A DNA stretch of 64,000 nt from Parcubacteria group bacterium GW2011_GWC2_48_17 (GCA_001003605.1 LCPL01000010.1:1528-65527); one strand, 5' to 3'. Positions 1-64,000 are shown, counted from the stretch's first letter. Numbers and translations: made by a program. The notes: generated by a model from the sequence alone, not told the origin.

Positions 1-1
1 C

Positions 2-205
2 ATTCCCGTTCTGACTTCAAACGAATCGTACCGCGGGATACTTCCCGACGATGCAATCGTGCAGGAGACACCGAATGCGTTCGCGAAAAAGATACAGGCG
101 TTTCTCACGAACCCTATACTAGTTTCCTATCGGGAACAAATTCTTCAAGAACATAGCTTGCAGGCGCTTATTCCCAAAATACTTCACTCATATGAACACA
201 GGTAA
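2..205 (+). CDS. 3' end of an upstream gene, GT4/GT1-fold glycosyltransferase C-terminus (partial)
   Basis: Frame ending in TAA at 203-205 translates to ...FAKKIQAFLTNPILVSYREQIL..., typical of a GT4 C-terminal tail; the stop overlaps the next ATG. Confidence 0.35.
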   Translation: MPVLTSNESYRGILPDDAIVQETPNAFAKKIQAFLTNPILVSYREQILQEHSLQALIPKILHSYEHR

Positions 206-887
206 CACCCATTCATTCAATCCTCCGCTCATTCTTGTGCTTCGCGAAGCGGTACGCGGGAAATCTGTCGGCCGGACTATGACCAATCTTTTTTGGCGTA
301 CGCACGTCAAGCTTGAGGGAACAATCCTTGATATCGGCGGAGGAGAGGGAGGAGGAAGTCACTATAGATTTCTGCCCATAAGCAAGACAGCAAATATCTT
401 AACCGCGGACATTGTGGCGCGGCCTCAAACTGATTTCGTTCTCGACATTACAAAAGAGAAAGTTCCACTTCCCGATGGGTCAGTAGATTACATTCTTCTT
501 TTTAATGTTCTTGAACATCTTTCCCGTCATGACGCACCTCTTTCGGAAATAAGACGACTGCTACGGCCAGGAGGAACTCTTATAGGTTCTATTCCGTTCC
601 TACTAAATGTCCATCCCGACCCGCACGATTATGTCCGTTTTACAAGCGATGCTCTCGAATCTCTTTTCAAGAAAAATGGTTTTTCCATACGAAACATCGA
701 GCCGATAGGAAGAGGTCCATTTCTCGCCGCGTATGAGCAACTTGATATGCTTATATGGAGTCCGCTTCACTTTCTTTTTCTGCCGATTGTCTGGTGTCTT
801 GATGGCTTACTTTCAATCTTGCGGCCAAAGCGAGACCTTTGTGCGCAGTTCCCTTTGTTTTACAACTTTATTGTTGAGAAGAGCTAA
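192..887 (+). CDS. class I SAM-dependent methyltransferase
   Basis: LDIGGGEGGGSHY glycine-rich SAM motif and LRPGGTLIGSIP motif, Methyltransf_11-like. Confidence 0.7.
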   Translation: MNTGNTHSFNPPLILVLREAVRGKSVGRTMTNLFWRTHVKLEGTILDIGGGEGGGSHYRFLPISKTANILTADIVARPQTDFVLDITKEKVPLPDGSVDYILLFNVLEHLSRHDAPLSEIRRLLRPGGTLIGSIPFLLNVHPDPHDYVRFTSDALESLFKKNGFSIRNIEPIGRGPFLAAYEQLDMLIWSPLHFLFLPIVWCLDGLLSILRPKRDLCAQFPLFYNFIVEKS

Positions 888-922
888 ACTTACCTCACAC
901 GTTTTTTGCATGGACAACAAAA

Positions 923-987
923 AAGGACCGCCGAAGGCAGTCCTTCCAATTTAGCATTTGCTCAACGGCCGTCGGCAAATGTTAAAC
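923..987. terminator. hairpin AAGGAC-N11-GTCCTT followed by an imperfect palindrome TTTAGCATTTGCTCAACGGCCGTCGGCAAATGTTAAA, between convergent genes
   Basis: Inverted repeats seen directly; the second one is a diverged copy of the perfect palindrome at 10817-10850. Confidence 0.45.
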
Positions 988-999
988 GTACGACGAAGA

Positions 1000-1797
1000 T
1001 TACCTGAAATATTCCTCCACCTTCTTCCGAAGTGCGAGCAGGTCTTCTGCTCCGTAGGGAATGGGGAGTCGTGGCCGAACTTCCGGCACAACGCATCCGC
1101 TCCAACCACTCTTTTGCACGGTATATGCAAAGTCCCTTAACGGGGCGGTTCCGGTTCCAGGCCAGAAATTCCGCTCTCTTGAAAAGTCGTTCCAGTGGAT
1201 TTCGCGCACCTGCGTGGAGAACTCCGTCCAGAACTTTTTCCATTCGTCAAGAATGGTAGCGGCTATTAACGTACTCCGCTCAATGCCGGATTCACCTCGG
1301 AGGTACTCGATGTAGTGCATCGTGTCAAATACAATGTCATGTCTTCCCCTGCGAATCCGCTCTAGAAAATCTGGAAAAGAAAGGCGCGGGGTCGGGTCAT
1401 CGAACATTCGTTGTTCCGCGATAGATTGAAACCACACTCCGCTCCGTCCGGCCAGTTCCGGGATTCGATCTGCGTAGGCGACCAGTGGTATCGCGTTTTT
1501 TGGTGCCCATTCGTCAAAGTTGTATCCTTGGCGAGGAAGGCGACCAAGTGCTGTGAGTGCCTGATTCACTCTTTTTTCTTTCGCCTGCGAACTCTCCGTT
1601 GTCCAGACCTGATGGAAGTGGAGTTCGAGTCCCAATATCGCCGCGCGCCCAATAGCTCGTGATACCTTTTCGGTGTTCCATTTTCCGAGGAGGAAAACTT
1701 CGACAAAGTCGAATCCCGCCCGGCTCGCTTTGCGAAAAACGGTCTGAAGGGGAAGGGGGAAAAGCGACAGGCTCGCAATCCCGAATCTCATTTTCAT
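1000..1797 (-). CDS. sugar phosphate isomerase/epimerase (xylose-isomerase-like TIM barrel)
   Basis: MKMRFGIASLSL...AGFDFVEVFL N-terminus and overall length are typical of AP-endonuclease-2/XylA-like TIM barrels. Confidence 0.5.
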   Translation of the reverse strand: MKMRFGIASLSLFPLPLQTVFRKASRAGFDFVEVFLLGKWNTEKVSRAIGRAAILGLELHFHQVWTTESSQAKEKRVNQALTALGRLPRQGYNFDEWAPKNAIPLVAYADRIPELAGRSGVWFQSIAEQRMFDDPTPRLSFPDFLERIRRGRHDIVFDTMHYIEYLRGESGIERSTLIAATILDEWKKFWTEFSTQVREIHWNDFSRERNFWPGTGTAPLRDFAYTVQKSGWSGCVVPEVRPRLPIPYGAEDLLALRKKVEEYFR

Positions 1798-1913
1798 AAG
1801 GTGCTATCCTTTCTGTCGTTTATTGTTGTTAGGAAGTCAAGAACCACGCTAGCACACATCTCTAGGTGTGTCAACAAGTTAAGAGCCGCTGTTTATCAGT
1901 TACAATAAGACCC

Positions 1914-3743
1914 ATGTGCAGTATCAACGGCTTCTCGTGGCGTGACAAGGCACTCATACAAAAGATGAATGCCGTGACGGCGCATCGCGGTCCCGATGGC
2001 ACCGATTTCTTTGTCGCGCCAAACGTTTCGCTCGGCCATAATCGGCTGGCGATTATTGACCTCTCGCCTTCCGGAGCCCAACCGATGAAAAGTCGCGATG
2101 GGCGATATGTGATTGTATTTAACGGCGAGATATACAATTACCGGGAACTTCGCAACGAACTTTCGGCGTATCCTTTTCAGAGTACGAGCGACACCGAGGT
2201 GATTCTCGCGGCATATGAGGCATGGGGAAAAAAGGCATTTGCACGTTTGAATGGCATGTTCGCGCTCGCGCTTTTTGATGCCAAAGAGCGGAAACTCATT
2301 CTTGCTCGCGACCGAGTAGGTATCAAACCGCTCTATTATCATGCTGATGGCGCGCGACTCATTTTTTCTTCGGAAATCAAAGCGCTCCTCGAACACCAGA
2401 GCCTCTCTCGGCATATCAATCCTCTCGCCTTCGACATCTATATGCGCCTTGGCTATGTTCCGGCGCCTCTAACCATGTTTAAGGGAGTTCAAAAACTCTT
2501 GCCGGGAAACATGCTCACACATACAAACGGGACAAGCACTCTGACCTCCTTTGTGGAGGCAAAAGAGACGGCACTTTTGCAAGCTCCGCGAGCGGAGCTT
2601 GCAAAGCAGCTGTACCAAAAGGTGCATGAACGTGTTCAGTCTCAACTCGTCTCTGACCGGCCGATCGGGCTCTACCTTTCCGGAGGTATTGATTCGAGCG
2701 TCGTTCTTGAATCAATGGCGGCGGCACAGGGACGGGTGGAAACCTTCTCGGTCGGCTTTGAGCTTCGGGTGGGAGAACAGGCGGAGAAGTTCAACGCGGA
2801 CTTTATGCTTGCGCGGCGTACCGCAAAACATTTTGGCGCGAAGCACCATGAGGTACTTGTGCGCCCAGATGAAATCATCCCACTTTTTGAGGAGGCTATC
2901 TATCATCTTGATGAGCCGGTTTCAAACGCGACGATTATCCCAATGCACAAGCTCTCACGATTCGCAAAAACGCACGTCGCAGTGGTACTTGGCGGGGATG
3001 GAGGAGATGAGCTGTTCGGAGGGTACGAGCGCTATCGGCTTTCTCTGCTTTCTTCATATTATCGGCGCGTTCCTCATCTACTTCGTGCAGGGTTGAACAA
3101 AGTGTTTCCGAGGGTGCAAAAGCTTGATACGGAAGAGGGAATCGCGCGGTACGCGCAGTTCCACTTCTTAAAGGAGAGAATTATTCGGCCGCTTCTTTCA
3201 GATGAGGCGTATCACGAACATTCTGCCGAGGATTTCTTCCAAGAACGATTCTTTAAGGAAGTTCGTCTTCCGTTTGAAACGCAATTCATGAAAGTAGATC
3301 GCCAAAGCTGGCTTCCCGATGAATCATTACTGCGTAGTGACAAGCTTTCGATGTCGGGAGGTCTTGAGGCGCGAGTTCCGCTTCTCGACCTCTCCCTCAT
3401 CGAATTTGCCGACACCGTCCCGCTTCGGCATAAAGTCTCACTTCAAGGGACGAAGCTCGTCCTTAAGGAGGCGTTTCGAAGCGTACTTCCCAAAGAACTT
3501 TTGAACCAACCAAAACGAGGCTGGTTCTCACCTGGGGCAAAGTGGCTCCGCTATCCGGATTTTGCGGCATATGCGCGCGAAGTTCTTTCTCCCGATTACG
3601 CGGAGGCAACCCGAACTCTTTTCAATTGGGCTACGGTTCAAGCACGACTCGAATCCCATCTTCGTGGCAACTACCACTTCACCGAGCTCTGGATGATACT
3701 AACACTCCAGGTCTGGGCGAGGCGGTATAAAATATCTTTGTAA
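1914..3743 (+). CDS. asnB: asparagine synthase family glutamine amidotransferase (AsnB-like)
   Basis: MCSINGF N-terminal nucleophile Cys, SGGIDSS PP-loop and LDEPVSN motif; the track ORF starts at 1866 but the canonical start MCS is at about 1914. Confidence 0.85.
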   Translation: MCSINGFSWRDKALIQKMNAVTAHRGPDGTDFFVAPNVSLGHNRLAIIDLSPSGAQPMKSRDGRYVIVFNGEIYNYRELRNELSAYPFQSTSDTEVILAAYEAWGKKAFARLNGMFALALFDAKERKLILARDRVGIKPLYYHADGARLIFSSEIKALLEHQSLSRHINPLAFDIYMRLGYVPAPLTMFKGVQKLLPGNMLTHTNGTSTLTSFVEAKETALLQAPRAELAKQLYQKVHERVQSQLVSDRPIGLYLSGGIDSSVVLESMAAAQGRVETFSVGFELRVGEQAEKFNADFMLARRTAKHFGAKHHEVLVRPDEIIPLFEEAIYHLDEPVSNATIIPMHKLSRFAKTHVAVVLGGDGGDELFGGYERYRLSLLSSYYRRVPHLLRAGLNKVFPRVQKLDTEEGIARYAQFHFLKERIIRPLLSDEAYHEHSAEDFFQERFFKEVRLPFETQFMKVDRQSWLPDESLLRSDKLSMSGGLEARVPLLDLSLIEFADTVPLRHKVSLQGTKLVLKEAFRSVLPKELLNQPKRGWFSPGAKWLRYPDFAAYAREVLSPDYAEATRTLFNWATVQARLESHLRGNYHFTELWMILTLQVWARRYKISL

Positions 3744-3923
3744 TTACTGATAATCACATAACTCGTTAACGGTTTTCATGGCCTTGTTAAGGCATTATTC
3801 GCGTTAAGTAGATTTGTGAAGATCAGTAGGTAATGATGCGAAAGATCGGAACCATTACAGCGAGTTGACAATATGTGTATATCCATTGTAATATCACCTT
3901 CAGCACTTTGAAACTTTTGCGAA

Positions 3924-3974
3924 TTCGCCACAGCAGAAAGCGGCTTAATGTAGGCCATTTTCTGCTGTGGCGAA
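3924..3974. promoter_or_regulatory. 16-bp perfect stem (TTCGCCACAGCAGAAA / TTTCTGCTGTGGCGAA) with a 19-nt loop, intergenic upstream of the DGR target gene
   Basis: Perfect inverted repeat read directly; no ORF in 3744-4070. Confidence 0.6.
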
Positions 3975-4070
3975 CCTTCTAGTGGTGAGCCAATACAGCA
4001 AGACACAAACCACGAAGCCAATCCGGAGCTATGCAAGGGCATATGCGATGGGGCAGGCAGAAAGAATAGT

Positions 4071-4790
4071 TTGAAAAACAACATAGACTGGAAGCAGTTC
4101 GGACAGTTTCTTAAAATGGTGGTAGATTTGTTCAAAATCATCACCACAACCTTCAAAGAGCAGAAAACCGGTCCGGAGATTCTTGAATGGATTACCGGCG
4201 CGGGCCAGAAGGCTTTTGCGGAGAAGTTTTTAGTACCGCTTGGCGAGGCGTACCAAGCTCACCTTCAGAGGGAGCAGAAACGGGAGAAGCCGGAGCCGCT
4301 TCGCATGAAGGCCAACCTCAATGCCGACCCCTCGCTTCCATTTGACGGAGCGAAGTTTGAAGGCAACAAAGGTGAGAAACATCTTCGCCAAGGCGAGGTG
4401 GAACTGGAGTATCGTTCGGATGAAGACGAACTGTATGTGAACAGACGAAATCTCGTTCCGTTCTTATCAGACAAACAGCTCGATGGAAAGACCGTGAAAG
4501 GATTCAAACTTCATCCCGAAGCCGAAGCGAACAGTCCCACGAACGCAACGCTGGCTGATGTTCTGTATGCGCATCAGGAATTCATTCCGAAGAAATATCG
4601 AGACAGAGTATGGTTTTTCTGGGCGACGATTTTCAGCGGCGCGGACGGCAACCTCTTTGTCCGGTCTCTCTACTGGGGTGGCGAGCGGTGGAGTCGGGGC
4701 TACGTTTGGCTCGGCGACGACTGGTATGAGCGCGACCCGTCGGCTTCGCTCGCAAAGCAGAACTTAGACCTTGAGGTTAAGTCCTTTTGA
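4071..4790 (+). CDS. DGR variable target protein, C-type-lectin/FGE-like fold with C-terminal variable region
   Basis: C-terminus ...WFFWATIFSGADGNLFVRSLYWGGERWSRGYVWLGDDWYERDPSAS... overlaps the VR; variable codons correspond to AAC/AAT in the TR. Confidence 0.8.
   Translation: MKNNIDWKQFGQFLKMVVDLFKIITTTFKEQKTGPEILEWITGAGQKAFAEKFLVPLGEAYQAHLQREQKREKPEPLRMKANLNADPSLPFDGAKFEGNKGEKHLRQGEVELEYRSDEDELYVNRRNLVPFLSDKQLDGKTVKGFKLHPEAEANSPTNATLADVLYAHQEFIPKKYRDRVWFFWATIFSGADGNLFVRSLYWGGERWSRGYVWLGDDWYERDPSASLAKQNLDLEVKSF
4631..4755 (+). repeat. DGR variable repeat (VR), 125 bp
   Basis: 108/125 identical to the TR; all 17 mismatches sit opposite TR adenines; the last 21 nt are identical and GC-rich (IMH-like). 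Confidence 0.9.
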
Positions 4791-5121
4791 ACTTGAGACC
4801 TTAGTACTTCCCCGATTTTGTCAGTGATGACAAGGTTGGGGATTTTTGTTATCCTACAGATGATAGTAGGTGAGCATCAGTACGGGTTTACGGATTCGTA
4901 CCACCGAATTCAGTATCCATACATTGAGAGCGTTTAGAATCAGGGTTCTAAGCGGAGGATGTATGCAGACACTTCACAAAAAGATGAAGCTACTTGGTAT
5001 GAAGCACTAAGGCATTAAACCCGGTAAGTGAATCAAAAAATTCGTCTGCTGAATGAGATGCCGAAGACTTTCCAGCCTTTCGAGTACTCGGGAGGCGGTG
5101 GCACAGATGGTGCTTCATATG

Positions 5122-5246
5122 TTTCAGCGACGCGGACGGCAACCTCTATGTCCGGTATCTCTACTGGAATGGCAAGCAGTGGAATCGGAACTACAATTGG
5201 CTCGACAACGACTGGAATGAGCACAACCCGTCGGCTTCGCTCGCAA
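5122..5246 (+). repeat. DGR template repeat (TR), noncoding
   Basis: Invariant copy that keeps the adenines; in the VR reading frame it encodes AAC/AAT-rich ...NGKQWNRNYNWLDNDWNEHN... Confidence 0.9.
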
Positions 5247-5252
5247 CTCTCT

Positions 5253-5675
5253 TCATTTCTCCGCCCCGACTTTTGTCGGGACGGAGTTTTGCTTGATGAG
5301 CTGATTATGCCAACCGCCGAGTTGTTGCCCTGCGCCCGCAAGCGGTTCTGACACGGCAACATACTTCTTGGTATCAATTGATTTGAGTTCCCAGCTTACA
5401 TACAAAAATACTTTTGCTGTATCCAATTTAACGATTGCCTTATGCACAAACGGCCGCTTCTGTTCTTTTGGGAGAAATACTGCTGTGAGAGCGGCCTCAA
5501 TTGTTTCAACAAGGAGAGTGTCGATCTTTTCTCCGAGAGAGTATTTGGTTTCTTTCGGAAAGAGGCGAAGAGTCTCATGCCAGAGCTTGTAAGCGGCAGT
5601 GAGTTTTTCTACCACTGGCAAAATCCGTAGGGGGGGGGTATTCTTTTGTGTATGGGACGGATTCAATTCACGCAT
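5253..5675 (-). CDS. avd: Avd-like accessory variability determinant (four-helix-bundle, TIGR02436-like)
   Basis: ...WHETLRLFPKETKYSLGEKIDTLLVETIEAAL...GQQLGGWHNQL matches the FPKEEKYSLG...GW family pattern; the true start is probably downstream of the C9 tract, for example TTG near 5600. Confidence 0.55.
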   Translation of the reverse strand: MRELNPSHTQKNTPPLRILPVVEKLTAAYKLWHETLRLFPKETKYSLGEKIDTLLVETIEAALTAVFLPKEQKRPFVHKAIVKLDTAKVFLYVSWELKSIDTKKYVAVSEPLAGAGQQLGGWHNQLIKQNSVPTKVGAEK

Positions 5676-6644
5676 ACCTATGAGGAAATTATTTCTGTTG
5701 AAAATCTACTGGAGGCGTGGAAAGAGTTTAAGCGGGGAAAGGCGAAAAAAGAAGAAGTGCAAAGGTTCCAGCTTCGACTCATGGAGCACATCCTAGCGCT
5801 CCATCGAGACTTACGCAATCGAACCTACACACACGGGCCATACAAACATTTCAGAATTACCGACCCGAAACCACGAGACATTCATAAAGCGAATGTGCGC
5901 GACCGCTTACTTCACCATGCGCTCTACCGGAAACTCTATCCGTTCTTCGACCGCACTTTTATTGCCGATTCATTCTCCTGCCGATTGAAAAAGGGAACGC
6001 ATAGTGCGATGAACCGCTTCCGTGCCTTTGCGTACCAAGCGAGCAAGAATCACACGCAGACCTGCTTTGCGCTCAAGTGTGATATACGGAAGTTCTTTGC
6101 CAACATTGACCACGAGATTTTGTTCTCGATTCTTTCCATCTACATTCCCGATACTTCTATACTGATGCTCCTTAAAAATATCGTGGAGAGTTTTACAAGC
6201 GGAAAAACGGAAGCAGGCCTCCCCCTCGGCAACCTTTCGTCACAGCTTTTGGTGAATATCTACCTAAACGAGTTTGACCAATTCGTGAAGCACCGGCTCA
6301 AAGTGAAATACTACATTCGTTACGCTGATGATTTTGTTATTCTTTCCCATGGTAAAAGTCGGTTGGAAAGAATAGTACGATATATCGTACTATTCATGCG
6401 CGAGAGATTGAGACTTGAACTTCATCAAGGCAAAGTCTTCATCCACACCATTGCCTCCGGCGTTGATTTTCTCGGTTGGGTGCATTTTCCCAATCATAGG
6501 GTGCTTCGGACGAGTACAAAAAAGCGAATGTTCCGGCGTTTACAGGAAGCACCAAGCGAAGAAGTGGCCATCTCCTACCTCGGACTGCTTTCGCATGGAA
6601 ATGGGGCTCTACTACAAAAAAGGATACGCGAGAGTTATAGTTAG
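5646..6644 (+). CDS. DGR reverse transcriptase
   Basis: ENLLEAWKEFKRGKAKK N-terminus, IRYADDFVIL RT motif and length near 330 aa; the first ATG is at 5652, while the track start at 5646 is TTG. Confidence 0.9.
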   Translation: MCMGRIQFTHTYEEIISVENLLEAWKEFKRGKAKKEEVQRFQLRLMEHILALHRDLRNRTYTHGPYKHFRITDPKPRDIHKANVRDRLLHHALYRKLYPFFDRTFIADSFSCRLKKGTHSAMNRFRAFAYQASKNHTQTCFALKCDIRKFFANIDHEILFSILSIYIPDTSILMLLKNIVESFTSGKTEAGLPLGNLSSQLLVNIYLNEFDQFVKHRLKVKYYIRYADDFVILSHGKSRLERIVRYIVLFMRERLRLELHQGKVFIHTIASGVDFLGWVHFPNHRVLRTSTKKRMFRRLQEAPSEEVAISYLGLLSHGNGALLQKRIRESYS

Positions 6645-6649
6645 GGCGT

Positions 6650-7735
6650 ATGGTCACGGTTTACATTGAAACAAAAGATGCTCAGGAACTCACTCCCTCG
6701 CTCGTGTTCTGGCCGAATTTCAAGTTTGAGATTTCGCCAAAGCGCCTGTTTTTGCGGGAGATTATGGAGCAGTACAAAAAGCCGTTTTTTGAGATTGTCT
6801 CGGATGTTTCTCTCGCGGACTTTGTTGCGGCGCCATATGAATATTTTGAGATGCTCCGATATGCTCCGGCGTATCTAAAGCGCGTTTACGCGCTTGCACA
6901 GTCAGCAAATAAAAAGGTCTTACTTTTTGATTATTCGGACCACGTCGATAAGAGCATACAAATCCCAGACCACGCGATTTTATTCCGCGTCTCTTGCTAC
7001 AGACATCACAAAAAGCATAACGAAATCATCATGCCGTATTTCGTGGAGGATATGCGTGCGAGCTATGCCATCGAGCCAAAAGGAAAAAGCGAATCGTGCG
7101 TCGTAGGATATTGCGGTCAATCACAATTTCAAAATGCTCGGCGAAAAGCGCGAGCGTCTCTCAAATGGATACTCTTTTGGGTTTTGCTTTGCGCGCGCCG
7201 CGACAAGGAGCCGCTCGTGCATAAACTCGGAACTTTTTTGCGCTCGGAGGCGCTTTCCATCCTTCGCAAGGGAGGTGTTGCAACTTCTTTTATAGAAAGG
7301 CCATTTTATTCTTTGCATCGTTCTACCATGCCGCTTGACCCGCGTGAAGTGCGCCACGAGTATGTGGAGAATCTGCGCGAGTGCGACCTCGCACTCTCTG
7401 TCAGGGGCGGCGCTAATGCCTCACAGCGATTTTACGAAACACTTAGCGCGTCGCGGATTCCGCTTTTTCTCGATACCGACTGCGTCTTGCCGCTTGAAGA
7501 GATTATTCAGTATGATGAGGTACTGCTTCGGGTGCTTTCGCGCGAACTATCTACGCTTTCGGAACGCGCTTCTGCGTGGTTTACAATTCAGTCACCTGAA
7601 TCATTTCTTCTGCGTGAAAAACGCGCGCGGAAACTCTATGATGAATACCTTCGCCTCGACAAGTATTTTGCAATAGTGTTTGACAGCAGAATAAGCCCGT
7701 ACCGAAATCTTTTACTTACTAAGCTGGAAGAGTGA
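6650..7735 (+). CDS. exostosin (GT47-like) family glycosyltransferase
   Basis: C-terminal LALSVRGGANASQRFYETLSASRIPLFLDTDCVLPLEEIIQYDEVLLRV matches the exostosin motif (CLcPrGdgpsSrR...GCIPVii.D..vLPF..v.dW); it begins 6 nt after the RT stop. Confidence 0.45.
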   Translation: MVTVYIETKDAQELTPSLVFWPNFKFEISPKRLFLREIMEQYKKPFFEIVSDVSLADFVAAPYEYFEMLRYAPAYLKRVYALAQSANKKVLLFDYSDHVDKSIQIPDHAILFRVSCYRHHKKHNEIIMPYFVEDMRASYAIEPKGKSESCVVGYCGQSQFQNARRKARASLKWILFWVLLCARRDKEPLVHKLGTFLRSEALSILRKGGVATSFIERPFYSLHRSTMPLDPREVRHEYVENLRECDLALSVRGGANASQRFYETLSASRIPLFLDTDCVLPLEEIIQYDEVLLRVLSRELSTLSERASAWFTIQSPESFLLREKRARKLYDEYLRLDKYFAIVFDSRISPYRNLLLTKLEE

Positions 7736-7790
7736 CCATTTAACAGAGAATAGTTATAGTATACGCAATTAACGATAACAACCTTGCAAA

Positions 7791-9122
7791 ATGGCGATAC
7801 TACCAGAAGAATTCCGTTCTCTTATAAACGCTAGACAATCCATCCGCTTTTTCGACAATGCGCGGACGATTCCCACGGATGTGATTGAAGCGATTATTGA
7901 CGATGCCCAGCAATCTCCGAATGACTGCAATCACCAGAGTTGGAAATTTGTCGTCGTAACCGACCACGCTCTTAAAGAGAGATTAGTGGACGCAGCCGGC
8001 AGCTGCGAACCCGCTAAACGCGCGTCGGTGCTTATTGTGCCACTTATAGAATCAGGGTGGAATCATAACAAGTTCTCAATCATACAGACTCTCGCGGCGG
8101 CGACTCACACGCTCATACTTTCCGCGAAGACGCGCGGAATTGAAAGCGTATGGATGGCCGGTATTGGGAATGTGGAGACGATACGAAAACTCTTACATAT
8201 TCCGCCCGCGTACATAATAGATTGCTTCGTTGGTCTTGGGTATGCAAAAGCAGAGCAGATGCCGTGGCCAAAAGCGCCGCGGCAGCCAGTAAAGAAAATC
8301 TGCTCGTTTAATCGTTTTGCGTTTGACCCGGATACCACCTACCCGCTTAAAAAATCAACCAAGTATGATTTTTGGAAAATCAGCAATCAGCGCAATCCGT
8401 ACGCTCTTTGGCATCCGAGGGATTGGACCATACGGCAAATCGCCTTTTTTCGCGGCAACGCGGTCTGGGCCAATTCTCCTTCGCCGACGCTTCACAAAAG
8501 CAGACGCTTGTCGCCGGAGTTTGACAAGGAAATAGAGTTCGCTTCTGCTCATCTTAAGGTCGGCAAGACACTCATCATGCTTCCGTATTCCGGAGCATAT
8601 TCCGCCGCGCTACTCAAAGAGGTTCCTGATGCGCTCATCACTCACTTTGAGCTTTCAGAGAATCACGAACCGATTATCAGAAAGAGAATGAAAGAAGAAG
8701 GAATCACGAATGAAATTCCATTTATTGCGGATGATGAGCTAAGTATCGCGCTTCCCGACAATTCTTTTGACAATGTACTCATTTTTCAAGGACTTGAAAT
8801 ATTGCCGGAGCCTTCGCGGCTTATCAAAGAAACAGAGCGCCTGCTTAAAATGAACGGACGCCTCTTCATAACCTGCCGCAACAAATGGTCGTGGTTTTTT
8901 CTCAAATTCTTGTGGGTGACCAAAAAGGAAACGGTGTGGAACTTCGGCCCATACTGGCCGCTTTCGCCGACGAAACTTAGAGGTATGCTACGCGATAAAT
9001 TTACAGGTAACTTTCTGGGAATCTCACCCCTCCCGAGACACATCGGAAGGCATGTCAAAAAATGGCCGTTTAATTACTTTTCCCGCCTCATCGTCTTCAT
9101 TGGCGAAAGAACTAAGATATGA
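7791..9122 (+). CDS. fusion of a nitroreductase-family domain with a class I SAM methyltransferase
   Basis: N-terminus SIRFFDNARTIPTDVIEAIIDDAQQSPNDCNHQSWKFVVV (nitroreductase fold); C-terminus DNSFDNVLIFQGLEILPEP...LKMNGRLFIT (MTase). Confidence 0.6.
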   Translation: MAILPEEFRSLINARQSIRFFDNARTIPTDVIEAIIDDAQQSPNDCNHQSWKFVVVTDHALKERLVDAAGSCEPAKRASVLIVPLIESGWNHNKFSIIQTLAAATHTLILSAKTRGIESVWMAGIGNVETIRKLLHIPPAYIIDCFVGLGYAKAEQMPWPKAPRQPVKKICSFNRFAFDPDTTYPLKKSTKYDFWKISNQRNPYALWHPRDWTIRQIAFFRGNAVWANSPSPTLHKSRRLSPEFDKEIEFASAHLKVGKTLIMLPYSGAYSAALLKEVPDALITHFELSENHEPIIRKRMKEEGITNEIPFIADDELSIALPDNSFDNVLIFQGLEILPEPSRLIKETERLLKMNGRLFITCRNKWSWFFLKFLWVTKKETVWNFGPYWPLSPTKLRGMLRDKFTGNFLGISPLPRHIGRHVKKWPFNYFSRLIVFIGERTKI

Positions 9123-10795
9123 GTGACCTAACACAAGTAAAAGCGCTCATTTCAAAAGGCGCGGAGTATCTATACCAAACCCGCGTCTGCGACGAAGACC
9201 ATCTTCCTCATGGGCGGAGGGCTTATGTGTGGCCTCTTCTTAACTGGCTTTACAAGCATGACGGGAATAAAGAGTGGGTGAAGAAGGCAGAAATAGTTGC
9301 CGATGAACTAGATCCTACCGTACGACACAATCCTTCTGGCGAGATGGTAATCTTTCCCGGACTTCATCATCGCCGTAATTATTCAACGAACGCGATAGAT
9401 TGCGGAACCTTCGTTGATTCGTTTTTTGATTTTAAAGAGCTTCAACGCGGTACTCCACACCCGCTTGATGCAAAAGTAAATGAAGTAGCCACTAATTATA
9501 TTCTTAAGAAAATAACTGGCCATAAAGACGTGCACGACCAATACCTTTGGGCGGCAACGGGCCTCGCGCGTTTTCTTGCCGAACTTGAAGAAGATGCAAA
9601 GACAAGCGAATACAAGAAGGCACTCGAGAACACGCTGGACTTTTGGCTGGGACTTAACGAAGAAGACGGATACTCTCCGTATATGCAAAGCGATAAATTC
9701 ATGGGCGGTCTCACCCCATACTATTTTTCAAGACGCATCGCGTTTAGCTGGTACATTCTTGAAAAGGCCAAATTGAGAAGGCCGGATATTGAGGAAAAGC
9801 TCCTGACGTCGGCGCATTTTTTAGCAAGACTTTTGAGGCCGGACGGAGTTAAAGAAATGCGTCTTGAAGCGAAGCGTTATTATTTTTGGGGCGAGTTTGA
9901 AGCTGACAGCCACCCCTTTGACCTGTACGTCTTTTATAAGAGCTATGAGAAGGCAAAAGATGAGTTTTGGCTGGACGCTTCCGCCGCGTCTTTTCGGCAG
10001 CTTTTGAAAGCTCAAATACCAAACGGAGCGATACGAAGCCGTACGTCCACTCAAGGCCTTCAAGATTGGCAGTGCGATACCATGCGGACGGGACACTTAG
10101 CGTGGCTCGCGCGGCTTCCGGATGAATATCTCTCCGAGATTTCAAATCGGAAAGTTCGACCTATTCGCACTCCGTACCGATTCAACAAAGCTTCTCCGAG
10201 TGAACGCGTACTGCTCATCGGGAACGCGGAGCGCTGGGTTCATTTTGTGACAAGGAAAGGGCAGATTGCCGGGTATGCCGGCGAACGCGTCTCCGGCTTG
10301 GCGCTACCATCCGGAAGCAACATCAATAACTTGCGCAGTCCGTGCCTTTTCCACTATCGTTCGCGCGGCAATCCGCTCCTCTTCTTTAGGCATAACCGGC
10401 CCGCGCTCATCGAAACGTTTAAGTACGCCTTATTTCACTCGTGGGACTGCTTTATGCACAAGAGGCATGTTAAGCTTGCATTCGCATTCCTTAAAGACGG
10501 CCTTTTTGGATATCTTTTCATCGGGTTTTTTACGAGAAGCACGGAGTTTCCCACGGAGATTTCAGGCCTTACTGTCGGCGCAAACTTCATCCGTCACGAC
10601 CTCACGCTCTCCGATATGAGCGGAAATCAAAAAGAGATAATCGGCAGGCGTGAAATACTCTGGGATGAAAAGGCGGTTATAAGCATCAAAGATACCCTTA
10701 CTGTTTCGACTCCGCTCAATCTCACGCATCAAGACGGAGTCACTCGCGTCCATGGTCCAAAAGTAATCCAGTTGACTTATTTACTTGGCGGTTAA
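9119..10795 (+). CDS. hypothetical 558-aa protein, function unknown
   Basis: Long uninterrupted ORF with an ATGA overlap onto the upstream gene; no recognisable motif. Confidence 0.5.
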   Translation: MSDLTQVKALISKGAEYLYQTRVCDEDHLPHGRRAYVWPLLNWLYKHDGNKEWVKKAEIVADELDPTVRHNPSGEMVIFPGLHHRRNYSTNAIDCGTFVDSFFDFKELQRGTPHPLDAKVNEVATNYILKKITGHKDVHDQYLWAATGLARFLAELEEDAKTSEYKKALENTLDFWLGLNEEDGYSPYMQSDKFMGGLTPYYFSRRIAFSWYILEKAKLRRPDIEEKLLTSAHFLARLLRPDGVKEMRLEAKRYYFWGEFEADSHPFDLYVFYKSYEKAKDEFWLDASAASFRQLLKAQIPNGAIRSRTSTQGLQDWQCDTMRTGHLAWLARLPDEYLSEISNRKVRPIRTPYRFNKASPSERVLLIGNAERWVHFVTRKGQIAGYAGERVSGLALPSGSNINNLRSPCLFHYRSRGNPLLFFRHNRPALIETFKYALFHSWDCFMHKRHVKLAFAFLKDGLFGYLFIGFFTRSTEFPTEISGLTVGANFIRHDLTLSDMSGNQKEIIGRREILWDEKAVISIKDTLTVSTPLNLTHQDGVTRVHGPKVIQLTYLLGG

Positions 10796-10816
10796 TTTAT
10801 CAAGCATTTTGTACAG

Positions 10817-10850
10817 TTAGCATTTGCTCACGGCCGTGAGCAAATGCTAA
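10817..10850. repeat. 34-bp perfect palindrome TTAGCATTTGCTCACGG|CCGTGAGCAAATGCTAA
   Basis: Read directly; intergenic between 10795 and 10914; related to the imperfect copy at 950-987. Confidence 0.6.
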
Positions 10851-10913
10851 ATTGAAGAAAAAGCCGTTTGATCATTTCTGGAAAAAGCAGGTTTTGTAAT
10901 TCACCGCAACAAT

Positions 10914-12050
10914 ATGGAACAACAGCGAATCTTCTACATAGCCAACATACGTTTTCCAACCGAGCGCGCGCACGGTATTCAGGTCGCGAAGATGTGCGAA
11001 GCATTTGCTCAAAACGGAGCAAAAGTTACACTTCTCGTTCCAAGCAGAAAGACCATTTCTGATGACCCTTTTTCCTATTACGGAATTGAACGCAACTTTG
11101 AAATTGAGAGAGTACCGGTTCCAGATGTCGTGAAATTCGGTATAGTGGGTTTTCTCATCGAATCGTTTTTATTCGCTCGGCGCGCCGCGAAGCGCGCCAA
11201 GAAAGAGACGAACGCGATTGTCTATACGCGTGAAGAGTTGCCGCTCCTATTTCTGCCGCGCCAAAGCGCGTTTTACGAAGCACATCAACTACGGAGAAGT
11301 TTCTTCCTTCGCCTGCTTTTTAAGCGTGCCAAAGGAATGATTTCAATCTCTCAAGGTCTCAAAGACGCGCTCGTCGAGGCTGGATATCCGAAAAGGAAAA
11401 TACTCGTTGCGCATGACGGCTACGATGAAAAGAAATTTTCCGTATCGGCAACCAAAGAAGAAGCTCGTAAGAAACTCTCACTTCCCGAAGATAAGAAAAT
11501 TGCGATGTATATTGGCGGGCTGGAACCATGGAAAGGAGCGGAGACACTGTGCAAGGCGGCAACATATTTGGTAAAAGACGACATTCTCACAGTAATAATC
11601 GGTGGAACAGATGAAGAAGTAAAAAGACTTCAGCCGAAATATCCCTGTGTTCGATTTTTAGGCGCTCGTCCGTATCGTGAGCTTCCGGTGAACCAACAGG
11701 CCGCGGATATCTTGGTAGTACCAAATTCGGCGATGTCAGAGATTGGTAGCAGATTTACCTCTCCATTAAAACTTTTCGCTCACATGGCGTCTGGGGTCGC
11801 TCTCGCCACCGCAAATGTCCCGGCACTCAAAGAAGTTGCTCTGCCAACGCAGGCGTTCATGTTTTTGTCGGACGACCCCCAAAATCTTGCCGATGTCATA
11901 AGGAGAGCTTTGTCGTCAGAATGTGTATCGGAACGGCTGTCAAAAGCCGCGGAAGCCAAGAAACGAGCGAGAGATTTTACATGGGACAGACGAGCTAAAA
12001 ATGTGCTAGCGTATATGAAATCATGTCTAAAACAAAAAGAGTCCTCATAA
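10914..12050 (+). CDS. GT4 family glycosyltransferase
   Basis: YIANIRFPTERAHGIQVAKM N-terminus and typical GT-B organisation. Confidence 0.8.
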   Translation: MEQQRIFYIANIRFPTERAHGIQVAKMCEAFAQNGAKVTLLVPSRKTISDDPFSYYGIERNFEIERVPVPDVVKFGIVGFLIESFLFARRAAKRAKKETNAIVYTREELPLLFLPRQSAFYEAHQLRRSFFLRLLFKRAKGMISISQGLKDALVEAGYPKRKILVAHDGYDEKKFSVSATKEEARKKLSLPEDKKIAMYIGGLEPWKGAETLCKAATYLVKDDILTVIIGGTDEEVKRLQPKYPCVRFLGARPYRELPVNQQAADILVVPNSAMSEIGSRFTSPLKLFAHMASGVALATANVPALKEVALPTQAFMFLSDDPQNLADVIRRALSSECVSERLSKAAEAKKRARDFTWDRRAKNVLAYMKSCLKQKESS

Positions 12051-12886
12051 CCGGCTCGAGCGGCTTTACAGGGAGGCACCTTGTCGCGTTCTTATCACAG
12101 GACGCGTCTTTGGAACTGCACCTTGCCGACCGCACTTCACCAAAATCGCCGCACTCTCGCTTCCACGCATGTGATGTATCAGAGGCTTTACTTGCGGCAC
12201 AGCTCGTCGCAAAAACGAAACCCTACGAAATCTATCACCTCGTCGGGAGCTATACGAACGACTATGACACGGATTACGTTTCAAATGTGGTAACCACGGA
12301 AAACATTCTTGACGCCGTTCGCGCGTCCGGCATGAAAACAAGAATTCTTCTTGTCGGGAGTTCGGCTGAATACGGATTTCCCATTGACCCAAACAAGGCG
12401 ATAGCGGAAGGCCATCCATGCAACCCGGTTTCCATCTACGGACTCGTGAAGCTATTTGCGACCGCGCTCATGGGAACATACGTTCGCTTGTACGGCATGA
12501 ACATTGTCGCGGTGCGGCCGTTCAATCTTTTCGGGAGCGGCATATCGGAGCGGCTTTTCGCGGGGAAAATGGAACAGGATATTACAAGGTATAGGCGCGG
12601 TGAAATAAGGGAAATTATCACTGGCGATTTAAACGTCGAGCGCGACTACATTGATATTGAGGAGGCAATCAAGTACTATTCCGCGGTGATGCAAAAGGGA
12701 AAGACCGGCGAAGTGTATAATATAGGAAGCGGAAAAAGCATCCCGCTCCGCGCCCTTCTTAAACGCATGCTTGCAGAGAATAACCTCTCGTTCAAATGCG
12801 TAAAAGAAGGTACGCATATTGTTCCGGGGAAAATAGTCGTCCCCAAAATATTCGCGGATATAAGCAAACTAAAACAACTAACCTAA
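12023..12886 (+). CDS. NAD-dependent epimerase/dehydratase (SDR)
   Basis: VLITGSSGFTGRHL Rossmann motif; YxxxK region present. Confidence 0.75.
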   Translation: MSKTKRVLITGSSGFTGRHLVAFLSQDASLELHLADRTSPKSPHSRFHACDVSEALLAAQLVAKTKPYEIYHLVGSYTNDYDTDYVSNVVTTENILDAVRASGMKTRILLVGSSAEYGFPIDPNKAIAEGHPCNPVSIYGLVKLFATALMGTYVRLYGMNIVAVRPFNLFGSGISERLFAGKMEQDITRYRRGEIREIITGDLNVERDYIDIEEAIKYYSAVMQKGKTGEVYNIGSGKSIPLRALLKRMLAENNLSFKCVKEGTHIVPGKIVVPKIFADISKLKQLT

Positions 12887-12890
12887 TCCC

Positions 12891-13388
12891 ATGGACAAGT
12901 CAAAGACCAAAGTAGAATTTTGCAAGTTTCCAGACTTTATTGATAAAGAAGGTAGCATTCGTTTAGAGCCGATTGGAAGAGCGAAAAACACGGTTAAGAA
13001 ACCAACACTCACTGGTTGGAAAAATCTTACCACCGAGATTGCGGTTGATAAACGATATACCAAAGGCCTAGATGGCATTGAAGATTACTCACATGTGATT
13101 ATTGTTTATTGGATGGGGGCAGAGACAGAATGTCATCTTAAACATCACCCGCAAGGAAGATCGGATGTGCCATACGGAGGAATTTTTGCTTGTCGTTGCC
13201 CGCAACGGCCAAACCGGATTGCGATTTCTACTGTAAAGTTGCTTTCAAGAAAAAGGAATACTATCAAAGTAAGAGGATTGGATATTCTTGACGGCACTCT
13301 TATCTTGGATATCAAACCATACACTCCTAACTATGATGTGGTAAACAAAGCAAGAGTTCCCGCGTGGGTTGGTCGGTTGGTTTTTTGA
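12891..13388 (+). CDS. TsaA/YaeB (UPF0066) family SAM-dependent methyltransferase-like protein
   Basis: RCPQRPNRIAISTVKLLS and VRGLDILDGTLILDIKPY motifs. Confidence 0.65.
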   Translation: MDKSKTKVEFCKFPDFIDKEGSIRLEPIGRAKNTVKKPTLTGWKNLTTEIAVDKRYTKGLDGIEDYSHVIIVYWMGAETECHLKHHPQGRSDVPYGGIFACRCPQRPNRIAISTVKLLSRKRNTIKVRGLDILDGTLILDIKPYTPNYDVVNKARVPAWVGRLVF

Positions 13389-13419
13389 CTTGTATTAGAT
13401 GAATTAGGTAATTTCTATC

Positions 13420-14352
13420 ATGCGCACGCTTACCGTCATCGCACCGGTCTACAACGAAGAGGAGGTCATCCTCGATTTTTACCGCGAGCTTAAAAAAGAG
13501 CTAGAAGGCCTTTCTGGATACCGGACTACCATACTTTTTTCAGTCGGCCGAGGTACGGATAAGACGCTAAAGATTTTGAAAGAAGTGGCCGAGAAGGATA
13601 GAGCAGTACGCGTACTGTATCTTTCTGCTCGGTGCGGACATCAAATGCAGCTTCTCGCCGGCATTGACCACGCGGATACAGATGCGGTGATTATGATGGA
13701 TTCGGATTTACAGCACCCCCCTTCTCTTATTCAGAAACTCCTCCTTGAGTTCGAGAAAGGAAATGACGTCGTCTATACAGTGAGAGAAGAAACTTTGAAC
13801 CAACCCGTTCTGCGAAAACTTTGTTCCGACATATTTTATTCCGTCTTAAATCGCATTTCCGATGTTCATATAAGCGGCAATGCCGCCGACTTTAGACTCA
13901 TATCGCGCCGCGTTGGAGACGTGCTTAAAAAAGATATAAGAGAGCGTAGTATGTTTCTACGAGGCATAGTGCCGTGGATCGGCTTTAATCAGACCGCGGT
14001 GCCGTTTGTCGCCAGTCCACGCCGCGCCGGAGTGAGCAAATATTCTCTTCCTCGCTTAATTACCTTTGGGCTTTCCGGCGTGGTTTCGTTCAGCAGAAAA
14101 CCACTTCGGATTACCATTCTCGCGGGTCTCCTCTTCGCTCTGTTTGGATTTCTCTATGCCCTGTTTACCATTGTCCAGTATTTGGTTCTCGACTCCCTTC
14201 CTTCCGGCTACGCGACGCTCGTTGTTCTTCTTTCAGTGTTCGGCGGGTTGCAGCTCATCTTCCTCGGCATCATCGGAGAATATGTCGGCGCGATTTTCGA
14301 TGAAGTGAAGAAGCGACCGCACTATATCGTGGACGAAAAGATTAACTTCTAA
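13420..14352 (+). CDS. GT2 polyprenyl-phosphate glycosyltransferase (GtrB/DPM1/ArnC-like) with C-terminal TM helices
   Basis: VIAPVYNEEE N-terminus, DSDLQHPP motif and two C-terminal hydrophobic helices. Confidence 0.8.
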   Translation: MRTLTVIAPVYNEEEVILDFYRELKKELEGLSGYRTTILFSVGRGTDKTLKILKEVAEKDRAVRVLYLSARCGHQMQLLAGIDHADTDAVIMMDSDLQHPPSLIQKLLLEFEKGNDVVYTVREETLNQPVLRKLCSDIFYSVLNRISDVHISGNAADFRLISRRVGDVLKKDIRERSMFLRGIVPWIGFNQTAVPFVASPRRAGVSKYSLPRLITFGLSGVVSFSRKPLRITILAGLLFALFGFLYALFTIVQYLVLDSLPSGYATLVVLLSVFGGLQLIFLGIIGEYVGAIFDEVKKRPHYIVDEKINF

Positions 14353-14365
14353 TTCTCCTGACCTC

Positions 14366-14567
14366 AAACAAAGCCCAAAGCACAGTGTCCAAAAACCCAA
14401 ACAATGAAGACAAACTACCAAAAACACAGTTCATAAAGACCCAAAATGGAAGTCGGCAGGGTCAATGTCGGCACCTGTGGACGGGATGAGTTTGTGTTTT
14501 GAGGATTTGTGCAGTTTGTTTGGACTTTGTGTACTGTGTTTTGTGAAGTTTAATGTAGGTAATTACT
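14366..14567 (+). repeat. bipartite intergenic repeat, copy A (A/C-rich arm, 40-nt spacer, G/T-rich arm)
   Basis: The G/T arm from about 14491 to 14567 is about 95 percent identical to 32454-32526; the A/C arm CACAGTGTCCAAAAACCCAAACAA is shared with 32398-32421. Confidence 0.7.
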
Positions 14568-14571
14568 AAGT

Positions 14572-16872
14572 ATGCACTGCACTATCTGTAACAGCAAGAA
14601 TACTTTGCTTCTTGACACTCCATTTCAGGTGTACGGCTGTAGGGACTGCCGCCATGAATGGAGCGCGTTACCTCCTCCCAAACAGGAAACATATCACCCG
14701 GAATATTTTCGCGAGAAGCACCGCAAATGGTTCGAATATCCGAACATCTCCCTGTTCAAGCGGATTCATGAAGCGACAGAGAGATATACGATAGGAAAGG
14801 ACACCTTTTCTTTTCTCGACATAGGGTGCGGTCAAGGAGACCTTCTCCGCTACTTAAAGGAGAAGGGGAGTCGCGCGAAGCTCTTCGGCATCGACTTGGT
14901 GCAAAATAAAGACGACGGTATCACATACTACCAAGGCGATTTCACGAGATTGCCTTTCACGCAGAAATTCGATGTCGTTTCTGGTCTTATGGTAATCGAG
15001 CATATCGGCGACCCGCACGAATTTATGCGAAAAACCACTTCCGTGCTCAAACCGGGCGGCTTCGTCATCATGAATACGATAAATTCAGGCGGATTTTTGT
15101 ACACGCTCGCCCGTTTTCTTCGGACGGTTGGTTTCCGCGCCCCTTTTGAGCGGCTCTACGACAAGCATCATCTTGAGCATTACAACACCTCGTCACTTCG
15201 CAAGTTGTTTGAACTTGAAGGGTACAGCATTATGAATCATCGCGTGCATAATTTTCCGCTTAACGCGCTTGACGTGCCGGAGGGAAGTAAAATGCTTGCG
15301 TTCTTCTATCGAACCTGCATAGCCTGCGCCTTTCTTCTCACCGCTCGCGTAGGAGGGGTGCACCAGACACTTATCTGCAGAAAAAGTAAAATTGGTTCAT
15401 CTATGCAGGCGAAGCTCAAAGCATTTATTCACACCTATCCGGGAGCGCTTTTCCTTATCGGCGTTTTGCTGTTCGTCAATTTCTACTCTTTCTCCACGCT
15501 CACGACAAAGCCCGCCTATTGGTACGACGAGGCGATGAACGTGGAACTCGCGAGAAATTTCGCTGACTTCGGCAAGCTTGACCTCATTGTCGCTCCGAAC
15601 ACCTTTTCGGGGCAAGGAGCGCTCGTTGGTTCTACCGGATACCCCATCACGGTTTCGCTTGCCGGCTTCTTCAAGATATTCGGATTCGGTCTTCCCCAAG
15701 CGCGCATCTTTATGCTTCTTTGGATTAGCACGCTTCTCGCGGTGTTCTTTTATATCGCGAAAGAGCTCTGGGGAACGCGCGTCGCGTACGCAGGCACGCT
15801 TCTCATCGCGACCTTTGCCCCGTTTTACGGAAACGGACGGAGCGTGATGGGCGAAATCCCCGGATTTCTCTTTTTCCTCTGCGCGTTCTATTTTCTTGAG
15901 CAAAAAAAGTGGTGGCAGTCGGGACTCCTACTTGGCCTTGCGGTAATCTCCAAACCCTCCATCTTTGTTTTTCTTATTCCGGCGTTCGCGCTTATCGTCC
16001 TCTGCAAGAGCGAAACATGGAAGAACAAGCTCATTCAACTCATAAAACTTGGCGGGAGCTCCACACTCGCGCTTTTGCCGTTTTTCGCCATCTACTTTGA
16101 TGAAATCGCGCGCGGAGGGCTCTTCCAAAATATCCTCCTGCACTTCAAGAACCCTTATGAAGAGGCCGGGTTAAGTGCCCTCACGAACATTGTGAACAAT
16201 CTCCCGACGCTCATCACCTCCACGACGTTCTGGTATTTGTGGGTGATGCTTGCCGTTATCATTTTCGCACTTTTTATAGAGCGGACGCTCTTCCGCGAGC
16301 ATTCTCATCTTTTCATCTTGGCGGGCGTCTATCTCCCGCTGTCGCTATTCCAATATCTTAAGAGTCTCGGCTATTTGCGATACTTAATAGCCGCCGAGTT
16401 TTTGATATTCATTTTGTTTCTTATCACACTCCCCGCACTCACAAAGTTCTTTGCCGAAAAATCAAAATTCTCCTGGAAAGCGCCACACATCACCGCGGCC
16501 GTCATTGTGGTTACGGTCATCATGCAGGTAATCCACTTGTTTACCTACGCCAATCTCTACTCGTCCACCAAGGCACAAGAAACAATTTTGCGCGTGTATG
16601 CGTCCTCCCTCCCGAGCACGGTAGGAATCATCAATGTCCCGCAAGTCGCAAGCTTCATTCCGGCGTTTCAGAAATATCAATACCTCTCTACCTACGGACT
16701 TTCCGAATTCGGGACTCGCATGCTCTATCTCGCGCCGGAGAAATTACCAGGCGTAATCATAACCGCGTCAGGGGATAGTGAACTTTCACCAGAAGAACGG
16801 GCTATCCTCGCGAGGAGCTATGACGAAGACATGGCGTTTACGGATGGCTTTTCGATATACAGGAAGAAGTAA
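14572..16872 (+). CDS. fusion of a Zn-ribbon/SAM methyltransferase with a large polytopic membrane domain (GT-C-like?)
   Basis: N-terminus CxxC...CxxC plus LDIGCGQGDLL MTase motif; C-terminal roughly 500 aa has more than 10 predicted TM helices. Confidence 0.6.
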   Translation: MHCTICNSKNTLLLDTPFQVYGCRDCRHEWSALPPPKQETYHPEYFREKHRKWFEYPNISLFKRIHEATERYTIGKDTFSFLDIGCGQGDLLRYLKEKGSRAKLFGIDLVQNKDDGITYYQGDFTRLPFTQKFDVVSGLMVIEHIGDPHEFMRKTTSVLKPGGFVIMNTINSGGFLYTLARFLRTVGFRAPFERLYDKHHLEHYNTSSLRKLFELEGYSIMNHRVHNFPLNALDVPEGSKMLAFFYRTCIACAFLLTARVGGVHQTLICRKSKIGSSMQAKLKAFIHTYPGALFLIGVLLFVNFYSFSTLTTKPAYWYDEAMNVELARNFADFGKLDLIVAPNTFSGQGALVGSTGYPITVSLAGFFKIFGFGLPQARIFMLLWISTLLAVFFYIAKELWGTRVAYAGTLLIATFAPFYGNGRSVMGEIPGFLFFLCAFYFLEQKKWWQSGLLLGLAVISKPSIFVFLIPAFALIVLCKSETWKNKLIQLIKLGGSSTLALLPFFAIYFDEIARGGLFQNILLHFKNPYEEAGLSALTNIVNNLPTLITSTTFWYLWVMLAVIIFALFIERTLFREHSHLFILAGVYLPLSLFQYLKSLGYLRYLIAAEFLIFILFLITLPALTKFFAEKSKFSWKAPHITAAVIVVTVIMQVIHLFTYANLYSSTKAQETILRVYASSLPSTVGIINVPQVASFIPAFQKYQYLSTYGLSEFGTRMLYLAPEKLPGVIITASGDSELSPEERAILARSYDEDMAFTDGFSIYRKK

Positions 16873-16875
16873 TCT

Positions 16876-16907
16876 AGCAATAGTATACGTTCGTATACTA
16901 TTGCTAA
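16876..16907. terminator. 14-bp perfect hairpin TAGCAATAGTATACG..CGTATACTATTGCTA directly after the stop codon
   Basis: Read directly. Confidence 0.5.
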
Positions 16908-17029
16908 AGTGGGGAGTAAGAAATAAGAGAGCGAAAGATAAGAGAAAAACTGTACCGATGACAGTCTCTGTAGGAAGTTATCGTTTCATATCAGTGCATT
17001 TATTATGAATCGTGTTACATTAAATACCC

Positions 17030-18055
17030 ATGGCGCAAGAACTTGAGAACAGGACGATATTGGTGACGGGAGGCGCTGGGTTCATGGGTTCGAATTTCAT
17101 TCATTTTCTTTTTGCCAATGTTCCCGGCGTGAAAGTTGTAAATCTTGACCTTCTCACGTACGCGGGCAATGTTCGAAATCTCGAAGGTATTGAAGGCAAA
17201 CCGTATACTTTCATACATGGAGATATAGCTGATGCCGCTCTTGCGGCAAAACTCTTCCTGAAGGCCGACTATGTCGTAAACTTCGCGGCCGAGACGCATG
17301 TGGACCGTTCTATTCATAAAGGCGCGGCCGACTTTGTCCACACCAACATTGAAGGAGTGCACGCGCTTCTTGAGGCGCTTCGCGCTTCACCGAACGTGAA
17401 AAAAATGGTGCAGGTCTCAACGGATGAAGTGTGGGGCGACCTCCCGCTCGGCTCAAAAAAGAAGTTTAACGAAGAAACGCCCTTCAAACCCAATTCTCCG
17501 TACGCCGCGTCCAAAGCCGGAGGAGACCTGCTTATTCGCTCGTATGTAAAAACATACGGCCTGCCGGTCATTGTGTCTCACTCGGTCAATAATTTCGGGC
17601 CGCGGCAATTCCCTGAAAAACTTATTCCATTCTTCGCGCTTCGCGCCATGAAAGGGGAGTCATTGCCTCTCTATGGCGACGGAAAAAACGTGCGCGATTG
17701 GCTCTATGTTGATGACCACTCCAGTGCCATCGCGACTCTTCTTAAAAAGGGAAAGGCCGGAGATGTTTACGCGATTTCCTGCGGCGAGGAATACGCAAAT
17801 ATCGATATCGCCAAAAAGATACTCGGCATTTTGGGAAAATCTGAGAAACTCATTACCTTTGTGAAGGACCGTCCCGCTCATGACCGCCGGTACTCCGTCG
17901 ATTCTTCAAAAATAAGAGCGCTCGGCTGGAGGCCCCGCATCTCATTTGATGAAAAACTCAAGGAAACTTTACAATGGTATTCCGAAAACAAATCGTGGAT
18001 TAAAGGTGTTATAAAGAACAACACAAATATAAATTCCCACATTAGCCTGAAATGA
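17030..18055 (+). CDS. rfbB: dTDP-glucose 4,6-dehydratase
   Basis: ILVTGGAGFMGSNF, YAASKAG and NFGPRQFPEKLIP motifs. Confidence 0.9.
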   Translation: MAQELENRTILVTGGAGFMGSNFIHFLFANVPGVKVVNLDLLTYAGNVRNLEGIEGKPYTFIHGDIADAALAAKLFLKADYVVNFAAETHVDRSIHKGAADFVHTNIEGVHALLEALRASPNVKKMVQVSTDEVWGDLPLGSKKKFNEETPFKPNSPYAASKAGGDLLIRSYVKTYGLPVIVSHSVNNFGPRQFPEKLIPFFALRAMKGESLPLYGDGKNVRDWLYVDDHSSAIATLLKKGKAGDVYAISCGEEYANIDIAKKILGILGKSEKLITFVKDRPAHDRRYSVDSSKIRALGWRPRISFDEKLKETLQWYSENKSWIKGVIKNNTNINSHISLK

Positions 18056-18082
18056 GCTGTATTTACCTTTAACGTAGCTTTT

Positions 18083-18215
18083 GTGACGGGATGATCCCGT
18101 TAGATGTCGCGGACGCTCGCGAATACATTACCTAGCATGGATAACGTATGTTTACCAATAATTACGGCGGGAGCCGCGGAAGACTTATCGTCCGCGTCCT
18201 ACCTCTAATGGGATG
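18083..18215 (+). promoter_or_regulatory. 5' leader element with terminal inverted repeats GATCCCGTTAGA ... TCTAATGGGATG; the right repeat contains the start codon
   Basis: Inverted repeats read directly; paralogous to 57755-57900. Confidence 0.5.
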
Positions 18216-18947
18216 AAAGGCGTCATATTAGCCGGTGGGGACGCGACACGACTTCGTCCGCTCACCCTCGTTACCAATAAGCACCTTCTGCCGGTATACA
18301 ATAAGCCGCTCATTTATTATGGGATAGAGCGATTGGTGGAGGCGGGTATAGACAGGATTATGGTGGTAACTTCACCGCGTCATGTAGAAAATTTCGTCGG
18401 ACTTCTCGGTTCCGGACAAAATTTCATTTCCCAAAAAGACGGCAAGCAAATACAAATTGTGTACGGCATCCAAAATGGTCCTTCCGGTATCGCCGACGGA
18501 CTTTATATCGCCAAGGATTATATCGGCGCCGATAATTGCGCGCTGTATCTCGGCGACAACATCATAGAAGACGATATCAGCGAACATATCGCGCGTTTCA
18601 AGAAAGGCGCGCTGGTTTTCCTGAAGGAAGTGAAAGACCCGCAGCGGTTCGGCGTGGCAGAGGTCGATGCTTCCGGCAAAGTACTAGGCATCGAGGAAAA
18701 GCCAAAGGAACCGAAATCGAACCTCGCTGTAGTCGGCCTCTATATCTACGATAACTCGGTGTTTAAGAAAATGGTCGGTCAGCCAATGTCGGAACGAGGC
18801 GAGTATGAGATTACGTATCTCAACAATAAATATATTGAAGAAGGAACTCTTCGCTCAGTGCATCTTGAAAAGGAATGGTTTGACGCGGGCACCGCGGACA
18901 GCCTGCTTGAAGCAGGGAATTTTATGGAGAAAAAGGCTCGTGGATAG
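18213..18947 (+). CDS. rfbA: sugar-1-phosphate nucleotidyltransferase (short-form RmlA-like glucose-1-phosphate thymidylyltransferase)
   Basis: MKGVILAGGDATRLRPLT N-terminus; adjacent to rfbB. Confidence 0.8.
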   Translation: MKGVILAGGDATRLRPLTLVTNKHLLPVYNKPLIYYGIERLVEAGIDRIMVVTSPRHVENFVGLLGSGQNFISQKDGKQIQIVYGIQNGPSGIADGLYIAKDYIGADNCALYLGDNIIEDDISEHIARFKKGALVFLKEVKDPQRFGVAEVDASGKVLGIEEKPKEPKSNLAVVGLYIYDNSVFKKMVGQPMSERGEYEITYLNNKYIEEGTLRSVHLEKEWFDAGTADSLLEAGNFMEKKARG

Positions 18948-18954
18948 CGTTATT

Positions 18955-20250
18955 ATGATTTCTGCGCGACAACATTCTGTGTCTATTTTTTTCCCATGCT
19001 ATAACGACAAGGGTACGATTGGCTCGCTCGTGCTTGAAGCGACGCGGGTGGCAAAGACGCTCACGGACGATTTTGAGGTCATCGTCATAGACGACGGCTC
19101 GCAGGACGGGAGCCGTGAACTCCTAATGGACATGAAGCTCAAGAACGAAATTTCGCAGTTCAAGCTTGTTATGCACGAGAAGAATCGCGGGTACGGCGCC
19201 GTACTTCAAACAGGATTCAAGACAGCAAGCAAAGAACTGGTTTTTTATACGGACGGCGACGGGCAATATGATGTACGGGAACTTCCGAGGCTGTGGAAGA
19301 AGATGACGCCAGATATGGATGTTGTGAACGGCTACAAGATAAAGCGGCATGACCCGTTTCACCGTATTATCATTGGGTATATCTATCAATACGCAATGAA
19401 ATTCGCGTTTGGACTCTCCATTAAGGATGTTGACTGCGATTTTAGGTTGATTCGACGGAAGGTATTTGATACGGTGGAACTTACGAGTACGACCGGGACT
19501 GTTACGATTGAACTCGTGAAGCGCGTCCAGCAGGCTGGATTTCGTTTTACCGAGGTCGGCGTTTCGCACCATTTCCGCACATACGGCACGTCGCAATTCT
19601 TCAGTTTTAAGAGAGTATTCAAGACTCTTTGGAAATTGATATTTCTCTGGACCGACCTTATTCTACTTCACGCGCTTGAGAAGCCGGCGGTTTCTATATT
19701 TCTTCGGAAGATTCTTGAGGGGAATTTCATACAGCAAAAGAAGATTATCCGCGAGCGATTTTTAACATCGGCTGGCGGAAAGGTTCTCGACCTCGGCTCT
19801 GGAACCGGAGAATTCTCACCGCTTTTTTCTAATGAAGGCTACTCTGGAATCGATATTGACCCAGCCAACATTGCATTCGCGAAGACGCACTATCCTGGAA
19901 AGGAGTTTAGGCAAGGAGACGCGCGAGAGCTTCCTTCCGCGGATGACGCGTTCGACAAGATTCTGGTCGTTGGAGTGTTGCATCACCTTAGCGACGATGA
20001 TTGCCGGAAGGCGCTTTCAGAAATGACGCGCGTACTGCGGAAACATGGTACGCTTCTTGTCATTGAAGACACGAAGTACCGAAGCATTGTGTCGAAGGTG
20101 CTTCGCGCCATTGACCGGGGAAATCATGTCCGCGGCTTTGAGGAATGGGAAGATATGCTTGGCGCATACTTTACGATACGGGACTCCTGTATGTTTCGAA
20201 CCGGTATTGGCTGTCCGTATTCCGCATTCGTACTTACTCGCAAAGATTAA
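18955..20250 (+). CDS. fusion of a GT2 glycosyltransferase with a class I SAM methyltransferase
   Basis: VSIFFPCYND...EVIVIDDGSQDGS (GT2) then KVLDLGSGTGEF...VVGVLHHLSDDD (MTase); the track ORF starts at 18805 inside the upstream gene, and the realistic ATG is at about 18955. Confidence 0.7.
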   Translation: MISARQHSVSIFFPCYNDKGTIGSLVLEATRVAKTLTDDFEVIVIDDGSQDGSRELLMDMKLKNEISQFKLVMHEKNRGYGAVLQTGFKTASKELVFYTDGDGQYDVRELPRLWKKMTPDMDVVNGYKIKRHDPFHRIIIGYIYQYAMKFAFGLSIKDVDCDFRLIRRKVFDTVELTSTTGTVTIELVKRVQQAGFRFTEVGVSHHFRTYGTSQFFSFKRVFKTLWKLIFLWTDLILLHALEKPAVSIFLRKILEGNFIQQKKIIRERFLTSAGGKVLDLGSGTGEFSPLFSNEGYSGIDIDPANIAFAKTHYPGKEFRQGDARELPSADDAFDKILVVGVLHHLSDDDCRKALSEMTRVLRKHGTLLVIEDTKYRSIVSKVLRAIDRGNHVRGFEEWEDMLGAYFTIRDSCMFRTGIGCPYSAFVLTRKD

Positions 20251-20251
20251 A

Positions 20252-21535
20252 ATGAAAAATCCACGAACAAAGAAACGTCTCATGGTAGAACACGATGTTT
20301 CGCCGGGAAAGCTTTCGCGCTGTCAGATTACCGGTTCAGCCAACCTCTTTGAGATTATAGATTTGGGACATCAGCCACCGTGCGATTCGCTTCTTTCGAA
20401 AGACAAACTTGACGCTCCCGAGACTCACTATCCACTTCGACTATTCCACTGTCCCGATTCGGGGCTTGCACAGCTCGATTATGTCATTGACGGCTCGGTG
20501 ATTTATTATCCTGAGTATCCCTATCGGAGCGGCATCTCAAAACCGCTTGAAGAATACCAGCGCGCGTTTGCGGGAGGCGTGGTGAAAAACCTCGGCATCC
20601 CCCGCGGGTCGCTTTCGGTTGATATCGGCTCGAATGACGGCACGCTCCTTACCGGATTTCGACGCGTGGGAATGAAGACGCTTGGTGTCGAGCCGACCAA
20701 TATCGCGAAGATTGCGAGGAAAGAAAATAACATAGACACCATCCAGAGTTTTTTTACGGAAGTGGTCGCGAAGGATATCGTAAAAGAATACGGACATGCA
20801 AAAGTGGCCACAATGACCAACGTATTCGCGCATATGGCGCCCTTAGGGGAAGTGATGCGCGGACTCGTGGCTCTTCTTTCGCGAGACGGCGTTTTCATCA
20901 CCGAGAGCCAGTACCTTCTCGATGTACTCGAAAAAAATCAGTTTGACGGTATCTATCACGAACATATCCGCACGTATAGTTTGAAGTCGCTCGTAACGCT
21001 CTTTCCCTACTACGGTATGGAAGTTTTTGACGTTGAGCGCGGAGATAGGTACGGCGGGAATATCCGCGCCTACATCGCGAGAAAAGGGGTGAGACCGATT
21101 TCAAAAAGGGTTCGGGAACTCTTGGCTCGCGAAGAGAAAGCAGGCCTCCATCGTCCCGAGACGTGGGCGAAATGGAAGAAACGCGTGGAAGAAAACCGCT
21201 TCCGTTTTATGGACTTCGCCTATGACGCGAAAAAGAAGGGAAAGCATCTTGTCGGCAATTCCTGTCCCGGGCGGGCGACGACGCTACTCAATTATTACGG
21301 CGTTGATACGGCGCTTATGCCCTACGTTGCCGAGCTTCCAAATGGACTGAAGGTGGGGAAGTACCTCCCCGGAAAGCACATTCCAGTCGTTTCGAACAAT
21401 ATTCTTTTCAAAGAGCAGCCCGATTACGTCGTACTTCTCGCGTGGCACTACAGCGATTTTATGATACAGGATTTGCGCGCGCGAGGTCTCAAGTCAAGAT
21501 TCATTATTCCATTACCAGAGTTTAAAGTTGTATGA
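20252..21535 (+). CDS. NDP-hexose C-methyltransferase family (TylCIII-like; Zn-binding N-domain, MTase, C-methyltransferase C-domain)
   Basis: CQITGSANLFEIIDLGHQPPCDSLL...LFHCPDSGLAQLD Zn-finger, VDIGSNDGTLL and C-terminal domain; paralog of 25380-26591. Confidence 0.75.
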   Translation: MKNPRTKKRLMVEHDVSPGKLSRCQITGSANLFEIIDLGHQPPCDSLLSKDKLDAPETHYPLRLFHCPDSGLAQLDYVIDGSVIYYPEYPYRSGISKPLEEYQRAFAGGVVKNLGIPRGSLSVDIGSNDGTLLTGFRRVGMKTLGVEPTNIAKIARKENNIDTIQSFFTEVVAKDIVKEYGHAKVATMTNVFAHMAPLGEVMRGLVALLSRDGVFITESQYLLDVLEKNQFDGIYHEHIRTYSLKSLVTLFPYYGMEVFDVERGDRYGGNIRAYIARKGVRPISKRVRELLAREEKAGLHRPETWAKWKKRVEENRFRFMDFAYDAKKKGKHLVGNSCPGRATTLLNYYGVDTALMPYVAELPNGLKVGKYLPGKHIPVVSNNILFKEQPDYVVLLAWHYSDFMIQDLRARGLKSRFIIPLPEFKVV

Positions 21536-22299
21536 TTGATACTATCAAGCACGTTATCTCCCGCGTGAAAGCGTATAAGAATTGGTACTCAATTGTCTGG
21601 CCGATGACGCGCCTACTTTCCCGGGAGAGGATTTTGGAAACGAGAGCCGGTCCCATGATGTACGTGAGGAATATCTTCGGGCCCGATTTTGTCGTGGTCC
21701 ACGAAATGTTCTTTCGGGACGATTACGGAGTACGAGAGCTTCATTTGAATGTGAGCGAGCCGGTGATTGTTGACGCCGGAGGGAATATCGGAGCATTCTC
21801 GCTCCTCGCGCTGGCGACCTATCCTAACGCCAGGATTCTTTGTTATGAGCCGGAAGCGTCAAATCTCGATATAATACGAAAAAATGTCAGACTTAACGCC
21901 GCTGAAAAGCACATTACCTGCTTCAAAGAGGCGATTGACAACACGACTGGCATGAAGACCTTTTATCTTTCGCAAGCGGAGTATGCCCACAGCCTGGAAA
22001 AATCAGCGGACTCTCGTCATGCCGGAGAGATAAGCGTTGCAACAACCACTATAGAGCGCATTATGCAGGATAACCATATCAAACGATTGGATTTGCTAAA
22101 GCTCGATATAGAGGGCACGGAATATTCAGTTTTGCGTAATTTGCCACTGGAGCTGTATCCTCGCATCAAAAATATCGTCTTGGAGATTCACGACCACCCT
22201 TCGGAGAAGAAAGAAGATTTAGTCAGGTTTCTGGCCGAGCATGGATACGCGGTCGCACAGTCAGGCACCAATCCCCATGTCTTTTTGGCGCAGCACTAA
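21532..22299 (+). CDS. FkbM family methyltransferase
   Basis: [14 protein letters not shown] motif, Methyltransf_21-like. Confidence 0.75.
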
Positions 22300-22310
22300 C
22301 ACGTACCGAC

Positions 22311-23411
22311 ATGATACCCTTCCTCAACCTCAAAAAAAATAACGAGAAGTATCGGGAAGAACTCATCGACGCGTTCACGTGCGTCATCGATTCGGGCAGG
22401 TATATTCTTGGCGAGGAGGTACGTGCGTTTGAATGGGAGTTCGGGACTTACTGCGGCGTGAAGCACGCCATCGGTACGGGTAACGGACTCGACGCTATCA
22501 CGCTCATCATCCGCGCCTATAAAGAGCTAGGTATTTTTAAGGAAGGAGATGAGATTTTGGTCCCCGCCAATACCTATATCGCCACGATTCTCTCCATCAC
22601 CGAAAATCGCTTAAAGCCCGTGCTAGTCGAGCCTGATATTCGCACCTACAATCTCGACGCTACACTTTTGGAGAAGAAGGTCACTTCTAAAACAAAAGCG
22701 ATACTCACTGTGCATCTTTACGGGAAAATCGGATATTCCGACGAAATGGGTGCAATTGCAAAAAAGCACGGACTAATGATTATTGAAGATAGCGCTCAAG
22801 CACACGGAGCGATTTACAAAGGAAGAAAGACCGGCTCACTTGGGGACGCATCTGGATTTAGTTTCTATCCGTCAAAGCCGCTCGGCGCGCTCGGAGATGC
22901 AGGCATCGTCACCACAAATGATTCAAAACTCGCAAAAGTTGTTGCCGCGCTCCGCAATTACGGAAGCCGCGAGAAATACCATAATCTCTCCCAAGGGGTA
23001 AACAGCCGACTTGATGAACTGCAGGCGGCATTGCTTCGTGTAAAGCTTCGGCATCTCGACGACGACAATCAAAAACGAAGAAAAATAGCGCAAAGATACT
23101 TACGAGAGATACGAAACAAAAAATTGATTTTGCCGGAAGAGGGCACACCCGAGAGACACGTGTGGCATCTTTTTGTCGTTCGGACAGAAAAACGCGACGC
23201 ACTGCAAAAACATCTTTCAAAAAATGGGATAGAAACTCTCATTCATTATCCCGTGCCGCCACACAAACAGCCGGCTTTCAAAGATTGGAACAAAAAGAGC
23301 TATCCCATTACCGAAGAAATCCACAACACGGTGCTCTCGTTGCCGCTCTACTCTGCGATGACGAAGGAAGAAATTTCCATCATAATTGAAGCGTGCAACA
23401 GTTTTTCGTAA
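22311..23411 (+). CDS. DegT/DnrJ/EryC1/StrS family PLP-dependent sugar aminotransferase
   Basis: Family-typical N-terminus, the [17 protein letters not shown]-lysine region and the [12 protein letters not shown] motif. Confidence 0.85.
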
Positions 23412-23466
23412 GCGTTGCGTTGTATCGATGCGGTGGAAATGAGTTTAGTTACTATAGGCACTACAT

Positions 23467-25266
23467 ATGCCCACGAAAGACTCCGTTATTTCCTTTCTCA
23501 AACGACACAAGTTCGCTTTCCTTTGCGCTCTGGTTGTCGGAGTTCTGTATGTTGCCCCGAACATTCTTTTCGTCATTTCGCTCGTGGAAGACTATCAAGG
23601 GATTCCCATGATGGAAACGCCGAACGAGGATTTCTATCTCGCGCGAGTGCAAGAGATTCTTGACGGACATCCATCGGTCGGCTCCGCGGCATATTGGGAA
23701 TACAAAGACGAGCCTCCCATTTCTCCTCCGACGGGGGAATTCCTCTACGCGCTTCCAACGCTTATCTTTGGCATCTCGCCAAGCACTACCCTTGTTGGAA
23801 GCAGGTTCGTTCTCCCAGCGCTCTTGTTTCTCCTCGTTTATTTTCTGGCGCGGCGTCTTACAGGCGATGATGATAGTATGGCAGGCAGAATCACGGCTCT
23901 TGCGAGCGCCCTATTTGTGACGCTCGGGTATGACCTCATTGACTATCGGAGTATCCTGCATTTTCTCGCGGGAGACGCTCCGCTCTCCAACGGATTTCTC
24001 ATTTGGGCGCGCCCCGTCAACCCGATTTTGGGGGCGATTTTTCTTTTTTCATTTTTGCTTTGTGTGCATTCGATTGTCGCGAAAAAAGAGCGCGTCGTCC
24101 GCTCTATGCTTGGCGCGTCAGTGTGCATGGCCCTCATGATAGCCAGCTATTTTTTCAGCTGGGGAGTGGCGCTTTCCGTTCTCGCCGTCTTGATTTTATT
24201 TCTTCTCATACGCAAAGAATTTTGTAGCGCTCGTTTACTCGCGCTTAGCGTGCCGCTCGGTCTCTTACTTTCGTTTCCGTACTGGCTTTCCGTATGGGGC
24301 GCGACAAAAAGCCCGTGGTATGCTTCATCGGTTTTGCGCGATGGGCTTTTCTATACTCATTATCCGCTCTTGAATAAGCTTCTTATCGCGACTCTTTTCT
24401 TTTCCTTGCTCTGCATAGTTGTGGACTATTTACGGAAACGAAAGAAGGGTGAGCCCTTTCAGTTTGAGTATTGGCATCTGTTTTGTTTTTCATTTCTGCT
24501 TGGAGGGTTATGGGCGTACAGCCAACAGATTCTCACGGGCCGCACTATCTGGCCGTACCATTTCGTTCAGTACACTATCCCGCTCGCCGGCATCACGGTT
24601 TTCACTGTATTGTTTCATCTGCGCAAGAATCTCTGGTATCTATGGCATATCGGTATCGCTATTGGCATATTTCTTTCCGTCATATATGGGGTGTATGTTC
24701 AAGCAAGCACCTTTTCTAGGTTTTATAGCTACGACAAAGAACGACAATCTGTTGCGCCATTTCTAGAGTGGTTGAACCAACGTGAACCCGATTGCGTCGT
24801 ACTTGTTGTGGAAGAGCCGCTTCGCTTAGGTCTCGAAGGTCTCATCCCAGCCTTTACGCACTGCAATACATACCATTCGCCGTGGGTGTTCTCGCTAATG
24901 CCGGATGACCGCATACTGCACAGCTACATTACGCGTCTCTACTTCAGAGGAATCTCTCCAGAATCGGTGGGAGAATATCTCAAAAAAGCGGATGAAGCGC
25001 ACGGATATCTATTCTCAAACTGGAAGGGGCTATACCGACTTCCGCAATTTCCCGATTTCTCCGACCCCATAGCCCTCGAGCGCGTACAAAAACTTCCGCA
25101 AGCCTACCGCGAATTTGTGTCGGAAGATATGTCAAAAATACTTCGGAAATATCGTCTCAATTATGTAGCTTCGGTTGGAGCTCTTGAACCGAAGATACTC
25201 AACGCGCTCCCTGGCACTACACTTATCACGGTCATTGGAGACGTACATCTCTACGCGTTTCGGTAA
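23467..25266 (+). CDS. large polytopic membrane protein, function unknown (paralog of 45565-47460)
   Basis: More than 12 hydrophobic segments; N-terminal loop EDFYLARVQEILDGH shared with the paralog (EDFYLSRGKEVLEGH). Confidence 0.55.
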   Translation: MPTKDSVISFLKRHKFAFLCALVVGVLYVAPNILFVISLVEDYQGIPMMETPNEDFYLARVQEILDGHPSVGSAAYWEYKDEPPISPPTGEFLYALPTLIFGISPSTTLVGSRFVLPALLFLLVYFLARRLTGDDDSMAGRITALASALFVTLGYDLIDYRSILHFLAGDAPLSNGFLIWARPVNPILGAIFLFSFLLCVHSIVAKKERVVRSMLGASVCMALMIASYFFSWGVALSVLAVLILFLLIRKEFCSARLLALSVPLGLLLSFPYWLSVWGATKSPWYASSVLRDGLFYTHYPLLNKLLIATLFFSLLCIVVDYLRKRKKGEPFQFEYWHLFCFSFLLGGLWAYSQQILTGRTIWPYHFVQYTIPLAGITVFTVLFHLRKNLWYLWHIGIAIGIFLSVIYGVYVQASTFSRFYSYDKERQSVAPFLEWLNQREPDCVVLVVEEPLRLGLEGLIPAFTHCNTYHSPWVFSLMPDDRILHSYITRLYFRGISPESVGEYLKKADEAHGYLFSNWKGLYRLPQFPDFSDPIALERVQKLPQAYREFVSEDMSKILRKYRLNYVASVGALEPKILNALPGTTLITVIGDVHLYAFR

Positions 25267-25379
25267 GAATGCAAGCTCTCGGATCCGCGAAAATCTTTCG
25301 CCAAAGACGGCTTGGAATCGCTGTCTATGCGAGAGGTGGCGTCCGTGGTAACATCCTGAATTATAGACGGTTTCGGCGT

Positions 25380-26591
25380 ATGTATTGTTTCATTTGCAAA
25401 AACAAACACTTGTTCAAGTTTCTTGATTTGGGCGACCAACCGCCGAGCGATGCTTTTTTGCGGAAAGAGGATTTAGAAAGACCGGAAGCGAAGTATCCTT
25501 TATCGCTCTATTTCTGCGAAGAGTGCACATTGGTTCAAATTGGGTTCGTCGTTGACCCGAAGATTTTGTTTCGGGACTATGTCTACACTACGGGGATGAA
25601 CAACAGCTTGCGCGCGAACTTCAAGGCGCTAGTTGAAACGCTCGTGTCTCGCTACGCGCTTACAAAGAGCGATTTCGTCATAGACATCGGCTCAAATGAC
25701 GGAACATTACTCGCCAATTACACGCCCCACGGAGTAAATGTCCTCGGCATCGACCCCTCGAGCGCGAGCACTCTCGCGAAAGATAAAGGCATTCCGACGG
25801 AAGTAGATTTTTTTAACGAGCGCACCGCTCTACGGGTAGAAAGAAAGTATGGCAAGGCAAAGGTGATTACCGCGACCAATGTGTTCGCGCATGTAAATGA
25901 TTTGGATTCATTCATGCGAGGCATTACGGCTGTGCTTCGCGAAGACGGCGTTTTCGTGTCGGAGTCGGGCTACCTTCTCGATATGGTTCTGACCCTCGGA
26001 TATGACGCGATTTACCACGAGCACCTCCGCTACTATTCTCTCCGGCCGCTTAAGGCGCTTTTCGAGCGATTCGGAATGGAGGTCTTTGATGTTGAGCGCA
26101 TACAAAGCCATAGCGGTTCAATCAGAGTATATGCCGCGTTTAATGGAGTGCATCCTACAAAGGCCTCTGTCGGCGAGCTTCTTGCTTTGGAGGAAAAAAA
26201 GGGATTGTATGCCCGTCAAACTTTTGTTGAGTTTGCTCGGCGCGTGTACGCGCACCGCGATGCGCTTACGGTGTTGCTTGCCGATGTAAAGAAATCCGGA
26301 AAGCGAATCGTCGGGATTGGAGCTCCGGCAAAAGGAAACACTCTGCTCAATTTCTGCGGTATCATTCCGGAAACTGTAAATTGCATCCTCGAAAAGAGCG
26401 CTCTTAAGATAGGCCTTTTTACTCCAGGGATGCACATTCCCGTCGTCGGTGAGGAACGTCTTTTTGCCGAACAGCCGGAGTACGCACTCATACTTGCGTG
26501 GAACATTGCTCCCGAACTCATGTCGAAGCTTAGGCAAAAAGGATTTAAAGGAAAGTTTATCATTCCATTTCCTAGAGTTAAGATTGTCTAA
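25380..26591 (+). CDS. NDP-hexose C-methyltransferase family, second paralog
   Basis: CFICKNKHLFKFLDLGDQPPSDAFL...LYFCEECTLVQ, IDIGSNDGTLL and C-terminal domain co-linear with 20252-21535. Confidence 0.75.
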   Translation: MYCFICKNKHLFKFLDLGDQPPSDAFLRKEDLERPEAKYPLSLYFCEECTLVQIGFVVDPKILFRDYVYTTGMNNSLRANFKALVETLVSRYALTKSDFVIDIGSNDGTLLANYTPHGVNVLGIDPSSASTLAKDKGIPTEVDFFNERTALRVERKYGKAKVITATNVFAHVNDLDSFMRGITAVLREDGVFVSESGYLLDMVLTLGYDAIYHEHLRYYSLRPLKALFERFGMEVFDVERIQSHSGSIRVYAAFNGVHPTKASVGELLALEEKKGLYARQTFVEFARRVYAHRDALTVLLADVKKSGKRIVGIGAPAKGNTLLNFCGIIPETVNCILEKSALKIGLFTPGMHIPVVGEERLFAEQPEYALILAWNIAPELMSKLRQKGFKGKFIIPFPRVKIV

Positions 26592-26668
26592 GTTCTTTCC
26601 TACTTGCTACCTTCTACCATCTACCTTCTACTTTCTAATTTCACTCTCTACTAACTACTTACTTCTTT

Positions 26669-27463
26669 ATGCATCTTCCACTTTTAGGCATGGGCACATG
26701 GGGGATGGGTGGAAAGTATGAACGCGATGAGAATAATGTAACAGAATCCATCGAACTTCTTTCGTACGGTTTTGACATGGGGTTCCGCCTTGTTGATGTT
26801 GCCGAAATTTACGGTGAAGGCCTTACTGAAACCATACTCGGGAAAGCGATGAAGGGGAGAAAGCGCGAAGACATCTTCGTTATATCTAAAGTGTGGAAAG
26901 AGCATCTTCGCTACGACGAGGTGCTCCGCGCGGCGGAAGGAAGCTTAAAGCGTCTCAATACGCCGTACATTGACCTCTATCTTGTGCACTGGCCCAATCC
27001 CGAAATCCCTCTTAAAGAAACTATGTCTGCTATGGAGACGCTTATAGAAAAGGGATTTGTAAAAGAAATAGGCGTAAGCAATTTCACGGTTCCGCTTATG
27101 GAGGAAGCATCGTCGTACCTTTCACACGCAAAACTCTTCGCGAACGAGATAGAATATAATCTTGCCGTCCGCGATGCTGAAAGAGAGGTAATTCTATTCT
27201 GCAAAAAACAAGGCATTAATGTGATTGCGTATCGGCCGCTCGCAAAAGGTTCACTTCTCTCCGGACAAAACGCAATTTTGCAATCGCTCTCTTCAAAATA
27301 TAAAAAGACTCCGGCGCAGGTCGCTTTGAATTGGATTATAGGAAAAGGCGCGAGCGCGATACCAAAGGCAGGAAGCCGCGAACATCTCAAAGAAAACATT
27401 GGAGTGCTAGGGTGGCATCTTTCCACCGAAGATGTTTCGCTTCTGGACGCATCACGTTTTTAG
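26669..27463 (+). CDS. aldo/keto reductase
   Basis: LVDVAEIYGEG, DLYLVHWPNP and IGVSNF motifs. Confidence 0.8.
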   Translation: MHLPLLGMGTWGMGGKYERDENNVTESIELLSYGFDMGFRLVDVAEIYGEGLTETILGKAMKGRKREDIFVISKVWKEHLRYDEVLRAAEGSLKRLNTPYIDLYLVHWPNPEIPLKETMSAMETLIEKGFVKEIGVSNFTVPLMEEASSYLSHAKLFANEIEYNLAVRDAEREVILFCKKQGINVIAYRPLAKGSLLSGQNAILQSLSSKYKKTPAQVALNWIIGKGASAIPKAGSREHLKENIGVLGWHLSTEDVSLLDASRF

Positions 27464-27487
27464 CGCGGCAGGGGTTGTATTTGCACT

Positions 27488-28537
27488 ATGGGGAAAAAAG
27501 CGATTATAAGCGGCATCACCGGTCAAGACGGCTCTTATCTCGCGGAGCTTCTTTTGGGGAAAGGATACGAAGTGTATGGCCTCCAGCGCAGGGCTAGTTT
27601 GCCGAATACTGGACGCATTGACCATCTCTATGGAAGAAAAGGTTTCAACATGACCTACGCCGACCTTTCGGACAGTTCTAATCTTCTCCGCGTGATTAAG
27701 AAGATAGGGCCGGATGAATTTTATAATTTGGGCGCCCAGAGCCACGTTGGTGTGAGTTTTGATGTGCCTGAATTTACCGTCAATACCAACGCCCTCGGAC
27801 CGCTTCGCATCCTTGAAACAATTCGCAATTTAGGACTGCCCATCAAATACTATCAAGCGAGTTCGTCGGAAATGTTCGGGAAAGTGCTTGAAACACCACA
27901 GAAGGTGACGACCCCATTCAACCCGCAATCACCCTACGGCCTCTCAAAAGTATTCGCGTATCACATCACCAAGATTTACCGCACCGGATATAGCATCTTC
28001 GCCTCAAACGGCATTCTCTTCAATCATGAATCCCCCCGACGCGGTCAGAACTTCGTTACTCGAAAAGTAACGATGGGGTTATCTCGCATTTCGCTTGGAC
28101 TCCAAAAAACGCTCCGGCTCGGCAATCTCGATGCCAAACGCGACTGGGGATATTCCAAAGATTACGTCGAAGCAATCTGGAAGATACTTCAGCACAAAAA
28201 GCCCGATGATTTTCTCATCGCGACCGGAGAGACTCACTCGGTGCGCGAGTGGGTGGAAGAGGTAGGGAAACATCTTGGCATGAAAATCGAATGGAAAGGG
28301 AAAGGACTCAAGGAAAAAGGCATTGACAAAAAGACGGGAAAAATTGTCATAGAAGTTGACCCCATTCACTTTCGCCCGAATGAAGTTGAATTTCTGCAAG
28401 GAGATTCTTCCAAAGCGCGCAAGCTTTTGAAGTGGAAGCCGCGGACAACCTTCAAAGCTCTCGCCAAACTGATGACCGAAGCAGACCTTATCTATGTGCG
28501 AGAGGAAGTGGCGCAAGGACATCCGGTCACAAAGTAA
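27488..28537 (+). CDS. gmd: GDP-mannose 4,6-dehydratase
   Basis: KKAIISGITGQDGSYLAELLL N-terminus, YQASSSEMFG and SPYGLSK. Confidence 0.9.
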   Translation: MGKKAIISGITGQDGSYLAELLLGKGYEVYGLQRRASLPNTGRIDHLYGRKGFNMTYADLSDSSNLLRVIKKIGPDEFYNLGAQSHVGVSFDVPEFTVNTNALGPLRILETIRNLGLPIKYYQASSSEMFGKVLETPQKVTTPFNPQSPYGLSKVFAYHITKIYRTGYSIFASNGILFNHESPRRGQNFVTRKVTMGLSRISLGLQKTLRLGNLDAKRDWGYSKDYVEAIWKILQHKKPDDFLIATGETHSVREWVEEVGKHLGMKIEWKGKGLKEKGIDKKTGKIVIEVDPIHFRPNEVEFLQGDSSKARKLLKWKPRTTFKALAKLMTEADLIYVREEVAQGHPVTK

Positions 28538-28686
28538 AAACACAAAACACAGTACACAAAGACCAAACAAAGCACAGAGCTTCAAAGCACAAACAAGGGA
28601 CAACAAAGTATTGTTTGAGAAGTTTGGATTTTGTAATTTGTTTGTATTTTTGGATAGTTTGTGTTTTGGAAAGTTTGTTTTTAACC
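28535..28686 (+). repeat. bipartite intergenic repeat, copy C (A/C-rich arm directly abutting the G/T-rich arm)
   Basis: CACAAAACACAGTACACAAAGACCAAACAAAGCACAG is close to the reverse complement of TTTGTGCAGTTTGTTTGGACTTTGTGTACTGTGTTTTGTG from copies A/B, and is followed by a G/T arm. Confidence 0.6.
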
Positions 28687-28689
28687 CTT

Positions 28690-29073
28690 ATGGACAACAT
28701 TTTTTTAGGCAAGAAACTCGTTGCTGTTCATGTGCGCCGTTTTCCAGACGCGAAGACAATGCCGGTAACTTCTCCCAACGAGGCGCTCCAACTCCTCACG
28801 CTAAAACGCATGAAAGGGGATATTATCAAAGCGCACCTGCATGTCCCTAAAAAGCGCGTGACGAAGGGGCTTCAAGAATGCACCATCGTCATTAAGGGAA
28901 AAATACGGTGCGACCTTTTTGATAAAGAAGTTAAATGCTTCAGGAAAGTCTTTGTTAGGGAAGGTGAGGCGATGCTTACATTAGGCGTCGCGCACTCCGT
29001 TCATTTTCTGGAGGATTCTCTAGTGTACGAACTCAAAAACGGGCCGTTCATAGACGATAAGAAATTCATCTAA
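28690..29073 (+). CDS. small cupin-like protein (possible sugar keto-isomerase/epimerase)
   Basis: About 128 aa; GDIIKAHLHVPKK His-containing segment and predicted beta-rich sequence; the track ORF starts at 28432 inside the repeat, and the realistic start MDNIFLG is at 28690. Confidence 0.35.
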   Translation: MDNIFLGKKLVAVHVRRFPDAKTMPVTSPNEALQLLTLKRMKGDIIKAHLHVPKKRVTKGLQECTIVIKGKIRCDLFDKEVKCFRKVFVREGEAMLTLGVAHSVHFLEDSLVYELKNGPFIDDKKFI

Positions 29074-29076
29074 GTC

Positions 29077-30303
29077 ATGCGGATTTTTTTAATCACCTCT
29101 AAATTGAATTTCGAAGAGAACGGCTCTCCAGTTGGCGGTTCTGTCGTTGACCTTCATCTCAAAGCAAAAGGCCTCGCGGAACTTGGCCATGAGGTTTTTG
29201 TGGTTACGGCTTTCTCCGAAGCGAACAGATTATTCGCTCCGCTTCCGTATACAGTCTTTGAACGGCGCATAAATGGGCGCGGCCTCTTTGGCCTTCAGCG
29301 AGGTGTATACGCCATTCTTAAAGAATATGAGAAACAGGCCGACGCATTCTATATTGACGGGCATATGTTCCTTTATGGCGGCGGAGCTTATCGCATGCTT
29401 GGAGGCCGCACTCCTGTCGCGGGTTTTTTCAATATCCGCCTAAACTCATGGGCCGACACTGCGGGCAACGCGGTACGCCCGTCTTTGTATCGGCGCGTGA
29501 AGAAGAAAGTACGATACTTTCTGGAGAAAACACTCGGCGCGTCGGTCGCCAATCACTTGGATGCGTTCATCTTCAACACGCCCCATGTGCAGAAGCTCTA
29601 TCATGATTTTGGCGTTGGAAACGAAAAACCCAACGTCGTGATACAAGATTTTGTAGCGACAAGCGACCTTTCGCATCGCTTTGCCATAACGAGTGAGCGC
29701 GCAATGGAGCATCAGAGAAACGCGAAACCAATCGTACTTTTTGCAACAGGGCGAATGATTCCCGAAAAAGGATTTGAGCTTCTGCTTCGTGCCTTCGCTA
29801 TTCTCCAGAACAAAGAAAATTATAGCCTGGTCCTCTCCGGAGGAGGGCCGGACAAAGAGCGCTTGGAAGCAACCGCGAAAAAACTCGGGATAAGTTCACT
29901 CGTGGAATTTCCCGGTTGGGTTCCGCGGGAAGAACTCTACGGATTCTTCGCGAAGGCGCATATCTTTATTTTCCCCCGCTGGTGGATTGAATATGGCTCG
30001 GCTGTGCTTACCGAGGCGATGGCTTTCGGTCTTCCTTCTGTCATTCCCGGCGGGGGCGCGCTCGAGTGGCTAACCCGCGCGAATCTGCCCGAAACAGATT
30101 CGTTAGGGCAAGCAAGTGGCTCCGCGTTGACGTTCAACAATGACAATACTGACGAACTCGCGCGACAGATTGAAAAACTCGGAGAGGACGCCACCCTTCG
30201 CGTAGGACTTGCCGAAAAAGCTCTCGCTCGCGCCGAAGAACTTGACGCAAAAACGCTCGCCAAGCGACTGGAAGAAACCATCGTCTCTTGTGTTAAAAAG
30301 TAG
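29077..30303 (+). CDS. GT4 family glycosyltransferase
   Basis: GT-B pattern; IPEKGFELLLRAF and EYGSAVLTEAMAFGLPSV motifs. Confidence 0.8.
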   Translation: MRIFLITSKLNFEENGSPVGGSVVDLHLKAKGLAELGHEVFVVTAFSEANRLFAPLPYTVFERRINGRGLFGLQRGVYAILKEYEKQADAFYIDGHMFLYGGGAYRMLGGRTPVAGFFNIRLNSWADTAGNAVRPSLYRRVKKKVRYFLEKTLGASVANHLDAFIFNTPHVQKLYHDFGVGNEKPNVVIQDFVATSDLSHRFAITSERAMEHQRNAKPIVLFATGRMIPEKGFELLLRAFAILQNKENYSLVLSGGGPDKERLEATAKKLGISSLVEFPGWVPREELYGFFAKAHIFIFPRWWIEYGSAVLTEAMAFGLPSVIPGGGALEWLTRANLPETDSLGQASGSALTFNNDNTDELARQIEKLGEDATLRVGLAEKALARAEELDAKTLAKRLEETIVSCVKK

Positions 30304-30310
30304 CGCTTCT

Positions 30311-30344
30311 TCTATTCCAGTGTTCTGCAGAACATTGGAATAGA
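30311..30344. terminator. near-perfect 34-nt palindrome TCTATTCCAGTGTTCTGCAGAACATTGGAATAGA after the GT4 stop
   Basis: Read directly, with one G-T wobble. Confidence 0.5.
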
Positions 30345-30509
30345 GGGTACTCGGCTTTTAATTAGTCCTTCGAAGGAAGAGTGAGATATCACATGGATTG
30401 ACATATACTAGTAAGCATGCCAGGATTGAAGGTCCCCACAAGCTAAAGGGGGTTCTGCCACGAAAAGGTCGCGGTAAGAAAACATTGAAAACTGAAAAGG
30501 AGACAAAGC

Positions 30510-31382
30510 ATGAGCTGGAAGACTTTTGTGTGTATCGCAGTCGTCTATCAGTATGGATTAGTGCAGGTCGCCATCAAGAAGATAGGGGCCGTTCCAGGCT
30601 CGCGCACGAGGAAACTCGTGTGGCAGTACCTCTTTGCGGCTTTCCTTGCATTGACCGCTGGAGCAATTGCCGGGCGGCTCGAATTGACCCCATCGGTCTT
30701 GATCGTCGCAGTTATTGGTGCAGGGAACGCCTTCGCCTGTTATTGTCATTGGCGAGCTTATGACATTTCGATGGCTCGCACGGCGATGCTTAGCACTCTC
30801 GATGATTTTACCGCCATCGGACTAGGCTACCTGCTACTCGGCGAACTTCAGGTACTTACACCGCTACTTACTGCGGGAGTCGTCATATCAGCCGTTAGCG
30901 CGATAATGTTTTCGCGAGTCAAGAACCCAAGTGAGGCAACCTCTCGCTCTCTGATTTTTTGGGTGCTTGGCTACAGCTCAATATGGGGTGTCGCTATGTT
31001 TTCACTCCGCTACTTCTCGCTTCAGGGGCTAAGCATGATTACCTTCGGGGCCGCGTGGTACAGTGGCGCTTTCATCGGCGCTCTTATAACGCGTTTTGTG
31101 ATCATGGGGCGGGACGAGGCCGGTCCGCCACTTTCAAACGGAGAACGAGCGAAGGTGTTTCTACTTGCGGTACTCATATGGACATCACTCATGTTTTGCT
31201 ATCGGTTGCGCGAACTGGTTCCGGTTACCGTTATCCAGCCGATACAGCTCGTGTCAGAAATGAGCATACCGGCGATTATTGGCATGATGTTCTTTGGCGA
31301 AGCAAAAAAGATGTCGCGGAAGGAAATTGCGGTCATCGCGGTCGGTCTCCTCGGAGCCGTACTTATCGCGGTCGCTTACTAA
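30510..31382 (+). CDS. polytopic membrane protein (about 9-10 TM; possible transporter/flippase)
   Basis: Hydrophobic throughout; AAGGAG ribosome-binding site 8 nt upstream. Confidence 0.5.
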   Translation: MSWKTFVCIAVVYQYGLVQVAIKKIGAVPGSRTRKLVWQYLFAAFLALTAGAIAGRLELTPSVLIVAVIGAGNAFACYCHWRAYDISMARTAMLSTLDDFTAIGLGYLLLGELQVLTPLLTAGVVISAVSAIMFSRVKNPSEATSRSLIFWVLGYSSIWGVAMFSLRYFSLQGLSMITFGAAWYSGAFIGALITRFVIMGRDEAGPPLSNGERAKVFLLAVLIWTSLMFCYRLRELVPVTVIQPIQLVSEMSIPAIIGMMFFGEAKKMSRKEIAVIAVGLLGAVLIAVAY

Positions 31383-31488
31383 AGATGGGCGTCGCCGTCT
31401 TTCGTTTCTTCGCGCCTTGCGGGTTCGTTCGTTCCGAATCCGTGAGGCGCTTTTTGTTTGATGCGACGCAAGACGAGTCAGAAAGAAA

Positions 31489-32349
31489 TCACTTCTCCTT
31501 CTTCACACAGTACAGATTAATAAACTCGCTCGCGTGGGAGCCGTCTTTCGGTTTTGGAAGCAGAGCCAAGAAACTCTCGTCTTTAACCGGAGATAGCTTG
31601 ATGAGACCGCTTTGCGTTATAGCGGAAATCTCGAACCCATGCTTTTCAATGCTCTGAAGAAACGCGAGCGGAGTGTTTCCGGATGCCTCTACCCATGCCG
31701 GAGCAAGTTCGGTAACAAGAACGCGCGCACTTTTGAGCGCGCGCGTCATGCCGGAAAGCGCCGCCCCCTCTCCGCCTTCAATGTCCATCTTGATAACATC
31801 AACGCGTAGGATACCGTTTTTCTCCAGCCACGAATCGAGCGTTGTCGCGCCGACTGTGAGTTTTCTCTTTGAAAAGTCGAGCGGGACATTTCCAAGTGTC
31901 GAATGCGCTCCGCTCTTGTCGTCATAGTGGTAGAAATCTATAATACCGACCCTGTCGGTGATTGCGATTTGCGCGGTCCGCACATTCTTGAAGCCCTTCG
32001 TATTTTGAGAAAGGAGAGCAAAGTTCGTCGGGTCGGCTTCAAAGGCGAGTACCTCCCCTCCATATCCTACGAGCTTTGAAAACAGGCGGGTAAAGTATCC
32101 GATATGCGCTCCGATATCAACAACAACCATGCCTTTGGTAATTGTCTTTTTAAAAAGCGCGTACGTTTCCCGTTCGTAGAGTCCGAAGAGCATATTGAGT
32201 TTCCATCTGCGTATGTAATTTTTGGGAAAAGAAAATCGTTTGTATTTTGCAAGAAGGTCCGTCAAGAAATCAAGCGCCGCGTAAATCGCGCGGTCGAGCG
32301 CGGGAGCATGGATGTAGGTGCGGTAGAGTGTGCGAAGACGTGCGATCAT
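31489..32349 (-). CDS. FkbM family methyltransferase
   Basis: VVDIGAHIGYFT...EVLAFEADPTNF...RVDVIKMDIEGGE. Confidence 0.75.
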   Translation of the reverse strand: MIARLRTLYRTYIHAPALDRAIYAALDFLTDLLAKYKRFSFPKNYIRRWKLNMLFGLYERETYALFKKTITKGMVVVDIGAHIGYFTRLFSKLVGYGGEVLAFEADPTNFALLSQNTKGFKNVRTAQIAITDRVGIIDFYHYDDKSGAHSTLGNVPLDFSKRKLTVGATTLDSWLEKNGILRVDVIKMDIEGGEGAALSGMTRALKSARVLVTELAPAWVEASGNTPLAFLQSIEKHGFEISAITQSGLIKLSPVKDESFLALLPKPKDGSHASEFINLYCVKKEK

Positions 32350-32390
32350 AAAGATTGTCTAATTCCTAATCCATCTAATTTAGACGGCAC

Positions 32391-32526
32391 CCAAGGCACA
32401 GTGTCCAAAAACCCAAACAAAACACAATTCGTCAAAAAACCAAACAAGTCCGATTTGTGTTTTGGAGATTTGTGCAGTTTGTTTGGACTTTGTGTACTGT
32501 GTTTTGTGAAGTTTAATAGGTAATTA
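32391..32526 (+). repeat. bipartite intergenic repeat, copy B
   Basis: See copy A; lies between two minus-strand genes. Confidence 0.7.
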
Positions 32527-34062
32527 GGTGAATTTTTGTAGCCCTATTTTCTTCGCGATGAGAGCCGCGAGCGGACGAAGTCCCTCTTTCTGCTTTTCTT
32601 TATCCATCTCCTCTTCCCACAACTGTGGAAAATCAAGATGCGCCGATTCCGGAAGCAGTGCGGCGATGAAATGCACAAGTTCTTCTTCATTGTACGTCGG
32701 GTGTTCCAATTGTTCCTTGATGAGGTATGGAAGTTCTTCGGGGGCGGGGCATTTCTTAATAAATGAAAGCGCGTCGTACCAGATGTTGCCCATGACAATG
32801 ACCGGTTTCTTTAGAAACGTCGCTTCGAGTCCCAGCGTACCGGTAATCGTCACCAAGAGCTTCGCGCGTTCCACGAGTTCGGTGCCTCGTACCGCTGGGT
32901 CAATGAGCGCGACATTGAGATTCTTCTTGATTTCCTTGTAAAAAGCCCGTGGTCGATACTGCACCATAAGCGGATGTTCCTTGACGTACAGACGGTACTC
33001 AATCGGGAGAGACTTGGAAATCTGCCGTATAACCTCCAGTTGATTGGTTTTAAACGGCGCCCAAAGATTCAACGAAGATTCCGGTTCGGTTTGCAGAGGA
33101 AAGAAAACGAATTTTTCCCCTTCAACTATATTATCGTACAAGCCGCGCGCTCCGATGAGATTCCGAATCTTTCTTCGCGCGTGGTCCCGCACATAATTAA
33201 GCGGGGATACCATCGTGTAATCCCTGTGCTTCGAGGTGACGTAATATCTATAAAACATCTTCACGAAAAAGGAGATAGAGTTGGCGAAGTTGACCGGAGA
33301 CAGAAATCGAAGCTGTGTTCCGCGTTTGACGGGCTGTTCCGACGGCGAAAGTTTCGCGTAGTACGGTTCTGGGGTTTTTCTGAAATCCTCAATGATTTTC
33401 TTTGCTTCACTGTAGTACGGTTCCGGCCGTACATTGCTCGCGATATTTTCTCTATATTTCTTTTCCAAGGACGGGAAGCGAATATGATGGTCGCTTAAGA
33501 CAGAGGTATGCTTCATGCCGGTCATGTTGATTGACCAGACCGGAATTCCCATCTTTTTTGCCATGTTGTAGAGAAGAAAGTTTCCTGTGCCCGAGAGCGC
33601 TTGCGATACCACGAGAGCGTCCGGCTTCTCTTTTTTCAAAAAGGCGCTTAGCGCTTTTGCCTTTACCTGCAGTATTTTGAGCGTGTCCTCGTACGAATAC
33701 GGGGGCGTGTTATACGGATATTCTCTCGCCGATTGATTGCATGTGAGTATGCGGTCAATCGCCACATACGCAAAAAGATTCGGGATGCCATAGTCCCGCT
33801 CAAGCCCTTTTAGGTATTCCATATCCACTTTCTCCGACGAAAACTTCTCGTGTAGGTCTTCGTCAAGCAGAAGGCCGGTATACATGATGTCTTTTTGCGA
33901 AGTAAGAAAATCATAGCTCGAACGCAGCTGGACGTAGCCGCAAAATTCCCGCACCCCGTATTCTTCGGAAAGCAACTTCGCGAGATTGTGTCCTATGTGG
34001 GCAAACTGCCGATGGAGAAAAAAACAGATTTTCATAGTAGATACGCTTAACAAATGGCGCAT
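32524..34062 (-). CDS. capsule-polysaccharide-biosynthesis-like protein (KpsS/KpsC or TagF-like putative glycosyl/glycerophospho-transferase)
   Basis: YVKEHPLMVQYRP...LVTITGTLGLEATFLKKPVIVMGNIWY; paralog of 57898-59352. Confidence 0.45.
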   Translation of the reverse strand: MRHLLSVSTMKICFFLHRQFAHIGHNLAKLLSEEYGVREFCGYVQLRSSYDFLTSQKDIMYTGLLLDEDLHEKFSSEKVDMEYLKGLERDYGIPNLFAYVAIDRILTCNQSAREYPYNTPPYSYEDTLKILQVKAKALSAFLKKEKPDALVVSQALSGTGNFLLYNMAKKMGIPVWSINMTGMKHTSVLSDHHIRFPSLEKKYRENIASNVRPEPYYSEAKKIIEDFRKTPEPYYAKLSPSEQPVKRGTQLRFLSPVNFANSISFFVKMFYRYYVTSKHRDYTMVSPLNYVRDHARRKIRNLIGARGLYDNIVEGEKFVFFPLQTEPESSLNLWAPFKTNQLEVIRQISKSLPIEYRLYVKEHPLMVQYRPRAFYKEIKKNLNVALIDPAVRGTELVERAKLLVTITGTLGLEATFLKKPVIVMGNIWYDALSFIKKCPAPEELPYLIKEQLEHPTYNEEELVHFIAALLPESAHLDFPQLWEEEMDKEKQKEGLRPLAALIAKKIGLQKFT

Positions 34063-34177
34063 GCGAATGAGGACACCCTGCGCTCCCGCGCAGGGAAGTC
34101 GGGGCGGCCAGGCAATGGTCTAACGCCCTAAGTCTCTTGATAACTAGCCCGATATCCGTTAAGTTTCCGACAATCCT

Positions 34178-34219
34178 CCAAGGACTATCCTATGTGTATT
34201 CACATAGGATAGTCCTTGG
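34178..34219. promoter_or_regulatory. 19-bp perfect hairpin CCAAGGACTATCCTATGTG-TATT-CACATAGGATAGTCCTTGG in the divergent intergenic region
   Basis: Read directly; a second hairpin CCCTGCGC-TCCC-GCGCAGGG lies at about 34075-34094. Confidence 0.6.
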
Positions 34220-34309
34220 GGTACCACCATTGTATTCTTTTCGCCACAAGGCTAGTTACAGTATTGTATTGCATAACGGTGAGGTAGAATAGTGTAACAT
34301 CATATAGCT

Positions 34310-35035
34310 ATGCGTATGAACATACTAGCCGTCATTCCGGCGCGAGGCGGAAGCAAAGGTATTTTGAACAAGAACATCCGAGTCTTTGGGGGAAAACCTC
34401 TGCTCTCGCATACGATTGACGCCGCAAAAAAGTCCAGATATGTCACGAGAACTGTCGTGTCCACCGAGTCTATGGCGATAGCGAGTGTCGCGAGAAAATA
34501 CGGAGCTGAAGTTCCATTTCTCCGCCCGATTGAACTTGCACAAGATAGGTCGAAGGCGACCGACGCGGTATATCATCTGCTTACGACTATGGAGAAAGAG
34601 TCGGGTTATATGCCGGACTATGTCGTATTGCTCCAGCCGACCTCTCCGCTTCGGACAAGCGCGGATATTGATGGAGCTCTCGACCTTCTCTTCAAACGAA
34701 AGGCCGGCGCGATTGTTTCCGTGTGCCGCACCGAACAGCTCCTCTTCGTCAAGGATAAAAAGGGCGCGCTCCGGCTCGTGAGCGACGAATCATTTCTCAA
34801 ATCGGGCAACAGGCAGGAGCTCCCCGACACCTATAAGCTCGACGGGTCCATGGTCTACGCCATCAAGACATCCGTATTTCTTAAAAAGAAGACTTTTATT
34901 CCGAAAGGAGTACTCGCTTTCGAGATTCCGCGTTGGCGCGCGGTTGACATAGACGAACCGCAAGATTTTATCGTCGGAGAATTGATTTATCGCAATCGTA
35001 AGAAAATCGAACACGCGCTTCAAACATTTCGATAA
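34310..35035 (+). CDS. acylneuraminate cytidylyltransferase family (CMP-nonulosonic acid synthetase-like)
   Basis: ILAVIPARGGSKGILNKN N-terminus and LQPTSPLR motif. Confidence 0.8.
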   Translation: MRMNILAVIPARGGSKGILNKNIRVFGGKPLLSHTIDAAKKSRYVTRTVVSTESMAIASVARKYGAEVPFLRPIELAQDRSKATDAVYHLLTTMEKESGYMPDYVVLLQPTSPLRTSADIDGALDLLFKRKAGAIVSVCRTEQLLFVKDKKGALRLVSDESFLKSGNRQELPDTYKLDGSMVYAIKTSVFLKKKTFIPKGVLAFEIPRWRAVDIDEPQDFIVGELIYRNRKKIEHALQTFR

Positions 35036-35047
35036 AATACTATTCAT

Positions 35048-36382
35048 ATGGAGAAACAGAATCACATCAAAAAAGGAAAAGGCGCGGCTCTGTGGGAAAA
35101 AGCGAAGCGGCTCATACCCGGCGGCAATCAGCTTCTCTCAAAGCGTTCCGAAATGTTTCTCCCTGGTCTGTGGCCCGCCTACTACGCAAAAGCAAAGGGA
35201 ATCGAGGTTACGGACCTTGATGGGCGGACATATCTGGATTTCTCAATCATGGGCATCGGCGCGTGCGCACTTGGTTACGCGAACAAGAAAGTCAACGCGG
35301 TGGTGAAGCGGGCTGTTGATAACGGTTCGCTCACTACGCTCAATGCCCCCGAAGAGGTAGAACTCGCGGAGTTACTCCTAAAGCTTCATCCGTGGGCGAA
35401 GAAGGTACGCTACGCACGTACCGGCGGAGAGGCAATGGCGATTGCCGTGCGAATCGCGCGCGCGCATAGCGGACGGTCTAAAATTGCTTTTTCGGGCTAT
35501 CACGGGTGGAGTGATTGGTATCTCGCGACTAACTTGGAAGACGCGAAGGGTTTGAACGAGCATTTACTTTCCGGTCTTGAACCTGCCGGTGTTCCCTCCG
35601 AACTCCGTGGCACCGTGTTGCCGTTCGCGTACAATCGAATCGAGGAGCTTGAAGCGCTTCTTTCGCGCCATAAAGATATTGGCACGATTGTGGTTGAGAC
35701 GGTGCGTCACCACGAACCCGAAAGAGGCTTTTTGGAGAAGGTTCGCGCGCTCGCGACCAAGGCGGGCGCGGTACTCATCTTTGACGAAATAACTGTCGGT
35801 TGGCGAATAACTCTCGGCGGAGCGCACCTTCACTACGGCGTCTATCCCGACATCGCCGTACTCGGCAAGGCAATCGCGAACGGGTACGCGATGGCGGCCA
35901 TCATCGGAAGAGAGGGCGTGATGGATTCGGTGCAAAAGACCTTCATCAGCAGTACGTTTTGGACGGAACGGATTGGGCCCGTTGCGGCAATCGCGACCAT
36001 CAAAGAGATGAAACGGGTCAATCTGCCCGCGTATCTCAAGCGCGTTGGAACGCTTATCGGCGAGGGCTGGAGGCAAGCGGCAGAAAGACACTGGCTAAAG
36101 ATACGCGTACACGGGCCGGAAGCGCTCGTCGGATTCGCGTTCGATTATGGCGAGAAAAGCCAGGCGATACGGACGCTATTCACCCAAGAGATGCTCCGCA
36201 GGGGATTTCTCGCTTCGGGAAGCGTTTATATGAGCCACGCACACACAGAAAAGAACATAAAGAAATATCTTAGCGCTGTCAATGAAGTCTTCGCCCTGCT
36301 TGCCGAGGCGATAGAAAAAGACACCGTTGCCTCACTGCTTCAAGGGCCGGTGGCGCATAGCGGCTTTCAGAGATTGACATAA
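35048..36382 (+). CDS. class III aminotransferase (glutamate-1-semialdehyde aminomutase-like)
   Basis: YARTGGEAMAIAVRIARAHSGR and FDEITVGWRI...LGKAIANGY (PLP-Lys region). Confidence 0.8.
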   Translation: MEKQNHIKKGKGAALWEKAKRLIPGGNQLLSKRSEMFLPGLWPAYYAKAKGIEVTDLDGRTYLDFSIMGIGACALGYANKKVNAVVKRAVDNGSLTTLNAPEEVELAELLLKLHPWAKKVRYARTGGEAMAIAVRIARAHSGRSKIAFSGYHGWSDWYLATNLEDAKGLNEHLLSGLEPAGVPSELRGTVLPFAYNRIEELEALLSRHKDIGTIVVETVRHHEPERGFLEKVRALATKAGAVLIFDEITVGWRITLGGAHLHYGVYPDIAVLGKAIANGYAMAAIIGREGVMDSVQKTFISSTFWTERIGPVAAIATIKEMKRVNLPAYLKRVGTLIGEGWRQAAERHWLKIRVHGPEALVGFAFDYGEKSQAIRTLFTQEMLRRGFLASGSVYMSHAHTEKNIKKYLSAVNEVFALLAEAIEKDTVASLLQGPVAHSGFQRLT

Positions 36383-36386
36383 TGCT

Positions 36387-37373
36387 ATGCCACACAAAAC
36401 ACTAACATTTTTGCAGATAGGACTCGGCTCAATGGGGAAGCGGCGCATCCGCAATCTCATTTCCGCTGGCGAGAAAAATATCATCGGCTTTGACCTCTCG
36501 CCAGAGAGAAGGAGGGAGGCGGGAAAAACCTATCACATCAAAACCGTTCCCGACATCGCGAAACTCTCTCCAGATATGTTTGACGCGATGATTATTTCCA
36601 CTCCGCCCGATAAACACGGCGACTACATACGATTTGCCATACGGCACCGAAAGCATTTTTATACCGAAGTTAGCACAACCGACGACGGTTACGCGGAGAT
36701 TTTCTCCGCCAAGAAAGGCCTTGTGATGGCGCCTTCAAGCACCTTTCTTCATTTTTCTCCTATAAAGATGATGAAAGAATTTGTTAAGCAGGGAAAAATC
36801 GGCAAGATACTTTTGTTCGATTATCATGTTGGACAGTATCTTCCGACCTTCCATCCATGGGAGGATTATCGCAAGATTTATATTTCGAAAAAGGATACCG
36901 GCTCCTGCAGAACGCTTTTTCTTTTTGAGTGCGTGTGGCTTAACTTCCTCGTCGGCTCAACCATGTCGGATATTTCCGGAATGACAGGAAAAGTGTCAGA
37001 CCTTGAAATGACTGCGGACGATTTTCTATCAGCGAGCGTGCGGTATAAGAATAACGTGCGTGGAACGATACAGATTGAACTTCTCTCTCGAAAGCCCGGC
37101 CGTTCATTGTGGCTTATCGGGTCCGAGGGAATCATTGAATGGGATTGGCTTTCCTCAAAGATTCGCGTCCACGACGCTAATGGAAAGACAAAAACCATTT
37201 CGGTTCCTAAGGGCAATCCTGCCAAGGGGTATTTGGCCGCGGAAGAAATGTATAACGTCGAAATCAAATCGTTCGTTGACGCTATCCGCGGCAAGGCGGA
37301 CTACCCTTTTACTTTTAGGGAAGATTTGGCGAACATGAAGATGCTTGAGAGGCTGGAGGCAAACAATCGCTAA
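36387..37373 (+). CDS. Gfo/Idh/MocA family oxidoreductase
   Basis: LQIGLGSMGKRRIRNL N-terminal Rossmann and AMIISTPPDKH. Confidence 0.8.
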   Translation: MPHKTLTFLQIGLGSMGKRRIRNLISAGEKNIIGFDLSPERRREAGKTYHIKTVPDIAKLSPDMFDAMIISTPPDKHGDYIRFAIRHRKHFYTEVSTTDDGYAEIFSAKKGLVMAPSSTFLHFSPIKMMKEFVKQGKIGKILLFDYHVGQYLPTFHPWEDYRKIYISKKDTGSCRTLFLFECVWLNFLVGSTMSDISGMTGKVSDLEMTADDFLSASVRYKNNVRGTIQIELLSRKPGRSLWLIGSEGIIEWDWLSSKIRVHDANGKTKTISVPKGNPAKGYLAAEEMYNVEIKSFVDAIRGKADYPFTFREDLANMKMLERLEANNR

Positions 37374-37433
37374 AGACGGGCAATCTTTCCACCCAAACGG
37401 TTATAATGCATACTACCTCCTACGCTAAGCTTT

Positions 37434-38918
37434 TTGCGCTGTATGCTTTTTACCTCTACCCAATTTTTCATATTCTTTCCCGTAGTTACGGCTCTCTATT
37501 TTCTCCTGCCGCACCGTTTTCGCTGGCTTCTTCTTCTCACGGCGAGCTCTCTTTTCTACATGGCCTTTATACCGAAATATATCCTAATTTTATTCTTCAC
37601 TATCATTGTTGATTACATCGCAGGAATACAAATTGAGGCCGCGACTGGAAGAAAGCGCAAATTGTATCTCATCCTAAGTCTAATCGCCAACCTGGGCGTT
37701 CTCGCTATCTTCAAATACTACAATTTCTTTCTTGGCAACCTAAACGACTTCGCGCAGCTTATCCACTGGAACTATTCTCTGTCTCTCCTCAACATCATTC
37801 TTCCTCTCGGCCTCTCCTTCCACACCTTTCAAGCAATGAGCTACACGATTGAGGTCTTTCGCGGAAACTACAGAGCCGAGCGTCATTTCGGCATCTACGC
37901 CCTCTACGTCATGTTCTATCCGCAACTCGTGGCGGGTCCCATCGAGCGGCCGCAAAATCTATTGCCCCAATTTCGCGAAGAGCACGCGTTTGTCTACTCG
38001 CGAGTCATAGATGGCCTTAAGCTCATGCTCATGGGTTTTTTCAAGAAACTTGTGATTGCCGACCAAGCCGCTTTCATAGTGGATTCGGTTTATAGTCATC
38101 CGGGCGACTATACCGGCCTCCCGCTCATTATCGCGACAGTTTTTTTCGCTTTTCAGATTTTCTGCGATTTTTCCGGATATACGGACATTGCCCGCGGAGC
38201 GGCTAGAGTGATGGGCTTTCGCCTTCGGGAAAACTTCAACCAGCCGTATTTTGCTACCTCGGTCGCTGACTTCTGGAGAAGGTGGCATATGTCGCTTTCC
38301 ACGTGGTTTCGCGACTACCTCTATTTTTCGCTTGGCGGCAATCGGGTGAGCAAGCTACGATGGTATTTCAACATTTTACTCGTCTTTCTTTTAAGCGGCC
38401 TTTGGCATGGAGCGAACTGGACGTTTGTCATATGGGGAGCGCTTCACGGAACATATATCGTACTGTCAAAAATTACCACATGGTGGCGGGAGAGCGCGGC
38501 GCGGTTTATTCGTCTTGACCGCTTCCCGCGTGTTCGCAAATTGGCTCAAATCTTCATAACGTTTTTTCTCGTTGCGGTCGGCTGGGTATTTTTTCGCTCG
38601 CGCGACCTTAGCGAGGCGCTCTACATACTCAAGCACGCACTCTCCGGCCTATGGAGCCAGCTTAGCTCGCTCGAGTATCTTCGCTATGAGCTTCTTGTCG
38701 AGACAACACTAGGCGTAAGCAAGTCAACGCTACTTGTTCTCATCGCTTCTATCGTACTCATGCTCGGCATTTACTGGAGCCGCGAGCGGCCGTGGTGGAA
38801 GCGCCTGCTCGCGCTAAAGCCCACGGCGCTTCGGTGGTCTCTCTACTACGCATTCATTCTCTGGCTGCTCCTCTTCGGCGTCTTTACAGAGCAAAACTTT
38901 ATTTATTTCCAATTTTAG
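37434..38918 (+). CDS. MBOAT family membrane O-acyltransferase (AlgI/DltB-like)
   Basis: FWRRWHMSLSTWFRDYLYFSLGGNR with the conserved His; polytopic. Confidence 0.85.
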   Translation: MRCMLFTSTQFFIFFPVVTALYFLLPHRFRWLLLLTASSLFYMAFIPKYILILFFTIIVDYIAGIQIEAATGRKRKLYLILSLIANLGVLAIFKYYNFFLGNLNDFAQLIHWNYSLSLLNIILPLGLSFHTFQAMSYTIEVFRGNYRAERHFGIYALYVMFYPQLVAGPIERPQNLLPQFREEHAFVYSRVIDGLKLMLMGFFKKLVIADQAAFIVDSVYSHPGDYTGLPLIIATVFFAFQIFCDFSGYTDIARGAARVMGFRLRENFNQPYFATSVADFWRRWHMSLSTWFRDYLYFSLGGNRVSKLRWYFNILLVFLLSGLWHGANWTFVIWGALHGTYIVLSKITTWWRESAARFIRLDRFPRVRKLAQIFITFFLVAVGWVFFRSRDLSEALYILKHALSGLWSQLSSLEYLRYELLVETTLGVSKSTLLVLIASIVLMLGIYWSRERPWWKRLLALKPTALRWSLYYAFILWLLLFGVFTEQNFIYFQF

Positions 38919-38924
38919 ACGACT

Positions 38925-40091
38925 ATGGTAACTCACAATACATCACAGCGAAACGATGTCATCCTATTCGCCCAGCGAATAGGTCTCTTCATCCTTCCAC
39001 TCGTGCTTCTTCTTGCTTTTCCCGTGTACGTGTTCGTAAAGTCCGGGGAAGGCATGAGCACAAAATCAGTCATCGCCGCCCAGATAAGTGGAAAATCGCC
39101 AATTTTATTCGGCGCAGCTTACGGCAATAGCACATCATATTACAAACTGCGCTATCTCTACGAGTTGAATCCTGACGTCATAGCACTCGGCACTTCCCGC
39201 GCCTTGCAATTTCGTTCAGGCTTTTTTACCCCAGATACGCGGTTTCTAAACGCTGGCGGCAGCATCAGCAGAATCGAGCAGTTTCGAGAGTTCTTGGATA
39301 AAATTCCGAGAGGGAAAGAACCCAGCATCATACTCATCGGCCTTGACCAGAATTTCTTTGACCCCTCCTGGCGCGGTAGGACGCCTGTCGGCATAGATGA
39401 GCTTTCGGTATTTGACTCGCCCGCAAGCGTCTTTTTGAATAGCTGGACCAAGATTTATCGAGACTATTATCGGCGTAAGTTCACCTTTTCCGACCTTGAT
39501 GACGGAAGTAGGGATAGGCGCGCAATAGGACTAAACGCGCGCAGAAACGGTAATGGTTTTCGGAATGACGGCAGTTACCGATATGGGTATTTTCTGGACC
39601 ACTTTGATGCTCGGGAAGCCGTCCTTGCGGAAATTCGTAATTTTGACCGCGCCCAGACGACCGACCCGCACCTGCAGAAAGCACCGGGAGCGCTCGATGA
39701 AGCTTCCATCAAGGAAATCGAATCGTTTCTTCAGTTATCCGCGGAGCGAAACATTCACATAGTCGGTTTTTTACCGCCCTACCCGCCGTCTGTCTATGCT
39801 GGCCTCCTTGAAGATATGGAAGACTATCCGTACATCTTCACCATCTTTGACCGCCTACGGCCGCTCTTTGCCGCTCGCGGTTTCAGTTTCTATGATTTTT
39901 CGGATAGCGCGGCCTTTTGGTCGAATGACGCCGAAATGATAGACCTCATCCACGGTTCGGAAAAGACCTACACAAGATTATTTTTGAAGATGGTGGCGAC
40001 TGATTCGAAGCTCGCCTCGTACGCCGCCGTTTCAGATATTGAAAGGCGCTTAAAAACCGCAACAAGCACCTTCGCGCTTTTTCCCGATTGA
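38925..40091 (+). CDS. MBOAT partner protein (DltD/AlgJ/AlgX-like), N-terminal TM anchor
   Basis: Gene order immediately after the MBOAT gene, single N-terminal TM helix, length about 390 aa; sequence similarity is weak. Confidence 0.45.
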   Translation: MVTHNTSQRNDVILFAQRIGLFILPLVLLLAFPVYVFVKSGEGMSTKSVIAAQISGKSPILFGAAYGNSTSYYKLRYLYELNPDVIALGTSRALQFRSGFFTPDTRFLNAGGSISRIEQFREFLDKIPRGKEPSIILIGLDQNFFDPSWRGRTPVGIDELSVFDSPASVFLNSWTKIYRDYYRRKFTFSDLDDGSRDRRAIGLNARRNGNGFRNDGSYRYGYFLDHFDAREAVLAEIRNFDRAQTTDPHLQKAPGALDEASIKEIESFLQLSAERNIHIVGFLPPYPPSVYAGLLEDMEDYPYIFTIFDRLRPLFAARGFSFYDFSDSAAFWSNDAEMIDLIHGSEKTYTRLFLKMVATDSKLASYAAVSDIERRLKTATSTFALFPD

Positions 40092-40099
40092 TTCCATCT

Positions 40100-40121
40100 C
40101 TTTCCAAGAGTCTGACTCTTA
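40100..40121. repeat. palindromic motif TTCCAAGAGTCTGACTCTTAC, copy 1 (after the stop of 38925-40091)
   Basis: Identical 21-mer at 43329-43349; variant CCAAGAGTCAGACTCTTGG at 43303-43321. Confidence 0.65.
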
Positions 40122-40205
40122 CAGCGTTAGGCAGTATGTGAAGTATTTTCAAGCGTCGTCTTTTGCTGTAGTGTATACGAGTTCTAGCCATCACGTTCAT
40201 CAACC

Positions 40206-40889
40206 ATGAAATGCTCGCTCTCCGTCGTTATTCCGAGCCATAACGAATCCGATAATCTAAAACGCCTTATTCCAGAACTTACGAAGGCGCTCTCTGTTTT
40301 GGGCGATGAGTACGAGGTCATCGTCGTGGACAACGCTTCAACTGATGACACAAAAAGCACACTGGAAGCGCTCACGAAGCAGTTCCCGCGCGTAAAAAGC
40401 GTATATGAGCCTGAAAAAGGTTTTGGCCGAGCACTCCTCCGAGGGCTTCGAGAAGGAAACGGCGAGGTGCTCGGGTATATTCATGCCGATAATCAGATGA
40501 GTCCGACAGAAATCATTCGCATCTATCAAAAGCTCGTTTCGGACAATTTAGACGTGTGCAAAGCAACGCGCGAGAATCGCAGCGACGGCGTTACCCGTTT
40601 TATCATCAGCAAGGTTTACAATGCGTTATTCCGCATCATGTTTCGGGTAACTATGAAAGACATAAACGGCAGTCCGAAACTCTTCACCAAGAAATTTTTT
40701 GATACTGCACGCATTGAATCGCTTGACTGGTTCATTGACCCTGAAATCATTATCAAGGCAAAAAGAATGGACGCGAAGCTGGGAGAGCTTCCGATAGTAA
40801 CCTTCCCTAGAAAAGCAGGAGTGTCTCAAGTCCGCGTGGCGACGGTTTTTGAATTTATAAGGAACATGCTCTATCATTGGAAACGATAA
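40206..40889 (+). CDS. GT2 family glycosyltransferase (DPM1-like, soluble)
   Basis: LSVVIPSHNESDNL...EVIVVDNASTDDT. Confidence 0.75.
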   Translation: MKCSLSVVIPSHNESDNLKRLIPELTKALSVLGDEYEVIVVDNASTDDTKSTLEALTKQFPRVKSVYEPEKGFGRALLRGLREGNGEVLGYIHADNQMSPTEIIRIYQKLVSDNLDVCKATRENRSDGVTRFIISKVYNALFRIMFRVTMKDINGSPKLFTKKFFDTARIESLDWFIDPEIIIKAKRMDAKLGELPIVTFPRKAGVSQVRVATVFEFIRNMLYHWKR

Positions 40890-40893
40890 CACA

Positions 40894-41889
40894 ATGGCAA
40901 AACGCATAAAAACCTTCTGGAAGGGAAGGCGAGCGCTTATTACCGGCGCCAACGGTTTCCTTGCCGGCTGGGTGGTGAAGGACTTACTCGAAAGGGGAGC
41001 CTCGGTCGCGGCGCTTATCTATCAGAAGAATCCGGTGTCTATCTTTGAAACCGAAGGGCTGAATAAATTATGCGAGGTCATTTACAGCGACATTCTGGAT
41101 TTTCAATCAATGAAGCGGATACTTTTAAACCACCGCATAGAAACCGTGTTTCATCTCGGAGCGCAGGCCATCTGCAAAACCGCGCTTGCCGACCCCATCG
41201 GGACGCTTGACGCCAATATTCGCGGAACCGCGAGCATTCTGGAAGCGGTGCGGGTAACCAATCCCAAAATAGAAATTATCGTGGCATCGTCGGACAAGGC
41301 CTACGGCATCCACAAAAAACTTCCGTACCTTGAGACATTTCCGCTTCACGGTGAATTTCCCTATGAAGTGTCCAAGAGTTGCGCCGACCTTATCAGCCAG
41401 ATGTATTTCAAGACCTACGGCATTCCTATCGCGATTGTTCGGTGCGGTAATCTCTATGGCGGAGGAGATTCGCATTTTTCCCGCATCTTTCCAAGAACAA
41501 TTTATCGCGTTTCAAGAGGCTTGCGCCCGGTTATCGTAAGCGGCAGCGTTCGCGATTATTTGTATGTAGAGGACGCGGCCGAAGGGTATCGCCTCATCGC
41601 CGAAAACATGGCGAGACTCAAAGGGGAAGCCTTTAACATCGGATGTGCGAAACCGGTATCTAGCGCCGAGGTTATCAAGCTCATTTTATCCGCGATGCAA
41701 AAATCCCGCGTAAAGCCCATTTATTCAAAAAATAAGTCAGACGAAATACAAAGCCAGTATCTCTCGAGCGCGAAGCTCAAGAGGGCAGTCGGCTGGAAGC
41801 CAAAAGTAAATCTAGCTGAAGGAATAAGACGCACCGTTTCGTGGTATCAAGAATTTCTTAAGAAGAATCGCGTTCGGATTACGGACTAA
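40894..41889 (+). CDS. CDP-glucose 4,6-dehydratase-like SDR (RfbG/DdhB-like)
   Basis: N-terminus FWKGRRALITGANGFLAGWV resembles the FWxGKxVxVTGHTGFKGxW start of CDP-glucose dehydratases. Confidence 0.6.
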   Translation: MAKRIKTFWKGRRALITGANGFLAGWVVKDLLERGASVAALIYQKNPVSIFETEGLNKLCEVIYSDILDFQSMKRILLNHRIETVFHLGAQAICKTALADPIGTLDANIRGTASILEAVRVTNPKIEIIVASSDKAYGIHKKLPYLETFPLHGEFPYEVSKSCADLISQMYFKTYGIPIAIVRCGNLYGGGDSHFSRIFPRTIYRVSRGLRPVIVSGSVRDYLYVEDAAEGYRLIAENMARLKGEAFNIGCAKPVSSAEVIKLILSAMQKSRVKPIYSKNKSDEIQSQYLSSAKLKRAVGWKPKVNLAEGIRRTVSWYQEFLKKNRVRITD

Positions 41890-41920
41890 ATCTGTCAAAC
41901 GTCTTGTATTAAAAAAAGAT

Positions 41921-41948
41921 AGCCTGCTTCCGCGCGCGGAAGCAGGCT
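41921..41948. terminator. 28-nt perfect palindrome AGCCTGCTTCCGCGCGCGGAAGCAGGCT preceded by an A7 run, between convergent genes
   Basis: Read directly; it would be a bidirectional terminator. Confidence 0.6.
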
Positions 41949-41954
41949 ATTGCG

Positions 41955-42401
41955 TCACAGTCTTAGGAGTTCCGCCAGAAACTTCCAGACGACTTTCACC
42001 ATGGTCCGGTGATGACCGATGGTGTTCCTCGGCAGTTCCCCAAAGGGAAAAAATTCTCCGCCAGGAAGGTTCTTACCGTTGGACACGATGATGTGAATGA
42101 GTGCTATCTCATGACCCCGCCTGCATTTGTACTGACTACCGCCTTTGGGGAATTCGCTAATTCCTACGAATTGTAAAAGGCTAAAGTCGCCCCTGCCTCT
42201 GACTTCTTCTCCTACGAGTCGTAGGTACGCGGTCTGAATCCGTTCATTTTGCTGGATAATTGTTCCCGGCATACCCCATTCGTTCGGCCAAAACGGGTCA
42301 TTCTCACCGCGCTGGGTCAGGAAGATTTCCCAGTCCCGGCCACCACTTTCGTTGCGTCGGACAAGAGCGAGCTCAAACGCAACATGTGGCAAGTTTTCCA
42401 C
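41955..42401 (-). CDS. hypothetical protein
   Basis: ORF only; no confident motif. Confidence 0.4.
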   Translation of the reverse strand: MENLPHVAFELALVRRNESGGRDWEIFLTQRGENDPFWPNEWGMPGTIIQQNERIQTAYLRLVGEEVRGRGDFSLLQFVGISEFPKGGSQYKCRRGHEIALIHIIVSNGKNLPGGEFFPFGELPRNTIGHHRTMVKVVWKFLAELLRL

Positions 42402-42624
42402 CCACCCGTCAAATACCGGACGGGGAAGCGGGGAACCTCGCTCTGTTAAGGAGCTCTCCGAGGGTCATAGCCTCGGCCTCTGACAGACCCTTTTTCGGGG
42501 CCTTTTTTCTTTTCATTGTGCTATCCTTTCAATTGATGTTTGAGTTTCGGAAACGGCACATACTGTAGCATGTACATCCTGCAGTGTCAAATTAGACCAC
42601 ATCGAAAAAAGTAAATGCTATACT

Positions 42625-43293
42625 ATGAAAATGGTAAAAACTGGCGGGGAGAATTTCCAAGAATGGCTTGAGGTGGTGGACGCGGTATATTCCGGAAACG
42701 GAGCTTCGCGCGAAGCAATATTCGTACACGGCTGGCCCGACCTTATCAAAGAGACCATGGCATTTGTCGCGAAGCTCTACCTTGAGAGCGACCGTCCAAA
42801 GGTGGTCTTAAACGGACTTGCCACATACGGCGTCGGCGCTCCCGGCGTTTCAAAGTGCCGCGACCTGCTACTAGAGCACGGAGTCGTCGCTTCGGACATA
42901 CACGAAATTCCGGATGCGAAGTACACGCACGCTGAAGCGGATGAGTTTATGAAATTCGCGGCGTCGCGCGCCCTCTCTTCGGCAACCATTGTGAGCGTCC
43001 CGCAACATCTTCTGCGTGCGTTTCTTACCGACTTTGCCGTCATGAAAACGGCTGGACTCACGCTCTCGCTCTATCCACGCATCGTGCCGCGGGAGTCGTT
43101 CGGCTGGCAGGAGATGTACGAGTTCATGCCGCTCCTAAAAAAAGAGCCCGAGCGCGCGACGAGGCTTGCCCGTTTTGCCACCGAGTGCGTCCGCGTTCTT
43201 GAGTACCGAGCGCGCATGGAAGCTGGTGAGAAAGGATATGACATCGCCAGCATTTCCGAGGCGCATAAGTATCTGCATCGGCATAAAAGATAA
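42625..43293 (+). CDS. hypothetical protein
   Basis: ORF only. Confidence 0.4.
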   Translation: MKMVKTGGENFQEWLEVVDAVYSGNGASREAIFVHGWPDLIKETMAFVAKLYLESDRPKVVLNGLATYGVGAPGVSKCRDLLLEHGVVASDIHEIPDAKYTHAEADEFMKFAASRALSSATIVSVPQHLLRAFLTDFAVMKTAGLTLSLYPRIVPRESFGWQEMYEFMPLLKKEPERATRLARFATECVRVLEYRARMEAGEKGYDIASISEAHKYLHRHKR

Positions 43294-43297
43294 TCTA

Positions 43298-43350
43298 TCT
43301 TTCCAAGAGTCAGACTCTTGGGACAGCCTTCCAAGAGTCTGACTCTTACC
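43298..43350. repeat. two tandem copies of the CCAAGAGTCWGACTCTT palindrome just upstream of the 43358 start
   Basis: Read directly. Confidence 0.65.
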
Positions 43351-43357
43351 GACGGCC

Positions 43358-44311
43358 ATGACATTATCTTCAAAACTAGACGGTCCCGTACTTATAACCG
43401 GAGCAAGCGGCTTTGTCGGCTCTCACGTTGTCCGGAAGCTTGTATCCGACGGCGCGCGCGTCCATGCGCTGGTGCGGAAGACCTCCAACCTTTGGAGGAT
43501 TCAAGATATCCTTCATGACATTACATTGGAGTACGCAGACCTCGCGGACTCGGAATCAATTGCACAGGCCATCACCAAGGTCAAACCAAAAGGGATTTTT
43601 CACCTCGGAGTTTCAAATGTCGTGAGCGGCCTTGGCGCGAAAAACGAAACGATTATTCAAACGAATGCCTTGGGCACTGTCGCGCTTCTCGACGCGGCTT
43701 CGGCGGCAAGCTTCGACTTCTTCGTTATGACGGGAAGTTTTCTTGAGTATGGATTCAAAGACCATCCCGTACGGGAAGACGAGCTCTGTGAGCCGGGAGA
43801 GCTCTACGGAGTAAGCAAACTTGCCGGCACGCTCTACGGCGCCGCGCTCGGCCGCTCCCAAAAGAAGCCAATTGTGGCGCTTCGATTATTCACTCCCTAC
43901 GGACCGTTCAACGAACCGCAGCGGCTGACGCACCAGGTGATTGCTTCGGCGCTTCACGTCGCTCCGATTGCCTTGACCTCGCCGACCATCTCGCGGGATT
44001 TTATTTTTGTAGATGACGCAGTCGAGCTTATCTTAGAAGCTTCGCAAAAGGCGGGCGAGTACCGCGGCGAAATCTTTAACGCCGGCTCCGGCGTTCGAAC
44101 GCCAATTGGAGACGCCGTGTCGTACATTCTTGAACAAACTTCTTCAAAAAGCGAAGTGAAATGGGGAAGTTTCCGCTCTGTTTCCTACGACAGCGATACT
44201 TGGCAGGCGGACATGACGAAGACATTTTCGCATTTCTCATGGCGGCCAAAGTATTCGCTTCACGAAGGACTTGATAAAACCATAGAACATTTTAGAAAGT
44301 ATGGTTGTTAG
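43358..44311 (+). CDS. NAD-dependent epimerase/dehydratase (SDR)
   Basis: VLITGASGFVGSHVV and YGVSKLAG. Confidence 0.75.
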   Translation: MTLSSKLDGPVLITGASGFVGSHVVRKLVSDGARVHALVRKTSNLWRIQDILHDITLEYADLADSESIAQAITKVKPKGIFHLGVSNVVSGLGAKNETIIQTNALGTVALLDAASAASFDFFVMTGSFLEYGFKDHPVREDELCEPGELYGVSKLAGTLYGAALGRSQKKPIVALRLFTPYGPFNEPQRLTHQVIASALHVAPIALTSPTISRDFIFVDDAVELILEASQKAGEYRGEIFNAGSGVRTPIGDAVSYILEQTSSKSEVKWGSFRSVSYDSDTWQADMTKTFSHFSWRPKYSLHEGLDKTIEHFRKYGC

Positions 44312-44341
44312 TGGCGCATACGTTTGTTATGCTGAACCCTG

Positions 44342-45568
44342 ATGAAAAATAAGAACATCAGAGTGCCGTACGCGCTCGCGGTCTATGGCGATGAAGAAAT
44401 CGCCGCCGTGAATAGAGTTCTCAAAGACCCCACAAGAATCGTGGCGGGGACGGCCGTGAAGAAGTTTGAAGCGAAAATCGCGGCACTCTTCGGCAAAAAA
44501 TACGGCATTATGGTTAACTCCGGCTCCTCCGCCAATCTCCTTGCGCTTGAACTCCTGAATCTTCCGCGTGGTTCGGAAGTGATAACTCCCGTTCTGACGT
44601 TCAGCACCACGGTGGCGCCGATGGTGCAAAAGGGGTTGGTGCCGGTGTTCGCTGATGTCGTTTTGGGCAGTTACCAAATTGATATCGAACAAATTCCAAA
44701 ACTCATAACGAAAAAGACCAAGGCGCTCATGATTCCTTCGCTCATCGGAAATCTTCCGGATTATAGGAAACTATCCGCCATCGCGAACAAATTCAACTTG
44801 TGGCTGATTGAAGATTCCTGCGACACGCTCGGCGCCACCCTCTTTGGCAAGCCGACTGGGTTTTATTCCGATATTTCTACCACGAGTTTCTACGCCTCGC
44901 ACATCATTACCGCCGGTGGCGGAGGCGCGATGCTCTGTGTGAATGATGCGGCGCTTGCGCGGCGCGCGCTTGTTATGGCGAATTGGGGAAGGGAGTCTAC
45001 TCTTTTTGGTTCATACGGCAAAGGAGAGGTGCTTCAAAAGCGCATGGCCGGCCGCATCAATGGAAAACCGTATGATGCGAAATTCATTTTCAGCGAAATC
45101 GGATACAACTTCCAATCTAATGAGATTGCTGGAGCGTTCGGACTTGAACAATTAAAGCGGCTAAAAACATTCTCCGCCGCGCGCAAACGCAATTTCAAAC
45201 GGTTGCTCGGTTTTTTCAGGAAATATGAAGATTTCTTTATTTTACCGACACAGCACAAGGGGGCAAACACGGCGTGGCTCGCGTTTCCGCTTGTGCTAAA
45301 GGACGGCGCACCCTTCCGCCGCGAAGAGCTTGTCGGCTTCCTGGAGAAGCAAAACATTCAGACACGGCCCATCTTTACCGGCAATATCCTCCGCCAGCCG
45401 GCGTTTCGAAAAATTACGCGCCGCACCCTTCCCGGCGGATATCCCGCGGCGGACCTTATAACGCGGGGCTCTCTCCTCATCGGCGCTCACCACGGACTGA
45501 CCGAAGAAATGATTCGGCACCTGTTTGAGAGTTTTTCCGCGTTTTTGAAGAAACACACTCGTGCATGA
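44342..45568 (+). CDS. rfbH: CDP-6-deoxy-D-xylo-4-hexulose-3-dehydrase-like (RfbH/DdhC E1) of the DegT family
   Basis: KFNLWLIEDSCDTLGATLFG, SFYASHIITAGGGGAM (His at the position of the PLP-Lys, as in E1), GYNFQ..GLEQLKRL and TRPIFTGNILRQPAF are all co-linear with RfbH. Confidence 0.75.
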   Translation: MKNKNIRVPYALAVYGDEEIAAVNRVLKDPTRIVAGTAVKKFEAKIAALFGKKYGIMVNSGSSANLLALELLNLPRGSEVITPVLTFSTTVAPMVQKGLVPVFADVVLGSYQIDIEQIPKLITKKTKALMIPSLIGNLPDYRKLSAIANKFNLWLIEDSCDTLGATLFGKPTGFYSDISTTSFYASHIITAGGGGAMLCVNDAALARRALVMANWGRESTLFGSYGKGEVLQKRMAGRINGKPYDAKFIFSEIGYNFQSNEIAGAFGLEQLKRLKTFSAARKRNFKRLLGFFRKYEDFFILPTQHKGANTAWLAFPLVLKDGAPFRREELVGFLEKQNIQTRPIFTGNILRQPAFRKITRRTLPGGYPAADLITRGSLLIGAHHGLTEEMIRHLFESFSAFLKKHTRA

Positions 45569-47460
45569 CCATGATACAAGCCATATCGGTGACCGAGCAA
45601 AGGGCGGGCGCGAAGGAAGCTGTTTTGCCTCAAGACGATACGGAAGAGGCACCGGCACAGATGCCCGCGCGCCGCGCGCTACTCGAAAGACTGCGAGCGT
45701 TCGCGAAAGAACATCGGCTGATTCTGCTCTTCGCGTTTCTGCTCGCGCTTCTTATAAAATCACCGCTTCTTGCTTTCCCATACGCCGCGAATGATGCGTA
45801 TCGCGGTATTAACCTATACCACTACGGCAATCTTGCGGCTGACGAAGATTTTTATTTGTCGCGCGGCAAAGAAGTACTTGAAGGACACGGGTTAGGAAAT
45901 CCTCTTATACGAGAGGGAAAGGATACATATCCCGACTACTACTTCACTATTAACGAATATGTGCTGGTCGGACCTTTCTATCTCCTCGGCCTTGCCGATA
46001 ACGTTGATATATCCACACTTTACGCCATATATAGTTTTATAGGCGTTTTTGCTTTAATTGTAACCATCTATTTTTTCGCGCTCCATCTTCGGGCCGACAG
46101 ATTTTTTGCAACAGTAGTCGCTATTTCCGTAGTGAGCGGCTATTCCATTATTGAGAACAGTTTTTTTGCTCCGGTGTTCAACATGTATGGGCGGGCTCTT
46201 CATCCCGCCTTAAGCTCGCTTGCCGTCTTCTCATATCTCATTTTGTGCCTGCGGGCGCTCAAAACCCCATCTCTCCCGAGGTTATTAATCGCCGGCGCCA
46301 TGTTCGGTGCGCTTTCGTACATCTATTCGTACGCGTGGACGTTTATCGCGGTTTTTAACGGCTTTTTATTTTTACTTTTTATTTTTAAAAGGGACTGGAT
46401 GTCAGTTAGGCATATTTTTCTGATTTCTTGTCTCGGAGCCCTTATAAGCGCTTACAATGTCATACGAACAATACTTTACATGATTTTTCCGGCTGGACAG
46501 CAGTTTTCTTATTTCTATGGCGCGAAATATGGATATGCTCTCGCGTACAAAAAGATTGGCCCCTTGGTACTGCTCCTATTCGGACTTTTCGCGCATCGGA
46601 AACGCGATTTAAATTGGCCACTCATTTTCGCCCTGCTTCTTTCCGGATGGTTTTGCATCAATCAGCAAGCGCTCACAGGACTTCGCATACAGCCCAATCA
46701 TTATCTTTGGTATTACACCGAGCCTGCTTTTATAATCGCGCTTTCCTACGCGCTTTGGTCATACCTCAAGACGGACCGCGCCAAAGCAATCGCGTGTTTC
46801 CTTGTCGTCGGCATATTCCTGACGAACACCGCCGTCGCGCAATACAAAGCTTTTTCCGGAACGCTTCCGCAAAGACTTTACGAACAGGATTACCGAACAG
46901 CTTTGGACGAATTGAATAAGGACAAAAACTCGGGAGTGGTGCTCGCCTCTCCAACCGAGGACACGGAGTTTCTCGTCACGGTGTACACGCCACATGATTT
47001 GTTTTGGCAGAGGAACCTCGCGCAGTTTAACGACAATCCGATACAGCGGCACAAAGACGCTCTGCTTCTATACCTCTACTTGAACAAAGACGCGAGGAGG
47101 GAGCCCGGCGCGTATCTTAAGAAGATTTTGGAAGATGATGGCGACTCATCAATGTATAAAGCGTTATATCAAGATATTGAAGGGTACGCGTCGGGTTTTA
47201 ACCTGCACGAATACAACCGGCGCGCTGCGGAGAATGGAGAGGAGTTTAGGCTGTATCGGCAGGATTTTCTGAGGAAATTTGTCGTGGATTATGAAAAAAC
47301 GACCAAAGAAAAAGACGGCTTTGAAAAACTCCTTGATGCGTACGGAGTAAACTGGATTCTGTGGGATAGAGCTAAGCAACCGGAGTGGGACCCTGCTGTC
47401 TTTCGAGGCCTTACGCATGTAGCCACTCGGGGAAATATTGTTTTGTTCACCCTGGAATAG
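45565..47460 (+). CDS. large polytopic membrane protein, paralog of 23467-25266
   Basis: See 23467-25266. Confidence 0.55.
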   Translation: MTMIQAISVTEQRAGAKEAVLPQDDTEEAPAQMPARRALLERLRAFAKEHRLILLFAFLLALLIKSPLLAFPYAANDAYRGINLYHYGNLAADEDFYLSRGKEVLEGHGLGNPLIREGKDTYPDYYFTINEYVLVGPFYLLGLADNVDISTLYAIYSFIGVFALIVTIYFFALHLRADRFFATVVAISVVSGYSIIENSFFAPVFNMYGRALHPALSSLAVFSYLILCLRALKTPSLPRLLIAGAMFGALSYIYSYAWTFIAVFNGFLFLLFIFKRDWMSVRHIFLISCLGALISAYNVIRTILYMIFPAGQQFSYFYGAKYGYALAYKKIGPLVLLLFGLFAHRKRDLNWPLIFALLLSGWFCINQQALTGLRIQPNHYLWYYTEPAFIIALSYALWSYLKTDRAKAIACFLVVGIFLTNTAVAQYKAFSGTLPQRLYEQDYRTALDELNKDKNSGVVLASPTEDTEFLVTVYTPHDLFWQRNLAQFNDNPIQRHKDALLLYLYLNKDARREPGAYLKKILEDDGDSSMYKALYQDIEGYASGFNLHEYNRRAAENGEEFRLYRQDFLRKFVVDYEKTTKEKDGFEKLLDAYGVNWILWDRAKQPEWDPAVFRGLTHVATRGNIVLFTLE

Positions 47461-47509
47461 TGCGTTACGGAGCACATTTTGCCCATAACTATAGTTGTAG
47501 TACGGCACT

Positions 47510-48616
47510 ATGACCGGCCAATCCATTGCCATTGGGAAAAAGAAAATCGGTCCGGGGAACCCCGTATTCATCATCGCGGAAGCGGGGGTGAATCATAATG
47601 GGGAGCTTCTGCTTGCCAAAAAGCTTATTGACGCCGCTGCCAAAGCGGGAGCGGATGCGGTGAAGTTCCAAACCTTTAATCCGGACATACTCGTGACCAG
47701 GGATGCCGCGAAGGCCGCCTACCAAGTGCGAAATGAAATGAAAGGGCAAAATCCCTCCCCCTCGCAGACTCGGGTACTCCCTTTAGGAAAGGGAGAATCC
47801 CAGTACGCGATGTTGAAGCGCCTCATGTTGCCGCGAAAGCATCATCGCGCGCTCAAGCGCTACGCGGAGAAAAGAGGACTCATATTTCTTTCCACACCGT
47901 TTTCGTTTGATGACGCGCTGTTTTTGAAAAAGCTTGGCGTTCCGGCACTGAAGATTGCCTCAAGCGACGCGAACAATCTTCCGCTTCTTTTAGAGCTCGC
48001 AAAGTGGAAACTCCCGATTATTCTCTCGACGGGCATGACCGATATGTCCGAGGTGCGCGAGGCGGTAGCGACCGTCAAAAAGGCCGGAAACGCGAAACTG
48101 ATTCTTTTGCATTGCACCTCTAACTACCCGACGCAGTTTTCTGAAGCAAATTTGCGGGCGATTGAAACGCTACGAAAAGAATTTGGTCTGCCAATCGGTT
48201 TTTCCGACCACACCATTGGAAACATTGCTGCAGTCGCGGCCGTTGCTCTAGGCGCTTCGGTCATTGAAAAACATTTCACTCTTGATAGGAATCTTTCTGG
48301 TCCCGACCACAAAGCATCGCTTGAACCCGATGAACTTCGCAATTTCGTGAAGAATATAAGGAATATTGAAACAGCGCTCGGGACGGGAGAAAAAATCCCC
48401 AGCGCCAGCGAGAAAAAGAATGCAAAAGTTTCGCGCAAGAGTATTGTTGCCGCGCGCGACATTAGGAAGGGGGAGAAATTCACCGCGGGCAACCTTACCG
48501 TTAAGCGTCCCGGCACAGGACTTTTGCCAAAAAATCTCGATAAGATTATCGGTGCTCGCGCTATGCGTAACATTGTGGCTGATACGCTCATATCCAACCA
48601 TGATTACAAAACGTAA
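47510..48616 (+). CDS. neuB: N-acylneuraminate/nonulosonate synthase (NeuB/PseI/LegI family) with a C-terminal SAF domain
   Basis: PVFIIAEAGVNHNGEL and FSDHTIGN motifs; contains an unusual insertion, roughly residues 75-105. Confidence 0.85.
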   Translation: MTGQSIAIGKKKIGPGNPVFIIAEAGVNHNGELLLAKKLIDAAAKAGADAVKFQTFNPDILVTRDAAKAAYQVRNEMKGQNPSPSQTRVLPLGKGESQYAMLKRLMLPRKHHRALKRYAEKRGLIFLSTPFSFDDALFLKKLGVPALKIASSDANNLPLLLELAKWKLPIILSTGMTDMSEVREAVATVKKAGNAKLILLHCTSNYPTQFSEANLRAIETLRKEFGLPIGFSDHTIGNIAAVAAVALGASVIEKHFTLDRNLSGPDHKASLEPDELRNFVKNIRNIETALGTGEKIPSASEKKNAKVSRKSIVAARDIRKGEKFTAGNLTVKRPGTGLLPKNLDKIIGARAMRNIVADTLISNHDYKT

Positions 48617-49748
48617 AAAGATAGCCTATATCTCCGGCACGCGCGCCGATTTCGGCCTTATGACGCCGGTTCTAAAAGCGATTGAGCAAAGCGGCAAACT
48701 TTCGTTGCAGCTCTATGTTACCGGCATGCACCTTATGCCTGAATTCGGAGAGACAAAAAAATTGGTACAGAAAGAATTTTCCGGAACAAAAACTATTACA
48801 GCGATTTTCGAGGACGATTCCAGAGCGTCCCTCGCTCGCTTCTGCGCGTCGCTCCTTCCTAAAATCACGCAGTCGTTTGAGAAGGATAGGCCTGATTTCG
48901 TCCTACTCTTTGGCGATAGGCCCGAAATGCTCTGCGTCGCAGTGGCCTGCCTCTATCTCGGCATACCGACAGGACACTTTCAGGGCGGAGAGATAAGCGC
49001 TACGGTTGACGGCATTACGCGGCACGCACTCACCAAATTATCCTCTTTGCATTTTCCAGCCACGAAGAAATCAGCGGCATTCATCGAGAAGATGGGGGAG
49101 GAAAAATGGCGAATCATACGAACCGGCGCTCCTGCGCTTGATGATATATTGGGCGCTGAACTCCCGAGCCGAAAAGAGCTTCTAAACGAGCTTGGTATTA
49201 CTTCACTCTCTACGCCCTTCATTCTTTTTGTACAGCATCCGTATTTTGAGGGAGGGGAGAGAGTAGAGAAACAAATCGCCGAGTCGCTCGCGGCAATCAA
49301 ATTATCCAAGCTCCCAATCGTTGCCATCTACCCGAATGCCGACCCGGGAGGGCGGAAGATAATCAAGATACTTGAACGGGAACGGGACAATCCTAAGTTC
49401 CATGTTTTTCGGAATGTGACGCACGCGCAGTTTCTCGCGCTCGAGCGGGAAGCGGGCGTTATGGTTGGCAATAGCAGTTCAGGGCTTATTGAAGCGATTG
49501 CATGGAGGACTCCCGTCGTTAATGTGGGCAGACGCCAATTTGACCGCGAGCGAGGGAAAAATGTCATAGATGCACCCGTGTCGAGAAAGGAAATCGCGCG
49601 AGCAATAAAAAAAGCACTCTACGACAAAAGATTTCTGGCAAAACTTCGTCGCGCAGAAAACCCATGGGGAAACGGAGGAGTCGGTAAACGCGTCGTTTCC
49701 GTGTTAGAGCATTTGCGGATTGACGAACGACTTCTCATTAAAAAATAG
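48600..49748 (+). CDS. neuC: UDP-N-acetylglucosamine 2-epimerase (hydrolysing), NeuC/LegG-like
   Basis: KIAYISGTRADFGLMTPVL and LLFGDRPEML motifs; the track ORF starts at 48366, and the realistic start MITKRKK is at about 48600. Confidence 0.8.
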   Translation: MITKRKKIAYISGTRADFGLMTPVLKAIEQSGKLSLQLYVTGMHLMPEFGETKKLVQKEFSGTKTITAIFEDDSRASLARFCASLLPKITQSFEKDRPDFVLLFGDRPEMLCVAVACLYLGIPTGHFQGGEISATVDGITRHALTKLSSLHFPATKKSAAFIEKMGEEKWRIIRTGAPALDDILGAELPSRKELLNELGITSLSTPFILFVQHPYFEGGERVEKQIAESLAAIKLSKLPIVAIYPNADPGGRKIIKILERERDNPKFHVFRNVTHAQFLALEREAGVMVGNSSSGLIEAIAWRTPVVNVGRRQFDRERGKNVIDAPVSRKEIARAIKKALYDKRFLAKLRRAENPWGNGGVGKRVVSVLEHLRIDERLLIKK

Positions 49749-49752
49749 CATT

Positions 49753-50694
49753 ATGACAAAAAAGACGCAGAAAGTATTTGTGACTGGCGCGGGCGGATTT
49801 CTTGGTTCGCACCTTTGCGACGCGTTCCTTCTGCAAGGTTACGCGGTTTTCGGAACCACTCATGAAGACGACTCGCGCGTCGCTCATCTTCGTGGCAACA
49901 AAGATTTTAAGGCAATTGAGCTTGATTTTACGAACGAGCGCGAGATGGCATACACTCTCGCCGATATTATGCCGGACGCCGTGGTACACGCGGGCGCCTT
50001 GAATCCCAAAGAGCCGATAGCATCGCCCACTCCCTACTTCGAAGCAAATGAGCGCGGGACACTTACGGTTCTCGAGGCGGCGCGAAAAGCAAAGGTGCGG
50101 AAATTCGTCTATATCTCGTCAATGAGCGTGTATGATAAAAATAAACTCACGCTTCCGGTTTCGGAGGAACACCCAGTTTCTCCAAATGATTTTTACAGCG
50201 CCAGCAAATACGCAGGCGAGATGTGGTCTTTGCTATACGGAGAAACTCTCGGCCTGCAGGTCGCCGTCCTCAGGTGTTCCGGCATCTACGGTCCTCGAAG
50301 ACACTTTGGCGCGGTGAACAATTTCGTCAAAAACGCGCTTGCTCATAAACCCCTCACGATTGATCGCGCTATGGGATGGGATTTGGTGAATGTAAAAGAT
50401 GTGGCAATGGCCGTGGTACAATCGCTTAACGTTCTTGGCCGTCGCACATTCGATGTCTTTAATATAGGGAGCGGGGTTCTGACAAACATAGAAGAACTTG
50501 CGCGGCTTATTATCCGCGAGACTAACTCACGCTCCATTATTGCATTTGGTCCGGACTTTAAGAAAAAAACGCCATTTAATTTCTATTTCAATATCAACAA
50601 GGCGCGCAAACTCCTCCGTTTTGAGCCGTCTACCTTACAAGATGGCATACGAGATTATGTTAAAAGCTTAAAAGTCGAGGCAAACTCTACATGA
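49753..50694 (+). CDS. NAD-dependent epimerase/dehydratase (SDR)
   Basis: VFVTGAGGFLGSHL and YSASKYAGE. Confidence 0.75.
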   Translation: MTKKTQKVFVTGAGGFLGSHLCDAFLLQGYAVFGTTHEDDSRVAHLRGNKDFKAIELDFTNEREMAYTLADIMPDAVVHAGALNPKEPIASPTPYFEANERGTLTVLEAARKAKVRKFVYISSMSVYDKNKLTLPVSEEHPVSPNDFYSASKYAGEMWSLLYGETLGLQVAVLRCSGIYGPRRHFGAVNNFVKNALAHKPLTIDRAMGWDLVNVKDVAMAVVQSLNVLGRRTFDVFNIGSGVLTNIEELARLIIRETNSRSIIAFGPDFKKKTPFNFYFNINKARKLLRFEPSTLQDGIRDYVKSLKVEANST

Positions 50695-51809
50695 AAATAC
50701 CAGGCGCAAAACCATATTGTCCTGATATACCGGGTCTTCTTGCAAAGATGAAGGCGGTACTAGAGAGCGGGCGGCTCATACTTGGGCCTCGGAACGAAGA
50801 ACTGGAAAAAGAATTTGCAAAATATATCGGCGTCAAATACGCCGTTGCCGTGGCGACCTGTTCTGCCGCTCTTGAAATTGTCATGCGCTACGCCAAGGTC
50901 GCGGGCGGGGAAGTCATCGTCCCCGCAAACACCTTTGTCGCGTGCGGCAATACGGTGCTCTACGCCGGCGCGACTCCCATTTTTGCCGAAACGGAAAAAG
51001 AAAGTTGTTGCCTCTCTCTGCAAGGAGTCACGCAAAAAATCACGCCGAAAACCAAAGCCGTTATGGCGGTACATCTTTCGGGTCTCCCAATGCCGGAAAT
51101 AAACGAGCTTCGCGCTCTTTGCCGAGCACAGCAATTATTTTTGATAGAGGACTGCTCTCACGCGCACGGCGCTACGACTCACGGGCAGAAAGTAGGAAGC
51201 ATTGGAGACGCGGGGTGTTTCAGTCTATTTGCCACAAAAATCATCACCTCCGGCGTTGGCGGCATTATTACCACGAACGACCCCGAACTTTTGCGTTTCG
51301 CGCGAAGTGTGCGGCATCAGGGAGAAGAGGGAGGGATCGAGAACATCGTCAATCTCGGCAACGATTGGCTGATGGACGAGATGCGCGCGACCTTCGCTCT
51401 CCATGAGCTAAACTTTCTTGAGGAAATTATCAAAGAAAGAAACAGCATAGCGGAGAAATATCGAGCGCGCATAGCGCGTATGCCGCACATCCTGTCAAAC
51501 GCCGTTCCAAGTAACATTAGGCACAGTTACTATAAGTTCTTGGCGACGCTTGACGAAACAGTGGATAAAGACAAACTCGTGCAGAGCATGAAAAAAGCGG
51601 GAATTGAGATGAACACGCTATACTCGAAGACCATTTATAATCATCAGGCGTATCAACAGATGGGCTTTTCCAGGAATCAATGTCCTGTTACGGAAGAAAT
51701 CATGAAGCACCAGATTGCCCTACCCATCTACTTTGGAATGACCGACGAGGAAATCACATACCTTATGGATACGCTCGAGGCGGGCATTTTGGAGCATACC
51801 AACGCATGA
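50691..51809 (+). CDS. DegT family sugar aminotransferase
   Basis: SLFATKIITSG (PLP-Lys) and NDWLMDEMRA. Confidence 0.85.
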   Translation: MKIPGAKPYCPDIPGLLAKMKAVLESGRLILGPRNEELEKEFAKYIGVKYAVAVATCSAALEIVMRYAKVAGGEVIVPANTFVACGNTVLYAGATPIFAETEKESCCLSLQGVTQKITPKTKAVMAVHLSGLPMPEINELRALCRAQQLFLIEDCSHAHGATTHGQKVGSIGDAGCFSLFATKIITSGVGGIITTNDPELLRFARSVRHQGEEGGIENIVNLGNDWLMDEMRATFALHELNFLEEIIKERNSIAEKYRARIARMPHILSNAVPSNIRHSYYKFLATLDETVDKDKLVQSMKKAGIEMNTLYSKTIYNHQAYQQMGFSRNQCPVTEEIMKHQIALPIYFGMTDEEITYLMDTLEAGILEHTNA

Positions 51810-52495
51810 GAGTGACTATACATCAGCCCGAATACCTTCCATACCTCGGTTTTTTTGACCGGCTTCTTCATGCCGACACTTTTGTACTTTTGGACACGGC
51901 GCAATTCCAGAGAGGCGGGTTCATCAATCGGAACAGAATCAAAACTCCGAAAGGCTCCCAATGGCTTACGGTCCCGATTGTAGGGAGAAAGAAGGATGTG
52001 AAGAAAAGCATACAGTCGGTTCGCATAGATAGCGAGAAGCCATGGCAGGAGGAGCACATACGGGCGATTGAATTAAACTATAAAAAAGCGCCCCACTTTC
52101 AAGAATTCTTTCCAGATTTGCGTGAGCTCCTTTTACGAAAGTGGGAGGGAATATCGGAGCTCGACAGCACTCTTATCGAATGGGTCGTTACTTTATTTGG
52201 ACTCAGCATACACATGGTACAGTCTTCTGCACTATCGATTACCGGCTCCGCAACAGACCAACTCGTGAGCATCTGCGCTGAACTTGGCGCCGATACCTAC
52301 GTCTCCGGGCCGGGGGGCAGAAACTATTTAGAGATGGATAAATTTTCAAGGGCCGGCATCAAGGTAGACTTCCACAATTTCGAGCATCCAATATATGAAC
52401 AGCGGTTCGGTGGAACATTTGAGCCCAACCTATCGGTTATAGACTATATCTTTAACTGTGGTCCGCGTTTACCCGCTAAAACAAAGAGTTCATGA
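51806..52495 (+). CDS. WbqC-like family protein
   Basis: MRVTIHQPEYLPYLGFFDRL...DTAQFQRGGFINRNRI matches the N-terminal pattern of the WbqC family; the realistic start is at 51806. Confidence 0.6.
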   Translation: MRVTIHQPEYLPYLGFFDRLLHADTFVLLDTAQFQRGGFINRNRIKTPKGSQWLTVPIVGRKKDVKKSIQSVRIDSEKPWQEEHIRAIELNYKKAPHFQEFFPDLRELLLRKWEGISELDSTLIEWVVTLFGLSIHMVQSSALSITGSATDQLVSICAELGADTYVSGPGGRNYLEMDKFSRAGIKVDFHNFEHPIYEQRFGGTFEPNLSVIDYIFNCGPRLPAKTKSS

Positions 52496-53151
52496 ATATT
52501 CTTGTTATTGCTCCGCATGGAGATGATGAAGTGCTCGGTGTGGGGGGCACTTTGGCAAAGCATGCGAGAGCGGGGGACACGCTCTTCCGCTCCATCATAA
52601 CCAAAACCTATCCGCCGGATTGGCCGGAGTCTTTTCAGAAAGAACGCGAAAAAGAAATCGCTCGCTCCGGAAAGATTCTTCATATTAAGAAGACTTTTTC
52701 ACTCGGCTTTCCAACCGTGAAGCTCGACACTATTCCGCAAAAGGAACTCAATGACCGTCTGTCCGAGATAGTAAAAGAAGTGAAGCCAGACATTGTATAC
52801 ACGCCGAGCGGAAAAGACTTGAACCGCGACCACCGTCTCGTTTTTGAAGCAACACTCGTCGCTACTCGTCCGGTTCCTGGAAGTTCGGTGCAAAAGCTCC
52901 TCTGCTACGAAGTCGTTTCGGAAACCGAGTGGGGGAGAAGTTTCGGCGTGTTTAGTCCCACCTATTATGTGCCGCTTACAAAGGATGACATTCGTTTGAA
53001 ATTAGACGCCATGAAGATGTATCAAAGCGAACTGCGGCAGTTTCCGCATCCGCGGTCTCTTGAGGTTCTTGAAATGCACGCGAAACTTCGCGGCTCTGAA
53101 ATTGGCTGTCAATTTGCGGAGGCGTTTGAGCTTATCCGCTTGATTGCGTAG
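52492..53151 (+). CDS. PIG-L/LmbE family deacetylase
   Basis: VIAPHGDDEVLGVGGT motif. Confidence 0.8.
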   Translation: MNILVIAPHGDDEVLGVGGTLAKHARAGDTLFRSIITKTYPPDWPESFQKEREKEIARSGKILHIKKTFSLGFPTVKLDTIPQKELNDRLSEIVKEVKPDIVYTPSGKDLNRDHRLVFEATLVATRPVPGSSVQKLLCYEVVSETEWGRSFGVFSPTYYVPLTKDDIRLKLDAMKMYQSELRQFPHPRSLEVLEMHAKLRGSEIGCQFAEAFELIRLIA

Positions 53152-53254
53152 CGGTGCCTTGATGCACTCCCAGACAAGGAAAGAGACCTCCTGTCTTGTT
53201 TTGTCGTTTAGCAAACAAATCAGCCATTACTGTAGTTATCTATATGGCTATACC

Positions 53255-53662
53255 ATGGCTCATAAACGCTTTAACAAGTGGGAAATGCCGCACATAGAGC
53301 ACGGTAAACCGACCAAATGGAATTGGTTGGTTTTGTATCCCGATGGCCTTACGCTTGGGAGTCATACCGATATCGGAGCGTACACTTTGCTCGTGGCAAA
53401 GCACGGTATAGAGATCGAGGATGAGGTGCAGATCGGTTCGCACTGCGCTATCTATTCGTACTCCACAATCGACGGTAAAGCGGGGAAGGTCGTATTAAAG
53501 AAAAATTGTCGCGTCGGGACGCACAGTTCAGTTATGCCCGGCGTGACAATCGGGGAGAATTCTATCGTAGGCGCTCACAGTTTCGTCATTAAGGACGTTC
53601 CACCAAACACTACAGTGGTGGGGGTGCCAGCGAAACCCATAAAGAAACTGAATAACTTATGA
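53255..53662 (+). CDS. hexapeptide-repeat (left-handed beta-helix) acetyltransferase
   Basis: Repeated [LIV]G..x.I hexapeptides and GAHSFVIKDV; the realistic start is at 53255. Confidence 0.7.
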   Translation: MAHKRFNKWEMPHIEHGKPTKWNWLVLYPDGLTLGSHTDIGAYTLLVAKHGIEIEDEVQIGSHCAIYSYSTIDGKAGKVVLKKNCRVGTHSSVMPGVTIGENSIVGAHSFVIKDVPPNTTVVGVPAKPIKKLNNL

Positions 53663-53726
53663 CGCATAACTGAATAACAGAGAAGTCTTTCAAGTTATTC
53701 AGTTATAGGTTATTCAGTGATACGTT

Positions 53727-54860
53727 ATGGTCATTATACATTACCCGCTCGCAAAACCGCACATCGGAAAAGAAGAGGAACGAGCGGTACTTAAAACGCT
53801 TCGCTCCGGCGTTCTTAGCATGGGTCCCGCCATAACGGAGTTTGAGAAGCGTTTTGCCAGATTTGTTGGAACAAAATACGCCGTGGCTGTTTCAAGCGGA
53901 ACGGCGGGCTTGCACCTTGCACTTATCGGCGCGGGCATCAAAGAGGGAGATGAGGTTATCACCTCGCCGTTTTCGTTTGTCGCCTCTGCGAACGCGATTT
54001 TGTATGTCGGAGCGACACCGGTATTTACAGATGTTGACCCGAATACCTTCAACATTGACCCTATGGGTATCGAAAAGAAAATCACTCCGCGAACGAAGGC
54101 TATCCTAGTCGTGCATATCTTCGGGCAATCGGCAGACATGAACCAAATTCTCGCGTTGGCAAGGAAGCACAAACTCAAAATCATTGAAGACGCGTGCGAA
54201 AGTTTAGGCGCGACTTATAAGGGCGGGGAAAACGGCATAGCGCGGATGGTGGGTACGTTTGGCGAGTCAGGAGTCTTCGCGTTTTATCCTAATAAACAAA
54301 TGACCACAGGAGAAGGCGGGATGATAGTGACGAATAGCAAGAAACTCTGTGCTCTCCTTCGGAGTCTCCGCAATCAAGGACGCGGAAAGAATATGCAATG
54401 GCTTTCACACGAGCGGCTGGGGTACAATTACCGGATGGATGAGATGAGCGCGGCGCTCGGTCTAGTCCAGCTCCGGAAAATCCGATTTCTTATACGCGAG
54501 CGTCAAAAAATAGCCGTCTGGTATCACCGTTTTCTATCGAAGCAGGCCTGCGGCATACAGCCGCTTAAGGTGGCAATTGGCAATACAAATACCTGGTTTG
54601 TCTATCCTGTACTCCTTCCTAGCGGCGTCAATAGAAATAGCGTAGTAGAGCGCATGGAAAAGCGCGGGATAAACACCAAGCCGTATCTTCCCTCCATCCA
54701 TCTATTCGGCTTTTATAAAAAGCGATTCGGTTTCAAGAAAGGGGATTTCCCGATATCCGAAGAAGTGAGCGAGCGCGTACTCGCGCTTCCGTTTTATATA
54801 GGACTTACTAAGAATGACATAGGACTTATCGTAGACGCGTTAACAGAGTCATTAGCCTAG
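53727..54860 (+). CDS. DegT family aminotransferase (PseC/PglE-like)
   Basis: AFYPNKQMTTGEGG (PLP-Lys) and GYNYRMDEMSAALG. Confidence 0.85.
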   Translation: MVIIHYPLAKPHIGKEEERAVLKTLRSGVLSMGPAITEFEKRFARFVGTKYAVAVSSGTAGLHLALIGAGIKEGDEVITSPFSFVASANAILYVGATPVFTDVDPNTFNIDPMGIEKKITPRTKAILVVHIFGQSADMNQILALARKHKLKIIEDACESLGATYKGGENGIARMVGTFGESGVFAFYPNKQMTTGEGGMIVTNSKKLCALLRSLRNQGRGKNMQWLSHERLGYNYRMDEMSAALGLVQLRKIRFLIRERQKIAVWYHRFLSKQACGIQPLKVAIGNTNTWFVYPVLLPSGVNRNSVVERMEKRGINTKPYLPSIHLFGFYKKRFGFKKGDFPISEEVSERVLALPFYIGLTKNDIGLIVDALTESLA

Positions 54861-54865
54861 TTTGT

Positions 54866-55900
54866 ATGCGGAATATATTTAAAGGGAAAACCATTTTAGT
54901 CACCGGCGGCACCGGTTCCATCGGTTCGGAAATAGTGCGTCAGCTACTTAGAATGAAGCCAAAATCCATTCGCGTCTTTGCGCGGCACGAAGACCGTCAT
55001 CACCAGCTGATGCAGGAACTCGCGAAGCATGCGGACACGGTACGCTTTGTTGTCGGCGACATACGAGACAAAGAACGGCTTATGCTTGCGATGGAGGGAG
55101 TGGATATCGTGTTCCACGCCGCGGCGCTAAAGCACGTGCCACTTTGCGAATACAATCCGTTTGAAGCGGTAAAGACCAACATAGTCGGCACGCAAAATGT
55201 GATTGAGGCGGCTCGCGCCGAGGGCGTCTCGCACGTCATCGGTATTTCCACCGATAAAGCCACTGAACCAGAGGGCGTACTCGGCGTTTCCAAACTCATG
55301 GCGGAGAAGTTGTTTCTATCAACCTATTTTTACAAAGGCAATACAAAAACAAAATTCACCTGCGTTCGTTTTGGCAATGTCTTGGGGAGCAGGGGGAGCA
55401 TCCTCTCTCTCATTAAGCGGCAAATCGCGCAGAATCAAAAAGTAACGGTCACCGACCCTAAAATGACACGCTTCCTTATGACGATTCCGCAAGCGGTATC
55501 GCTCCTCCTTGACACGGCCGCAAAAGGGAAAGGCCAGGAAATCTTTGTGTTAAAAATGCCATCCGTGCGTTTGGGCGATTTAATAGAAGAGGCCATCGGT
55601 TATTTCGCTCCGCTTTACGGAAAAAAGGCGTCGGAGGTCCGGACGGCTATCGTCGGTAAGCGAGACGGAGAGAAACTGCACGAGAAACTCCTCGCCGAAC
55701 ACGAAAGAGGGCTCGCGCTTGAAACCAAAGATTTGTACATTCTTACGCCACACAGAAGAGTGTCCGCGCTGTACAGGAAAATCTACAAGGCCAATCCTCT
55801 TCGTGCGGGCGACAAGAGCTTTTCTTCGGAGTACGCGCCGAAACTATCGCGAAAGGCATTACGCGCCCTTGTTTCAAGGGCCGCCAAGAGTTACTTGTAG
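54866..55900 (+). CDS. UDP-GlcNAc 4,6-dehydratase, polysaccharide biosynthesis protein CapD/PseB/PglF-like
   Basis: KTILVTGGTGSIGSEIVRQLL and FHAAALKHVPLCEYNP. Confidence 0.85.
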   Translation: MRNIFKGKTILVTGGTGSIGSEIVRQLLRMKPKSIRVFARHEDRHHQLMQELAKHADTVRFVVGDIRDKERLMLAMEGVDIVFHAAALKHVPLCEYNPFEAVKTNIVGTQNVIEAARAEGVSHVIGISTDKATEPEGVLGVSKLMAEKLFLSTYFYKGNTKTKFTCVRFGNVLGSRGSILSLIKRQIAQNQKVTVTDPKMTRFLMTIPQAVSLLLDTAAKGKGQEIFVLKMPSVRLGDLIEEAIGYFAPLYGKKASEVRTAIVGKRDGEKLHEKLLAEHERGLALETKDLYILTPHRRVSALYRKIYKANPLRAGDKSFSSEYAPKLSRKALRALVSRAAKSYL

Positions 55901-55952
55901 CGAAGATGGGGACTGCCGCCCGCTATTCGGGTGGGGAAAACGCGTAACCAAT

Positions 55953-57740
55953 ATGAGTTTTAACATCCTACGAAAAATCGGCAACCTGCTTTCCCTTTTT
56001 TACCGCACCTTTGGGGGGTACAAGTGGCACATCATGCTCATGGCGTTTTTGAGCTTTATTAGCGGCCTCTTAGAAGGCATCGGCGTCACGGCAATCATCC
56101 CTCTTTTTTCCGTCATCGGTGGCGGCGGAGGAGGACCCGAAGACAGCATCTCGCTTGCCATAGCGGCATTTTTTCGTTACCTCCATTTGCCGTTCACTCC
56201 CAAATTCCTCCTTTTCTTCATGGTCGCGCTTTTCTTTGCTAAGGCGCTCTTTTTGCTTCTTTCACAGCAGATTACTTCAAGGATTATGGCTGATTTCGAG
56301 AAGCGGATGAGAAGCAAACTGCTTTCTCTCACTTTTAACGCCAACTGGCCGTTTCTCTCTTCGCAAAGAGTCGGACACCTCGGACAGATGGTTATCACGG
56401 AGGTCTCCAACAGTTCCGCGATACTGTACTACTTAAGCAGCGCGATGCTCGTCTTGGCCAATCTGGTAATTTATACAGGATTGGTTTTTAATCTATCCGG
56501 AGTTGTGGCCGCGCTCGCGTTTCTTTCGGGGCTCGTCATCTTTTTCAGCTTTTTGCCCCTGCTTCGCACGACCAAAATCATCGCGGCCTCAATGGTTCGT
56601 CAGAACAAAAGAATCGCGCACTTCGCCGGCGAACATATTATCGGCGCCAAAACCCTAAAGTCCATGGCTCTTGAAGCGCCTGTGCTAAAAAGGGGAGACG
56701 GTCTGCTATCGACAATGAAGGCCCTTTATCTCCGGTCGTGCCTTTTAAAGAACATTACCGACGCTCTCCTACAACTCGTGGGAGTATTCTTTGTTGTCGG
56801 CCTATTCGCCTTTTTGTACAAGACGTCCGCGTTTGAATTCGCATCTTTCGCGGTGATGGTGTACGCACTCAACAAAATCATTACGAATGTCCAGTACACG
56901 CAGAATCACGCTCACGTTATCAGCGCTTCGATCCCGTATCTTGCGAGCATCGCGCGCTATGAAGATGAGGCAACGCAAAATCGGGAGGAAGACAGCGGCA
57001 TCGCTCCGTTTCGTCTTGAAAAGGAAATTGTTTTTAGGGACGTGGGTTTCGAGTATCGCTCCGATAAGCCATCCATTTCCCGCGTAAACCTATCAATCAA
57101 AAAAGGCGAGATGGTGGGACTCATCGGCCCATCAGGCGCCGGTAAGACGACGGTTGTTGACTTACTCCTGCGGCTTATCAAACCAAATACCGGAGCAATT
57201 ACTGTAGACGGCGTAGATATTTCCAGTGTGAATCTCGATGAATGGCGCTCTCAAATCGGATATATGTCGCAAGATGTCTTTCTGCTGAACGATACGATAG
57301 AAAATAACATCAGATTTTATTCCGCGGAAATAAGCGAGCAGGATATGATTCGCGCCGCGAAACTTGCGAATATCTATGATTTTGTGGTTAGCCAGCCGAA
57401 TGGATTTTCTACAGATGTGGGAGAAAGGGGGTTGTCGCTTTCGGTCGGACAACGCCAGAGAATCGCGCTCGCAAGAGTACTCGCGCGAAAGCCGCGCGTG
57501 CTTATTTTAGACGAAGCGACGAGCGCGCTTGATAATGAATCCGAAGCCCTTATACGAAAGTCCATGGAGGAACTGCGCAAGAAAATGACCATCATTGTAA
57601 TTGCCCACAAACTCTCGATCGTTTTGGGCGCCGACAGGCTCTTTATTCTTGATGGTGGTACTGTCGTCGAAGAAGGAAAACCGAGCGAACTGCTCAAAAA
57701 AGCAGATTCCCGCTTTTCCACGCTGCATGCTCGAAGTTAG
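55953..57740 (+). CDS. ABC exporter, fused permease plus ATPase (MsbA-like)
   Basis: 6-TM N-domain; Walker A GPSGAGKTT, ABC signature LSVGQRQRIA and Walker B ILDEATSALD. Confidence 0.85.
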   Translation: MSFNILRKIGNLLSLFYRTFGGYKWHIMLMAFLSFISGLLEGIGVTAIIPLFSVIGGGGGGPEDSISLAIAAFFRYLHLPFTPKFLLFFMVALFFAKALFLLLSQQITSRIMADFEKRMRSKLLSLTFNANWPFLSSQRVGHLGQMVITEVSNSSAILYYLSSAMLVLANLVIYTGLVFNLSGVVAALAFLSGLVIFFSFLPLLRTTKIIAASMVRQNKRIAHFAGEHIIGAKTLKSMALEAPVLKRGDGLLSTMKALYLRSCLLKNITDALLQLVGVFFVVGLFAFLYKTSAFEFASFAVMVYALNKIITNVQYTQNHAHVISASIPYLASIARYEDEATQNREEDSGIAPFRLEKEIVFRDVGFEYRSDKPSISRVNLSIKKGEMVGLIGPSGAGKTTVVDLLLRLIKPNTGAITVDGVDISSVNLDEWRSQIGYMSQDVFLLNDTIENNIRFYSAEISEQDMIRAAKLANIYDFVVSQPNGFSTDVGERGLSLSVGQRQRIALARVLARKPRVLILDEATSALDNESEALIRKSMEELRKKMTIIVIAHKLSIVLGADRLFILDGGTVVEEGKPSELLKKADSRFSTLHARS

Positions 57741-57754
57741 TAAAGCACAACCAC

Positions 57755-57900
57755 GATCCCGTTAGAGACCGCTTCGCAGTCTACGACTACTTCGCCACGG
57801 AAACGCACGATGAATAACCTTATGCACGCAGTATTAACAACTAGCATGTACAGAGAATCCTTCGCAAATAGGCGGAGCGTTTCCTGTCTCTAACGGGATG
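57755..57900 (+). promoter_or_regulatory. 5' leader element with 14-bp terminal inverted repeats ATCCCGTTAGAGAC / GTCTCTAACGGGAT, with the ATG embedded in the right arm
   Basis: Read directly; paralogous to 18083-18215. Confidence 0.55.
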
Positions 57901-59352
57901 AAATTATTTTTTATAGGCTGGTCCGGGAAGGAACTTGGAATGCTCGACGCAATTGCGCTTCTTAAGAAGCATCATGACATTGTGTATGTCGTCGGCGTCA
58001 AGGCGGAGTTTGAGGCGTGTAGAAATGAATTTCCTGGAACTATCTTCCACGACTACATTGACGCTCTTCACGGCGTGCCGCCGGCAGAATTTCAAGCGAA
58101 CATTCAACCCGCTGACGCCGACCTCTTGAAACAACTGTACGAAACCGAATCAATCGTGCTAACGATGATGAACAAGCACTTTGAGCGTAAAACAGTTACC
58201 GAACGGAGATTTCTTTATTATAATTACGTTTCCTATTGGGACGCGACTATCAAAAAATACGCGCCGGATGCCGTTATCTTTCCGACTATTCCGCACACCG
58301 TCTATGACTTCGTGATTTATTCACTCGCGAAACTCTACGGCATAAGGACCATCATGATGGAGCCGACGTGGATTTCCGACCGCGTGGTCATCATGCGCGA
58401 TTATATAAAGGGTCCGGACTTTCTTTATAAAAAGATAGTGCCACCCGCGGATATTTCTTTGGCGAAACTTTCTCCCGATATGCGTAAAGAATATGAACTC
58501 CAAACACGCGGTAACTCCGACGCGACCCCGGTTTTCGTAAAGAACATTAAACATAAGTATTCAGGAATGCGCCTTTTTCGGATTAAACTTCGTTCTCTCT
58601 TTACCACCATCACTGTGCACAAAGACATTCTAGTCGTGTGGAAAGTCTTCACGCGTTTCTTCCGAAGGTTCAGGCCACACCTGCGGAAAGAATACGAGCA
58701 TTTTGCCGTGGCGCCTGATTTCACTACGCCATACGTGTATTTCCCGCTGCATTACCAACCCGAGCGGAATTCTTCGCCGCAAGGCGACATATTCGTTGAC
58801 CAATTGTATTTGGCGAAAGTGCTTGCCTCGTCACTCCCAGCGGGTTGGAGGGTGTATGTAAAAGAGCATCCGACGCAGTGGCTCTATCGCGGCCTTGATT
58901 TTTTCAGTTATCGATTTCGCGGGTACTACGAAGCGCTCGGCAGGATTCCGAATGTGAAAATCGTGCCAATTGATACCGACACCTATACACTGACGGCACG
59001 CTCGCGCGCGGTCGCGACAATTACCGGCACAGCCGGTTTTGAGGCAGTGGTGCGCGGAAAACCTGTTTTGGTGTTCGGATATCCTTGGTATCGCGGGGCG
59101 CCTGGGGTATTTGAGGTAAACAGTCTTGCGTCTTGCCGCAAGGCGCTTCAAGAAATACATGATGGGTTCACGTTCGGCAAAGACGACGTACTCCGCTACC
59201 TTCACCTCTTGGACGCCAATTCATTTCATGGATACATCGACAGGGACGGACAGATTATATCTTCGCTTTCTCCACGCGAAAATGCCGAGAATCTCGCATT
59301 TCATATTTCATCTCTTTTGCAAAATGTCTGGGAACCCTCAAAAACCATATGA
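57898..59352 (+). CDS. capsule-polysaccharide-biosynthesis-like protein, paralog of 32524-34062
   Basis: YVKEHPTQWLYRG...ATITGTAGFEAVVRGKPVLVFGYPWY. Confidence 0.45.
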   Translation: MKLFFIGWSGKELGMLDAIALLKKHHDIVYVVGVKAEFEACRNEFPGTIFHDYIDALHGVPPAEFQANIQPADADLLKQLYETESIVLTMMNKHFERKTVTERRFLYYNYVSYWDATIKKYAPDAVIFPTIPHTVYDFVIYSLAKLYGIRTIMMEPTWISDRVVIMRDYIKGPDFLYKKIVPPADISLAKLSPDMRKEYELQTRGNSDATPVFVKNIKHKYSGMRLFRIKLRSLFTTITVHKDILVVWKVFTRFFRRFRPHLRKEYEHFAVAPDFTTPYVYFPLHYQPERNSSPQGDIFVDQLYLAKVLASSLPAGWRVYVKEHPTQWLYRGLDFFSYRFRGYYEALGRIPNVKIVPIDTDTYTLTARSRAVATITGTAGFEAVVRGKPVLVFGYPWYRGAPGVFEVNSLASCRKALQEIHDGFTFGKDDVLRYLHLLDANSFHGYIDRDGQIISSLSPRENAENLAFHISSLLQNVWEPSKTI

Positions 59353-60056
59353 AAACAATAATTATTCAAGCGCGCATGAATTCTAAGCGCCTTCCAGGGA
59401 AAGTCCTGAAGGACCTTTGCGGCAAGCCGCTCTTGTGGCATGTCGCTGTGCGCGCGAAGAAATCCAAGCTTGCCGACAAAGTGATTGTTGCGACGAGTGC
59501 GGAAAAAAGCGACGACCCCATCGTGGCGCTTTGCGAGAGCGAGGGTGTCAAATGCTATCGCGGCTCTTTGGATAATGTACTCCTGCGATATGTTGGCGCC
59601 GCGCGAGAATCCAAAGCAACGACCATTGTGCGCGTAACGGCCGATTGCCCCCTTATTGACCCGGACATCATTGACAGGTGCATTACGTCATTTGAAACCT
59701 CCGGCGCGGACTATGTAAGCAACGTACACCCCGAACCGAATACATTTCCGCGCGGGTTTGATGTGGAGGTATTTTCTTTGGGAGCATTGGAAAAGGCGGA
59801 AATGGGAGCAAAAGAGACGTACGATAAAGAGCATGTCACCCCATTTATCTTGAAAAACAAAGGAGGGGAGTTTGTGATCGGACCTACGGTAACCGCGTCT
59901 CCAGAATACGCCCGTTCCTACCGGCTGTGCGTGGATTATGAGGAAGATTACGCGCTGATGGAGAGAATATATAAGCAGTTTTATAAAGAAGGGGAGCACA
60001 TCAATGTCCCCGCGCTTTTGACATTTCTGGATGCGCATCCGGAATGGCTCGCGTGA
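59349..60056 (+). CDS. acylneuraminate cytidylyltransferase family (PseF/SpsF-like)
   Basis: IIIQARMNSKRLPGKVL and RVTADCPLIDP. Confidence 0.75.
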   Translation: MKTIIIQARMNSKRLPGKVLKDLCGKPLLWHVAVRAKKSKLADKVIVATSAEKSDDPIVALCESEGVKCYRGSLDNVLLRYVGAARESKATTIVRVTADCPLIDPDIIDRCITSFETSGADYVSNVHPEPNTFPRGFDVEVFSLGALEKAEMGAKETYDKEHVTPFILKNKGGEFVIGPTVTASPEYARSYRLCVDYEEDYALMERIYKQFYKEGEHINVPALLTFLDAHPEWLA

Positions 60057-60063
60057 AGCGGTA

Positions 60064-60687
60064 ATGGTAAGAAACATGATTGTCGTTATTGATTATGGCA
60101 TGGGCAACGTCGGGTCGGTGAAAAACGCGCTTGATTTTTTAGGCGTGGACTCCACACTCTCAAGGAAAGAAGAAGACCTGCGAAGGGCCAGCCATATTAT
60201 TCTGCCTGGCGTCGGGGCGTTCAACGACGGAATGAATAATTTGAAGAATTTTGGCCTCATTCCCGTTTTGAAGGAGGAGGTCCTCAAAAAAAAGAAGCCC
60301 ATGCTCGGCATATGTCTCGGTCTCCAGCTCCTCGCCGAGAAAGGGGAGGAAGGGGGAGACCACGAAGGGCTAGGGATTATCAAAGGCACAGTTCGTCGTT
60401 TTCGCGTGGATTCAAAGAGATTCCGGATTCCTCACATCGGTTGGAACGATGTGTCGCCCGTGGGCGACAACATTCTCTTTAATGGCATTTCGTCAACGAT
60501 TTTTTACTTCGTTCACAGTTTTTTTCTGGAACCGACAAATAAAGACGTGATTGCGGCTACCTGTTCCTATGGCGAGGAGTTTACCGCGGCAATCAGGGAA
60601 AAGAATATATTCGGGACGCAGTTCCATCCGGAGAAGAGCCAGAAGAGCGGTCTAGCGTTATTAAAGAACTTCATAAATTATGCTTAA
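60064..60687 (+). CDS. hisH: HisH-like glutamine amidotransferase (WbuY-type)
   Basis: IVVIDYGMGNVGSV, GICLGLQLL (catalytic Cys) and QFHPEKS. Confidence 0.8.
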   Translation: MVRNMIVVIDYGMGNVGSVKNALDFLGVDSTLSRKEEDLRRASHIILPGVGAFNDGMNNLKNFGLIPVLKEEVLKKKKPMLGICLGLQLLAEKGEEGGDHEGLGIIKGTVRRFRVDSKRFRIPHIGWNDVSPVGDNILFNGISSTIFYFVHSFFLEPTNKDVIAATCSYGEEFTAAIREKNIFGTQFHPEKSQKSGLALLKNFINYA

Positions 60688-61429
60688 AACCCGGGTCATA
60701 CCTTGTCTTACAATCAAGGACCTTCGACTTGTTAAGAGCATAAGATTTTCCGAGCATAGAAATATCGGAAGCTACATCGCGGCCGCCCGTGTATTTAACG
60801 CGCGCGATGTTGACGAAATGCTCGTGCTTGACCTTGATGCAGAGCGCGAGGGGCTTCATCCCAAGCTTATTCAGGACATCGCCAAGGAATGTTTTATGCC
60901 TCTTACCGTTGGCGGAGGAGTAAAAACGCTTGAGGATATTTCTTTGCTGCTTCGGCTCGGAGCCGATAAAGTTTCTATAAATAGCGCCGCGGTTTTGGAC
61001 CCAGAGCTTATTAAAGCGGCCTCGTCTCAATTTGGAAGCCAGTGCGTAGTCGTGTCCATAGACGCGCGCCTTAGGAGCGGCGGCTACGAAGTCTTTACGC
61101 ACGGAGGAAGCAGAAATACAGGCCTATCTCCAGCTTTGTGGGCAAAGGAAGCGGAAATAAGAGGCGCGGGAGAAATTTTCCTCACCTCGATTGACCACGA
61201 CGGTTGCATGGACGGGTACGACCTTTCTTTGGTGAAGAGTGTCGTCGAGGCGGTTTCGCTTCCCGTCATTGCTTCCGGAGGAGCGGGTAACGAAGCGCAC
61301 TGCACGCGCGTTGTAAAGGAAGGCGGAGCATCGGCCGTTTCCGCCGCAAGCATCTTCCAATACACAGAGATTACCCCTAACATGATAAAAGAGGAGCTGG
61401 CAAAATCAGGCGTGGAAGTGAGACTATAA
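60680..61429 (+). CDS. hisF: HisF-like cyclase (WbuZ-type)
   Basis: RVIPCLTIKD...VDEMLVLDLDA...LTVGGGVKT...VIASGGAG. Confidence 0.8.
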   Translation: MLKTRVIPCLTIKDLRLVKSIRFSEHRNIGSYIAAARVFNARDVDEMLVLDLDAEREGLHPKLIQDIAKECFMPLTVGGGVKTLEDISLLLRLGADKVSINSAAVLDPELIKAASSQFGSQCVVVSIDARLRSGGYEVFTHGGSRNTGLSPALWAKEAEIRGAGEIFLTSIDHDGCMDGYDLSLVKSVVEAVSLPVIASGGAGNEAHCTRVVKEGGASAVSAASIFQYTEITPNMIKEELAKSGVEVRL

Positions 61430-61440
61430 TAGAATAGGCT

Positions 61441-62610
61441 ATGCCTAAAACATTCGAGTATTGCAAAAAATGCGTTATGCCAAATACGAAGCCAGACCTT
61501 TTCTTCGACGAAAAGGGCGTGTGTGACGCGTGCCTTTCCGCGAAACTTAAGGAAGCGATTGATTGGGATGGGCGCAAGCGCGAATTTGAAAAGGATATTG
61601 TCGCGGAGTACAAAGGCAAAACGCCTGGGAATTATGACTGCATCATTCCTGTTTCGGGGGGCAAAGACAGCCACTACCAGGTGTACCTCATGAAAGAAGT
61701 GTACAAAATGAATCCGCTTCTTATCTCCTTCGAGTCAAGCTACCGCACGCCGCTTGGACGGAAGAATCTAGACAATATCAGAAAAGCTTTCGGCGTAGAC
61801 CTTATCGTCTTTGAGAAAAACTTTGATGTGTACCGGAAGATGTCAATTGAATCATTCAAGCGGGTAGGAGATGAGTTTTGGCCAAACCATGTAGGCATTT
61901 TTACCGTGCCAGTCAGGTTCGCGGTGCAGATGAAGATACCGCTCATTGTGTGGGGGGAAAATTCCCAGCTTGAATATGGAGGTCCGAAAGCGGCGCGCAT
62001 GGCGAATACTCTTGACCGGCGCTGGCTCGAAGAATTCGGAGGCCTTCTCGGACTTCGCGTTGAAGACATGGTTGGCGTGGAAGGCATCACGCGAAATGAG
62101 CTCCTCCCTTACTTTTATCCTTCTGCGGAGGAACTGCGCGCAGCGGGAATCAAAGGAATCTTCCTCGGGTATTATTTCAAGTGGGACGCTCGCGCGGAGG
62201 TGAAGCTCGTGACGCAGTATGGTTTTTCAGTTAAGAAAGACGGTCCGGTTGAGGGCACATTTACCAATTACGAGAACCTTGATGAAGCATTCCAGTCCGT
62301 TCACGATTATTTGAAATTTGTGAAGTTTGGATTCGGCCGCGCCACCGACCACGCCTCGCTTGATATTAGAAACGGACGTTTGACGCGACAGGAGGGCGTG
62401 GCGCTGGTAAAAAAGTTCGACGGCAAATATCCACAAAAAGGAGCCAAAGCATTTTTGCGTTATTCCGGAATGAGCAAAAAAGAATTCGACAAAATTATTG
62501 ATTCGTTTACCGACAAAGCCCTTTTTATGCTCGGAAGAGACGGAAAACTCTTGCGAGATTCGGGCGGCAACTTGATGAAAAAATATCAAGATTACGGACC
62601 GTGCATCTAA
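61441..62610 (+). CDS. N-acetyl-sugar amidotransferase, PP-loop family (WbuX-type)
   Basis: Zn-ribbon CKKCVMPNTKP...CDAC followed by the PP-loop PVSGGKDS. Confidence 0.7.
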   Translation: MPKTFEYCKKCVMPNTKPDLFFDEKGVCDACLSAKLKEAIDWDGRKREFEKDIVAEYKGKTPGNYDCIIPVSGGKDSHYQVYLMKEVYKMNPLLISFESSYRTPLGRKNLDNIRKAFGVDLIVFEKNFDVYRKMSIESFKRVGDEFWPNHVGIFTVPVRFAVQMKIPLIVWGENSQLEYGGPKAARMANTLDRRWLEEFGGLLGLRVEDMVGVEGITRNELLPYFYPSAEELRAAGIKGIFLGYYFKWDARAEVKLVTQYGFSVKKDGPVEGTFTNYENLDEAFQSVHDYLKFVKFGFGRATDHASLDIRNGRLTRQEGVALVKKFDGKYPQKGAKAFLRYSGMSKKEFDKIIDSFTDKALFMLGRDGKLLRDSGGNLMKKYQDYGPCI

Positions 62611-62625
62611 CGGTTTTAGAAACTT

Positions 62626-63096
62626 ATGAACCTTACGTTACGCAAGGCGAATAAAAGCGATTCGCGGTTTCTGTTTGAGCTTCGAAACGAGGAGGAGGTG
62701 CGGTGCGTTTCAAGGAACACCGCACCGATTGCTTTTTCCGACCATAAGAAATGGTTTGAAAAGAAGCTTGCAAGTTCCGTCAGTCTTATCCTTATCGCCG
62801 AGGAAAATGGGACGCCTATCGCCCAAACAAGATTCGACGCAAAAGGGCAATATGCCGAAGTCAGCGTCGCGGTAGTTTCCGCCTTCCGAGGAAAGGGTTA
62901 CGGAACTAAAATCATCGCTGATGCAACCAAGCTCTTCTTTAAGAAATACACAAAAGTATTCGCCGTACGCGCTTACGCGAATCTAGGAAATGCCGCTTCG
63001 GTTAAGAGTTTCTCCAGAGCCGGTTACCGCCATCTCGGGGAGGTTGACGACGAAGGCACGACTAGGCATCTCCTCGTATTCGAACGATTAAACTGA
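62626..63096 (+). CDS. GNAT family N-acetyltransferase
   Basis: VSAFRGKGYGTKII acetyl-CoA binding motif. Confidence 0.7.
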   Translation: MNLTLRKANKSDSRFLFELRNEEEVRCVSRNTAPIAFSDHKKWFEKKLASSVSLILIAEENGTPIAQTRFDAKGQYAEVSVAVVSAFRGKGYGTKIIADATKLFFKKYTKVFAVRAYANLGNAASVKSFSRAGYRHLGEVDDEGTTRHLLVFERLN

Positions 63097-63756
63097 CTCC
63101 TTGATGAGATAGGCTGGGGGCGTATTTGCAAACGCAAGGGAGCGAAGATGTATGCTTTTCCCCTTGAAGTATTCATGCACGGCATCAGATTCGCCGTGCC
63201 CGCGCACGCCGTATTCGTCAAAGACCACGATACCGCCGGGGGAGACGAGCGGATATAGATTTTTGAGAATAGCGAGCGTTCCTTCGTAATTGTCAACATC
63301 AAGATAGAGGAGCGCGATTCGAAATCCCAGATTTTTTTCAGCGTACGCTTTGGTGGTTTTCGCGACATCGCCCGCGACAAGTTCAACATTCTCAATACCC
63401 ATCGCGCGCAGGTTCGCAAGAATACTTTCCTTGTCGGCCAGCTTTTTGTCGTGCATGTCGAGTACTTTCTTGTCTTCTCTTCGTTTGAACGAAATGTCCC
63501 GCGCCGCGTCAAAGAAATCAAACCCCACGATTTTTCGCCCCGTGTGCGGTGTGAGGAGCCGGGAAATTTTCCCAAACGTATAGATTCCGCTTCCTTTGAA
63601 CACTCCGCACTCCACGATATCTCCTGGGACGGTACCCACCATCTTCAAGAGTTCATATCTTGCGAGGATTTTTTGCAAACGATCCACTCCGGTCTTCGCG
63701 AGAAATTCGTCGTAGAGAGCAAGATTTTTATTGACACTCGATTTGTCTTTGGACAT
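63088..63756 (-). CDS. TylF/MycF-like sugar O-methyltransferase (class I SAM MTase)
   Basis: GDIVECGVFKGSG...LLYLDVDNYEGTLAIL...IVVFDEYG. Confidence 0.65.
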   Translation of the reverse strand: MSKDKSSVNKNLALYDEFLAKTGVDRLQKILARYELLKMVGTVPGDIVECGVFKGSGIYTFGKISRLLTPHTGRKIVGFDFFDAARDISFKRREDKKVLDMHDKKLADKESILANLRAMGIENVELVAGDVAKTTKAYAEKNLGFRIALLYLDVDNYEGTLAILKNLYPLVSPGGIVVFDEYGVRGHGESDAVHEYFKGKSIHLRSLAFANTPPAYLIKESV

Positions 63757-63850
63757 GAAAGTATCGTATTATATTTCACGCTTCTTTACAAGAATCAGTC
63801 TCCAAACAAACGTTACTTTTACGGCTGTTTCTAGGTTGTAATATCGCTAT

Positions 63851-64000
63851 ATGGCAAAACCTAAAATACTTATATTGGGAGGAGCAGGATACGTCGGCGG
63901 GCATATGACCGACCTATTTATCGCAAAAGGATACGCTGTGACTGTCTATGATTCTCTTCTTTATGAGTCAAGATTCTTGAAGGACGTCCCATTCATCCGG
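63851..64000 (+). CDS. NAD-dependent epimerase/dehydratase, N-terminal fragment (runs off the window)
   Basis: KILILGGAGYVGGHM Rossmann motif. Confidence 0.5.
   Translation, partial: MAKPKILILGGAGYVGGHMTDLFIAKGYAVTVYDSLLYESRFLKDVPFIR

Follow-up and report, generated by a model that had tools for sequence, protein, structure and literature searches.

Probable derivatives of a start-codon-regenerating mini-gene family at two gene starts in Patescibacteria

Two short elements bounded by terminal inverted repeats (TIRs), each overlapping the start codon of the gene 3′ of it in a 64,000-nt stretch of Candidatus Taylorbacteria DNA (the window), are very probably ORF-less, non-autonomous (MITE-like) derivatives of a family of mobile mini-genes of about 280 bp in Patescibacteria. 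A small mobile element that donates a start codon was an alternative raised, and not favoured, in the initial annotation of the window and it turns out to be essentially right. The basis for it is the multiplicity of copies, their presence or absence at orthologous genes, a 2-bp duplication and an ATG derived from the end of a repeat. The steps by which the elements would move and be expressed are put forward with less assurance, at even or slightly below. No prior description of the family was found in the literature.

The two elements in the window

All coordinates are on the + strand. The element at locus 1 (18094–18214; 121 nts, without an ORF) lies 5′ of an RfbA-like NTP_transferase gene (18213–18947) and overlaps its start codon. 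That at locus 2 (57756–57899; 144 nts, also without an ORF) is in the same position with respect to a gene for a Capsule_synth domain protein (57898–59352). The arms are ATCCCGTTAGA and TCTAAYGGGAT, and at both loci the right arm ends in the AT with which the start codon begins, so that the element regenerates the ATG at 18213–18215 and at 57898–57900. AAA directly follows it in each case. That the leaders of both genes have inverted repeats (arms of 11–14 nts) at their ends, and that the start codon is embedded in the right one, had been noted from the start, and sequences and coordinates bear this out. Both embedded ATGs are true starts, since orthologues begin at the same codon, opening with MKGVILAGG for rfbA and MKLFF(I/L).W for the capsule gene.

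At locus 1 the left repeat ATCCCGTTAGA (18094–18104) and the right repeat TCTAATGGGAT (18204–18214) are 99 nts apart and have one G·T position. This subtype has GC blocks at each end; the left one, CGCGGACGC (18108–18116), complements part of the right subterminal block, GTCCGCGTCC-T-ACC (18190–18203), and their pairing lengthens the terminal stem. A copy of the host ATG at the left junction (18091–18093) opens a 14-codon uORF ending at TAG. Overlapping this copy, TGTGACGGGAT (18082–18092) resembles a degenerate right end and may be what is left of an earlier element, comparable to the subfamily that one relative (L128) has at this site.

The arms at locus 2 are perfect over 14 nts and 116 nts apart: ATCCCGTTAGAGAC on the left (57756–57769; ATCCCGTTAGA with a GAC extension) and GTCTCTAACGGGAT on the right (57886–57899; GTC followed by TCTAACGGGAT), the latter with a TAA inside. 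Here the subtype has a 70-nt remnant inside a second helix, helix 2. The 5′ strand of this helix, GGAAACGC (57799–57806), corresponds to R-K-R codons of the nuclease encoded by the long forms described below and its 3′ strand, GCGTTTCC (57877–57884), to the C-terminal K-R-F-L codons. ACG at 57753–57755, where most copies hold the old host ATG, is probably a decayed copy of it.

[The blocks CTAGCATG and GAATA, described initially as shared by the two loci, are present at both, but their distances to the arms differ and they do not align; they are treated as coincidence. Matches to the 11-mer with at most one mismatch number 4 in the window against 1.09 expected, a count reached in 3 of 100 shuffles and, for the window alone, only mildly unusual.]

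Insertion at start codons

Further genomic copies, whose absence would have counted against the initial observation, are numerous. At least 120 genome stretches contain this arrangement of arms, and the named taxa among the matches listed are almost all Patescibacteria. The family has at least 120 copies of about 120 nts, from genomes, and at least 120 of about 280 nts, from metagenomes. Element lengths among the matches listed peak at 117–128 nts and at 276–284 nts, with none from 140 to 266 nts. The source data were MAGs and contigs, and the collection scans demanded exact arms; all counts are lower bounds and the conservation of the arms is partly ascertainment.

About 90% of the copies among the matches listed occupy a host start codon between direct repeats of 2 bp (GA or GG), the old ATG being on the left after insertion and the regenerated ATG on the right. 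ATG is regenerated on exactly one side in 115 of 121 copies among the matches listed, with an ORF of 100 codons or more downstream in 102 of those 115. An upstream (A/G)TG with 0–2 further nts is kept in 110 of 123 copies, and those nts are always repeated on the right; the upstream ATG copy is absent in 22 of 76 intact long forms. A direct repeat of exactly 2 bp flanks 101 of 131 short copies (77%) and 82 of 119 long ones (69%), compared to about 32 copies (~25%) when flanks are re-paired randomly. The repeat is 1 or 3 bp in about 14% of copies and missing in 9–17%. Short and long copies alike thus have the fixed-length target-site duplication that is a feature of MITEs. The enrichment at start codons may reflect sequence preference together with selection.

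Two other features of MITEs are also apparent. One is a short, non-coding, TIR-bounded structure, the window copies being without an ORF of the nuclease family. The other is the occurrence of many copies at non-homologous sites with polymorphism of insertion. Among rfbA orthologues, two (L127 and L130) are empty and a third (L128) has, at this ATGA, a subfamily other than that of the window; among those of the capsule gene, one (L251) has another subtype and two (L252 and L253) are empty. Dissimilar elements are found at orthologous host genes. Conversely, among the matches listed no two similar copies are at homologous genes: in all 61 pairs of short copies whose interiors are at least 72% identical, the genes downstream are non-homologous, and one 98%-identical pair is within a single genome, at non-homologous genes.

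The long form and its nuclease

The ~280-nt form has ends identical to those of the short form and encodes a stand-alone GIY-YIG nuclease of 84–89 aa (UPF0213/Slx1-like). The ORF is intact in 76 of 120 long forms among the matches listed and matches the Pfam GIY-YIG family (PF01541) with an E value of 8e-20. Of proteins with a solved structure, UPF0213 BH0048 and an SLX1 homologue come closest to it. Across the 76 copies, conservation is 93% or higher in each of the catalytic columns (Y, Y, R, H, E and N). Such a domain with conserved catalytic residues, a feature of homing endonucleases, is in the long form only and not in the window copies. Two further features of homing endonucleases are lacking, namely a separate DNA-binding domain, the 84–89 aa being the catalytic domain alone, and a single cognate target gene, the insertions preceding dozens of unrelated genes.

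The nuclease ORF is co-oriented with the host gene in 70 of the 76 intact long forms, and its frame is that of the host's old ATG in 35 of 54; public gene calls give it 95 aa and the start MNPVRD. Its C-terminus is LSLTG*, the stop being the TGA of GGGATGA that overlaps the regenerated ATG. The (T/A)CCT-RYY motif 5′ of the arm, the long-form counterpart of the right block at locus 1, is made up of codons of the nuclease C-terminus.

Against the long-form DNA profile, short forms align only over positions 1–17 (some up to 100) and about 247–281. Protein-level remnants of the nuclease in them are not significant (best E 0.12), including the weak match to the nuclease tail at 57851–57898 of locus 2 (E 0.16), and the case for homology between short and long forms comes from the ends of the DNA, with the left ~100 nts adding to it in a few copies. 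The long-form sample has no counterpart of the GC-block subtype of locus 1 with the same blocks.

In the model that we favour, a full element has TIRs of 11–14 bp (ATCCCGTTAGA-RRY on the left and RYY-TCTAACGGGAT on the right) and inserts at AT|GR|A, nearly always in a host start codon, with duplication of 2 bp. The AT of the right repeat and the duplicated G rebuild ATG and keep the host ORF intact, the old ATG remaining on the left. In full copies, the nuclease ORF is read in the host direction, often in frame with the old ATG to yield an MNPVRD… N-terminus, and stops at a TGA overlapping the rebuilt ATG (ATGA) or at a TAA within the repeat. The element may in this way borrow the host initiation site, with ribosomes being returned to the host gene by termination–reinitiation. 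Short forms would originate by loss of the ~150 nts enclosed by helix 2, with the R-K-R codons becoming joined to the C-terminal K-R-F-L codons and a subterminal hairpin or GC block remaining. The nuclease would drive mobility by making 2-nt-staggered cuts both at the element ends, when folded or paired, and at AT-NN-A targets, and the short forms would be mobilised in trans.

That the ~280-bp form is a hitherto unrecognised class of autonomous transposon, with an 86-aa GIY-YIG nuclease that recognises its own paired or folded ends as sole protein, is proposed tentatively, at a little under an even chance. The nuclease could also be cargo or have only a homing or repair role. If the proposal is correct, the form would be among the smallest autonomous bacterial transposons, inserting with a 2-nt stagger directly 3′ of start codons, expressing itself from the host initiation site as an MNPVRD-prefixed product and handing ribosomes back to the host gene at the ATGA stop/start overlap. 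Such an element would parasitise translation at start codons and would have spread across the whole Patescibacteria radiation, with MITE-like offspring of which both window copies are examples.

The main competitor, though an unlikely one, is that these are ordinary MITEs moved by a DDE-type transposase recognising the repeats, with the GIY-YIG ORF being cargo or having a stabilising or addiction function. TIRs together with a target duplication of fixed short length (here 2 bp) are classic marks of DDE transposition, and short forms move though they have no coding capacity. A GIY-YIG-only transposon is, to our knowledge, without precedent, and a literature search found none. However, no arm pairs at insertion-sequence distances are present in ~0.95 Mb around short copies or in 0.78 Mb around long ones. 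Further, the nuclease is the only ORF between the repeats among the matches listed, and its C-terminal codons and stop lie within the right repeat. The catalytic residues of the nuclease are conserved, and helix 2 ties the sequence of the ORF to the structure of the element.

Pairing within the elements

Helix 2 pairs over 10–15 bp within an element (mean 11.6, versus 6.7 between elements) and has many double compensatory changes; the pairing of the arm extension and of the hairpin is also held by compensatory changes. On the sense strand, G·U versus A·C positions number 16 versus 29 in helix 2, 10 versus 11 in the arm extension and 8 versus 4 in the short hairpins. Conserved pairing without a G·U bias on the mRNA strand argues for structure at the DNA level.

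The reading that the initial annotation favoured, a dedicated cis-regulatory leader (thermosensor, riboswitch-like or sRNA target) in which masking of AUG and GGGA by the stem is the selected function, is unsupported by these counts and now seems improbable. Predicted RNA folds do close the terminal stem over the AUG at both loci (z-scores −2.8 and −4.2), the compensatory changes preserve the arm extension, hairpin and helix 2, and element polarity with respect to the host gene is biased (hairpins 58 proximal, 6 distal). Against this, the non-Watson–Crick positions lack the excess of G·U, with avoidance of A·C, expected of pairing in the transcribed strand. In place of a conserved core or a defined class of genes there are AT-rich, unalignable interiors that are not conserved, no match to an Rfam family and functionally unrelated host genes. 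Orthologous sites are empty or have other subfamilies, and what is conserved at the right end is the 3′ coding sequence of a nuclease gene from which the elements derive. The stem may incidentally affect how the downstream gene is translated.

Removal or bypass of the element at the level of expression is more doubtful still, whether by intron-like excision from mRNA, by RNase III cleavage to give a near-leaderless mRNA or by ribosomes hopping from the old to the rebuilt AUG. What recalls the take-off and landing pairs of programmed bypassing is the matched AUG(R)A at both feet of a flush 11–14-bp stem, and non-intron insertions that encode GIY-YIG proteins occur in CPR rRNA genes (PMC11270868). 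However, the 2-bp target repeat and the AT of the inverted repeat account for the duplication, upstream GTG copies are paired with downstream ATG copies and the upstream copy is absent in 9–29% of copies. Bulge–helix–bulge geometry is impossible because the flanks, on inspection, are not complementary, and there is neither a conserved core of ribozyme size nor a G·U bias.

An invertible, phase-variable promoter flanked by the repeats 5′ of surface-polysaccharide genes, as inverted repeats around ~100 bp of AT-rich DNA in a glycan locus and interiors in both polarities relative to host genes might suggest, is very improbable: polarity is skewed about 9:1, host genes span every functional class, relatives' copies of the gene are simply empty, the 2-bp direct repeat and old start codon at the flanks are unexplained by inversion, and locus 1 is in one orientation in 7 of 7 sequences (the window and 6 identical strain-level contigs).

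Likeness to known systems

IS200/IS605-type and REP/RAYT elements, which have no TIRs, no duplication and a strict single orientation with respect to a 4–5-nt target, are ruled out by the perfect inverted repeats, the 2-bp duplication and the occurrence of both orientations at ATG sites.

Much closer are the Correia/NEMIS elements of Neisseria and the pneumococcal RUP, which are also of 100–150 bp with TIRs and a 2-bp target duplication, have many copies, no coding capacity and co-transcription with neighbours, and whose ends create a signal jointly with target bases. In the present family, unlike these, the signal rebuilt is a start codon (~90% of copies being at ATG), the putative autonomous relative has a GIY-YIG nuclease gene in place of one for a DDE transposase, and identical 11-nt ends span a superphylum.

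A 2-nt stagger is typical of the GIY-YIG nuclease family and fits the 2-bp repeat. With the phage T4 seg genes and I-TevI-type enzymes the long form shares a selfish GIY-YIG ORF between host genes, co-orientation with them and reliance on host expression. Unlike them, its protein is a catalytic domain of only ~86 aa without a DNA-binding domain, and the element has inverted repeats and a duplication, is at many unrelated genes and gives rise to derivatives that have lost the ORF and still move. UPF0213/YhbQ and Slx1, the nearest relatives of solved structure, have single-domain architecture and motifs in common with the nuclease, but are considered to serve the host in repair or resolution and are not known to be repeat-bounded, multi-copy or mobile.

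Integron attC sites are likewise intergenic, of 60–140 bp, with inverted cores like GTTRRRY and RYYYAAC, a variable centre and structure that outweighs sequence. The order of the cores is, however, reversed: attC has R″ (RYYYAAC) 5′ and R′ (GTTRRRY) 3′, whereas the elements here, on inspection of both strands, have GTTAGA 5′ and TCTAAC 3′. They differ also in the 2-bp duplication, in the nuclease gene that they enclose and in having no integrase context. The strategy of a selfish insertion that spares the host gene is shared with IStrons and Rickettsia palindromic elements. Where the former self-splice and the latter are translated in frame, the present element is rendered harmless by regeneration of the start codon, to which stop/start coupling may contribute.

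Start-codon elements in the window

The window has two short elements bounded by terminal inverted repeats of 11–14 nts (the arms), one at 18094–18214 (locus 1, 121 nts) and the other at 57756–57899 (locus 2, 144 nts). Both start with ATCCCGTTAGA and end with TCTAA(T/C)GGGAT, and at locus 2 the two 14-mer arms match perfectly. The AT that ends the right arm, together with the next G, constitutes the ATG of an NTP_transferase (RfbA-like) gene at locus 1 and of a Capsule_synth-domain gene at locus 2. Since orthologues without the element begin at the same codon (MKGVILAGG..., MKLFF...), these embedded ATGs are true starts, as the initial annotation had them. The terminal stem that it envisaged is predicted to be closed in both RNAs, with z-scores of −2.8 for locus 1 and −4.2 for locus 2. 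The CTAGCATG and GAATA words which it considered to be shared by the two loci are neither aligned nor positionally homologous and look coincidental.

The host genome is that of a Candidatus Taylorbacteria (Parcubacteria, CPR), the name borne by a 100%-identical protein. Six strain-level contigs have locus 1 in a form identical to that of the window, and hence are uninformative on variation. Mechanical ORFs overlap by 140–200 nts at 18805–18947 and 20045–20250. Because the gene calls of an identical contig (L121; L-numbers denote other contigs compared with the window) put the downstream starts later, equivalent to about 18955 and about 20282, these overlaps are ORF-listing artefacts. Perfect palindromes or hairpins of 16–19 bp in spacers of the glycan locus (10817–10850, 34178–34219, 41919–41950 and 43305–43347) are unlike the element in sequence and are probably terminators.

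Distribution of short copies

Contigs from one genome per species, mostly MAG or metagenome contigs, were scanned for the exact-arm pattern with a 95–125-nt spacer, exact arms being required. Further copies, for which a genome-wide arm search had been suggested earlier, are present in at least 120 stretches. Their total length is tightly distributed, from 117 to 128 nts with a mode of 122. Among the matches listed, titles with a taxon name refer nearly always to Patescibacteria (Saccharibacteria, Parcubacteria, Kaiser-, Nomura-, Wolfe-, Yanofsky-, Zambryskibacteria and others), and there are often several copies per contig, some of them in tandem. Perfect tandem short copies in L043 (5471–5712) have one common GA junction. 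Neither size class of the element had any match in 2.9 million viral contigs, and a literature search, by literal sequence and by topic, yielded no description of it.

Insertion at start codons and their regeneration

The element inserts at AT|GR|A, leaving a 2-bp repeat and a regenerated ATG. The host start codon is left on the left side (the old ATG) and a new one is rebuilt from the AT of the right arm and a duplicated G. Among the matches listed, an ATG is regenerated on exactly one side in 115 of the 121 short copies with enough flank, and in 102 of these 115 an ORF of at least 100 codons follows it. When copies are oriented by host gene, [AG]TG plus 0–2 nts is directly left of the element in 110 of 123 (ATGA in 67 and ATGG in 21), and the extra 0–2 nts are always repeated behind the right-hand ATG. 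With element boundaries set at ATCCC...GGGAT, a direct repeat of exactly 2 bp (GA, GG or their complements) flanks 101 of 131 short copies, the number with flanks re-paired at random being about 32. Copies with GTG upstream have ATG downstream, so it is the element, not the target, that supplies the right-hand AT. An example of an empty target sequence is TTTTTATGAAAGG, and the joined ends of the element form the palindrome TCTAACGGGAT-GA-ATCCCGTTAGA.

Most short copies are at tight operon junctions. A co-directional upstream ORF ends within 20 nts of the left arm or inside it in 56 of 123 copies, such ends including the TGA of an ATGA overlap and a TAG within the left arm. The three frames of the right arm contain TAA, TGA and ATG, so that a ribosome, whatever its frame on arrival, either terminates at the host start or runs on into it.

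About 5–8% of copies are at non-ATG, AT-rich sites, and two of the nuclease-encoding long forms considered below (L170 1014–1295 and L225 744–1025) are at an internal ATGAA, 10–31 codons from the 3′ end of an ORF6N-domain gene. There is no upstream repeat at these two insertions, and the C-terminal tail of the host gene product is still conserved between both contigs. In view of the internal insertion and the non-ATG sites, the near-exclusive location at start codons would reflect a sequence preference for ATGRA together with selection.

Evidence for mobility

Orthologous sites differ in their occupancy. The rfbA orthologues in L127 and L130 (86% and 79% amino acid identity) are empty, with 18–19-nt spacers and a plain ...ATGAAAGG, and that in L128 (84% identity) has a different subfamily, with arms ATCCCGTAGTAGA..., at the very same ATGA. 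The capsule-gene orthologue in L251 (79%) is preceded by a further subtype, which has an ATGA repeat and whose left arm has decayed, and those in L252 and L253 have no element. Where the interiors of two short copies are at least 72% identical (61 pairs), the genes behind them are in every case non-homologous, and there are 20 pairs of homologous host genes with dissimilar elements. A short pair with 98% identity, its members 212 nts apart before two adjacent genes of one genome (L046 6577–6910), is evidence of recent local transposition. Judged by these sequence comparisons the element is mobile and not an inherited leader. The earlier proposal of a small mobile element with TIRs that donates a start codon is thus upheld by the empty or differently occupied orthologous sites, the similar copies at unrelated genes and the 2-bp repeat. 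The surroundings of short and long copies revealed no parent insertion sequence with the same arms 0.3–3 kb apart.

The long form and its nuclease

A conserved nuclease ORF, oriented with the host gene and with its stop overlapping the host start, is built into the long form of the element. Two copies, one a variant (in L055) and the other truncated (in L010), have an 84-aa ORF between the arms. Scanning of metagenomes for exact arms with a 245–275-nt spacer gave long-form copies in at least 120 further stretches (268–284 nts, modes 279 and 282), and the ORF, of 84–89 aa, is intact in 76 of the 120 long copies listed. Its product is a GIY-YIG domain (PF01541, E 8e-20) whose catalytic columns are conserved. 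The nearest solved relatives are UPF0213 BH0048 and an SLX1 homologue, and the consensus is MxYTYVLxS.K....YTGxTxDLRKRFxQHNxGK.S..TKxRGPFxLIYYEACLNExDARSREKYLKSGMGKRYLKNRLKRFLSLTG. Co-orientation with the host gene holds in 70 of the 76. The right arm is the last nuclease codons, AAG CGT TTC CTA TCT CTA ACG GGA TGA (K R F L S L T G stop), and so the nuclease TGA and the rebuilt host ATG overlap; in a frame variant the protein has the ending ...GASYL, with a TAA inside the arm as its stop. The old host ATG is in frame with the nuclease ORF in 35 of the 54 copies that keep it (23 of the 35 being open), and public 95-aa gene calls begin MNPVRD, which is the translated left arm.

The protein family has at least 5968 clusters at 90% identity, annotated only as ‘GIY-YIG nuclease family protein’ or ‘putative endonuclease’. 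CPR papers retrieved in the literature search touch on GIY-YIG proteins only in passing, and a 2024 study of CPR rRNA insertions noted GIY-YIG ORFs in insertions other than introns but did not analyse them further (PMC11270868). The variant in L055 (3866–4170) is a full-length copy that adjoins a solo left end; its ends, ACCCCGTTAGA / TCTAACGGGGT, would rebuild GTG and not ATG. A more distant GIY-YIG ORF in L009 (2150–2560) is flanked by direct repeats of ~50 bp (ATATATTCCGCAGTAGCTCTCCGCCAGCTGGCGGAGG...) and not by inverted repeats.

Relationship of short and long forms

There are two size classes only, with no non-ascertained copy between 140 and 266 nts. Short forms match the long-form DNA profile only at 1–17 and ~247–281, a few being colinear to ~100 on the left. 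Long forms have a second conserved internal pairing (helix 2), in which R-K-R-F/L codons (GGAA[AG]CG[CT]TT...) pair with the ...L-K-R-F-L codons (...AAGCGTTTCC) over 10–15 bp. The mean pairing is 11.6 bp within an element versus 6.7 bp between elements. Taking out the ~150 nts enclosed by helix 2 yields the short-form subterminal hairpin, for example CGGAAGCGC|AAGCGCTTCC. Locus 2 keeps helix 2, at 57799–57806 and 57877–57884, around a 70-nt remnant and has the second-best match to the nuclease tail at the protein level, though like all matches in the search of short forms for nuclease protein remnants it is not significant. No long form in the sample matches the locus 1 subtype, which is marked by GC blocks at its ends. 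Short-form hairpins have diverged far from the coding sequence with their pairing kept; this, and the presence of similar copies before non-homologous genes, indicates that short forms propagate as such.

The window has no nuclease gene (a weak match at 597–752 is a methyltransferase), and its copies are unable to make the nuclease and are passengers in a polysaccharide operon. Their stems might influence how rfbA or the capsule gene is translated, but this is unproven.

Structure as RNA or DNA

Covariation, which had been put forward as a check, is present. The RRY/RYY extension next to the arms is Watson–Crick in 92–97% of copies, through two alternative pairs in about equal shares (~50:50) per column, and helix 2 has double compensatory changes in many columns. 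A regulatory RNA leader, the other possibility raised initially, fares poorly. Non-canonical positions show no G·U bias on the mRNA strand (G·U vs A·C: 10 vs 11 in the arm extension, 8 vs 4 in short hairpins and 16 vs 29 in helix 2), which is as expected if the inverted repeats matter as DNA (paired ends, cruciform or single-stranded), unlike a selected mRNA fold. Nor does anything in Rfam overlap the element, at the gathering threshold for the window and 18 loci or at the E-value threshold for locus 1.

As for an internal promoter, there are anecdotal −10-like strings only and no positional signal. ORF lengths from the old ATG are scattered, from 6 to 43 codons, with no conserved stop position, contrary to uORF logic, and ATG-to-ATG distances in short forms have none of the preference for multiples of 3 that in-frame read-through entails. 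The attC, IS200/IS605, REP/RAYT, inverton and bulge-helix-bulge intron models all fail on their defining features.

Proposed mechanism and significance

An Slx1/UPF0213-like nuclease may cut with a 2-nt stagger at the paired ends of the element and at targets resembling joined ends (...GAT-NN-ATC...). A 2-nt stagger is typical of GIY-YIG enzymes and is established for I-TevI and Eco29kI. Expression of the element itself would depend on the host start codon, with ribosomes handed back to the host gene via termination–reinitiation.

In behaviour the short forms resemble MITEs, for instance Correia elements, and the long form resembles a free-standing GIY-YIG homing endonuclease gene, from which it differs in its inverted repeats, target duplication, many unrelated targets and lack of a DNA-binding domain. 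There is a substantial chance that the element represents a hitherto unrecognised class of transposon driven by a nuclease. Should the nuclease be what moves the element, a GIY-YIG-based kind bounded by inverted repeats would join the known prokaryotic transposons, and ~280 bp would become the lower size limit for an autonomous mobile element.

The family accounts for thousands of the small genes in CPR genomes that bear the two nuclease annotations, and for many odd ~120-nt ‘intergenic leaders’ there. It is also a systematic pitfall for gene calling: start codons occur twice, and nuclease genes are called with the old host ATG as their start. For Patescibacteria, whose genetic tractability is only now emerging, it constitutes a natural experiment on translation initiation and coupling, and the strictness with which it inserts at an ATG and rebuilds it could be put to use as a tool.

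Neighbouring and related sequences

A second arm family (ATCCCGTAGTAGA... / ...CTACGGGAT), with ATGA flanks alike, is present at L128 1313–1500, in the right flank of L009 5897–6019 and at L097 ~3249–3383. It has only the ATCCCGT/ACGGGAT core in common with the window elements. In the window, TGTGACGGGAT (18082–18092) and a G come directly before the left arm of locus 1. They resemble what would remain of the right end of an older, degraded element; for comparison, the L128 subfamily at this site ends in ...CACTACGGGAT. This resemblance would suggest nested or tandem insertion and then decay. An unrelated insertion of ~230 bp with ~20-bp inverted repeats (AGAGCCTGTTCCGAATCTAA), at L251 2434–2664, adjoins the 5′ side of the start codon of the following cytidylyltransferase gene; the equivalent position in the window, 59349, is without it.
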